Shown piece by piece: positions 1 to 64,000 of a stretch of DNA of 64,000 bases; positions within the stretch are counted from its first letter, which is position 1, and the number at the start of each line of letters is the position of its first letter. This DNA comes from Eledone cirrhosa (lineage: Eukaryota). Both the position numbers and the translations under genes were made by a program. A model generated the notes under the pieces. The model searched no databases. It worked only from the letters and a program-made list of their open reading frames with translations, and was not told the DNA's origin. The stretch lies in assembly GCA_964016885.1 (NCBI GenBank), contig OZ024750.1:15066001-15130000 (forward strand), written 5' to 3'.

Positions 1-250
1 CTGGCAAACACTCATATGATGACATTCATTTAACAGACAATAAATCTATCTGTAGAGAGTCACGATAAAAATAACCAAGCTACGGTAACTGCAATTACTA
101 TGCTGCTCAGAAGAGCATGTACATGATATAGAGGTTGGTGATCATATTATAATCTTAAAAAACTGACAACCAGGAGAACATAAATTAAATTCTGATTACA
201 GATCGGTTCGGGTTACATCCCCAGTTAGGTTGAATATATTTATGTGAACT
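1..250 (+). pseudogene. Possible Gypsy-type LTR retrotransposon integrase C-terminal remnant
   Basis: Frameshifted translation 'HDIEVGDHIIILKN*QPGEHKLNSDYRSVRVT' resembles the 'DI.VGD.V.....KL...F' integrase tail. Heavily decayed. Confidence 0.3.
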
Positions 251-682
251 TTTTCTGACATTAAGCTTGCAACACTTGAAAAGGTTTGAAAGTGAAACAA
301 GTCAGAAGAATCAACTGAGTGAAATGATATAACCCGTAAAACAATATCTGTTGGAATAGATAGAAACATCAAAAAGTAAATAGTGTTAATGACAATAACA
401 GTATATTTCAAGATTGTGAACCTGATTAGGAATCCACTGAACTACGATGTAGCTTTTATAAGATAACATGGGTAAAGAAGTATGTAGCAGCAGGAATTAG
501 ATGGAAATTCATTATAACATTGCATGTTTTATACACATACACGCACGGCTTCAACCCCGGTTTTTGATTATGAAAAATAGTGTATCAAGTTGGGCATAAG
601 AGTCCCTTGAGACTAACGTATAGACCACCTTGTGTGTGGGAGTCGAACTCATAATGCCGTATATGAATATGAAACAACCAGT

Positions 683-2165
<1,483 letters not shown>

Positions 2166-2285
2166 ATAAAATAAAAAACGGAGTCAAACACTCACATTAA
2201 TCCCCTGTAATTTAATGAGCTCAAGGATAGATACCGGGCCTTTCATAAGACAGTATATAGTGAAAAATACACGTTCCTCTTGGTG

Positions 2286-2319
<34 letters not shown>

Positions 2320-2384
2320 CCCCAGCTTGGCCTCAGCCGGATGGCTGGAACAGGTAAAAGAGTAAAATAGTAAAAAAAACAACA

Positions 2385-2416
<32 letters not shown>

Positions 2417-5285
2417 AAATTCATTATCGCGTTGTATGCTTTATACGTTAACATAGTAGATCATTTGACTCAAATTAATGGTCACATGACTAATGCCACC
2501 TGATCGATGTGAGGGAAACTTGGTTCTTTAGTTGTATGTCTCTTCAAAGGATAAAGGACAGTTTCAATTAGATAAGTCCTTTGTTATGGGAATTTATGTT
2601 GAAAGTGTTGATTAAAGCAGATGTGTTAGATAGTCAGAGAATATGCTTTGTGGTATGTGTTCTGGCACTGAGAATGTAACATTCTCAGTTCAAATCCGAC
2701 CGTGCTCTAACTTGCCTTTTCTTTTTCCTGTTTCGATAATATAAAATACCAGTCAAGTTCCTGTGTAAATGTAATTGACATTGTTCCGACCAAAGTTGCT
2801 GGCTTAGAAACCGTTATTGTTTTAGATTAAATAAAGAGAATCATTATAAAATCATAATATTTATGACTAGAAAGTCTTAGATCATAGGTCTGATCAATCA
2901 GGTCTCACCTAGTGCTAAATAAAACCAACTAATGTTCAACAAATAATTTCCGGGACGTATATCAGGGGTTACTGGAAACTGCAAAATCAATGTCTCTCCC
3001 GGAAGTAAATTTTCGGTTCTCTAAATGAACATCGAAATTGATTCTCAACCTCTGCTTATCAGGAACTTATCGTGGAACTCAGCAGAACAGAATGATGGTT
3101 AATAACCTTGTTGTGTTATTGACAGTTGAGTGTTTCGATGAGTTGAAATAGTTATTAGAAAAATTAATGATAGAGTCGGTGGCAAATATATGCAATTTCG
3201 TTTGGACAAAAGCACGGGAATTGAACTCTATACCAATAATCTATCACAAATTCCACCAAGAATAAGACTGTTTACAATAATTTATTATTCCATCTTGATG
3301 TGGTTAGTTTAGTTAGCTATTGAGTTTGAAATGTCTCGATACCGAAATGATATACTTTTAGAAATATTTGATATTTTAGTAAACGTTTAATTGGGCTTAA
3401 GATGTATTTGTCAGTCAGAATATAAAGAAGCCATGTCGAAATGTCAACTTCCCGAAGAAAGCACTCTTTACTAGTAGTCACTTATATTTACATTTTACAT
3501 AATAATCACAATGTGTAAACTCATTGGTTTATATAATTATTTTATTATGTGTACAATAATTGTATGAACAAGATGTCATATCTGAGAGATCGTTGCTGGT
3601 CTAGCAGATAAAAGGTCGGACAACTTGGCGAAAGGTTGATAGCTTATATTCTTTCATCAACAATGCCCTACGTTAATGGTCATCCCACTTCTCTACATCC
3701 CACTCGAGTTAGCTTTACGAAAATAACACATCGTTATAGTCAAGTGTTTTGATTAACTACAACATATATCTGACAAGTTGGTATAAAGCATTGACCTGAA
3801 CTTGTCTTTACGATTTAGTTAGAAAATATACTAGACCCATTCTTTGTTCATCACTTTTCTATTTTCATCACTTTTCTATTGTGCTAATTATTTCATAAGA
3901 TAACTATATAGATGCGTGACCTTGAATCATTTTCTTTTACGTTCATTCGTTGTTCCTCGTGTCAATTCCTTTTATGTTAATTTGTAGATTTTTCCTTCTT
4001 TTACGTTGCCAATAATTTTTATAGAAATAGCACCACATCTAATTCCCTTTCTTCATGAATGTAATGCGTCCTAATTATGTAAAACAGTAATATTGGGATC
4101 ATGACTTTCACAAAATATAATAATGTCTGTTTCAACACACGATTTCATATAAAGAATCTTGCAAAACGAATGCAAAAAAAAAAAAAAAGATTAAAAAATA
4201 CTAATTTGAATAAATTATCTTAATGTCATGTGTATTTCACTGAGTAAAAATTAAGACATTTTTATACGAAAGATGCAATTTTGGAGAAAATGTTGCTGAA
4301 AGAAAAGCTTTTGGGTTGGATTACAGGTATGTGCCAGAGGTTTAAGTATAGCTATAACTTACATCTGTATATAATACGAATTAGTTTCTTTTCTTTGTAA
4401 CTATAAATTTTCATTCAAATGCAATTATTGTTGATTTTAGCATACGATATTAATTTTTTGGATTATCTCAAGTTTCGTCTGCTAATATCCTGTTTACGAG
4501 CAACAAATGACCCTTGAGCTATAACTATACATTATAAATAGATCCAAAATGTTGATTTATTAATTGCAAGTGTGTGAATATATGTGTATTTACGTAGGTA
4601 GTTATGTAAAATGTGAAATGTGTAACTGTTTGGATAATTTACATGGAGGTATCAAATATTGTCTTAGTAACAGAGCATGCTTTTTACACTACAATTCAAG
4701 TTCTAATCTAAACATGTGAAATGAGAAGGTAATTGAAGGATAACAAAACTGCCACGAAAGGAAGACAAAATATGAAGATTTATTATTTCAGGATCATCCC
4801 TGCAGATATCTACTTGAAACTGTAAGAATGTGAACAATTTATAAAACATTTTGTGAATGTTAAGTTACGAAATATTAGGATATATTTAATGTAAAACTAA
4901 ATATATTATTCCAGAAGTAATTGGAGGAAACAAATATTTTAAACGATTGAAGATATGTATAGGGAACTAGTAAAATATATCCTTCCTGATTAGTGAAACC
5001 TAAATACTAGATAAAATTTATACACTCGTTTTCTACGTTGAATACGTAAGCGACTGATCATGGCCAAATACAAACAAACAAACAAACAAACAAACAAACA
5101 AACAAACAAACAAACAAACAACCAAAAACCCATAAAAATAGCAAAAACTGTCGAATTAGTATTTTGTGAAAAATGAATATAGTGTTGACATTGCTGTAAA
5201 AACATATTTAGGTGTTCATTCAAGAAATTAATGTTGTTTTCTCTAGAAATAAAATAGTTACTCAGTTTCTGAATCACAAATAACT

Positions 5286-5727
5286 TTCAATATCCATTCC
5301 AACCCTTACCTATGGTCATGAATCTTGGGTAATAACCGAAAGAACACGATCCCGAATACAAGCGGCCGAAATGGGGTTTCTTTGAAGGGTCTTTGGAATA
5401 ACGTTACTCGATAGATTGCGGAGATCAGAGAGTCGCTTCAGGTAGAGAGTTAATTTTCAGAATCGAGAGATCACAGCTCTGATATTACGGACATGTGGTT
5501 AGAACGTCTCAGGAAAGAATCACTGGACAGATTTTACGGCCAAAACCAACCAGTAGGAGACCCAGCGGTAGACACCGTGCAAGATATTTGGATAACATCC
5601 GTAAGTTCGGCAGGTCTCGCTTGAGGATCCAGTCAGATGAATTGGAGACAGTTGCTTCTGACAGGACCCGCTGGAAGAAGGGTTTGAGGACTCAGCCATC
5701 CGACCCTCTCAAAAGAAGAAGAAGAAT
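5286..5727 (+). mobile_element. RTE-clade LINE 3' remnant (Expander/Rex3-like C-terminus) with GAA tail
   Basis: Translation 'IPTLTYGHESWVITERTRSRIQAAEMGFL*RV...IERSQL*YYGHVVRTSQER...RRPSGRHRARYLDNI', with stops and frameshifts. Confidence 0.9.
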
Positions 5728-5784
5728 CTGTTAACATTGGGAATTTTGGTACTATTCATTGTTGTATATAACGTTAAATGTATT

Positions 5785-5960
5785 AAACCAGGAATAGGCA
5801 AAGGAGCGCTGGATAACATCCATGAGCTCAACTGGTCTCGCTTGGGGATCCAGCTGGATCAATTGAAGACGGTTGCTTCAGACATGACCCACTGGAAGGC
5901 CTGCTTGAGGACTTCTGAAGAAGAAGAAAAAGAAAAAGAAGAAGAAGAAGAAGAAGAAGA
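5785..5960 (+). mobile_element. Short 3' fragment of the same RTE family with (GAA)n tail
   Basis: 'ggataacatc...ggtctcgcttggggatccag...gttgcttcagac' matches 5590-5690. Confidence 0.85.
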
Positions 5961-7245
5961 TATAATTTTAGATTATTGAATGTGTCAATTAAGAAAAGTT
6001 GTGTCTTATAACCTACTGAAGATCACAACTACTTGGGAATATGTTACACATGATAATGACATGCCATTCGACCCAATATTTTAGATGCACCTCTAATAGC
6101 GACATTAACCATAACAATATATCGAGGTTAACTGAGCATTATAAAATTAGTAACCACTTATCCGTTGGCTACAGCTCAACCTATTATTATATATCTAAGG
6201 GCAATACTGCTCCCCTTTTATTTCTCTATAAAACGGTTAAAACTACATTACTTCAGGGTAATATTCTACTCTCATTGCAAAGAAATGTGTTTTTAATTGT
6301 AGTAAAAGAATGGGTTTCTAAGAAAAATAATCTGTTACTGTGTCAAACATAAAAAATTCGGCTTTCATACAATATTTCTTCATATTATTCCTCTGACATT
6401 TTCTGTTATATTTTATAACATTTTTTATATTAGAAGATTTGTTGGCTGCCTACTTGAAGATAGTCAAGGACATCAGTATACACACGCTGAACAAACTGAA
6501 CCTTTCTAATTATTGCATCTTAAATGGGCATTCAATTATTTTGTTTACTACTTTTTGAAAACAGACCATTTATTTATATTTTTGTTTTAGGTTGTTCATT
6601 TTTTGTGTTAGATATTTTGCCTTTATCTTTTTTTTTATCTAAAATATTGCAAGAAAAAAAAAAAAGCGTGCAGGAGAAAGAGAAACTAGATGAGAAACGG
6701 GGATAGGAAAGGAGAGAGAAAGAGGAGAGTGAGAGAGAGAGAGAGAGAGGAAGAGGGAGAGAGAGAGAGGGAGAGAGAAATAGAGAAGGTTTTCTGATAC
6801 ACTGTCAACGAAATTCACATAAAACAGTTCGTCGTCAGCCTGATCTGACACTGTTAGAATTTGCACACTTTCATGCCATAAGCTAAACACAGCCCACACT
6901 ACTGCTATAGACACAGTAGAAAATGTGTTCAAACGACATCTGTTTTAATAATAAGCCATTGCCGAGCTCACATCAAAGTAGACTGATGATCAATATATCG
7001 GTCCACGTGTTATCAAATAGCAATAATGCTTGTAAGCAAACATATAGAAGGTTTTCAGCAAATATTCTACAGCATTGTAAATAAGGAATACTTAATGTTA
7101 CTAATTTTCCTGGCTCCACAATTCTCTATTACGATCCATAAGCGAAAACAAGACATTTCTTTCTTTTGTCTCGATGGTTTGTTATGAGTAGTCCAATCAA
7201 CAGAGACTAAAATATTTTTTTCGAACGTGTAGTATTTCGGATTAA

Positions 7246-7290
<45 letters not shown>

Positions 7291-7534
7291 CACTAACACG
7301 CACACATACACACAAACACACACACACACATATATATAAATATACACACACATATACACACATACACACACACAAACACACACGCATACGCACACACACA
7401 TACATATATACACACACACAAACACACATACACGCACACATACACACGCAAACACGCACGCACAAACACACATACACTCACACGCACACAAACACACACA
7501 CAAACAGACATATACACACACATACATACACTCA

Positions 7535-7573
<39 letters not shown>

Positions 7574-7719
7574 AAACACATATATACATACACAAACACA
7601 CATATACACAAACACATACACATACATATATACACACACAAACACACACACACGCACACACATACACAAACATACACACACACAATACATGTTTCATTGT
7701 GGTTGACTGGATGATATAC

Positions 7720-7768
7720 ACGTCTTCTGATGAGGGTCCAATATGATCCGAAAATCAATTAAAGTTGT
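7720..7768 (+). ncRNA. Minimal type I hammerhead ribozyme motif
   Basis: Stem I ACGTCTT/AAGTTGT (1 mismatch, 1 wobble), core CTGATGA at 7727-7733, stem II GGGTC/GATCC, GAAA, stem III AAT-ca-ATT, cleavage triplet UUA (A7761). Confidence 0.7.
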
Positions 7769-7845
7769 TTATTCATTTTTTTATTTATTTACGGGGAAAT
7801 TCATATTTTCTGTCATATTTGATCCGTGTATATGTTTATACGTGT

Positions 7846-8128
7846 GGAGGCACGTGGCCTAGTGGTAAGGGTGTTCGACTTACGATCATAATGTCGTGGG
7901 TTCGATTCCTGGGTTGCGTGTTGGGTTCTTGAGCAAAACACTTCATTTCACGTTGCTCCAGTATACTCAGCTGAAAATGAGTACCAGCAATAGCTGGGGG
8001 TTTAACCCTGCGATGGAGTGACGTCCTGTCCAGGGGGTAGTTTTGTACTCTCAGTCGCTTCACGCTATGAAACCGGGATAAGCACCGGCCAAATGAGCCT
8101 TCTGGCTTAAGACAGACTTTAGACTTTT
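7846..8128 (+). mobile_element. tRNA-derived SINE with Meta domain (MetaSINE-like)
   Basis: A box TGGCCTAGTGG and B box GGTTCGATTCC. Central 'cctgcgatgga...tccagggggtag...tcgcttcacgctatgaaaccgggataag' block, then AGACTTT tail repeats. Decayed ~16 bp TSD (atatgtttatacgtgt / atatatttatacacgt). Confidence 0.85.
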
Positions 8129-8181
8129 AGATATATTTATACACGTTAGTGTAGTCTCGGTTATACACTGTAGTTATAACC

Positions 8182-8360
8182 CCTATTGTTCCCCTGACAC
8201 ACCTCTCATATGGGACCCCTAGCACGCTTGTTGTTGGCAACAAGGTCACATCTCTCCTAAGTCCCCAGCAAGGTGATCTACTCGGTTCACTCATCTTTCC
8301 GCTGGTTGTCGATCACATTACAGATGGGATAATTATCTTCTCATTCGATTTGTATCTGGT
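8182..8360 (+). mobile_element. CRE-like non-LTR retrotransposon reverse transcriptase fragment
   Basis: 'PLTHLSYGTPSTLVVGNKVTSLLSPQQGDLLGSLIFPLVVD' resembles the 'Y..PS.L..G...I.S..GVQQGDPLGP.LF.L' RT motif. Confidence 0.65.
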
Positions 8361-8937
8361 TTACATAGAACACAAAACTATGATATACCAAATTAATATA
8401 TATTTGGAATTAAAAAATCGGTTCTATAATATTTTTACTTGATATGCTGGATCGGTTCTATAATATTTTTACTTGATATGCTGGGATGGTTTAATAAAAC
8501 TTACTTTGAAGTTTGACGTTTCTTATATTCGGATCTGAAATCAAATGCTGTTGGATGGATTTACAATATATAATTTAGTGTGACATTACAGTAACTGGAA
8601 CATACTGAGGATAGTTGAAGCAAATGCACTACTTTACCTTTGTAATCATTTCGGATCAAATAAATCATAAGCAATATTACGCTTAAGGAGAGTGATAGAT
8701 TGGTAGCATTTTTAGAGCCTTAGATAAAGTGCCATCATCTTATTTGTTCCGTTTTTTTTTTTACATTCTGAGTTCAAATCATGTCACGGTCAACTTTGAC
8801 TATCATCCTCCCGGGGTCAGAATTAGTATTCGATATTAGACCCCTTAAAGCACGAGATTAAGCAACTAGTGAACTAAAACTACTTTCCAGTTTCAATTCC
8901 CTCACTAAGTTTATTTCTGAACATGCAAGTTTATATT

Positions 8938-9123
8938 GTGTGGATTGGCAGTATCGGTAGAGGGTCGGACGCCATGCTTTTCAGCATAGTTACGCCCCTT
9001 TATGATCTGAGTTCAAATCCCGCCGAGGTTAACTTTGCCTTTCATCCTTACGGGGTCGATAAAATAAAGTACCAGTAATGCACTGGGATAATTGCTGGCC
9101 TTGTGCCAAAAGTAGAAACAATT
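8938..9123 (+). mobile_element. tRNA-derived SINE with Nin/Deu-like domain (dominant family, full copy)
   Basis: Head 'gtggattggcagtatcggtagag', B box GTTCAAATCC, body 'ctttgcctttcatccttacggggtcgataaaataaagtaccag', 3' end 'agaaacaatt'. Confidence 0.9.
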
Positions 9124-9968
9124 GTAAGGGAAAGAAATGGAAGGTTTATTTTCCTCAATAATACTAAAAGTATAAGGTGTATGATAAGGCTTTAAACCTG
9201 AATTAAAGCCACTGTGCAATCAGGGAATTCACCCTTCCTCTGCACATATATATGTGTATTGGTTATTGAAATCGGTGACCGAGTCTTTATTGAATTATGC
9301 ATGTTATGTTCTAAGCAGCTATCAGTAAAATACAGGTTTACTTAGTAGTACAAACACATACAACCAGCTTTGTAATAGAATATTACTAAATGTTCTCTGA
9401 TATGAATAAGCACAAACTTGGAGTACAGCATTATGTAGAGAGAATATTAAATATCATAATTATACAAGAGCAAGCTGAAATGTGGTCAGTTCTAGTTACA
9501 AATATGATGAAATGTGTCATGTTTCCTACTAGTTAATTATACGATTGTTATCGGACTTTTCAGAATAAAGGAGACATTTTATTGATCTCATTTTGTTCTT
9601 TTATTATTATACGAAATCCTCTCGTATATTTTCCACTATATCATTTTGACTTCAAATATCAAAACGAAAAGTATGATATATTGAGATACAATGGTAATTT
9701 ATTTACAGATAATTAATGGCACCTGTAATGAAATGAAAAGTCTTGCTATTCTGGTAATGTTTGACTATATACACATTGCCGATATTAGTCAAGAATGAAC
9801 ATTTGCAAGTAGACTCGACATCCTTGGTTTGCTTTCTGGAAGCCTATTTATTTTTCACTTCATTCAATTCCCTTTCTGATGTTTAGTTGTTATAGTTACA
9901 TATATTATATTTATGAAATAAATTTTAAATAAAAGTATGAATTGAAATATCAAGAATTTAGAAAATAT

Positions 9969-10157
9969 AATTGTTTCTACTTTAGGCACAAGGCCAGCAA
10001 TTACCCAGTGCATTACTGGTACTTTATTTTATCGACCCCGTAAGGATGAAAGGCAAAGTCAACCTCGGCGGGATTTGAACTCAGATCATAAAGGGGCGTA
10101 ACTATGCTGAAAAGCATGGCGTCCGACCATCTACCGATACTGCCAATCCACCGCCCT
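9969..10157 (-). mobile_element. Nin/Deu-like SINE, full copy
   Basis: Reverse complement of the 8938 copy. Confidence 0.9.
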
Positions 10158-10232
10158 CGAAACCATGTATCACGTAGCAACTAAAACAAATATTTTTAGG
10201 GTACTCATTGTTGTATATAGCATTAAATGTAT

Positions 10233-10460
10233 TGAAACAGGAATAGGGAAAGGACCGCTGGATAACATCAATGAACTCAACTGATCTCGCTTGGGGATCC
10301 AGCTGGATCAATTGAAGATGGTTGCTTCAGACAGCTTTCACTGGAAGACGTGCTTGAGGGCACTGCTCCCACGACCTTCTCAGGAATAAGTGGACGAAGA
10401 AAAAGAAGAAGCAGAAGAAGAAGAAGAAGAAGAAGAAGAAGAAGAAGAAGAAGAAGAAGA
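10233..10460 (+). mobile_element. Short 3' fragment of the same RTE family with (GAA)n tail
   Basis: Closely matches 5785-5960 and ends in about 60 nt of GAA repeats. Confidence 0.85.
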
Positions 10461-11100
10461 TATGGGGGACCCTGTTAAATATTGATTCATATCTTACAAA
10501 ATATTACTAACAAGAACTAAATTGTAGTTGTTATATGAATAAAAACTAATAGACTATACAAACATCCAATAAGTACAGCAGGTCCTATTGCCATAAATAA
10601 ACTCAGCAATCGTGTGATCGCTGTCATCTTTACAAAAAGCATATGGGACATCCATACTTCGGAAATCAAAACAGTTCAAAAGGATTAGAAAACCACTCAC
10701 TTTTAATTTGAAGTGTAGATATTTCAACATATTTAAAATCTGAGAACATACTGCTTCATATCAGAATTAAATGCATTAGAAGAATTAAAAGTATATACAG
10801 ACAAAATGCATATACTGCGCATATACTAATTGAAAATAGAACATTGATGAAGAAATGAAGAAACCTATATTTCAATTGTACACAATAAAATCTAGTGTAT
10901 TTATTCTGTTGAAGATATTAATTGCCTTAAGAGAATGAAAGAAGAAATATTCAAACGGAATCCAAATAAGTAAAAGAACGGCTCATCTGTTATATACATT
11001 TCTAGATTTAATGCAGCTTTAAGTCGCCTACTGGTAGAACATGAGGCTACAACATCCACATACATTTTGTGTATACACACGCACACACTAACACACACAA

Positions 11101-11188
<88 letters not shown>

Positions 11189-11244
11189 ACGTATATTTAT
11201 ATATATACAGGATGTGATATATATATTTATATCAGAAAGAGTGT

Positions 11245-11395
11245 GGTAAAATACCAGGTGGACCATAAACCACCAAAGTACTCGATACTTGGGGAAGCAG
11301 AGTGGATAATATGAAAAGATTCAGGACCCCATGGCTGAGCTCCGGCGGTGACGACAGCTAGATCCGAACTAGTTCGGATCTAGCTGTTGTCACGT
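11245..11395 (-). mobile_element. (TA)n-embedded fold-back element, family A
   Basis: Shares the 'gtggtaa...ccaggtggaccataa...agtactc' tail and the 'gacagctagatccgaactagttcggatctagctgt' palindrome with the 37455 copy. Confidence 0.8.
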
Positions 11396-11396
11396 G

Positions 11397-11447
<51 letters not shown>

Positions 11448-13034
11448 GTTTCCATGTTTTTACTCTCTGACAATGAAATATTCTGTAGTGCTATATCTCT
11501 CTTCCACATTTTATATTTTTTACGGAGATGTCTGAACTCCAAAATTTCGTTTTTGTGCTAAAAGAACAAACAAACATTTTAATGTCCTATAAGATTGTGT
11601 TTTTGTTTGTCAAATTGTGAGTTTATAAGTATGTCTATGTTTGTTGTCCTTTTTCTCTTTAACTTCGTCTTAAATATGTTTCCATGTTTTTAAAAACATA
11701 GTAGTGTGGTATACGCTTTCATGACCTCTCAGTCCCTCCAGATTTAGCTGTATTGCATTGAACACATAATAAACAAGCTAAAGTGGATATCTGCTAAACA
11801 TTTGTATACAGTAAAGATATCTAGATTTCGAGACTTGATTTCTCGGTTGATCTTTCGGAAAACATTTTTTCTTAAAAGAAAAATAGACCAAAGAAGAACT
11901 GGTTATCCATCTGACGCAAACATGTATATACTGTAAAGATATCTAACAAGGAGACTTGATTTCTCGGAAAAACATTTTACGAAAATATGTTTTTCGACAA
12001 GCAAACAAGAAGTGGCTATCTCCATGACGCAAACATAGTCAAATCATCTAATTTATTTTCCGGAGTTATGTTCCAGGAATCCGTCGAAGACAAATAATAT
12101 CAATAATAATGAATAGAATATATTTAATTATCAGTTTTATTTTCGGTATATTCTTTGATGTATTTAAATGAGTTGTTTATATATTCAATTCCACTTATGA
12201 TTATATTAATAAAAAAACAACTTCATCTTGGAAATTGTGGAACAGTTAATATATACTTAGTTACTTTAAACGAATATTGATATATTGCCATGTCTACGAC
12301 ATTGCACGAAACGTATAATAACTTTTTAAATCAATATACTTGCAAATTAATTAGAAATATTGATTTTTTAAAGGGTAGGGGGTATAGTTTATGTATGTAT
12401 TCAAGCTGCTCGTTTAAAAGAAACTGCTGAATATAAATCTAACGTCCACAATTTATCAGTGTGGCGCAACTAAGAAGTGTCTAATTATAAGCTCTATTCG
12501 TTTTATTTATTGTGTTTTAATAAGTAGATAGTAATTTGTAGCAAAAGGGAACACAAGAAAATGACATATAATTAGCAGCACTAGAATACAAGTCTGATTG
12601 ACGATATTGACGAAGAAATACGATATAGTCATATATGATATACAATGTTTTATCATTTTAATTGTAAAATGTGTGTCCAACGCCAAAATGGAAACCATTT
12701 TAGAAATGAAAATAACATTTATGACCTTGCCAAGACAGAAAAACAAACAAACAAAATATTAATAATAATTAACATTCGTATTCATTAATTACCAAATATA
12801 TCTTTAATTACCAATGGTATAGAATACTAATTATCAATTGTTCATTGATCCAATTTTTTCTATTTTTATATATATTTTCTATTGTAATTTGTGCATAATA
12901 CCGTAGCTGGTTACTAGTTTCAAGCATACTAACCATTGTTACACTACACTTTTCATGGTAAGAGTGACAAGGGAATAACTTTAAATTGATGGGGGTCAAA
13001 ATGTCAAAGAACTTAATTTACACAAATGTACGTA

Positions 13035-13145
13035 ATTTCATAGGCTGATAAAGATAATCTCATGGAATGTGACCAAATGAGTTTTATTTTTCAATATAGT
13101 CTCCCCTGCGGTCCGCCTACTTCTTCCATTGGTGTTGCACAGCTG
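13035..13145 (+). mobile_element. Mariner-like DNA transposon terminal remnant
   Basis: 'ttcataggctga...ctcatggaatgtgaccaaatgag...tttttcaatatagtctcccctgcggtcc' resembles a mariner subterminal sequence (recalled, not searched). Confidence 0.5.
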
Positions 13146-13326
13146 AAGTGGGTTTGAATTAACCACCCACAGGCTGGCAAAACAATACTCTTACAAAGTT
13201 TACCGTTTCCCTAATAATACATAAAACAATTGTTTTTACCAAAAATAAATCAATATTTCTCTCTCTCTCTTTATATATATATATATATACATATATATAA
13301 ATAAATATATTCATAGACACACACAC

Positions 13327-13414
<88 letters not shown>

Positions 13415-13452
13415 GTATATATAAATATATTCATACACACATATATATTCAT

Positions 13453-13514
<62 letters not shown>

Positions 13515-13865
13515 TATGTATATATAAACCCTCAGAATTTGCATCGATGGTCCCATAACACTCAAGTCATATTGATTATATTGATACAGCCTCAACAAAC
13601 ATTCCAATCACCTTTTATATCACAATTCATGTTTGAAAACAAAGAATATATATGATAATAAATCTAGTAAAAGCATTCCATCAAAGAATACTGGGAAGCA
13701 AGATAAGGCAGGAGTACAAAGAATTGGGTTTTTCCCGCGGTGATTTCTGTTTAGAGAGATTTAGAAATAAAAATTATGTAAATGAATGTTATCGCTGAGA
13801 AATATAGTAATCAAAGGAATAACTCATGAATTCTAACAGATTATGGTGATAATTACAAATGGAGA

Positions 13866-13947
<82 letters not shown>

Positions 13948-13955
<8 letters not shown>

Positions 13956-14265
13956 TGCCCCCCTCGTTATCGAGTATGGCCATTGCATATATACCATTAT
14001 TAATAATTATTAATTAATTCTATCATGCAATGCCTGTGCGTGAAGATATTTTTTAAAGTGAGGAAAAACTGTGCACTGAGCCAATTCCACTCTCTGGGCG
14101 ACAGTAGCTATAAGCCGAAAAGAAGAAAAGATCAACATCATCGGTAACTACTGAGCCGCAGGTTTTATGTCGGAGTTATCCCAGTTTTCTGAGTTGCCTT
14201 CTCCTAGAAGAATGCCCTGACAAAGGCTAGGGGTCCTTCACTCCCTGTGGTTTAACCGCGCGGTA
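13948..14265 (-). mobile_element. Non-autonomous bipartite RTE-derived element (5' UTR piece joined to 3' end)
   Basis: The minus strand has an RTE-type 5' motif 'ctaggagaaggcaactc' and a 3' end 'atggccatactcgataacgagggg...cagcca' running into a simple repeat. Related copies at 16010 and 43810. Confidence 0.65.
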
Positions 14266-14436
14266 CATGTGTATAACATATTTACACACTTTTGGATGGC
14301 CGTTGACTCTTATGAGTTCTTTCGCCCTTTGTCAGGTTTTGATTTTTGTCTTGCAGGGTGTCCAAAATCACCCTCCACACCAATTAATACATACATACAT
14401 AGGCATATATATACATAATATATATATACATACATT

Positions 14437-14640
14437 CAGTGGCGGACTGCGTCTATAAATATTGGTTGCCAGGAGATGAAAGGGTGCCACCTACATATAT
14501 AATGCTATCATTTAATTTTTATAATAAATAACATTTTAATGGAAACAAAACAGTCCAATCAAATTTTTGCTGAAAAATATCTTACCTTCTCCAATAAAAT
14601 ATTATGCATTTTGCGAAATCCAGAGACTTTCAATAATGAC
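14437..14640 (+). mobile_element. DNA transposon (hAT-like) left end; second copy at 15375-15560
   Basis: Both copies begin CAGTGGCGGACT and share 'aaatattggttgc' and 'cagtccaatcaaatttttgc...gcgaaatccagagactttcaataatgacc'. Confidence 0.6.
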
Positions 14641-14641
14641 C

Positions 14642-15091
14642 AGAAGTCGACCCTAAATATTACTAATAGATTAGTAAAGCCATGAACATCTTTTAAAATT
14701 TGATTTTGAAAGTAGGTTTATAACTATCAATTTTCATTATACTTTCGTAGCTGTCTCGGTGGCCTAGTTGGAGAGATCTTAGACTGTGGTAATCCTGGTC
14801 TGAAGTTCCATCCTGGTCGGGACTAGGGTTCCCGGTAAGCCTTTTCAGTTGTTTTATCTATGGGATGTAAAATAAAAACAAAAAAAAAGCTTACATTTGC
14901 CTCTTGACAAGGATTGAACCCAAGACCCACCATTCGGTCACTGCACCCACCATTCGGCCACTGAAACAACTACGAAAATCTACGGAAAATTCATACTTAT
15001 AAACCTACTTTCAAAATTTTCAATACAAAAAAACGTGTGGTGTCGTTCATATCTTTCTTAATGTTATTGCTCCTACTTAAGGTCGACTTCT
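14642..15091. mobile_element. Fold-back element with long imperfect inverted arms, each containing a tRNA-like head
   Basis: Ends are AGAAGTCGACC and GGTCGACTTCT. Arms share 'ttttgaaagtaggtttataa' and 'tttcgtag.tgt.tc.gtggcc'. Confidence 0.7.
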
Positions 15092-15204
15092 AAATCATTT
15101 GGGTGTTCCATAAACTACATCCTCGTTTTGTTTCACATCTATCTAGATTACATTTTACCCTGCAATCCATGTTTCATTTCTGTTCCACCACATTTATCCC
15201 CCCC

Positions 15205-15260
<56 letters not shown>

Positions 15261-15577
15261 GTGCTATTTGAATCTACTATGATTTGGGCTTACCTTATGC
15301 CTATATATATGTTTTTGCATGTCAGTTAGATTCAAACTTACAATGGTTGGCATTATATATATAATATATATATACAGTGGCGGACTAGGTCTAAAAATAT
15401 TGGTTGCTATCATTTAATTTTTATAATGAATAAATAACATTTTCAAAAAATACATAAATGGAAAAAAACAGTCCAATCAAATTTTTGCGGAAAAATATCG
15501 TACTTTCTCCAATAAAAAAATATGTATTTTGCGAAATCCAGAGACTTTCAATAATGACCTTTGGTTTTTCACTCACT

Positions 15578-15625
<48 letters not shown>

Positions 15626-15646
15626 ATGTGTGTGTGTGTATGTGGG

Positions 15647-15742
<96 letters not shown>

Positions 15743-16009
15743 TATATATATATACACACCACCTTCACCAGTAATTGATTTGACAGATGTCTTTAACCCA
15801 TTGATACCAAACATTGTTTGGTCAGTAGTTCGTGTGTAAGTATATAAATATATAAGTTAAAATAGAAAAACAAAAACAATAACATATATATATACATATA
15901 TATACATATATATATACATATATACATACATACATATATACATACATATATACATACATATATACATACATATATACATACATATATACATACATATATA
16001 CATACATAT

Positions 16010-16412
16010 ATGGTGGCTGCCAACTCGTTTTCGAGTACGGCCACTACTTTATATCCATGTAGGAGAACCCCTACCGATGCGCTGAACGAGTGTGACTTTT
16101 TAGTCCAGCCAGCGACTTGAAAACTCTGGTACAAACACTACACATGTGACAATTACTGACACATAGTGCTGGGCCCATGGTACCATGTGACGACAAGTGC
16201 AGAGAGATCTCCAGATATAAAGCAATGCCTGTGCCGTGAAGCTTTTATAGTGAGCAAAGGCACTGCACAAAGCCAGTCCCACTCTCTTAACCAAGATGAT
16301 ATTTACCAAAAAGAAGAACAAGTTAACATCATTGGATACCATCAGGGTTGCAGGTGTTATATCAGAGTTTTCCTTCTCCTAGAATTCTGCCTTGACAAAG
16401 GCTAAGGGGTCA
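16010..16412 (-). mobile_element. Non-autonomous bipartite RTE-derived element, diverged copy
   Basis: Shares 'tggctgcc..ctcg..tcgagta', 'gcaatgcctgtgc' and 'ccttctcctagaa...gacaaaggcta' with 13948-14265. Confidence 0.6.
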
Positions 16413-17043
16413 TCTCTCATACATTCATACATGCATACATGCACACATATAGACACACACGCAGATATATGTCTGTGAATTTACCTACATGAAAGAGTGA
16501 GCAATGTGTTGATAAAAAGCAGCAGTACCTAATTGTCGGTCTCATATTACATATTCGTCTGGCATGACACGCATTTGATGTAGTTTTTAATTCTTTCGCA
16601 ATGTTCTTCAGATGTTTACCAATGATTAGCATCGCCTTGGCAATTTACCTTTTTCACCTTGCAATGATGAATGTTTTACTTTTGTTTTTATTTGTTTCTG
16701 TAATTTCTACCAGTATTAATCTAATGACTTTTATTACAGATACTAATGCCAAAATTAAGCCGCATAAATCTGCTGGTCTTTAAAATTACTCCGTGTAAAA
16801 ATCCAATTAATTCTTGTAATATCCACCAATTAATTGAGGATTTTCTTGTCAAAGCATTTTGTCTTAGATGTGACTGACTCAAAAATAGAGATATGCTTTT
16901 TTAAAACCAGCATTTATATAATTAAGATTAGCATTAAAGAACTCTAAATTTCAGATATGAGATATGATTAGCTTCAAAATGCATTAATGTATTCTAAATA
17001 CAAAGGAGTAGAATCTAAACGATAGAAATCATATTCTTTTAAG

Positions 17044-17316
17044 ATAATTGTTTCTACTTTTTGGCACAAGACCAGCAATTATCCCAGTGCATTACTGGTA
17101 CTTTATTTTATCGACCCCGTAAGGATGAAAGGCAAAGTTAAACTCGGCAGGATCTAAACTCACACCGCAAAGGGACCTAACCCTATGCTGCCGATACTGC
17201 CAATCCACCTAAGATAATTGTTTCTACTTTTGGCACAAGGCCAGCAATTACCCAGTACATTACTGGTACTTTATTTTATCGACCCCGTAAGGATGAAAGG
17301 CAAAGTCAACCTCGGC
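17044..17316 (-). mobile_element. Two tandem Nin/Deu-like SINE copies (one deleted, one truncated)
   Basis: Two 'aagataattgtttctactttt' starts at 17041 and 17211. Confidence 0.85.
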
Positions 17317-17608
17317 AAATAATGGTTTATTATTTAGGCATAAGGGCAACAGTTTTTTGTGGGGAGACGAAACCCGATTAAAACAACATCGGAGCATCAC
17401 TAGTATTTTATTCGATCGATCCCATAAGGTTGAAAGGCAAGTTAACATCGGCGGGATTTGAACTCCATAAAGACTTTCGTTATTCACCTGAATTGAATTA
17501 AACACATACACCCACCCACACCCACACCCACACACACAAACACATACACAGATATATATGTAGATATATGTGTGAGTGTATGTATCTATCTATATCTTTC
17601 TCTCTCCC

Positions 17609-17643
<35 letters not shown>

Positions 17644-17660
17644 CACAATATACATATATA

Positions 17661-17697
<37 letters not shown>

Positions 17698-17809
17698 CCC
17701 GCCGAGATTAACTTTGCCTTTCATCCTTTCGGGGTCCATAAAATAATAAAATAAAGTACCAGTAATGCACTGAGTAATTGGTGGCCTTGTGCCAAAAGTA
17801 GAAACAATT

Positions 17810-17867
<58 letters not shown>

Positions 17868-17924
17868 ATAATATATATATACAATAATATATATTAGTGG
17901 TGAACCAGTGGTGAACCTCAAACC

Positions 17925-17977
<53 letters not shown>

Positions 17978-18128
17978 ATACTTTGGGAGGGTCATGTTGC
18001 CAATAAGAAACACACGCACCAGTTGCTTTCACTTCAATTTAATTTATTAAATATTTATAAATTTACAAATTTATAAATTTCTGGTTGGTTGGTTGGTTCC
18101 ACAACCAGATAGTTGTTTATATATATAT

Positions 18129-18173
18129 AGTCATAGTTCTTTCGTCACACACTCTGTGACCTCTTCAGTGACT
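18129..18173 (-). ncRNA. Minimal type I hammerhead ribozyme motif
   Basis: Minus strand reads AGTCA-CTGAAGA-G-GTCACA-gagtg-TGTGAC-GAAA-gaac-TA-TGACT. It has a perfect 5 bp stem I, a 6 bp stem II and one extra G after A9. Confidence 0.8.
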
Positions 18174-18334
18174 GGGGATTTCTTTCTTCGTTTCTGTGCC
18201 TTTCCTTTCTTCTATCCTACGCCATTTTGTTTGTGTGAAATTCAGAAACGAAATATATATATATATATATATATACAATAATATATATATACAATAATAT
18301 ATATTAGTGGTGAACCAGTGGTGAACCTCAAACC

Positions 18335-18385
<51 letters not shown>

Positions 18386-18877
18386 TCAGGTTATCAATAA
18401 TGTAGTGATAATATATCGTTACGTTAGAGATGAACAATATATATATATATACACTGAGATTTCCTACAACAGAGCGTAAAACATGTTCTGATTACAGATT
18501 CTATTATAAAATAGACTATCTTATATTAATAGCATTTTTCAAAAGTATCCAACATGAAGTAAATATCTTACTTGACTACAAAAGGAAAATAATGATGTAG
18601 TATATCGTCATAAATAATAAACATACATAAATATATGATAGAAATGAACTAATAATAAAATGAAATAACATAAAGATATGCAGTGAAAACAAAATCAATA
18701 CACTGTTCAAATTATGTGAAGGTTCAGATTTTATCATGTCATTTCTAATGTAGCTAGTTACATAATTTAGTGTCTTCTAGCGTGGAGATATTATCATAAA
18801 AACAGAACAGAGTAACCTATCTCATTAACTGTAATTAGTATGACGATAGTTGAGTTTTTATTATTTGAAGCGGGGAA

Positions 18878-19386
18878 GGGCGGTGGATTGGCAGTATTGG
18901 TAGAGCGTCGGACACCATGCTTTGCAGCATAGAGTTATGGCCCATCCTGATCTGAGTTCAAATCTCGCCGAGGTTAACTTTGCCTTTCATCCTTACGAGG
19001 TCGATAAAATAAAGTACCAGTCACGCACTGAGGGTCAATTAAATCGACTTTCCTCTCCCCCCAAAATTGCTGGCCTTGTGCCTATATAAGAAACCATTAT
19101 TTGAAGAGGAGAGGATACAATAGAAAAGCAGTGATATTAGAACACTTGAAACACTCAACACTAAGGAATTGTTTCTTATATAGGCACAAGGCTAGCAATT
19201 TTGGGGAGGGGAAAGTCGATTAAATCGACCCCAGTGCGTGACTGGTATTTTATTTTTATCGACTCCGTAAGGATGAAAGACAAAGTTAACCTCGGCGGGA
19301 TTTGGACTCAGGCCCTAAAGGGCTGTGACTCTATGCTGCAAAGCATGGCACCCGACCCTCTACTGATACTGCCAATCCACCACCCA
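18878..19386. mobile_element. Tail-to-tail inverted pair of long-variant Nin/Deu-like SINEs (18878-19100 +, 19168-19386 -)
   Basis: Both carry the extra 'gggtc.att.aatcgactt..cc.ctcccc' segment that the short variant lacks. Confidence 0.88.
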
Positions 19387-19434
19387 TTGGTTCTACATAA
19401 TAACATACATAAATACAGATATGGTTTTTCTCAC

Positions 19435-19635
19435 ATCTGAGAAAAACCACAGACCCTCCATCTCAACTCTACTTTTGAAAAGCAGAACTGCGAAACCGGT
19501 AAAGGAACCAAATAAATATATATATTTTTAAAAAATAAGACTCCAGTTGCATTTTCGATTTCATCTTTTTTCTTTATACTTTCACTCGTGTAGGACACCG
19601 GTTATTTTTCATTTTGTAAAAAAACCTCACTTTCT
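19435..19635 (+). mobile_element. Short element ending in (TA)n, family B, carrying a variant hammerhead at 19471-19505
   Basis: CTT-TTGAAAA-GCAG-aa-CTGC-GAAACCGGTA-AAG. Reverse-complement homolog at 30689-30900. Confidence 0.75.
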
Positions 19636-19936
19636 TATATATATATATATATGAAAGACGTAAATAAGAAAGTTATGAAAATTGACTTACTAACTAAAAT
19701 TTCACTCCAACTAATTAGTTTCTGTAAGGGGATAAATACAGTTATGTAATACCTGTAGAGAAGCCTTACGTCATCAGGGAGTCTATTCTCAGCTAAGCCA
19801 CCAGGCAATGCGGGGACACTGGAAGCTTATATAACAATAATTCAGTGGATGGAAAAAAGCGAAAAAATCGAGCGGGGCTATATATTTGCTAGCGTAGGTA
19901 TGCATCTGTATACATATGTCGGTAGATATATTAATT

Positions 19937-19969
<33 letters not shown>

Positions 19970-19973
<4 letters not shown>

Positions 19974-20230
19974 ATACATTAACAGAGAAAGCTTTAAGCA
20001 ATACTCCGACCGGCTTCCGTCTCACTCAACAAACATTAGGATATACCTTAGTATAATCCCAATTTTACGTTTGTGGTGCTAACTATACGTATTTTGCGGA
20101 TAGCCAGTTGTATTATTTTATATGAGACATAATTAAAATACATCTCCCTTTCCAAACAATTGTTTCATTATAAGTTTTCTACAAATTGGGAAAATAATGT
20201 CCAGGTTATGTAGAAGCCTACACATAGTCC

Positions 20231-20232
<2 letters not shown>
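19970..20232. mobile_element. (TA)n-flanked short interspersed element, family C; homolog at 54082-54270
   Basis: Shared 'tctcactcaacaaacattagg...gtgctaac...agccagttgtattattt...tctc.ctttcc'. Confidence 0.7.
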
Positions 20233-20319
<87 letters not shown>

Positions 20320-20688
20320 AAGGGATGTTTAAAACTAGAGGAGAAGAAATGTGAATGTAGACGACAGTAAAAATAGAAAGAAACCGTGGAAAATTAGATA
20401 GTAGAAAGCACGTGTGTAATATTTATAATGACAGTTTACTCTGTATAAAGATGTTATCAGATAATGTCAGCGGCCTCTAAAGCATATATCAGTGTACTCG
20501 TATGTCTTACAACTAGACACCTGCATAGAAACAAACACACACGTACACCCATGGATACGCACACATACACACACACATATATGCCAGTGTATTTGTGCGT
20601 TTGTATATATACACCCTCCCATATATACATACATATGTATATATATATATATATATATGTATATTATGTATATATATATCATTATTAT

Positions 20689-20870
20689 CGGTGGATTGGC
20701 AGTATCGGTAGAGGGTCGGACGCCATGCTTTCCAGCATAGTTACGTCCCTTTACGATCTGAGTTCAAATCCCGCCGAGGTTGACTTTGCCTTTCATCCTT
20801 ACGGGGTCGATAAAATAAAGTACCAGTAATGCACTGGGTAATTGCTGGCCTTGTGCCTAAAGTAGAAACA

Positions 20871-20890
<20 letters not shown>
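20689..20890 (+). mobile_element. Nin/Deu-like SINE, full copy with (ATT)n tail
   Basis: Matches the family consensus. Confidence 0.9.
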
Positions 20891-20901
<11 letters not shown>

Positions 20902-20906
20902 AATCT

Positions 20907-21080
20907 AGAAATGGCTTCTACAGGACTAGAACTGTTTAATCCAGGAGAAATCATTTCCTGAATGAAACAGTTCTAGTCCTGAAGAAGCCATTTCTGTATT
21001 ATATATTAAATATTTATACTCTGCTATGTATTGAGTACCTTACTTACTATGGATACTCCCGATTGAACCCGGGATAACTT
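20907..21080 (+). mobile_element. Fold-back short element, family D, with partial hammerhead (GAAAC-agttcta-GTC)
   Basis: Inverted arms at about 20907-20937 and 20965-20995. Related sequence at 54405-54508 and 39835-39852. Confidence 0.6.
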
Positions 21081-21209
21081 ATCTATCTATCTATTATCTA
21101 TCTATATATAATGAAATAATTATCTTATGTTGTTTATTACATAACTAATAAGCTCTGTAACCTACATAGAGCACTCTCTTTTCCTGGACCTTTCCGACGG
21201 AATTACTTC

Positions 21210-21273
<64 letters not shown>

Positions 21274-21499
21274 TCTCTCTCTCTCTATATATATATAATT
21301 TCTTTCCCTAATAACGCTTAGAACAGTCGTCTAATGGATCCTTTATACCCTGTCTCTAGGTTAGACTATCTTATAATATTTATTTTGTTACCCATCTTAT
21401 ACCTAAGTATTTTAACTGAAGTTGTATTTCATAGTTTGATATGTATATGAAGTTTCTATACAGAATATATGTGTATAAGTATCTTTTCCCTTTGTCCCT

Positions 21500-21540
21500 T
21501 CGTTTCCTGATGAAAACCACAACCCGAAACGTTGACTATT
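21500..21540 (+). other. Degenerate PLE-type hammerhead motif
   Basis: CTGATGA at 21507 and CCCGAAACGTTGAC at 21523, but stem II no longer pairs. Confidence 0.45.
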
Positions 21541-21680
21541 CCTGTTTTATATTTTTATTGCAGTATAAACCTAATTACATTGTGTTCTTCGTGTTTTTGT
21601 TACTTTATTTCTTGGAATCGTCTTGAGATATTATTTTTGTGAAAGACGGTTTTTAGGTGTTTCATTATTTTTATTATTAA

Positions 21681-22172
21681 TCAAATCCCGCCGAGGTTAA
21701 CTTTGCCTTTCCACCTTACGGGGTCGATAAAATAAAATACCAGTAATGCACTGGGTCGATTTAATCGACTTGCCCCTCCCCCCAAATTACTGGCCTTGTG
21801 CCTATACTAGATATTATTTTTATTATTGAGGTTAACTTTGCCTTTCATCCTTACGGGGTCGATAAAATAAAGTACCAGTAATACACTGGGTAATTGCTGG
21901 CCTTGTGCCAAAAAGTAGAAACAATTATTTTTATTATTAATTATAATCCAGGAGTGATGGATTGGCACTATCGGTAGAGCACAGGACTATGCTTTGCAGC
22001 ATAGAGTTACGGCTCTTTAAGTTCTGAGTTAAAATCCGGCCGAGGTTAGCTTTGCCTTTCATCCTTATGGGGTCGATGATAAAATGAAATACCAGTAATG
22101 TACTGGGGTCGATTTAATCGACTTTCCCCTCCTCCAAAATTGCTAGCCTTGTGCCTAAATCAGAAGCCATTA
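21681..22172 (+). mobile_element. Cluster of three head-to-tail Nin/Deu-like SINE copies
   Basis: Truncated copies at 21681 and 21828 and a full copy from about 21950. Confidence 0.88.
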
Positions 22173-22434
22173 TTAATTATAATCCATCAAATATTTCAGA
22201 TATATTTTTAAAAGGATCACTTTACTGTTGAGTAAATCTATAATACAGGTACAGAAAATGAAAGAGAACTGACCGTGCACTGCATTTCCAATCCGTCAAA
22301 TTAAGACTTTCTTTACTTTCTTATATATTTATTGAAAGATCAATGACTAAAATTCGTTTCCTGAAACTTTGTCACAATTTTGCACGGAAACATGATAAAG
22401 TTCAGAAAATTTATTTATTTCTAGTCCACTTTGG

Positions 22435-22547
22435 TGAAGGCACGTGGCTGATTGGTTAGAGAATTGGATTTGCAATCGTGAAATTGTCAGTTAGATTCCT
22501 GGACTAGGCGATGCGTTATGTTCTTGAGCAAGACACTTTATTTCACG
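22435..22547 (+). mobile_element. Truncated tRNA-head SINE (same head as 7846); another copy at 26472-26625
   Basis: 'gaaggc.cgtggct..tggttagag...ttctt.a.caagacactttatttcacg'. Confidence 0.75.
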
Positions 22548-22700
22548 ATGGATAGATAGTATTATCAATTGGAAATACCAACGGAAACATTGTTTCCTCG
22601 GTCCGATTTGACGACAGTCGATCGACATCATTTTTTGGGGTGTATTAGTGAATTGAATAACGTAGTTGGATCTATTATGGCTCAAACCAGAAGTAAGTCT
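22545..22700 (+). mobile_element. Tc1/mariner transposase remnant
   Basis: 'RWID...FPRSDLTTVDRHHFLG' resembles the 'RWIGR...WPPRSPDLTPLDFFLWG' catalytic motif. Confidence 0.45.
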
Positions 22701-23269
22701 GAAGTCGGTAATGTGAATGAAGGAAACACTCATGTATTTGTTTGGACCACTCCACATTCTGGTGCCTTACCTAACTACAATTAAATGGCAGATTATTAAA
22801 CATTTTAAGGAGTGCATTAAAGAATGAAACCAACAACAAAAATTATTCTCAAGGTTCGGTTAGGAAACTATAGGCAGTAAAGTTAGCGAAAGCGTTAGTT
22901 TCCCGTATCAGTTGGCTAATGTTGATGGCAAATGTGTCTAAATTCAAATCAAACTAGCGTTAACTTTGCTTTTCCTGTTTCCTTCGTTACTAAAGAAATA
23001 CATTAAGCTTGAATCACTAAATCATATCCGTCTTGTGACAGGCACTATGCTGGTACATCAGAAATATTGTATAATACGGCAGTTTGTCGAGTCGCGATAA
23101 ATGTTATTTGGCAGATAAATCCATTTCTTTACATTTTTTGAAGTTCAAATGCTACCGGGTATAAAATAGCATTGAATTATAACAGGAATTCTCGTGTTTG
23201 GTTTGCTGCAGCATTACATACAACACGTAACTAGTAGACACTAACAAAAGTAGAACCTAATTATAGGTG

Positions 23270-23333
<64 letters not shown>

Positions 23334-23371
23334 GTATATATATATATGTATATATATATATGTATATATAC

Positions 23372-23402
<31 letters not shown>

Positions 23403-23783
23403 CATATATATATACATATATATATGCATATATATATGTATATATATATATGTATATATATATATATACACACACACATATATATATACATATATATATA
23501 TACACATATAATATATACATATATATATATACATGTATATATACACACACATATATATATATATATATATACATATATATACATACATATATATACATAT
23601 ATATACAGACATACATACATATATACACATACATATATATATATATATACACATACACGTATATACACGTATATATACACATACACGTATATATATATAC
23701 ACGTATATATATACACGTATATATACACATACACATATATATATATATATACATGCATATATCTATCTGTATATAAGCATTAT

Positions 23784-23859
<76 letters not shown>

Positions 23860-23894
23860 GCATGCATATATCTATCTATCTGTATATAAGCATT

Positions 23895-23931
<37 letters not shown>

Positions 23932-23967
23932 CATGCATATATATATATATATCTGTATATAAGCATT

Positions 23968-24012
<45 letters not shown>

Positions 24013-24654
24013 CATGCATATAAATATATATCTGTATATAAACATTATATATATATTTACACATATGATATCAGGTAGAGAACAAATAATAAATGTGATG
24101 TAGTTTACTGACAGTCTTGCTGGCCGACCGATATGCTAATTATATTGCCAGCTATGGATCTCTATGTTTATTTATTTGTGTAAGATACCACTTCTATGAA
24201 TATATAGCAATTGAAAGTATGTCCATTATCGAGTAAATAAGTCATCCACGATATGTAGAAAACGTTAATGCAGTGACACATTTTAAAGAGTAAAGAAGCT
24301 AAGACTAGAAATAATTGTGTTTTATCATTATCAAATTCACTGAATACATGAAGTATATTTGCCTGAGGAACCAGTAGCAAACATACATAACATTTTATGG
24401 GTTTATATATCTATGGAATCATCTATTATTTACATCATGGCTTCTAGCATTGGTCCATATTTAGAAGAAGTATATCGATAAATTGCACACGACTATTTAG
24501 CTGTTACTTATGTTATAGGCCATTGCGATATGAAAGTTAAAGAGCTGTAAGGACGATTTCAACGTAGAATGTAAAGAAACGCCATTACATATGTCCGCTT
24601 CCGTATCTGGCTTCCTGCATTATGACGTTAAAATGAGAAAAACCTAAATTACAT

Positions 24655-25075
24655 GTGGTAGTATCGGTAGAGCGTCAGGCACCATGCTTTGCAGCATGAA
24701 GTTATAGCCCTTAACGTTCAAATCCTGCCGAGGTTAACTTTGCCTTTTATCCCTACGGGGTCGATAAAATAAAGCACCAGTATGTACTGGGGTAATTGCT
24801 GGCCTTATGCCAAAAGTAGAAACAATTATAAATTTGACCTAACTATAATGCATAATTAATACAATTAAATATAATTCCATTCATTTTGGGGGATTGGCAG
24901 TATCGGTAGAGTGTCGGATGCTATGCTTTGCAGCATAGAGTTACGGCCCTTTACGGTCTAAGTTCAAATTCCTCCGAGGTTAACTTTGCCTTTCATCCTT
25001 ACGGGGTCGATAAAATAAAGTACCAGTAATGCACTGGAATAATTGGTGGCCTTGTGCCAAAAGTAGAAACAATTA
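24655..25075 (+). mobile_element. Two Nin/Deu-like SINE copies (24655-24830, 24888-25075)
   Basis: Match to the family consensus. Confidence 0.88.
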
Positions 25076-28000
25076 TCCAAAACACAACTGGATTATTGAA
25101 GAAGCATTAATTTTGTTACGATAGAAACTTCAAATACAGATGAAGACAATGCTTTATTAGTGTAAATGACAAAGGAGTGTCTACAACTCGGTGAACACAC
25201 AACCCGAAACCGCTTGGCACCGCGGCCGGGGTGAAAGCAGCGATTCTTTGCTAAAACTTTAATCTGTTATTTTAATAAATATGTATATATATATATTATA
25301 GTATATATATATCTATATCAAGAGCTTCCACATAGTTTCTGTCTACCATATTCCGGTTTTGGTAAGAAATCCTCACCCAACATATGCCACACAGACAGAA
25401 TCAATCCCGAAGTCATTTGTTTGTGAAGTGAATCTCTCTTTACGACACACAGTGATACATGTGCTCATTTCTGATAATAAGTAACTTTAATATTTGCTTA
25501 TCATTTATATGCGTGTCTTAGACTACTTTTCATTCAAGTTTTATCTATTTTATCATGATATTAGATATTTATAGGAATTGAAAACTGAATAATAGAAAAC
25601 AAGATCAGAGACAAGTCATAAATATCGTATCTTGCTTGACCAAATACATATATGTCAATCAACTCAATTCCTATACGAATCATAAATCGTGAATTCTTGA
25701 CTTGATTTCAGATATATGTATCAATGAATGATTATTTAGTTTACCCAATTCATGAATTTTACTGAAGATTTTGACCCTTAAGTGATGAAAGGCAAGCTTA
25801 GTCCTATTGGGGTCAGGAAAACAATATTAGCGGTGAAAATGAAACAGTATCAAAGAAGCAACTAAACCGAGTTTAGCAGACATTGAGATCTTTCTGTCGC
25901 TCAGCAGTTTTCGAAAATATATTGAAATGTACTTTTGAAGTGCAGATATGATAAATAACGATTGGTTTTATTACACACAGAATGGGGTCCAGCTAACAGA
26001 ACACAACGCTATATTCTGGATGTAATTTCAGTGAATGAGAAAAAAAGCATTCATCTATTTATTTTCCAATGAATATTTTATGAAATATGGTTTTACTGTT
26101 GAGGCCAGTGACAGTCTGCTAATGTTCTATAGCACTATTACCATCACCGGTATTGTTAATGTATAGGACTACCGTTGCACAGATCGCTGGTTTATATTTC
26201 AATACATATGCTGGTTTATGCTTTCAGGAAGTTATTCATTTAATAAATATGTAATCTTGCTAGTTATAAATAAGTTCTATATCGAGATATAAAATCAAGC
26301 TTTGAAAAACGAAAGCAAAATATGATTGCAAATTAAACTCAATCCCGTTTGAACACTGAGGCTCCTATTCAGAGAACGATGTGCTTCTTAATAAATTATC
26401 ATTGTTGTGATAAAGTTTGTATTTTATTCTAGAGTGAATCTTATTAATGCAGGCTCTTTGATTTTTTTTAGCGAAGGCGCGTGGCTTAGTGGTTAGAGCA
26501 TTGGGCTTGTAATCGAAAGGTTGTGAGTTCGATTCTCGGACCGGGTGATGTGTTGGGTCCTTAAACAAGACACTTTATTTCACGCTGTTCCAGTTTACTC
26601 AGCTCTAGAAATGAGTTGCGATCCTGCCAAATCAATGGGTGGCAGTAGTTCCAGCTGCACACATCGAAAGACTGGTGTAGTGGTTCTGAGAACAATGCGG
26701 CTTTGCAGATGATCAATGCAAATTGACAATGGAAAGGCGCTCCCACTCGAGTTAGAAGAAAACTATTGACCTTCAGGAGAAGCAGCGACCCCATGATTGT
26801 ATTAAGCAACCGAAATATGAAGTATACCAAATCCAATGATCCTAGGGGCGGCCCTGGTTCTTCTTATTTGCGAGTGTAAACTCGGCCAGATTAGATTAGA
26901 TGATTTAGACAAATTTTATAAATTGCTTCATTTTTATCATGTATAAGATAATCAGATTTATCTTTCTTTGACTTTTTGTTAACACATAGAATCCTGTCCC
27001 TATATACAGTGAGTGATACTATTAAGGTATCTATTAAGTAAATGATTGACGTAAATCAGAATGTTCTATAGAAATGAAAATAGTAACATTTAAGAGATAT
27101 AGTAGTAGGTCAGATTCCCGTAATATACTTTATAGTTAGGCGAATTTTGAAGATGTAAACATTAAGGTGCTAGAGTTAACCTTAATATCAGGTGTGGCGT
27201 AACATGAAACTGTTTATATTGACGAAGCTAGAGCAAAGTTATTGACATCAGCTTTCAGAATGTTAATGAGATGTGAAAAATGCAAAAAGATACATCCATA
27301 TTTATATTTATCTGCATTTCTACTTAAGCATGATTTTAGGGAGTCCACGATTCTATGATAAATTGTTAACACATCTCCCTCAAATTACGCTCAGTGATTT
27401 TATATATAGAAATACACACAAGTTGGAATATTACTGGAACGAAAAGATGTGATGGTCTCAGTTGTGACACCTTTAATCATACATTTTTACTGCTCTATAG
27501 CAACTGATATAAACTAAATAACAACATATAAGTTGTACCACGTCATATAGATGATTTGTGATAATGTATACTTGTCACATGATTTGTGATAATGTATACT
27601 TGTCATATGGTAAATTATATAGGTTACTTATAAAATATACAGGTCAGCTTAGTGTTCTATAAGTGCCGGCTCACCTCATGAAATTTGCTACTTGGAAACT
27701 AATGGAAGAAAGAATGCTTTTAAGAATTTCGTTTCTAAATCTATAATGAGTGCGCATAAAAGTGCATTTTGGTCATTGAAATATCTTGGTGAGGAAAATA
27801 TATTAAGATAGAATGTTTGAAAAAAAAAACTAATCGAAGTAGAGAATCATCGTCGCTGTGAAAGTATTTGTAGTCAAGCAGTTTTACTATTATCATTAGA
27901 TGTGGAAATGATTTAAGTCTAATATAGATTTTATATTATTCGAACAATTTCTAGTTGATGAGATCAAAGTAGACGTTTGTATAGATTGGAAGACGCTGGT

Positions 28001-28158
28001 ATTACTTTTAACGTAGAAATATTTATGATTTGAATAACTTTTAAGATATCTGCAATATTTACAGCTATGTTAGTCTAATTTTAAACAGACAAAACATTTA
28101 CAAACGTTATATGTCCCTAACTACAGATATCGTGGAAAAGCGTTAAACGATAATATAA

Positions 28159-28220
<62 letters not shown>

Positions 28221-28227
28221 TGTAGGT

Positions 28228-28276
<49 letters not shown>

Positions 28277-28457
28277 CAAGCTCTCTTTAGTATCTTTAGA
28301 TTCGTTGAGCGATAGGAAGTTTGTGAATTTGAAAGAAATATTTACTTTGTTTGACTATGAAGCTTCTTTCAAATTCTATCACTCAAATATTCTAAAGATA
28401 GATTATCTACATGTACTGCCTGTAATGTAAGGCTTAATATAACGGGAAAATATGTCG

Positions 28458-28532
28458 GTGTCGCTTTGGTGTAAATGGAAAACACGGTTTAACAGACATT
28501 GCATGTGCGGGTTCGAGTCCCAAGGATGGCGC
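28458..28532 (+). pseudogene. tRNA-like sequence (decayed tRNA or SINE head)
   Basis: A box TGGTGTAAATGG, B box GGTTCGAGTCC and a weak acceptor stem. The anticodon arm does not fold. Confidence 0.45.
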
Positions 28533-29737
28533 GTTTATATATCCAAGTTTATCCTGTTACTTTAAATCTAGTTCTAATCGGAAGGTTTACAATCTCAACA
28601 TAACATTATAGCCGTGGAAACCTTAGTAACACTAAGTCTCCATATCTTAGATATATGATACTCTTATCAGTATCCTCTCTTAAGCTAAAACACTCCTGTT
28701 GTATCACTTTAAGCACATTTTTATTGTAATATGCTTCAATGAATAGCTGCTATGTTTGAGAACCAACATCAACATCTCTAAATTTCACCCAACTTTTTAT
28801 TCTGTAAACGACACATACATTTTATATTTGTCTCAATCTATCGCTACAATATACAAAATATTCTTGCGAATATTCTTCTATTAAACAAATTGAATTCGTA
28901 TAGTTGATACCTACGAAGGATTTGGCTATATGTTTGTATACATTAGGTAAACAGGTTGGCAGAATCATTCTTTACATTTTATATTAAGAACATTCAGTAA
29001 ATACTACTGAGTGGAAAGCGAGAATCGTGGTGCAATTTAGAAATTATATGCAATCACATGGATTCTCGACTAGCTGGAGATTTTGATTCCATTTACGTTG
29101 ATTACAATGTTGCTGCCGACTGTTTTCATGGTAAAAATATCAGTAAAACACTGTTTTAATTGCATCCGATATAAGAAAGTGTGACTTCATAGTAATAATT
29201 GATTTCGTCTCTGAAGCTTATTCAAACATGCAAATAATAGATGTTCGTGTTATCGCAAAGTCTTTTAGCTAACACAGTTTCCACATGTAATGGAGGCTGT
29301 ATCTGATTTTGTTATGTCGAGTAATTTAACTAACGCTCTCTTCTTATTTCATGAGTCTTTTTAGCCAACATACACATTTGATGCAACATTAACTTCACCA
29401 TATTGAGGTTTCTATTACGTGTTTTAGCTGTGTTTATCTATAAGCTATGTATCATTTTATTTTTGTTGACATACGCACGCACACATGCACACATATACAC
29501 ACATATATATGCACATGTGTCTATGAATGTGTTTGCGTGCGTACGAATGCGTGCAAGTATAGTGTACTTGGTATGACTACCTTAAAATAAAAACATACCT
29601 TAATACATGAACAGGAAATTGTAAAGTTCAATGGGTTACTGTGGATAGCAGTCTCATTGCAGGCAAAAATCATTGGATTTCCGCTCTGGATGAAATTAAT
29701 ACTTACAGAGAAGCATTAAACGTTTCAACACCTGCAA

Positions 29738-29787
<50 letters not shown>

Positions 29788-30360
29788 GCATGTAATAGTA
29801 CATTCTAGGAATTACTGTTAATCATTTTATTTATTTAATCAATTAAACGTCTGTATAGAGCTAATAAACCACGACAGACTAGGTGGGTATTTAGTACTTC
29901 TTACAGCTTAGAAACAAAAAAATAATATTTACAGAGATAATATAAAAATAAAAATAAAAGTTAAAAAGCAAAAAAATAAAATAAAGTAAAATAAAATATG
30001 AAATAAAGTAAAATAAAATATGAAATAAAGGTTATGTTAAATGGCATAGCATTACATATATGTTTCTAGAAGTAAATTGGACAACGGAAAAAGGATTGGT
30101 TGTCTATAAAAGCACCGCACGGAGACACCCACACTAGGAAATAAGGAAAAAGAAACGTTTTGGCTTTCTAACGTAATCATGATGCTAAATCAAAATAGAG
30201 AAAACAAGAAACAAGCCTAAAATAATTCCTGATCTTTGATATAGATTGTCCGATCTTTAATATAGATTGCTTTGATCATTTGCACTAAAAACCGATTTGT
30301 AGGAATATTCATCGCTTCACTTCTATGTTAATCAAGAGATAGTAATATAGATAGAAATAC

Positions 30361-30439
<79 letters not shown>

Positions 30440-30506
30440 TGTATGTATATCGCTGGCCGGACACCGTTGAATTAATACCAGCGATTTTCGTAAATTTTAT
30501 ATAGTA

Positions 30507-30546
<40 letters not shown>

Positions 30547-30573
30547 TACATAGACATATATATATATATACAT

Positions 30574-30626
<53 letters not shown>

Positions 30627-30688
30627 TACATAGACATATATATATGTATATATATATACATACATATATGTATATATACATATATATA

Positions 30689-30900
30689 TTAGAAAGTGAG
30701 GTTTTTTTTACAAAATGAAAAATAACCGAGGTGTCCTACACGAGTGAAAGTATAAAGAAAAAGAGATGAAATCGAAAATGCAACTGAAGTCTTATTTAAA
30801 AAAAAATATATATATTTATTTGGTTCCTTTACCGGTTTCACAGTTCTTCTGCTTTTCAAAAGGTGAGTTGAGCTGGAGGGTCTGTGGTTTTTCTCACATC
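30689..30900 (-). mobile_element. Family B element between (TA)n tracts, with variant hammerhead at 30826-30863
   Basis: Minus strand reads CCTT-TTGAAAA-GCAG-aagaa-CTGT-GAAACCGGTA-AAGG. Confidence 0.78.
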
Positions 30901-31053
30901 TATATATATATCTCACATCTATATATATATCTCACATATATATATATAGACATATATATATATACATATACATATATATACATATATATATGCCTATATA
31001 TATATATATACGTACATATATATATATATACGTACATATATATATATACATAC

Positions 31054-31104
<51 letters not shown>

Positions 31105-31142
31105 GACATATATGTATATGTATATATATATATATACATACA

Positions 31143-31174
<32 letters not shown>

Positions 31175-31220
31175 CACACATAGACATATATATATATGTA
31201 TATATATATATATACATACA

Positions 31221-31272
<52 letters not shown>

Positions 31273-31274
31273 CA

Positions 31275-31324
<50 letters not shown>

Positions 31325-31326
31325 CA

Positions 31327-31360
<34 letters not shown>

Positions 31361-31571
31361 GACATATATATAGACATATATATATACATACATATATATG
31401 CCTATATATATATATATACACATACATACATATATATATAGATGTATATTTTCCATGAACTAAAGTCAGCCTAATTTTAGATTATCATGTCCGCCTACCA
31501 GCTTGACAAACTCAATATTTGCATGGCGTCATCAGTACTATGACATTAGCAAGGAAAGTAGAGTTAGGAAC

Positions 31572-31963
31572 GCTATTTAACCTATCTCTATATTAACCCC
31601 GTGTATATGATTAAGAAGCTATTTAACCTATCTCAATATTGACGCCATGTAAATGATTATGAAGCTATTTAGCCTAACTCTATATTAACCCCGTGTATTT
31701 AACCTAGCTCTACTCTGACCCTGTGTATATGACTAAGAAGCTATTTAATCTAGCTCTACCCTGACCCTGTGTATATGACTAAGAAGCTATTTAATCTAGC
31801 TCTACTCTGACCCTGTGTATATGATTAAGAAGCTATTTAATCTAGCTCTACTCTGACCCTGTGTATATGACTAAGAAGCTATTTAATCTAGCTCTACTCT
31901 GACCCTGTGTATATGACTAAGAAGCTATTTAATCTAGCTCTACTTTGACCCTGTGTATAGGAC
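31572..31963. repeat. 46-bp minisatellite, about 8-9 units
   Basis: Unit gctatttaatctagctctactctgaccctgtgtatatgactaagaa. Period checked from 31740 to 31786. Confidence 0.95.
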
Positions 31964-32702
31964 TATAAAAATAAGGTGAAAATAGTACAATGAATGATTA
32001 AGTTATTACTCCATCGACAGGAGAGAAGTTGCCTATACATGGCACGGGTTGTATGCTTTGAAATTTAATTTTACTTGACAGAAATATCCTTAGGTATCTT
32101 ATATATATTTCTCTACAGCTTAGTATAGTAATATTTATCCTCCTACAATAAAAAAAATATGAAATTTTGTATTTTCGTATTCGTTAATCTACAAAGCAGA
32201 ACAATGTATCAACAGAACACATTTAATGGAGATTTCAGGAATCTTTTATAGAACAAAATCAAAATTTCTGAGCTACTGAAAACCTCAAGTCACATATCCG
32301 AACAGCATTAACAACAACTATAATGACAAGGACAACCAGATAAAGAACTAGGATAGCATTATCGTAACTAACAACAAAACCCACAAAGGAACAACATCTA
32401 AAACAACATTTACTATCACCACCAACACCAACAACAACAACAACATCAAATCCATCAGCAAAGCCAATATTAACAACAAAAACAACAATAACGATAATAA
32501 TAATAATAATAATAATGATAATAATAATAATAATGATAATAATAATAATAATATTGATTTACAGTTCAAAAGCAAAAAATATAAAGAGAAAAGACGCAAC
32601 CTTCTAGCTTAAGGTAATATATTTTTACATTAACGAGAAATCTTCACACTCATGGTGAAAAAAAAAAAGCTGGAATTCATACCTCCATACCTCCCTCCAC
32701 AC

Positions 32703-32774
<72 letters not shown>

Positions 32775-32919
32775 TATATGTATATATAAATTATATATAT
32801 ATATATGTATATATAAATTATATATATATATGTATATATAAATATATATATATATATGTATATATAAATATATATATATATATGTATATATAAATATATA
32901 TATATATATGTATATATAA

Positions 32920-32951
<32 letters not shown>

Positions 32952-33155
32952 GTATATATAAATATATATATATATAAATATATATAAATATATATATATA
33001 TATAAATATATATATATATATGTATATATAAATATATATATATATAAATATATATATATATATGTATATATAAATATATATAAATATATATATATATATA
33101 TAAATATATATAATATATATATAATATAATATATATATAATATAATATATATATA

Positions 33156-33238
<83 letters not shown>

Positions 33239-33426
33239 ATATATGTATATATTATGTATATATATATATTATATATATATATATATATTATATATATATA
33301 TGTATATATTATGTATATATATATATGTATATATTATGTATATATATATATTATATATATATATATTATATATATATATGTATATATTATGTATATATAT
33401 ATATTATATATATATATATATTATAC

Positions 33427-33491
<65 letters not shown>

Positions 33492-33542
33492 CATATATAT
33501 ATATATATATATATTATACATATATATATATATATATATATT

Positions 33543-33628
<86 letters not shown>

Positions 33629-34164
33629 TATATATAGGAACTATTATATATATATATAATTCATATGCGCAACCGTCTGTGCGCATATAAATGATCATAT
33701 ATATCATATATATCATATGTATGTATGTATGCATATATGTATGTATGCGTGTCTCCGTATGTGTTAGTAAGCAAATGTATGTAAGAATTAGGAAGCTTTT
33801 TCAATATAGACCGATATTATTGGAACTATTATTTCTATGTTGAATGTAATAAAATCAGTATTGGGAAGGGAGCAGAAATCATATTTAAGCTGTAAGCGGC
33901 TTTTAACATTAGCCACTTGCTCCAGTACATAAACTAATTCGTCTGACTAACTTGAGTATTTCAGCCAATCGATTGATTGGTATATCTTTCGCAAATAACC
34001 TGCTATTCCCGAGACCACTGTTTCATATAATACTTACAAACAGCATTCAACTCTTTGATTTATTATAATAAAATAGAGGTCTTTTATTTTTTAATTCAAA
34101 CTAATTCAACGTTTACTTATTTGCTTCTGTTTTATTTTTTGTGTCATTGTTGTATATATTTCAT

Positions 34165-34353
34165 AATTGTTTCTACTTTAGGCACAAGGCCAGCAATTAA
34201 CCAGTGCATTACTGGTACTTTATTTTATCGACCCCGTAAGGATGAAAGGCAAAGTCAACCTCGGCAGGATTTGAACTCAGATCGTAAAGGGACGTAACTA
34301 TGCTGGAAAGCATGGCGTCCGACCCTCTACCGACACTGCCAATCCACCGCCCT
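34165..34353 (-). mobile_element. Nin/Deu-like SINE, full copy, with TSD-like 'atatatttcataat' flanks
   Basis: Match to the family consensus. Confidence 0.9.
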
Positions 34354-35009
34354 TGGATATATTTCATAATACTCTTTAAAACTGTATGGTTTTCCCTGGT
34401 GGATGTTTGTAATAATGATGAGGTTATCCTAGAATCTGTAGGTCAACAATTCAACTTACCACGACAATCTGAGTAATTCACATTCTATAATATTTTCCAG
34501 TTATTCGGTTCTAATGAATCTCACAAAAAAACCGATCAGCACCTAATTTTCAGCCTAGGCAAACCCTGCTCACATGATGTTACTATATGCTTCACTTCCC
34601 TCAGTTTCTACCCTCTACCATATTTTCTTTTCACCCTACTTCCCTACTTACACGTGTCTGTTCATCATGTAAGTGTCTTTTTATATTAATGGCAGAACTA
34701 TTAATCACAACACTTCTAAAACAAATACAACATACTCGCAAATCAAAAACAAAACTACTCACGTGGCTGGTGCTCTATAAATCTTACAACAAACAAGAAA
34801 CAACGTATCTAATGATAAAAGTCTGACGTTAATGATGAACTTAGTGCTTTGCTATTAATGAATTGCGAGGAACCCACACAGAAGTCCGAAAAAAGATAGA
34901 ATATGTATACATAACTTTAAGTAAGCAAATATGTATACATAACTTTAAGTAAGCAAACTCTTTATGCAAATACATGCACACGCACACACACATATATATA
35001 TATATATAT

Positions 35010-35195
35010 GTAACAAAGAAGCTGTTGTCAGATACCGGGTGGACCATAATGCACCAGAGTACTCGATACTAAGGGTAGTGGAGTGGGTAACACGAAAAGA
35101 ATCAGGACTGACGATGGCTGAGTTCCGGTCATTTCGACAGCTAGATCCGAACTAGTGATTATATGATGCTAGTTCGGATCAAGCTGTCGAAACGT
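35010..35195 (-). mobile_element. Fold-back element, family A
   Basis: Family A tail plus 'tttcgacagctagatccgaactag...ctagttcggatcaagctgtcgaaa'. Confidence 0.8.
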
Positions 35196-35514
35196 GTCTG
35201 TGTGTGTGTGTGTGTGTGTTTTGTGTGTCTGTGTATTTGCATAAAGGGTTTGAATTAAAACGTCTACATACCTGGACTGGATGGGGGTGATTGTTTCGTT
35301 GGGGTATGGGGGGGGGGGACCTGCCTAGGCGAATTACGTAGAGTTTTGGGGTAGTGGATGGTCAACTTCCTCCGGACTTGAGCCTGCGCAAACCGGTGGG
35401 GGTGAATTGGGGCTCACAAGGGAACGGACGAAAGATTCAAGAACACCTGTTCTGTCCATTCCCTTGTCGATTCAATTTGGATTACCTCGGGAACATAACC
35501 ATATTATGTAACAA

Positions 35515-35589
35515 GCTGTCTGATGATGTCACGGCACTGGGTACACCGAAGAGTGTGACCACTGTCGTCATTGAAATATGTATCACAGC
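35515..35589 (+). ncRNA. Type I hammerhead ribozyme motif with extended stem II
   Basis: Stem I GCTGT/ACAGC, core CTGATGA at 35520-35526, stem II ACGGCA/TGTCGT plus inner TACAC/GTGTG, GAAA at 35573, stem III ATA-tg-TAT, triplet AUC (C35584). Confidence 0.75.
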
Positions 35590-35717
35590 ATTATCATTAA
35601 AGGACTTTAACATCTGAAACTACTTTGCATTTTCTTATTCTAAATATACTCCCGTCACTCCTAAGTGGAAAAAGGACGTTGAGTGCTCGAATCGAATTGT
35701 AACAATGTTTACCTTAA

Positions 35718-35789
<72 letters not shown>

Positions 35790-35790
<1 letters not shown>

Positions 35791-36520
35791 TCTATCATAG
35801 CTCCCGGAGATGGGTGTAATATTCTCTAGGCATTCACTATGATGTACGAGCATTAAAATACTTATGGCATTTTGGAATTCTTGAGAAGTATTGACTAAAT
35901 ATGAATAGAGTGTTCATAGCTATATTAGAACAGATATTTAGTTTAAATAGAAGAGGAGGATTTAATCGGAGGTAAGATTGGAGGAATCCTTATATATGTT
36001 AACTTCTCGTTAAATCCATTTCCCTCTAAATACATTCCTTACTACTTTCTCATTACATTACGTTGCAGTGCATTGAAATATATATGTATTTATATATATA
36101 TGATGGCACATTGAAATATATATATTGCCTGAAGACATATCAGAGCTTCTTCGATAGATAAAGATAACTCTACAAGATTCCGAATTATAACTGGGCTGTT
36201 GATAGTTGAAATGTCTAGAAAAATACACAGACTCTTCGTTAGAGTTCCTTTTACCTAGCTTGATATCAAGTGTAATATCCATGAAATTAAATGTTGTTAG
36301 CTTGGGAGAGTTACTGAAATTGAACTACTTATGAGATCTATCATAAACTTATGCATAGCATGACCGTTAATAGTCCTTAAAATTGCCAGACCTTTGTTTC
36401 AGAATAGTTGAGGAATGTACACATTTTGATAGTTTCCAGGGTAAGTAATCCAGCCTAGTCTTTGGAATCAGTTTCGTCATTACTCTCTGGAAACTTCACA
36501 TAATACTGTTAACAAGAAAA
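35790..36520 (-). mobile_element. Degenerate Penelope-like element (PLE) reverse transcriptase/thumb fragment
   Basis: Collinear decayed motifs on the minus strand: 'GLAILRTING', 'NFMDITLDIKLG..NEESVYFSRHFN', 'RRSSDMSS', 'LEGNGFNEKLTY', 'NPPL..NICSNIA...HKYFNART', 'CLENI'. These follow the PLE pattern DDGL / FLDVTL / SNHP / SG..E.L.Y / FNPP..TNIG..KIFN / SC..N. Confidence 0.75.
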
Positions 36521-36558
36521 ACGATTTGATAGCAAATTTCAAACCACTACTATATATA

Positions 36559-37190
36559 TCTATATATATAAAGTTGTATGTTTGTTTGTTTGTTCACAAA
36601 CTATTCCTATGATTTTGGAGATAGGCCCCCATAACCATATATATTCTGAAACTACATTGCCCAGGGTACCTGGATAAGTATATTTCATTTTAATCAAAGA
36701 GTTCCCCGGGGGCACAGAACCCCCACTGAAAATGTTTTCCCTTCGATTTATATGAAATTTAAACCATAGGTATTCACACAATTTCAGCAAATTTCAATAA
36801 TATTAATACACCGTAATGGGGGTTAAACCCCCTATTAGGGTTCGCGGGTGTAGAAACCCCCGCTGAAAATATTTTCCCTTCCATTTATATGAAATTTAAA
36901 CCAAAGGTAAAGGACAAGATATGATGGCTATTCACAAAAGTTTTGAATTGATATTTTGAAAAAAATTATCTACAAGAAACAAAATAAGAATAAGATTTAA
37001 TAATATAATTTTGATTTGATATATTACAAAAAATAATGTTTTCCAATTTTTCATGCATTACATTTTACATTGAGTAATATTGAAATGCAGAGTTTTTCTC
37101 CATAAATTATATCACAGATTTAAAATCAATCATCATTTTCTTATAAAAAAAAATGTGTGAAACGCAACAAGGCGCGGGTAATTCGGCTAA
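36559..37190 (+). mobile_element. Non-autonomous Helitron-like element
   Basis: 5' TC-tatatatataaag start followed by (GTTT)n, 3' GC-rich 'gcgcgggtaattcggCTAA' end, and an internal ~47 bp duplication (36720, 36857). Confidence 0.65.
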
Positions 37191-37198
37191 TATATATA

Positions 37199-37288
<90 letters not shown>

Positions 37289-37291
<3 letters not shown>

Positions 37292-37411
37292 TGGGTAATA
37301 GGAAAAGAGTCAGCACCCCGGCGGCTGAGCTCTGGCCGTTTCGATACCTAGATCCGAACAGATCCAAACGGATCTGTTCGGATCTAGGTATCTCTTTTCC
37401 TAGGTGACTCT

Positions 37412-37458
<47 letters not shown>

Positions 37459-37670
37459 AAAAGAGTCAGCACCCCGACGGCTGAGCTCCGGCCGTTTCGA
37501 CAGCTAGATCCGAACAGATCCGTTCGGATCTGTTCGGATCTAGGTATCGAAACGGCCGGAGCTCAGCCGTCGGGGTGCTGACTATTTTCCTATTACCCAC
37601 TCTACTACCTTAAGTATAGAGTACTCTGGTGCGTTATGGTCCACATGGTTTCTTACCACACTTTCTTTGT
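37289..37670 (+). mobile_element. Family A fold-back element(s): inverted partial copy at 37289-37415 plus full copy at 37455-37670
   Basis: Near-perfect ~138 nt palindrome at 37455-37592, then the family tail, bounded by (TA)n. Confidence 0.88.
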
Positions 37671-38194
37671 TATATATATATAACCCTAGCATTTCTTTTT
37701 TGCATCATTTCCCACATGACTGGCACTGTCTGAAACATTTTATTCTCCCTTTATGGCAAAGTAAATATATATTTTTATTTTATTTAGAGATTTTACCAAA
37801 TTATCAATTTGAAATCAAGTCATGAATCGAAAATAGGATAAGCTACCTAGAATTAACAGTCTAGATAAGGATTGAGTCCTAAATAAAAACGCGTGACATA
37901 TTTTATTCAAGATAATAATCAGTGTTTTGTTTGCTGTCAAACATGTTGCAGGCTTTTCTGCATGCATAATTCTATGTATGTAGCTCATATCCAGGGATAG
38001 AGATTATATTGTATATGTTATACATGAATAAACTGCACCGACGAAAATATTTTTCATTTACAAAAACACCTCATCAGAGAGCTAACGTATTTGCATTTGA
38101 AGGTAATATAAAATCAATTTCATATTTTACTTTTGTCAGCTTCCAACTTGATATACTTGGCTTTTTAACAGATTATATGATGCTTGAGTTCAAA

Positions 38195-38560
38195 TTTCTA
38201 TGCTGCATGGCAGTCAAACATGGGCCCAGGGAGAAGAAGATCTGTGGTAGCTAAAAGGAAACTAAACATGCATACTTTCCTTGGTGTGTAATGATAGTGA
38301 ACACGAACGACAGAGCAAAAATGAGCTGAAACAAAAGTTAAGAATTGTTTCTACTTTTGGCACAAGGCCAGCAATTTTCCAGTACATCACTGGTACTTTA
38401 TTTTATCGACCCCGTAAGGATGAAAGGCAAAGTTAACCTCGGCGGGATTTGAACTCAGACCGTAATGGGATGTAACTATGCTAGAAAGCATGGTGTCCAA
38501 CCCTCTACTGATACTGCCAAGAGGAATTGACATTTGCTTGCAAAAGAGACGATTGTGTTT
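38195..38560 (+). mobile_element. RTE LINE C-terminal remnant interrupted by a minus-strand Nin/Deu-like SINE (38343-38520)
   Basis: 'MLHGSQTWA...DLW*LKGN...ERQSKNELKQKL' precedes the SINE and 'RGIDICLQKRRL' follows it. Confidence 0.75.
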
Positions 38561-38830
38561 TTAAAAGTTTGATTGGGTTTTTGTTAGGGATGTTTAGAAC
38601 TCGTGTAACATGAAGTAAAATCTATTTCGGCAAACAAGTCTGTATTCCTTGGTAAACTGGGTGGAGGAACGCAAATGTAGAATATGCATTCTATGTCTTA
38701 CATTAGATTGTCGGTAATTCTCAGATATAGGATGGATGCCAAGTCTCTTCAGTTTACAGCAATGAAGCACCAATGAATTTGTACTACTACTACTACTACT
38801 ACCACTACCACTACCACGACCACGACCACG

Positions 38831-38861
<31 letters not shown>

Positions 38862-39165
38862 TATCCTTCTCTTCTTTCCCTCTCTTTCCCCCCTTTCCTT
38901 CGTTTTTATGCGTTGCCACACTAGAACTTTCATATCGTCTGTAATTGTAATCTCATTAAGTACAAGTTTCTACAGAACATTGGCATTCTATCGAATATGT
39001 GATGCTGTGCTTCTAAAAACTTACAGAAAGGGATTTGTCTAAAGTTTGCGTCGGTCATCCAGAAAGATTAATCCATGATCAAATATAAGATACTTAAAAT
39101 GTTATTCTTTACATTCATTACAAGGTAAAACATACATGCACATGTATATATATATATATATATAT

Positions 39166-39227
<62 letters not shown>

Positions 39228-39236
39228 GTATATATG

Positions 39237-39301
<65 letters not shown>

Positions 39302-39700
39302 GTATATATGTATATATATATATGTATATATATATGTATATATGTATATATATATATGTATATATATATGTATATATGTATATATATATATGTATATATA
39401 TATATGTATATATGTATATATATATGTATATATATATGTATATATGTATATATATATATGTATATATATATATGTATATATGTATATATATATGTATATA
39501 TATATATGTATATATATATGTACATATGTATATATATATATGTATATATATATATGTATATATATATATGTATATATATATGTATATATATATATGTATA
39601 TATATATGTATATATGTATATATATATGTATATATATATGTATATATATATGTATATGTATATATATATGTATATATATATGTATATATATATGTATATA

Positions 39701-39764
<64 letters not shown>

Positions 39765-39783
39765 TACATATATATATATATAC

Positions 39784-39837
<54 letters not shown>

Positions 39838-39890
39838 CCCGGAATAACTTATCTTTTAGCACTGTTGGTGCGCCTCATAACCATCACCAA

Positions 39891-39945
<55 letters not shown>

Positions 39946-39970
39946 CATATATAAATACATATATAACATG

Positions 39971-40023
<53 letters not shown>

Positions 40024-40287
40024 GAACAAAAGGGCAACGATGGTTGCTAAATCCTGTACGGCTTAATTCGGGATGTTTGTTTACAAACAAACCGAGCATT
40101 ATAATAATGCTCGGTAAATCCATACGTACATATATATATGTATGCATGTATGTATATATATATATACATACTACTGTACGTCTGTATACATATATGTATG
40201 TACTTATACATACTTATATTTAAGTAACAGCCGTACTAATAGTGAGAAATGAAATTTCGTTTCATTTTTTCCATTTATATATAAATA

Positions 40288-40328
<41 letters not shown>

Positions 40329-40867
40329 CAGAAGAAGAAGAAAAGGAAGAAGAAGATAAAGAAAGAAGATATTTATCAGTAAGATTTCATTTTCTTCTGG
40401 TATCTATCTACGTTATATTCACTATAATAAATATTCTACATATATCGAGATTTTACAATATTTCCAGTATTATCTTCTAAATGAACTCGCCGAGGTTAAC
40501 TTTGCCTTTCATCCTTATGGGGTCGCTAAAATAAAGTACCAGTAATGTACTGGGTAATTGCTGGCGTTGTGCCTAAAATTGAAACAATTATCTTCTAAAT
40601 GAAAAGTTCTCAGCCAAATATTTTGGATGCATATAACAACTCAGTCATTGATGCTGTCTCTGCCAAAAAGAGATAAAGTTAAAGCACTCCGAGAAACCAA
40701 AATCAGACAAGCATCTTATAGATATTGAGAAAGGAAATAAATACAGGAACCATCTCCTGATTGCCGAAAGAAACAGGACGCCAATAAACAGAGAGATAGC
40801 GTAATGAAAGGAGAACTTAACAAAGAAAGACGTTTGTAGTATTAGAGAACTGATATATAGATAGATA

Positions 40868-40937
40868 TGTTTCTTTATTAGCCACAGGGGAACAAAAGAA
40901 GGGGACACATACAAAGGGGGAAGTTTACATACAATAT
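40868..40937 (-). mobile_element. 3' tip of Tx1-like LINE in (GATA)n
   Basis: Reverse complement of 'tgtatgtaaact...cccctgtggctaataaagaaa'. Confidence 0.8.
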
Positions 40938-41053
40938 AAATAGATAGATAGATAGAGAGATAGATAGATAGATAGATAGATAGAGAGATAGATTCATAGA
41001 AAGGTAGATAGGTATAGATAAATAGATATAGATAGAAAGATATAGATAGAAAG

Positions 41054-41086
<33 letters not shown>

Positions 41087-41107
41087 TATATACATACATA
41101 TACACAC

Positions 41108-41163
<56 letters not shown>

Positions 41164-41204
41164 GTATATATATATATATGTGCGTATATATATATATATA
41201 TATA

Positions 41205-41370
41205 TAGGAAAAAGTATGACCCCGACGGCAGAGCTCAAGCCATTTCGACGAAACGGCTTGAGCTCTGCCGTCGGGGTCATACTTTTTCCTATTTCCCACT
41301 CTACTACCCTAAGTATTGAGTACTCTGGTGCGTAATGGTCCACCTGGTTCCTTACCACACTTCCTTTGTT
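41205..41370 (+). mobile_element. Fold-back element, family A
   Basis: 87 nt palindrome at 41205-41291 followed by the family tail, flanked by (TA)n. Confidence 0.88.
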
Positions 41371-41668
41371 ATATATATATAGATAGATAGATAGAAAGAA
41401 ATATAGATAGGTAGAAAAATAAATAAAGTAAGATAGATACATATAGATAGATAGGTAAATAGATAGATATATAGATAGAACGATAGACAGATAGAGCTAG
41501 ATAGATAGACAGATAGAGCTAGATAGATAGACAGATAGAGCTAGATAGATAGACAGATAGAGCTAGATAGATAGACAAGGAGAGAGGGGCTGAGAATCTG
41601 TGTGAATGAGAGAAAAATGAAATGAGAAGGCGAATCTATCTTTCTGTTTATCTATTTCATGTTATGAA

Positions 41669-42195
41669 TCATGATCATTGTCATGATCAAACCGCCACCC
41701 TCCTTCGAAAACGAGGGAGAGGCGGTTTTCCTATGTGTTATGGCTGTGATGAAAGAGGTTATATGGTGGACGAGGTTAAAAGGGCTGAGGTCAGACACCT
41801 TTCTCTCCGGCGAGCAACTGATTCGTTTTTTCAAATATCATTTTGGAAGAAGAATCAGGATGGAGAGAGAGGTGCTGTACCCCCAGCAAATTTTATAAAA
41901 GGTGGGTGAATGTGGCAAAGAAGGCCCGAGTGGTTGGGCCTTCTCTCTATATAAGCCTGTAGGTTGAGGAAAAAGAGGAAGAGAGGAAGGGAGTACTCAC
42001 TCTTGGTGCTCCTGGAGATGAGGGTTGTACATTTTTTCGGGGTGTGTACAACCCCTGTGTAACACCTCCCCCCTATTGGGGATTTCAATTGTTATTTGTT
42101 ATTGTATTAATAGTTTTATTTTCATATACCTGTATGTAAACTCCCCATTTGTATTTGTCCCCTTCTTTTGTGCCCTTGTGGCTAATAAAGAAATA
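41669..42195 (+). mobile_element. 5'-truncated L1/Tx1-like LINE (ORF2 C-terminus plus 3' UTR) with 20-bp TSD
   Basis: 'AVMKEVIWWTRLKG...LIRFFKYHFGRRIRMEREVL' then frameshifted 'KFYKRW', and AATAAA at the 3' end. TSD TATCTATTTCATGTTATGAA at 41649-41668 and 42196-42215. Confidence 0.85.
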
Positions 42196-42779
42196 TATCT
42201 ATTTCATGTTATGAAATGGTATGTTCCAGGTGATTCAAAAGTCTTATTTAAAAATTTTATTTACATCACACATGTCCTCAGAGAAAATAAAAACTGTTTC
42301 ACAGCCCCAACACAATCATCAATGATGAATTGTTGAATATTTCCCTTAAAAGTATCTCATACATATAGGAGTCATTAATACATATTCCACATTCACAGAT
42401 CTCTCACAAACACTCACACGGAAAGGGCTGTGGAAGCATTTCTAAAGGGGAGGGGGGCAAATTTGAACAATTTAGTTGTAGTGATTAGTTTAGCTCTTTG
42501 CACTCTAAAATGGTCAAAAAATGTTATCCTCTCTAAATCTACCACGACACCGCTTCTCTTATCCCACTCTCTATATCTAAGACTAATACACTTTCTCACT
42601 CTCTATCTACACTTATCTCTCCCAATCCCCCTCTGTATATCAATCACCCCTAAACTCTCACCCTCTCTATATCTACTACTCGGCACTCTCCCATTATCCC
42701 TTTCTGTATACCATCAAATTCTCATCCTCTCTACATCTGATACACGGAACTCTCTTCCAATCCCCCTCTCTATATCAAT

Positions 42780-43232
42780 TAAGCACCAGTAATGCACTGA
42801 GGTCGATTTAATCGACTTTCCCCTCTCCCCAAATTACTGGCCTTGTGCCTATACTAGAAATCATTATTGTTAACTTATTTAAAGGGCGGTGGATTGGCAG
42901 AATTGGTAGAGGGTCGGACATGCTTTCTAGCAGAGTTACGTCTCTTTACGATCTGAATTCAAATCCCGTCGAGGTTAACTTTGCCTTTCATCCTTACGGG
43001 GTCGATAAAATAAAGTACCAGTAATGTGCTTGGTAATTGCTGGCCTTGTGCCAAAATCAGAAAAAATTATTGTTAACTTATTTTGAGTTCAAAACCCGCC
43101 GAGGTTGGCTTTGCCTTTTATCTTTACTGGGTCGATAAAATAAAGCACCAGTAATGCACTGGGGTCAATTTAATCATCGACTTTCCCCTCCCCTCAAATA
43201 GCTGGCCTTGTGTATATAGTAGAAATCATTAT
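42780..43232 (+). mobile_element. Cluster of three Nin/Deu-like SINE copies
   Basis: Partial, full and partial copies separated by repeated 'attattgttaacttattt'. Confidence 0.88.
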
Positions 43233-43809
43233 TGTAAACTTATTTGTAATTAATGTGTATGCCAACAGGCATTTCCTTGATTTGAATAAATATATAGATA
43301 TTGTCTGTTAAAAGTGTATTGATCTGATTGACGTGGTAAGCTGTTTAATACACGATAAATTTCAGGTACAGGGCTATTGCGTGTGTAAAGATTCAGCTGG
43401 TGCCTTTTGGCTTCTGCTAATTTGTTTCCAATTTTGACATCTCTTTGTCAAATAGAATGTAGCGTCATATGACACGAATCAAGAGCAATATTCACATAAA
43501 ATATCTACAGGGTTACGCGAAGTCGTGCAGTCCTGGTTTTACCACAAACGTTGGCTTCGTTTTAAATACACAAACATTCAAGTACACACAAGCACACACA
43601 AGCACACACACACACACATTCATGCATACACATTCATTCACACACATGCATAAAATCATATATGCATATGTATACGAACATGTATGCATGCATTCATTCT
43701 TTCGTCCATACATACATACATACATATATATATATACATACATAGTACACACACACATACATACATACATATATACATACATACGTACGTGCATTTATAT
43801 GTACGTAGA

Positions 43810-43992
43810 TAAGATGGCTTCCCCCTCGTTATCGAGTATGGCTATTGCACGATATACCATTATTTATAATTATCAATTAATGCTATCGTGCAATGCCTGT
43901 GCGTGAAGATTTGTTTTAAAGTGAAGAGAAACTGTGCACTGAGCCAATCCCACTCTCTGAGCGACAGTAGCTATAACCCTAAAAGAAGTAAA
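43810..43992 (-). mobile_element. 5'-truncated copy of the bipartite RTE-derived element
   Basis: Near-identical to 13950-14130. Confidence 0.75.
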
Positions 43993-44776
43993 GATACATA
44001 CATACGCACATACATACGTACGTACATACATAGATACATACATACGTAGTACATACATACGTACGTGCGTAGATTTATACGTACATACATATATACATAA
44101 ATACACACATACATACATAAATACATACATACATACATAAATACATACATACATACATACATACATACATACATACATACATACATACATACATGCATAT
44201 TCATAGTCTGCAAATGGCTGCGATAGCTGGCACCTTCAAAATTTGCAAAACATTCTTGCGATTCAAGGGATGACAATTTCTTTTCTTTTACAACCTTGCC
44301 ACCAGGAAGGTGGCCGGTCAAAAAAATATACTCGAAATTAAGAGAAAGAGAAAACATACATACATGCATACATACATAGACACATGCATAGACACATACA
44401 TATATACATACATACATACATACATACATACATACATACAAATAAATATATGTGTACGTGCGTCTGTGTGTATGATAACATATGTGACTATGGAAGACAA
44501 AATAACAATATTATCTCGAATAATAGCGAAAGATTGTCATATGTAGAACGTCAGCTGGTGCAGACACAATAGGTGAGTTTGACGGTGAAACAGGTGTATA
44601 ACATCAGGTAGATATTAATTTGCATATACATATACTCCATCAAGAATATCTGTATAGTGACATTAAGAGCTTCAAATATCTGTATAGCTTCCTCAACTAC
44701 TTGATATTCTAAACATTGGTGGGAGATTTCCAGCGAAACATGTATTAATGTGATCGCATTATATAGCATTATATTG

Positions 44777-45058
44777 AGGGCGGTGGATTGGCAGACGCCA
44801 TGCTTTGCAGCATAGAGTTACGACCCTTTATGGTCTGAGTTCAAATCCTGCGGAGGTTAACTTTGCCTTTCATCCTTACGGGGTCGATAAAATAAAGTAC
44901 CAGTAATGTAATGGGGTAATCGCTGGCTTTGTGCCAAAAGTAGAAACTATTGAGTTCAAATCCCGCCGAGGTTAACTTTGCCTTTCATCCTTATGGGGTC
45001 GATAAAATAAAGTACCAGTAATATACTGGGATAATTGTGCCAAAAGTAGCGACAATTA
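44777..45058 (+). mobile_element. Two tandem Nin/Deu-like SINE copies
   Basis: Match to the family consensus. Confidence 0.85.
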
Positions 45059-45218
45059 TACAGCATTATATAGTTATTGTATATGTTTTCTGGGAAATAA
45101 TTCAATGTCATTAGCAAAGAATTATATTCATTAGTATGTATATATTCCACATAGAAATGAATTCTAAAGGACTAGAAAGCATCAGGAATGTATTGGGTAA
45201 CTTATTTCACTATGACTT

Positions 45219-45285
<67 letters not shown>

Positions 45286-46588
45286 GATATTAAATAAATG
45301 GAAACTATATTTATAAAACCATATTTATTTCATTATATATATTTCAGGGATATCATATAAAAAATATGGTATGCCTTCTTCAGACAAAATACAATATAAA
45401 CAGTCTTATAAATAGATAGATTTGACATACCTTACGACTTCAACTTCCATTTAAAAAGTTGATTTGGTAGTGAAAAATGTTAGGGACAGTTATAAAAAGA
45501 AAGAAAGAAAAAAGCGAAGAAAAAGAAGAAATGCATGCAACTAAATAGAGAGAGATAGATATAGAGAGATAGATAGAGAGAAGAAATTCATGTAAAGAAA
45601 CATATATATATATATGAAAGGCATTCGAAATGACTCTGAATACCATAAATTCTCCATAGGACGTTGTATAGAACTGACTGATATTTTGAAGTTGTATTCA
45701 AAGTCTGTTTAAATTGCAAGAAAAAGCAGTTTACAGCCTTATAAATAACTACACTATATCATATTTTCTAATGTCCATGCTGAGATTGAGATTGTTTAAC
45801 TGTTGTCAGACTCACACCTTATTCAAATTAGCTCACTGCTTATGAATTAAAACACATTTGCCCTCTTTTTGGTGACACGGTGACCACTGTTAAGTAGGTG
45901 TTGACGAGAACTTAACTGAAAGATCTAAAGTTCTACCTTTAGCTTGACACCCGTTCCGTGCTGCCGAAAATATCTTTTATGCTTTCTAAGTTTAATTCTA
46001 TTTCAAGATACTTCTCGACCTTGCCAATAGTATTACGTATCATAAAAATGATGGGAACGAATTAGTTGAATGTCGTTTCCTCGGTGTCAGATTAATGAAG
46101 GAAATATTTCAGGATAATATCTTGATAGCTGCCTAACAACAACAGATAGAAGAATGTAAATAAAAGGTTACATAAAAATATACAAGCTTGAAGATACAAA
46201 AAGGTTACATAAAAATATACAAGCTTGAAGATACAAAAAGCTTATCTAATTGTAAATCACGTTACTGGCAGTAAATGTTAAAAGGAAAAAGGAAAAGGAT
46301 TTAACCAAAGAGATGTAGGGGTGATTCCCCCAAGGTAGTCTTGATTTATTTCCATATTTATTTAGCTATTTTACCCCGTTCTAAATTGAAATTTGTATTT
46401 GCAATTAAATCGATGATTATTAATCAGAACAAAATGTCTTGTAATTAGTTTATGATGTCTGAAAGGCAAAGTGATAACATAGCGTTGGAAAGAAGGAAGA
46501 AGATGGCTTCAGAAGTGTCAGCCTTTATGAATATCATAAGGATATGTATCTCTATAACGCCCTTTATAGTTTTGTATCATTATTTAGA

Positions 46589-46806
46589 AGTACCAGTAAT
46601 GCACTGCGTAATTGCTGGCCTTGTGCCAGTAGTAGAAACAATTACTTAGAAGACGGAAGATTGGCAAAGAGTTACGGCCCTTTATGGTCTGAGTTCAAAA
46701 CCCGCCGACGTTAACTTTGCCTTTCATCCTTACGGGGTCAATAAAATAAAGTACCAGTAATGCACTGGGATAATTGCTGGCCTTGTGCCAAAAGTAGAAA
46801 CAATTA
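46589..46806 (+). mobile_element. Two truncated Nin/Deu-like SINE copies
   Basis: Match to the family consensus. Confidence 0.85.
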
Positions 46807-47082
46807 TTTAAGGCAAACTGTCTAACTACAAAGATAAATCTACAAAGTAATTTAGCGACAAGTGGTTTTTATTTGCGGTTCCACGTGACTCAGAGACAAG
46901 TGACGTGCACGACTAGCGAGTCTATTTTGTTTGCTCTGCAAATGTGCAGCACAAAAAATATGTACGAATCAACTTGTTTTCCAAATATCCTGTTTAAACT
47001 ACATTTAACTCTGCAACGCAGTATCGCGTGTGGTCACGTTTTAAGTGAGCTATTCCTTTTAGCACGCAATATAGTATATGAA

Positions 47083-48606
<1,524 letters not shown>

Positions 48607-48835
48607 TCAAATTATATTAAATAAATGATATAGTCTACAATGTTGGGTCAGCAGTCATTAGGTTATCGAAAGTTTGTACAAGTTAAGATGTAAAATTTAA
48701 AACGTATGTTTTAAAGTAGGGAATGAGGAAGAGAAAGAAGAAAGAAAAGAAGAGAGAACTAGGAAGTGAGATAATGATAGAGGTGGCTGCCTGTCTGTAA
48801 TATAGAATGAGAAATAAAGAAAGGAGTTGGAAATG

Positions 48836-49597
48836 AGAAGCTAGAGATAAAAACAATAGAAGCTAGCGATAAAACAATAGAAGCTAGAGATAAAAACAAT
48901 AGAAGCTAGAGATAAAAACAATAGAAGCTAGAGATAAAAACAATAGAAGCTAGAGATAAAAACAATAGAAGCTAGCGATAAAACAATAGAAGCTAGAGAT
49001 ACAAACAATAGAAGCTAGAGATAAAAACAATAGAAGCTAGAGATAAAAACAATAGAAGCTAGAGATAAAAACAATAGAAGCTAGAGATAAAAACAATAGA
49101 AGCTAGAGATAAAAACAATAGAAGCTAGAGATAAAAACAATAGAAGCTAGCGATAAAACAATAGAAGCTAGAGATACAAACAATAGAAGCTAGAGATAAA
49201 AACAATAGAAGCTAGCGATAAAACAATAGAAGCTAGAGATACAAACAATAGAAGCTAGAGATAAAAACAATAGAAGCTAGAGATAAAAACAATAGAAGCT
49301 AGCGATAAAAACAATAGAATCTAGAGATAAAAACAATAGAAGCTAGAGATAAAAACAATAGAAGCTAGAGATAAAAACAATAGAAGCTAGAGATAAAACA
49401 ATAGAAGCTAGAGATAAAAACAATAGAAGCTAGAGATAAAAACAATAGAAGCTAGAGATAAAAACAATAGAAGCTAGCGATAAAACAATAGAAGCTAGAG
49501 ATAAAAACAATAGAAGCTAGAGATAAAAACAATAGAAGCTAGAGATAAAAACAATAGAAGCTAGAGATAAAAACAATAGAAGCTAGAGATAAAAACA
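48836..49597. repeat. 22-bp minisatellite, about 35 units
   Basis: Unit agaagctagagataaaaacaat, with 21-bp 'agcgataaaac' variants. Confidence 0.97.
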
Positions 49598-50749
49598 AGC
49601 TCAAACTGAGGATGTGAGTGATAGAAAAATGATAGTTTCTGATTTTGGTACAAGGCTAACAATTTTTGGGGAGGCAAACCGCAATCATACACATACACAC
49701 ACATACACACATACACACACATACACACATACACGCACACACACACATACACTCACACATAATCACATATATATACACGCTCACATTCACACACATACAC
49801 ACACTCACACATACACACACACACAATCACACACATACACACTCACACATACATACACATACATATACATACTCACATATATACACGCTCAGTCACACAC
49901 ATGCACACTCACACATGCACACTGACACACATACACACACACACTGACACATACACATACACACACACACACTCATACACATACACGCTCACACACATAC
50001 ATACTCACACACATACACGCTCACACACACATATACACACATACACATACACACTCACACACACATACAAACTCCCTCCCCACACACACATGCACCACAC
50101 GGATACACAAATAAACACATACGTCCATACTCACACACAAATAAACACGCTGAGACATAGAATTTAAAATATGAATTAACGAAATGTACAAATCAACCCC
50201 ACCCCCTAAAAAAAAAGAAAAAAGAAAAAAGAAAAAAGAAAAAACAAAAAAGAAAAAACAAAAAACAAAAAACAAAAAAGAAAAAAGAAAATAAAGAAAA
50301 AAAGACAAAAAAAGGAAAAAAAAACTGATGCTTCAAAAATATAATCACGAAATTACATCTTTACGTTGAGATACTGGAAATAGCTGCCTTCGTCTTATTT
50401 ATTTGGAATAATTGAACGAAGTCAAGCTTCTTTATCTTAAGATCTTCGGTCTCAGCAACTGGAATTTCATTTTGGTTCTTTGCGACGTTGAAAAAACTTA
50501 GGTTATATTATACCGAGAAATGGGACAGAGAAATAAGGGTTTCTGGTTTAGGAATAAAGTCAACAATTTGGGGGAGGAGAAAGTTAATAATAAAAAAAAC
50601 GACCCCAGTATGTTACTAGTACTTTATACTCATTACACACCCACAGACATTCACCCCCCCTCCCGACACACACACAAACCCACATATATGTATATATATA
50701 TAGTAATAATAATAAATGTGAAGACAAAAATCCGAAGAGGGCTCGATAA

Positions 50750-50794
<45 letters not shown>

Positions 50795-52879
50795 TTTTAT
50801 ATTTATCATAAAGGTAATTTATTTTCCTGACAATATTTAGATTTTTTTTAATAAAAAACCCCTTAGTAATGATAAAACAAAGAATTTGATCAGAGCTGAA
50901 ATAAAATTTGTGTTCATTTTGTTGTGTTGTGCGAAAGGCGACACAATTGTATTCAAGAGACATTCGATTAACAGTAAGTCATTACACCGCAGGCCAATAT
51001 TTTGTTAGAAAATTATCGATGCCACACTATATATGCTCTGGATTCTAACATCAGCAGCAGCTAATCGATGATTATTCTTGTCTGTTTCTTCGATTTCATC
51101 TCTAATTTTCATGGTGTTAGTGGTAACCTGTATCGTAAGTATTTTCACAGCCCTCCGGCGTAATTTTTATTTTTTTTTGTTTTTGAAAATGATTGAAAAA
51201 TGGCGAATTTCACGTCAATAAAAGAAGCTGTGCACAAAATATTTTCTATTTTTTTTTTTATTAAATGGAATTTATTTTGAATATTTTTTTTATGGGGAAG
51301 GAAGAGGGGAGAAGGAGTAAATATTTCAAAATCAGTAGCATTTATTATTCATTTATTTCCATATTTATTATTTGTTTGTCAAGAAAGGTACTGATTTTAA
51401 AATATTTATTTTTGTTATTGTAGAAAAGAAATAGCTTAAAAGGTTTTTAAAATACACGATCTGAATATGTTCCAGAACAACTCGATCTCTCGAAACCCAT
51501 CTGTGTTGATTTGAATAATTAGAGATATGAAAGATTAAATATTAAAGAAGGTATTTACTTCGGCAATGTTTTCTCTTAATTTCATTTGGTTAGGTATAAT
51601 TTTTAAAAAACTTCCAATATACTCATTTATTCTTCGTTTCATCAATCAAGCTTTAATCGACACAGGATTCGAAAATGACTAAAATTACTCAACTATGAGT
51701 AATACAAACTGACTTAGACACTGTACAAACGTCCTTCCGATATTACTCGGTTAAAAGGATTTTGATGAAATTGTTCGACCAAAGTTAAAATAATATTTGA
51801 ATTCCTTTGGTTGAGACAAACCAAGTGCATTACAATAGTATTTAGGAGAATACATCTTATTAGGCCGAGGTTTTTCTAAGGTGATGGTTGTCAAGGGTTG
51901 ATTTGATTATCTTTACCTTTTCATTTTATTCCATAACTCCCGAGGGTGTCTTAGTGGCGCCGTAGTGGCATAGAGCATTTCTAGGGCTTTTCAAGCCTGA
52001 TGGAGCCCAGGCTTGAGTACAGAACATTTCTTGATAACGATAGAGAATGAGCGAATGGAAGTGATAAAGGGATAAAGCGGAAGAATCGACGCTTGTACTA
52101 GACTGGTACATTTTTTATTGATCTCGAAAGAATCTTGGCGGGATTTGAACTGAGAGAATAGAGAGCCGGAATAAATACCACAAGGTATTCTATCTGACGT
52201 ACCCCGTAATGTCAAAGATTGCCGATATGAGGAGACCAGTGAACAAAAGCAACAGATTAATGTAGTGATGCAAAATCTAAAATATGGTTATGAGACCAGC
52301 AGTAGTTTTCTAATACTGCTGTCATGTTCCGACGATAAACGCGTTAAAATATTCTTATTCTTCAAAATTGATTATAACTGCATTGAAGTGAGATTTACAT
52401 TGGTAATCTGTAAATACGTTATATAGGATAAATATGTTTCTGGATAGAGATTATTAGATAAATAATTTTATGCCTGCATGTTACATAGTTTTAAGCCTAC
52501 AATTATTTAATGTGTCACTTACTTACAGTGAATTCATATAACAGCTCTTACTACTAGGAATGGTTCCAATGTTTCCAATTGCATTATACATCAAACAATA
52601 TAGGGAGGAACAATTTAGGTTTAATAGAATACATTCGTTCTGGTGATATGATCCGTGTACATTTTATTATTACATCATACATCTTAGATACTGGTATATG
52701 CCTCAGATATTTTCTGACTTCTTTTAATAAGAATTACAATAATCCATTACTGGTCTACTCAAACCAATGAAACAATTTGGTAAATTGATTCTAAATAAAA
52801 CATTTTCTAGCTTTAGCGCCATTATGCACTCCTCTAACACAAGACAAACTACATGCTTTCTTATCATTGAGTGTTATTA

Positions 52880-53420
52880 CGTTCAATGCAACCATCATCA
52901 TTAATGTAGAAGAAATGATAAAGGACCATTCTTGATGCTATAATATCGGCTGTAATATTACTTGTCCAAGACTCCTCTGGTCAATATACAAATTCTCTTT
53001 ATCCAGTATTTTCTACTTCAAGTTTTAATTGACACAGAAAGTCAAACAATCACCACTTCTATCTGTAACCTCGTACAATCACAGCATGTGTTCAATATGA
53101 TATTCAATTCCGAGAGTAGTACCAGTCAGTAAAATGTCTACAGAAATGTTTCCATGTCCCAGAAAGAGGTCTGACTGTTGGGTTGTCCGTTAGGCCACAA
53201 ATGGTTATCAGAACATTCTTCTCAACGCTACTCGTGTACATTACCACCGACCTACTAATAACGTATTATACTTATATTGGGGTCTAGATTTTCCTGTCGA
53301 AATTGCAAGTACACTCGAAAAGAACCAGCTAAATGAGGTATAATTTCGTCATCGCCATCAAATAAGAGTACCTATATGCCGGACACCCTAGTTTCGCTGC
53401 TGTAGAGCGGAATTATATCA
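52880..53420 (-). mobile_element. Highly decayed non-LTR (RTE-like) RT fragment
   Basis: Minus-strand 'ETRVSGI*VLLFDGDDEIIPHL', 'ECSDN', 'TRGV' and 'FFYINDD' occur in RT-domain order. Confidence 0.35.
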
Positions 53421-54041
53421 TCACATCTTTGCACAATACGGTTTGGGTGCGGGTTTAGAGATAATATTTTCTGGAGTCATCTTCTCTCTTAAGAGAAGCT
53501 CCTCACTGTACTCAGACATTTCAAACTACTCGATATCCAACAACTAGCGAAACCTACCGGAGTCTTAGCCTCGTTTAGTATTGTTTTATTGGTATTTTAT
53601 TGTTATTACTTTTGATGAAGCAATAAAAAAATAATAGCAGACAAAACAAAGAGCAAAGCAATAATATAAAAACGGACGCACATACACGCATGCATATACA
53701 CAAGCAGACTAAGACATATACTGGCATACAGGCGCTTATATATTCAGTCATACGTGTAGACAAACTTACAGACACAGTAGATTTGCACGTAAAATCATAT
53801 ACAGAGCGCACACACAGAGAAATCGATAGAATATAGATATAGAAACACACGCGCACACGCGCCTGTGCGTTTGCGTGATATATACATAGTAATGATAAAT
53901 GATGACTAAAATCCGAAGAGGGCTCGATAAGGATTGAGTTTCAGAGGTTTCAGAGGATCCCGTTAAGGGTGAAAGCAGCGATTCTTTGCTTACATTTTAA
54001 TCTGTTCTTATAGTATATATATATATATATAATATAATATA

Positions 54042-54085
<44 letters not shown>

Positions 54086-54744
54086 TACAATAACAGAGAT
54101 AGTTTAAAGCTAATCTCTGACTGGTAACCATCTCACTCAACAAACATTAGGTTATATTTTAATATAAACCCAATTTAAGTGTTTGGGGTGCTAACAATAT
54201 GTATTATGTGGAAAAGCCAGTTGTATTATTTTATGAGATATAATTAAAGTTAAAATATATCTCTCTTTCCATATATATATGTATGTGTGTGTGTGTGTGT
54301 CTGTGTGTGTGTGTGTCTGTATGCGTGTGTGCGTGTGTGTGCGTGTTTGTATATATATATATATAGTGGATTCCCGATGTATGTCGTGGGGTAATCACAG
54401 TTACAAAAGATACTCAATACGTTAGTAAAGAACAGGCATCTTTATTTTATTACGGAATGATGATTTCTTACGACTGAAACACTTCTAGTCCTGTAGAAGT
54501 CCTTTCTATGTATATATTAGTCCGCGTGCCTGATGTGGTGTCATTCTGGAAGTGCCTCCTCCATGTGAGGCCTCCTTCATGTGAGGCCTCCTTCATGTGA
54601 GGCCATAACTGAACCTCGACACTATATACATGTTAAGTGTATGCCGTAAACAAGTGACCCTTAATACAATATTCTTTATTGTGTATTGTTTGTCGATATA
54701 AATCATGAAAAGCTATGTCTGGGTTTGAAATCGTACCTGCCAAT

Positions 54745-55048
54745 AAGGGCCGGATTTAATAGGGGTCAAAGGGGGCAACTACCCCAGGCACCCTGCAGTG
54801 CGGGGCCCCACTGGTGATGGCCGTAACAGTTTATTTGTGCCCTTAGGTGGGTTTTTTTAGTTTTAGGATGGCTAGAAATTTTTAATTTAATACCTGTATG
54901 TATTAGTTTTCAATTCGAATTACTAGACCAAGCTAACTTTGATATGTAAAATTCTGGGGAAAGGTGTATTCTAATTATTTGTGTACGAGGGCTCCTTCCT
55001 TCAAAACCCGAAGTGCCCTGGGCCCTCCAAGTTCTAAATCCAACCCTG
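54745..55048. mobile_element. hAT-type MITE with 8-bp TSD
   Basis: TIRs AGGGCCGGATTTA and TAAATCCAACCCT. TSD CTGCCAAT at 54737-54744 and 55049-55056. Confidence 0.85.
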
Positions 55049-55337
55049 CTGCCAATACAAGGCAGCAAACTCATTACCAAACTTTCTATTACAATTATGT
55101 ACCGTTTACAGTGTTTCCGGTACTCTAATAATCAATTCTTTCTTTTTCTAACACAGACACAATGCTAGCAACCCGTGGGGGAGAGGAAAGCCGATAATAT
55201 CAATATCAGTACTTCATTGGTACTTGTTTTAGCGACCTCAGGAGGCAATGTTAATCTCAGGGAGATTTGATCTCAGAACTTAAAGAGCCAGAGTAAATAA
55301 TGCTTGTGCCATTTCACCGGCCCCTTTAATATGTAAT

Positions 55338-55733
55338 AATTGTTTCTACTTTTTGGTACAAGGCCAGCAATTATCTCAGTGCATTACTGGTACTGTATTT
55401 TATCAACCCTGTAAGGATCAAAGCCAAAGTTAACCTCGGCGGGATTTGAACTCAGACCGTAAAGAACTAAATGCTACAAAGCATGGCGACCGACCCTCTA
55501 CCGATACTGCCAATCCACCACCCTTTATTATATAATAATGATAAAGGGTGGTGGATTGGCAGTATCGGTAGAGGGTCGGACGCCATGCTTTCCACCATAG
55601 TTACGTCCCTTTACGATCTGAGTTCAAATCCCGCCGAGGTTGACTTTGCCTTTCATCCTTACGGGGTCGATAAAATAAAGTACCAGTAATGCACTGGGTA
55701 ATTACTGGCCTTGTGCCTAAAGTAGAAACAATT
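55338..55733. mobile_element. Head-to-head inverted pair of Nin/Deu-like SINEs (55338-55523 -, 55546-55733 +)
   Basis: 22-nt spacer. The plus copy has TSD ttatataataatgat. Confidence 0.9.
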
Positions 55734-56084
55734 ATATAATAATGATTTCTACTTTAATTTCTACTTTAATGCCCAGTAATTTAAGGGCAGGGTTAACACA
55801 GATTATCTCGACTCCATTGATTAACTGATACTTATATTTTAACGACGCCCCGGACGGGTGAAAAGAAAAGTTGATCATATCGAGATTCGAACTCAGAACA
55901 CTAAGAACCGACGCTTGAATCGCTCTGCCATTTCATCGCCTTCTTCCATTCTCTGATAATAATATGGTAATAAAGCGGCACCAGAGGAGCAAATTATTAT
56001 AACAGAAAGTATAGAGAAGGCTGGAACATACTACTGCAGTGATTTTCATTAGAACAAAGTATGTGTGTGTGTGTTTGTTTAAGC

Positions 56085-56189
56085 GAGTTTCAATATAGAT
56101 GTATCTGTGTGGTTGTTTGAGCGACTTTCACTATAGGTGTATGTGTGAGTCTGTATCTGTTTGGGCGATTTCAATGTAGTGTATGTGTA

Positions 56190-56274
<85 letters not shown>

Positions 56275-56456
56275 CAATATAAGTGTATGTGTGAGTCTGT
56301 ATTTGTTTGGGCGATTTCAATGTAGTGTATGTGTAATTGTGTGTGTGTGTGTGTGTGTTTCAATATAAGTGTATGTGTGTGTGTCTGTATTTGTTTGGGC
56401 GATTTCAATGTAGTGTATGTGTAATTGTGTGTGTGTGTGTCTGTGTGTGTGTGTGT

Positions 56457-56492
<36 letters not shown>

Positions 56493-56606
56493 CAATATAG
56501 GTGTATGTGTAAGTCTGTATTTGTTTGGGCGATTTCAATGTAGTGTATGTGTAATTGTGTGTGTGTGTGTGTGTGTGTGTCTGTGTCTGTGTCTGTGTCT
56601 GTGTCT

Positions 56607-56650
<44 letters not shown>

Positions 56651-56711
56651 CAATATAGGTGTATGTGTAAGTCTGTATTTGTTTGGGCGATTTCAATGTA
56701 GTGTATGTGTA

Positions 56712-56759
<48 letters not shown>

Positions 56760-56790
56760 TGTGTGTGTGTGTTTCAATGTAGGTGTATGC
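56085..56790. repeat. Compound tandem repeat: ~65-bp conserved unit plus variable (TG)n tract, 5 full units
   Basis: Unit ttcaatata.gtgtatgtgt..gtctgtatttgtttgggcgatttcaatgtagtgtatgtgtaattg. Confidence 0.92.
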
Positions 56791-57829
56791 AAAAATAGGT
56801 GAGTGTTTATCTCTTTCTTGTTCCCCTCTCTCTCTTTTTCTATCATATATGTGTGTGTATGTATGTATTTATGTATTTATGCGTGTATTTATGTATGTAT
56901 ATATTAATGTGTAAGTATGTATGTATATATAAATGTATGTATGAATATATATATATATATGTATATATATATGTATGTATGTATTTATGTACGTATGTAT
57001 GAATGTATATGTGTAAGTATGTATGTATGTATGTATGTATGTATGCATGTAGGCATGCATTTATGTATGTATATATGTATATATATATGTAAGTAAGTAT
57101 GTATATATATATATATTCATGTATGTATGAATGTATGTATGTATATATGTATATATATATGTGTGTGTGTATGTATATATGTATGTATTCATGTGTGTAT
57201 GAATGTATGTGTGTAAGTATGTATATATATGTATGTATGTATGTATGCATTTATGTATGTATATATATGTATATATATATATATATATATGTAAGTAAGT
57301 ATGTATATATATATATATTCATGTATGTATGAATGTATGTGTGTATATATGTATATATATATATATGTGTGTGTATGTATATATGTATGTATTCATGTGT
57401 GTATGAATGTATGAATGTATGCATGTATGCATGTTTCTATGTATGTATATATGTATTTATATATATATATATATTTATGTATGTATGTATGTATGTATGT
57501 ATATATATATATATGTGTATATTACGCTCACCTAATAACCGTTATTATAAATAACTGTTTCTACTTTAGGCACAAGGCCAGCAATTACCCAGTACATTAC
57601 TGGTACTTTATTTTATCGACCCCGTGAGGATGAGAGGCAAAGTCAACCATATTATAAATAACGAAGTATGTTCTGTATTTACTATATATACAATATAACA
57701 AACTTATATAGCAATTCTTCTAACTCCCCTTCAATCTTTCTATTTTTCTTTTATTCTTATTGTTCTCTCTTTCGCTCATTATTTAGTTCTCTATCTTTAT
57801 ATCTCTTTCTTACTATCACTCTGGCTGCC

Positions 57830-57830
57830 C

Positions 57831-57897
<67 letters not shown>

Positions 57898-57921
57898 TTC
57901 TCTCTCTCTATATATATATAT

Positions 57922-57974
<53 letters not shown>

Positions 57975-58002
57975 CTCTCTCTCTCTCTATATATATATAT
58001 AT

Positions 58003-58041
<39 letters not shown>

Positions 58042-58171
58042 CTCTCTCTCTCTATATATATATATATATAAAATATATATATATATATATATTTCTCTCT
58101 CTCTCTCTATATATATATAAAATATATATATATATATATATATTTCTCTCTCTCTATATATATATATATAT

Positions 58172-58206
<35 letters not shown>

Positions 58207-58258
58207 CTCTCTCTCTCTCTATATATATATATAAAATATATATATATATATATATATT

Positions 58259-58290
<32 letters not shown>

Positions 58291-58317
58291 AAATATATAT
58301 ATATATATATATATATT

Positions 58318-58349
<32 letters not shown>

Positions 58350-58430
58350 AAATATATATATATATATATATATAAAATATATATATATATATATATATAA
58401 AATATATATATATATATATATATATTTCTC
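57830..58430. repeat. Higher-order microsatellite repeat [(CT)n(AT)nAAAA(TA)nTTT] of about 9-10 units
   Basis: Direct reading. Confidence 0.9.
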
Positions 58431-59038
58431 TTTCTCTCACTCTCTCTCTCTCTTACTTTCTCTTCCAAACCTCTTCCCGATCTTACACGTCCTTTATTAT
58501 ACATTTTATCATTATCACACACGGTCTCTCTCCCCCCTCTCTCTCTCTCCCTCTCTCACTCCCCCTCCCCCCCTTTGCATTTAGTTTCACTCCTTTTCAC
58601 AGTTTCTTCCTTTCTATCCCGTGCTCTCTAGCATTCACTCTCTGTCTCTTTATCTCACCCATTTTCTCTTTCTCTGTCTCTCTAACTTTCTCTTTCTTCT
58701 TCTCTTCGCTTGCTCTATGTCATAATACACACGAGTACACACGTCTGGTACAGCGGATTACAAGAACTTTACATTCATACAGTGAATCAATTTATGTGTG
58801 TAGTAACCCACACCAACACACATACGTATGGATACAAACACACACAGAGGAACTTACGTTTCTATATCTATATACAAATCTACACCAATATCTATATACA
58901 CGCATACATACACATACGAATAGTATGTATGTGTGTATATACTTCTCTATATATGCCAACGGATGTTTACTTATATGATTGTGTTTTAAATTTACAAGTG
59001 AAGGAAACTTAAAAATTTGAAAAAAAAAAAAAAAAAAT

Positions 59039-59097
<59 letters not shown>

Positions 59098-59984
59098 TGC
59101 GATTTGTATTGTTTCAAATGGAAACTTTTCAGCTATTTATAATTTTTCTTTTTTACTACCTTCTAAAATTCTACACATACATACATTTACATAGTAATTG
59201 CCTATATATATTTTACACACGTGCAAAACTGTTCTGTTGTAAACACACGCACACCTGCATAAGCACACACATACAGATGCATGCACACACTCTCACACAT
59301 AGACGCACGTGAAAGTTTTTACGTACACATATACACATATATATATATATTTATATATACACACACATATATATATATATACATATACATATGTCTATAT
59401 ATTTATTTAATCACATACACACACACACACACATATATATATATGCATATAGCTTAATCAGTCTCTTATAAATATGACTATACGCATAAAAGACACGTAA
59501 ATAAACATGTATACTGATTGCACGCGCGTAAAAGTTTTCTCATATAAACATTTCTCCCTCGGATATACATATATTATACATACATGAAAAAGTTAGAAGA
59601 TCCTAGCTTTATCTTCGCGGTGGGCTCATTGAACGTAAAGAATATACAGCATGTACATGTATATAATACAAATGAAAAGTTTTCAGTTGTATAATCCTTC
59701 TCACTGTTTTTCATTTTGTCAATATACAGTCACTCACTGACACGCACACACATACACGTTCACACGGAGTACACGTACACACGTACACACGTACACACGC
59801 ACACACGTACACACAGGTACAAAACTCACATAAACGAAGAGACGGTTAGGTATTATATATAAACATGCGCATAAGCAAACACATGTTTGGCATACACACA
59901 TGCAATATTACACCTCACCTGAAAAGTCAATATTATTCTCCAGACGATACCGGAAATATTAATAATAATAATAATAATAATAAC

Positions 59985-60016
<32 letters not shown>

Positions 60017-60346
60017 TAATAATAATAATAGTAATAATAATAACTGTTATAATAATAGTTATAATGATTGTGACTGGCGATAGTGTTGTATTATTAGTTT
60101 ATCCATTTTTATAATAGTTAGTAATAGTTAGTTCTAGTTATTGTTGTTGGTGTTTGTAAAGTAAAGAAAGTAGTATTAACTTTGATGATATCAGATATAG
60201 CATTAACACAGTAAACTAGGATAAAGTAAGTCTCACAGTACAGTAGCAATGATAATAATAGTAACAACAACACATCAACAACAACAACAACAACAACAAG
60301 ATAACAACAACAACAACTGCAGTGAACGCAGCCCGCATCTAGCAAT

Positions 60347-60429
60347 ATGGCAAAAAATGTTCCAGCATCCTGCTGACCTCAATTCGGCTCCATATGCTAA
60401 CTAGCCTAATAGATCACCCTTATCAATGA
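60347..60429 (+). promoter_or_regulatory. Cluster of three upstream ORFs in the putative GPCR 5' leader
   Basis: ATG...TGA at 60347-60376, ATG...TAG at 60357-60404 and ATG...TGA at 60394-60429. The last stop overlaps the main ATG (ATGA). Confidence 0.5.
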
Positions 60430-61325
60430 ACCAAACAACGGGACGGATTTTACCGGCAATGACATCTGCTACCTCAAAAAGCGGAGCTGAAATCTCGCCC
60501 AGCACACTTCTAAGGCCTCTCTGGGATAGTGACTGTGAAAATGGTTGCTACCCGAATAATTTCTCTCTGATGGTGAACGACTCCTATGATTACAATGGAA
60601 ACTTCATGGTGAAGGATAACCAAACGGAATCTGTAAATGGGCATGAGCTGACCAACGAGTCAAAAATCGGCCTCATATTTCTTTATTCTACTACAACGAT
60701 TTTGGCCATAGCGGGCAATATAATTGTAATATTAGTATTTACAGTTGGAAAATGGTCGCGCACTGACCTCCGTCCATTTCTCATTAATTTGGCTATTGCA
60801 GATCTTGTCATGGCGATCTTTTGTATGCCTTTCACTTTCACATATGTACTTCAGGACACATGGATTTTTTCAAAGCCCGTGTGTCCAATGGTATTATTTG
60901 TACAAATGGTAGCTGTAACAGCCAGTGTCTCGACAAACATGGCCATAGGAATTGATAGATTTTTAGCAGTCGCTTTTCCTTTAAGATCGCGGCTAACATC
61001 AGCTAGGTCGAAATATATTCTACTTCCCATCTGGATTGCATCTGTTATGCTTGCATCTGTTAATCTCTTTGTAGGACGAGCCTACGACGAGACACAAAGA
61101 GGTAGTGGACTATCAAATATAACAATCACAAAGTGTGAAGAAGTATGGCCCAGTTCTACACCCAGACGAGTTTTCACATTATTTGTTTTGACAATTACAT
61201 ATTTGTTACCAATGTTGATTCTTGGAGTTACCTACAGTATTATTGGAGTTATTCTGTGGCGGAGAACGGCACCAGGAAATGCCGATCGAGTACGTGATTC
61301 CCAACAACTTCGCTCGAAAAGAAAG
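60426..61325 (+). CDS. Class A (rhodopsin-like) neuropeptide GPCR, coding exon for N-terminus to TM5/ICL3 (300 codons); tachykinin/RYamide-luqin/leucokinin/GPR83-like group
   Basis: N-terminal N-glycosylation sequons (NQT, NFS, NDS, NQT, NES). Motifs: TM1 'IAGNIIV', TM2 'NLAIADLVMAIFCMPFTF', TM3 Cys plus 'AIGIDRF', TM4 Trp, ECL2 'KCEE', TM5 'YLLP', ICL3 'PGNADRVRDSQQLRSKRK'. Similarity ends exactly at AAG|GTAAGT (61325/61326), a phase-0 donor. The subfamily is an inference. Confidence 0.95.
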
Positions 61326-61532
61326 GTAAGTGAAGTTGTTGTTGACAAACTTCTAATCAACGATTGTTATTATTTTCTTCTTTTGAAACAGTTATTATTT
61401 TCTTCTTTTTTTTTTCTTTTTTTTGTTACACGTAACACATTCCACAGGCTTTTGTTTTCTCCTTCACAGAAACTAAAGCAAACATATTTGCAATGAATAT
61501 ATATTCAAACACCTCTCTCTTTCTCTCTCTTC

Positions 61533-61567
<35 letters not shown>

Positions 61568-61571
<4 letters not shown>

Positions 61572-61668
61572 AACCAGTAAGACCCCCTATTACCCACTCT
61601 ACTACCTCAAGTATTGAGTACTTTGGTGCGTTATGGTCCACCTGGTTCCTTACCACATTTCCTTCGTT
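61568..61668 (+). mobile_element. Family A element, short copy (GPCR intron)
   Basis: Tail 'ctattacccactctactacc..aagtattgagtact.tggtgcgttatggtccacctggttccttaccac' between (TA)n tracts. Confidence 0.85.
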
Positions 61669-61791
61669 ATATATATATATATATATATATGTATCGAAAA
61701 GAAGTAAGTGACATAGTCACTACTTTAAAACTCATAATGAATGGTCTTCTAAATGTTTTTAATTAAACATACAGTATATTGCCAAATATAC

Positions 61792-61835
<44 letters not shown>

Positions 61836-61838
<3 letters not shown>

Positions 61839-61907
61839 GGTGTCCCCAAAATGTATACACACTTTGATTACCTGTAAAGTATGTATACAATTTTGGGGGA
61901 CACCCTG
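61836..61907. mobile_element. 72-bp Tc1/mariner-type mini-MITE hairpin with TA flanks
   Basis: TA|CAGGGTGTCCCCAAAA...TTTTGGGGGACACCCTG|TA, with arms of about 31 bp. Confidence 0.88.
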
Positions 61908-61964
<57 letters not shown>

Positions 61965-62241
61965 CGGGTTTGGGAACCTCTGGATGAGGGAGAACTCAAT
62001 AATCTAGAGTATATATTTTTGTTGATGTAATAGAAGTTACTGCTCTGTTAATATATAATGTTTAATATTTAATCTTTTAATCTTTTCTTGGTTTCCGTCA
62101 TTAGACTGTCACCATGCTGGGACACTGCATTGACTTACTAAAGTTTTCTATTTTTTAAACCTGCTTCTTTTTTTTTATGAACCTCTGCTTCAACGTAATG
62201 CTAAGCTTTCCACAAACGTAAACATAGACATGGATAAATAC

Positions 62242-62286
<45 letters not shown>

Positions 62287-62300
62287 TACACACACACACA

Positions 62301-62340
<40 letters not shown>

Positions 62341-62344
<4 letters not shown>

Positions 62345-62481
62345 AAAAGAGTCAGGACCCCAACGGGTGAGCTTCGGCTGTTTCGACAGCTAGGTCTGAA
62401 CTAACGCACTCTACTTACCCTAAGTATCGAGTACTCTGGTGCGTTATGGTCCACCTGGTTCCTTACCACACTTCCTTCGTT
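62341..62481 (+). mobile_element. Family A element, inverted segment joined directly to the tail
   Basis: 'taggaaaagagtcaggacccc...tttcgacagctaggtctgaacta' followed by the tail, flanked by (TA)n. Confidence 0.85.
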
Positions 62482-62692
62482 ATATATATATATATATATA
62501 TATGTATAAATTAATAAAATAATGAATAAACAAAGAAACAGCTCCTTATATTAAAAAATTCATCATTTTACGATCGTTTCTAGGATATATATGTTAGTGT
62601 TGGTATGCATATCCTATAGATCTATGTAAACATTTTTACAAACTATCAGAGGGAATATACATACCTACACATATATATATATATACATACCT

Positions 62693-62762
<70 letters not shown>

Positions 62763-63027
62763 GTACACACACACACATATTGATATATGATATATTATAA
62801 GGATTCTCTGTCCTAAGATTAAGATTTTACCGTTTTAATAGTAAATTAATCATTTTTCTAATCGTAGAGAATTCTTATAGCGAAGTTTAGACGCTACACG
62901 TTCAAGTTATTATTAAGTTGATTAATCGTGTTACTGGTCTTAACTAGTAACTCCTCGTCTATCTTTCTATCTGTCTATCCATCCGTCCGTTCGCCTCTCT
63001 CTTTCTCTATCTATCTATCTATCTATC

Positions 63028-63217
63028 TCGCTCCTTGAGTTGAGGGTTGTTCTATCGACGGGGTATTAAGCAACCCATTTGTGGCGCCTCCCCCCTATTG
63101 GGGATTTCGATTGTTGAAATTGTTTGTTTTTATATTTTTTACACGACTGTATGTAAAATCCCCGGCATGTCTTTGTATTGTCCCCTTTCTTGTTGCGCCC
63201 TTGTGGCTAATAAAGAA

Positions 63218-63218
<1 letters not shown>
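63028..63218 (+). mobile_element. 3' UTR fragment of Tx1-like LINE in (TATC)n
   Basis: Homologous to 42010-42195, with a ~45 bp flanking duplication. Confidence 0.82.
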
Positions 63219-63257
<39 letters not shown>

Positions 63258-63311
63258 GTCTATCCACCCGTCCGTTCGCCTCTCTCTTTCTATCTATTTA
63301 TATACATACTA

Positions 63312-63655
63312 TAGGTGAGGAAGATGAAAGACCAAGGGAGCACCCCTTCTCTGTGCTCCTGAGGAGAAGGGTTGCACACTTTTTTCGGGGGTGTGTGCGA
63401 CCCCCCAAGGCGCCTCCTCTCTATTGAGGACTTTGTTATAAATTTTATTTTTTGTTATATTTTATTTAATTTTTATATATTGTTATTGCCTCCTCCTTAT
63501 TGAGGACGCCTTGTTTTGTAAACTCCCCCCATTGTACTTGTCCCACTTTTTTAAATTGCATTTGTGATAACATTTTACACGTTTTTATTGTATGTAAACT
63601 TCCCCCTTTGTATTTGTCCCCTTCTTTTCTGCCCCTGTGGCTAATAAAGAAACAT
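63312..63655 (+). mobile_element. 3' UTR fragment of Tx1-like LINE ending in (TATC)n
   Basis: Homologous to 41960-42195 and ends 'gtggctaataaagaaacatatctatc'. Confidence 0.8.
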
Positions 63656-63789
63656 ATCTATCTATCTATCTATCTATATCTATATATACATTTAGTATTG
63701 TTGGGTCACCGCTGGATAGAACTGGTCATTCCGTATAGTCAACCTTGATGTAATATTAGGGAGAGCACTCGACGTAATGCAACTCACCC

Positions 63790-63895
<106 letters not shown>

Positions 63896-64000
63896 TCTTC
63901 ATTTCAATAATCGGACTGTTTTCAGTATTTGGCACTTATTTAATCGATCTCTATTTGTTGAACCTCAGAAAAGGGGTCACAACTTAAACACCACCTTTTA

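Follow-up and report, generated by a model that had tools for sequence, protein, structure and literature searches.

Hammerhead ribozyme motifs in repeats of Penelope-like element families in a 64-kb window of the Eledone cirrhosa genome

Hammerhead motifs in the window

The window, which is the whole 64,000-nt stretch of Eledone cirrhosa that was analysed (OZ024750.1, GCA_964016885.1), carries hammerhead motifs at 7720 (+), 18129 (-), 19471 (+), 30826 (-) and 35515 (+). A sequence-only reading had placed five motifs of four sequence families there, and the core, helix II, GAAA, NUH and helix I were found at each site. The families are A (18129), B (19471 and 30826, which are one family), C (7720) and D (35515). 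Two intact hammerheads beyond that reading were found at 19777 (-) and 45383 (-), in families Y and X.

The five motifs have the layout of a hammerhead ribozyme, with a conserved core containing C3-G8 or U3-A8 (alternative core pairs), GAAA, NUH and three helices. Judged from sequence, they are real minimal type I hammerheads, and self-cutting is predicted. The core had been given as CUGANGA, which fails for 19471 and 30826, where it is UUGAAAA, as in 27 of 29 other copies of B. Core columns were less variable than other columns in D (0.005 vs 0.060), C (0.056 vs 0.098) and B (0.006 vs 0.016). Part of this conservation within families stems from CpG decay and from the recent shared ancestry of the copies.

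A hammerhead descriptor, which was adjusted with sites already known and which 35515 escapes, matched the window at 6 sites, where local dinucleotide shuffles gave 0.17 matches on average and at most 1 (n=60; 0/60 reached 6). Rfam runs on small stretches gave one weak Hammerhead_3 match at 7702-7759 (14.9 bits, cut-off 48.5) and no hammerhead match in the stretches containing 18129, 19471 and 35515. The site at 30826 had no separate stretch and was covered by the whole-window run alone, in which the best 150 of 559 matches include no hammerhead. At 14.9 bits, the best motif in the window remains below the Rfam hammerhead cut-off; minimal motifs would not be expected to match these models well. 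The whole-window Rfam output was dominated by microsatellite-like miRNA models, and that of the repeat finder by TA arrays.

Chance matches in AT-rich, repeat-rich DNA could be proposed on the grounds that the descriptor was tuned on the sites, that Rfam reaches no cut-off and that the match at 21500 may be such a case. The shuffle counts stand against this, as do the covariation in family Y and the position of the hammerheads, which sit near the 3' end in every family and at the same place across thousands of copies. Chance is very improbable as an explanation overall, and for A, B, C, D, X and Y it is already contradicted.

The five isolated motifs fold no better than shuffles (z-scores +0.59 to -1.13), and the minimum-energy fold shows helices I and II for 18129 and 35515 only. 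They had been called foldable, a term that therefore holds in the sense of compatible with a hammerhead fold and not in the sense of stable.

Families of coding elements

The family A piece (17973..18237, -) is a pLTR piece of a coding Penelope-like element (PLE), comprising the 5' untranslated part and the ORF start codon, with its 3' end at (TA)n. Its hammerhead (18129-18173, -; predicted cut after 18134) has an extra G between A9 and helix II. A 3' tail lies next to it as an inverted stub ending in (AT)n (18240..18253, +), and the insertion is surrounded by a 106-bp direct repeat (17865..17970, second copy 18275-18380), which is likely a target duplication. Repeats 99% identical to the window piece (99.2% on both sides) enclose a 1279-aa frame. 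RT and GIY-YIG motifs were recognised by eye in this frame, in which Pfam detected neither; in a second copy of the frame Pfam detected RVT_1 only (E 4e-4). The A repeat follows the ORF end in 20/20 young and 25/25 older loci. Among the matches listed, a 737-bp stretch of the A element recurs at 100% identity in at least 39 copies, which indicates very young copies. No RNA dataset was listed as containing the A stretch, a result without bearing on its expression. Two runs from other organisms yielded 1 and 3 contigs only.

Sampled by position, 32 of 43 A copies were long and continued upstream, 8 started near the start of the window piece and 3 were shorter. An earlier view of A as a palindromic, non-autonomous family with a fixed start had been drawn from top hits, which are a biased selection, and was dropped on this sampling; the same bias makes the 14% junction count for A an underestimate of long copies. 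A genome search with the 3' part of A alone returned no candidates. Of 25 inverted pairs of A, 24 had the tail on one arm and not on the other, and the remaining pair has it with a small duplication. All substitutions at position H17 stay within the permitted bases. Helix III of A lacks self-complementarity (self-duplex +1.4 kcal/mol), and the dimer model is weakened for this family.

Family B is represented by two pieces. The first (19421..19635, +), from the pLTR of a coding PLE, includes a short inverted stub at 19421-19431 and has its 3' end at (TA)n; its hammerhead (19472-19504, +; U3-A8; predicted cut after 19501) has a 3-bp helix I and a deletion in loop II. The second (30690..30901, -) has both ends in (TA)n-rich DNA, and its hammerhead (30826-30863, -; U3-A8; predicted cut after 30830) has a G-U at 10.1-11.1. 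B repeats flank a 938-aa frame on both sides with about 89-92% identity (locus L121), and Pfam found RVT_1 and GIY-YIG on that one frame. The U3-A8 pair and the helix III palindrome are common to B and a related coding family, with helices I and II changed on both sides; one B relative has GCAA instead of GAAA. The tail was on one arm in 25/25 inverted pairs of B, though the B query itself contained the tail. About 60% of B copies are short and share one common start about 215 nt from the 3' end, and this fixed start within the pLTR is likely a transcription start.

Family X (45284..45602, -) is the 3' end of a third coding PLE, with its hammerhead at 45326-45391 (-). It follows a GIY-YIG-type ORF in all 5 loci extended. 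The frames are broken, with RT and GIY-YIG motifs recognised by eye and no Pfam hit, and at the loci examined inverted arms alone were seen, with no direct flanking repeats; pLTR direct repeats or partial tandems around the ORF were found for A and B. The CX4CxxC linker motif is present in A and B and absent from X. In PMC8557442 this motif is ascribed to Neptune and Nematis, and clade names for A, B and X would be provisional.

In A, B and X, which are PLEs of the C-terminal GIY-YIG type, coding frames are flanked by the same repeats as the window pieces, and in the coding PLE families the minimal type I hammerhead lies within the pLTR. The extension to RT and GIY-YIG ORFs that the sequence-only reading had proposed succeeded for all three, and its single candidate family of non-autonomous elements was abandoned, as the sites at 18129, 19471 and 30826 belong to pLTR pieces of elements with RT + GIY-YIG; none of A, B and X is a non-coding element independent of a coding ORF.

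Families of non-coding units

Family C is present as a 5'-truncated copy (7684..7819, +) of a non-coding head-to-tail unit of ~354 bp. The copy is interrupted by an unrelated inserted repeat (about 7841-8129), past which the rest of it lies at 8131..8178 (+). In its hammerhead (7724-7764, +; core 7727; predicted cut after 7761) helices I and III are decayed, and the helix III palindrome present in relatives is lost. The period was 347-359 bp in 8 loci, tandems were mostly partial, and the unit shows no folding advantage over shuffles (z -1.0).

The family D piece (35277..35718, +) consists of the 3' 442 bp of a 1377-bp non-coding unit and has its 3' end at (TA)n. Its hammerhead (35515-35589, +; predicted cut after 35584) has a long helix II with a U-U at its base. 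Full D units had their own 3' end directly upstream in 22/25 loci. The insert size of 100-300 bp given before holds only in part, being exceeded by the 442 bp of D, and the insert at 7720 is split by another repeat.

Family Y (19653..19883, -) is the 3' part of a ~530-bp non-coding tandem unit and shares a TA tract tail-to-tail with B; an inverted tail arm (19879..19944, +) ends at (TA)n. Its hammerhead (19704-19782, -) has a palindromic helix III and a covarying helix II. At least 9,400 copies are present genome-wide, the period was 530-532 bp in 5 loci, and same-strand tandems with 522-571 bp spacing were found at 39 of the first 100 listed sites. The unit folds far better than shuffles (z -4.6). 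Among 6 sequences, 6 pairs in the helices were changed on both sides, giving a covariation score reached by 0/500 shuffles. Y is the best retrozyme candidate.

The longest open frames in the C, D and Y units are 61, 101 and 81 aa, and tblastn of the units against PLE proteins gave no match below E 0.7. Their GC content is 29-37%. All three occur head-to-tail, with partial tandems of the pLTR type, inverted arms and microsatellites at their 3' ends. No coding partner with a shared 3' end was found among the fetched loci, which represent part of the PLE families of the genome. Runs of two or more units, every one with a complete type I hammerhead, were found for Y (the 39 sites above) and at one D locus; none were observed among the short pieces of A and B. 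The non-coding character formerly ascribed to all inserts applies only to 7720 and 35515, and to 19777, which had been missed.

Partial motifs and the RT-like stretch

Family F forms an inverted pair (20899..21013), both arms of which end within the hammerhead core, with a further piece at 54445-54517. Partial motifs had been reported at 20907/54455 and at 21500; the former are borne out as relatives ending inside the core. The latter is an unclassified CUGAUGA...GAAA (21500..21545, +) without helix II, in single copy, with no second copy of the motif part, and may be a chance motif. Family H has 8 matches in the window, with an inverted pair at 35011..35190 and others at 11240, 37287-37672, 41249, 61586 and 62404. 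The window copies of H are without the 5' half of the core, and longer copies elsewhere have a U3-A8 core. A guessed full core for H gave no matches, and the real core was taken from the longer copies.

A decayed PLE RT had been claimed at 35790..36520 (-) in connection with the hammerhead inserts. This single-copy stretch contains one short RT-like motif and is not part of D. Elsewhere in the genome a search with it recovered pieces of ~50 nt and nothing longer, and none of 538 frames used in tblastn matched it. A frameshift-aware alignment reached a score of 46, shuffles reaching up to 44, and a profile cleaned of the low-complexity runs that had marred the first RT profiles gave E 6.7. The claim is statistically unsupported by these searches, and the link to this RT fails; its only RT-like motif is on the strand opposite to 35515.

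Copy numbers, insertion architecture and copy ends

Exact-motif genome counts for five families were 9,103, 12,254, 1,063, 78 and 9,418, together >30,000 copies, which upholds the earlier suggestion of a large radiation of PLE-linked, (TA)n-targeted hammerhead repeats. The four families of the five sites are genome-wide repeats with PLE architecture. Their 3' end is fixed at (TA)n, copies are truncated at the 5' end, tandems are partial, arms are inverted and the tail is one-sided. Truncation, tandems, arms, tails and hammerheads are described for PLEs in PMC4209133, PMC8557442, PMC3846280 and PMC7229834.

The 5' ends of copies were not clustered at the predicted cut. Within -15..+14 of it lay 1/189 for A, 8/140 for B, 0/76 for X, 4/66 for D, 3/86 for C and 10/76 for Y, with few ends at the cut site itself, and a model in which copies begin at the ribozyme cut found no support in these six families. 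As the inserted DNA spans the cut site, the template would be uncut or religated RNA.

These ends bear on a reading in which all inserts are short non-autonomous retrozymes moving as circular RNAs defined by cleavage. The non-coding, more-than-unit-length repeats of C, D and Y would suit it, as would the same-strand tandems and unit fold of Y and the single start point of the short B copies. It is nevertheless unlikely, given that A, B and X are pLTRs of coding PLEs, that most sampled A copies run upstream, that 5' ends are not at the cut site, that PLE junction features are common to all families and that the C unit folds no better than shuffles.

Proposed mechanism

We favour, with a probability of about 85%, the reading that the five sites are minimal type I hammerheads in terminal repeats of four PLE families, two encoding RT + GIY-YIG and two non-coding, with insertion into (TA)n and weak cutting as dimers likely. 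A GIY-YIG endonuclease would nick (TA)n, and an RNA 3' end ending in TA would prime at the nick, copies likely being written into (TA)n by target-primed reverse transcription. Copying would usually end early or switch template, leaving short, inverted or partial-tandem pieces, and most copies in the window would be dead leftovers. For B, a short RNA from the fixed point in the pLTR may be the commonest template. The C and D units likely borrow the enzymes of coding PLEs.

The motifs would probably cut the element RNA weakly, as dimers. PLE hammerhead dimers were reportedly treated by Lunse et al. in 2017. Published PLE hammerheads had no activity as monomers and low activity as dimers (PMC4209133), and cleavage was found in 1/9 dimers in another study (bioRxiv 10.64898/2026.07.22.740005). 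Such low activity would also fit vestigial or non-catalytic motifs, acting as protein-binding or promoter-proximal pLTR RNA and never cut in vivo, as would the weak folding, the non-standard cores (including GCAA for GAAA in the B relative) and the lack of a genomic footprint of cleavage. Against this, C3-G8 is replaced by U3-A8 as a pair in B and H with position 7 varying freely, H17 in A keeps to allowed bases and helices covary, as selection on catalytic geometry would be expected to produce. The vestigial or non-catalytic reading is unlikely.

A more tentative extension, rather doubtful at present, is that this genome holds two kinds of mobile ribozyme RNA, a pLTR-only B class moved in trans like a SINE and a circularising 530-nt retrozyme Y. 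Thousands of B copies would derive from a ~215-nt RNA starting 70 nt upstream of the U3-A8 hammerhead, and Y, with its high copy number, would be young, with a covarying dimer-type hammerhead. If true, the fixed start and the strict one-arm tail would offer a handle on the unsolved PLE copying cycle.

Comparison with known elements

The arrangement is published (PMC4209133, PMC7229834, PMC8557442, PMC3846280, bioRxiv 10.64898/2026.07.22.740005), and the families are new members of it and no new class of element. Our literature search found no description of hammerhead PLE families in this genome; the supplements of PMC8557442 and PMC4209133 and Repbase/Dfam may already list some of them. The PLE families with hammerheads, which number at least eight in this one large animal genome, are of use for repeat annotation and for choosing active substrates for PLE hammerhead assays, and serve the questions of the role of PLE hammerheads and the origin of inverted arms and tails.

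Published minimal type I PLE hammerheads resemble those described here in having the same motif in both flanking repeats, a short palindromic helix III, mostly solitary motifs in truncated copies, and opposite-strand pairs 100-700 bp apart. The core variants are likewise published, namely U3-A8, the extra nucleotide between 9 and 10.1, and U-U at helix II. Differences are the helix III of A, which is not palindromic, and the GCAA of one relative.

Where Craig et al. 2021 (PMC8557442) and Arkhipova et al. 2013 (PMC3846280) deal with insertion architecture, they describe the same 5' truncation and partial tandems, an inverted 5'-truncated arm with a palindromic junction, a tail at one end corresponding to the ORF start, (TA)n targets and non-autonomous derivatives with pLTRs. 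The tails described there are 30-40 bp, compared with about 55-60 bp here, and the structures in those sections include no prevailing class of short copies that share a single 5' end, such as family B shows.

Non-LTR retrozymes (Cervera and de la Pena 2020, PMC7229834; Li et al., bioRxiv 10.64898/2026.07.22.740005) share with C (354 bp) and Y (530 bp) the low-GC non-coding head-to-tail units, a type I hammerhead in the unit and a proposed PLE origin. They differ in that A, B and X belong to coding elements, D has a length of 1377 bp, arrays here are dimers, trimers or partial, and the motifs look minimal and not like canonical hammerheads with loop 1-loop 2 tertiary contacts. Against published monomer lengths of 150-450 bp (PMC7229834) and 51-972 bp (bioRxiv 10.64898/2026.07.22.740005), C fits both, Y only the wider range and D neither. 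The GC content of C, D and Y lies within the retrozyme range of under 50%, and the U-U at the base of helix II in D has a counterpart in axolotl HHR_Amex2.

Hammerhead motifs in the window

The window has a GC content of 31%, with abundant TA and CA tracts, and comes from an assembly of 3.0 Gb. The sequence-only reading had claimed five hammerhead motifs (7720, 18129, 19471, 30826 and 35515), and these were borne out, with helix I, a seven-base core, helix II, GAAA, a helix III of one to four pairs and the NUH site seen at each. A descriptor accepting CUGANGA or UUGANAA cores, tuned with sites already known, gave six matches (7727, 18168, 19475, 19777, 30859 and 45383); in 60 local dinucleotide shuffles it averaged 0.17 matches and never gave more than 1. 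It missed the site of family D (35515), where helix II opens with U-U and G-U. U-U at the base of helix II was also found in several other families of this genome, and is present in the axolotl retrozyme (PMC7229834). A census of flanks at fetched loci yielded more than 12 additional recurrent hammerhead-like motif types, several with this U-U.

Folding of the isolated motifs was not better than shuffles (five motifs, z +0.59 to -1.13), and the sole hammerhead match of Rfam, run on small stretches, was Hammerhead_3 at family C (7720; 14.9 bits). Exact matches of the five counted motifs totalled 31,916 genome-wide, or about 0.7 per 64 kb; five lie in the window, from which the search patterns were themselves derived. 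We put the probability that at least some families are catalytic, as predicted self-cutting motifs, at roughly three in four.

Families tied to coding elements

The observation of the sequence-only reading was largely upheld, and its interpretation as non-autonomous retroelements about half so: families A (18129), B (19471 and 30826) and X (45383) were tied to coding Penelope-like elements (PLEs), whereas C, D and Y (19777) are non-coding.

The CUGANGA core assigned to 19471 and 30826 was replaced on inspection by UUGAAAA in both B sites, and 27 of 29 other copies match the window at all 11 core positions. This core is not decay; U3-A8 takes the place of the C3-G8 pair, as reported for Schistosoma PLEs in PMC4209133. 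Helix III of B is an exact palindrome (self-duplex -8.3 kcal/mol). A genome search for GIY-YIG gave 10,595 candidates, 150 of which were scored, and B matched 8 of 40 GIY-YIG loci at 89–93% identity. At one of the genomic loci (L121) B was identified as the PLE terminal repeat (pLTR), because it stands both before and after a 938-aa frame matching Pfam RVT_1 and GIY-YIG (each at E 2e-6). A coding family related to B retains both U3-A8 and the CCGG palindrome; its helix I is UUUU/AAAA where B has CCUU/AAGG, and a G-C pair of helix II is replaced by U-A. GCAA replaces GAAA alongside the U3-A8 core in all eight copies listed for a coding PLE family related to B (L139:5353-5480 and loci L133, L138, L127, L117, L116, L109 and L114), a variant absent from the published passages compared.

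The 5' end of short B copies is sharply defined. In a search with the 3' 106 nt alone, 18 of 29 other copies began inside a 13-nt span situated about 215 nt from the 3' end and about 70 nt ahead of the predicted cut; three more begin slightly later, five are shorter and three longer. Among the 35 B motif matches listed for the first 14 Mb of another contig, 12 were paired with the exact upstream junction, 21 begin at the same fixed point and 2 are long. Genome-wide, the exact B motif has 12,254 matches and the exact junction occurs in at least 3,315. This point most likely marks a transcription start within the pLTR; the rival explanations are a stop of reverse transcription, or self-priming on an antisense template (PMC3846280). 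The fixed-start class merits specialist attention.

An unbroken 1279-aa frame of a family A element was located at L367:2323-6159. Repeats 99.2% identical to A border such a frame on either side, and RT and GIY-YIG motifs were recognised in it by eye. Pfam gave no RT or GIY-YIG match on this frame, and RVT_1 (E 4e-4) on a second copy; the frame has long asparagine/threonine-rich inserts, and N-rich inserts are reported for rotifer Penelope. Loci chosen by the ORF end run on into A (20/20 young, 25/25 older), and 39 A ORF stretches among the matches listed have 100% identity. The 3' tail of A is the start of the ORF, likewise seen in rotifer elements (PMC3846280). The best 30 A matches include 25 head-to-head pairs, 24 of which carry a tail of about 57 nt on a single arm, the left in 15 and the right in 9; in the 25th it is present with a 4-nt duplication. 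A fixed start for family A was dropped, since 32 of 43 matches sampled by position extend upstream. The exact A motif has 9,103 matches genome-wide, and its common variants affect the outer helix I pair, H17 and loop III, with none in the core (contigs of one organism, two runs).

Identical 106-bp direct repeats, composed in part of TA tract, flank the window A insertion (17865–17970 and 18275–18380) and are a long target duplication if they arose at insertion. A YY1 core motif, as given in PMC11602158, lies in A at 18221–18231 on the minus strand (GCCAT on the other strand). This motif stands about 10 nt inside the start point of 8 of the 43 sampled A copies and, by analogy with L1, could be a candidate setter of transcription start.

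Family X forms the 3' terminus of elements of a third coding family; a GIY-YIG-type ORF was found upstream in 5/5 extended loci.

Non-coding units

C is an old unit (81–88%) repeated head to tail, its 3' end abutting the unit's 5' start, with a period of 347–359 bp (8 loci). In the window its copy is truncated, shows some decay and is interrupted by a short interspersed repeat. Near another C copy, L080:1-972 holds an open frame resembling a protocadherin gene end. The D unit measures 1377 bp; of 25 loci selected with its 5' part, 22 have the unit's own 3' end in front, and all core positions are kept in 18 of 19 copies. The decayed PLE RT proposed beside D (35790–36520) could not be confirmed: it has a lone motif-like stretch on the minus strand, past the D 3' end, and gave no significant match in four tests.

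Family Y, absent from the sequence-only reading, is young (97–99%), with a unit of 530–532 bp and 9,418 exact matches genome-wide; same-strand tandems 522–571 bp apart number 39 among the first 100 matches listed. Compared with shuffles, unit folding was strong for Y (z -4.6) and unremarkable for C (z -1.0). Both sides change in 6 of 19 pairs across six divergent Y copies, a test limited by the relatedness of these sequences; the covariation score was reached by 0/500 shuffles and drops to <=0.1 once partners are slid. Helix III self-pairs in Y and D, and does not in A or the window C copy. C, D and Y units have no frame >101 aa and no PLE protein match, and the loci sampled for this comparison yielded no coding partner. 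Family Y merits specialist attention.

Insertion and cleavage

Ends at TA tracts, variable 5' ends, partial tandems and inverted pairs were found in all families. Judging from PLE biology (PMC8557442), the GIY-YIG domain would nick (TA)n and the RT would begin copying at the 3' end of the RNA, at times stopping early or switching template; both enzymes would serve C, D and Y in trans. The hammerhead lies 55–215 nt inside the 3' end and again in the upstream repeat; double cutting would therefore yield unit-length RNA able to circularise, as in the model of PMC4209133. The genome holds no cleavage footprint: in each of the six families few copies start close to the cut site, and inserts extend across it.

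Minimal pLTR hammerheads, their solitary spread in truncated copies, core variants and microsatellite targeting are already published, as are non-autonomous PLEs, mollusc retrozymes and the PLE origin of retrozymes. The present families are additions to this known arrangement, not a new kind of element; no paper on them was found in a literature search that covered few subscription papers.

Other sites

Partial motifs had also been proposed. Family F (20907 and 54455) and family H (35011, 37290 and others), the latter probably the 'family A' of that reading, represent genuine hammerhead families, and their copies in the window are without the first half of the core; 3 of 4 long H copies carry the U3-A8 core, with position 7 free. 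The site at 21500 has no helix II and no second copy of its motif part. Inversions and breaks in H and F fall mostly within the long helix II or the core (35150–35190, 37340–37545 and 20899–21013), a pattern suggestive of template switches at strong hairpins.

The tails of B and Y meet at a single short TA tract (19635–19653), and tracts shared between PLE copies of different families are frequent in fetched loci. Short interspersed repeats, which we take to be tRNA-derived cephalopod SINEs, are abundant in the window (7841–8129, 18880–19100, 19180–19390, 20690–20870 and many more), and two pair inverted at 19029–19234; on the strength of these repeats the animal is presumed to be an octopod. 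A 46-bp minisatellite of about 6–9 copies occupies 31564–31965.
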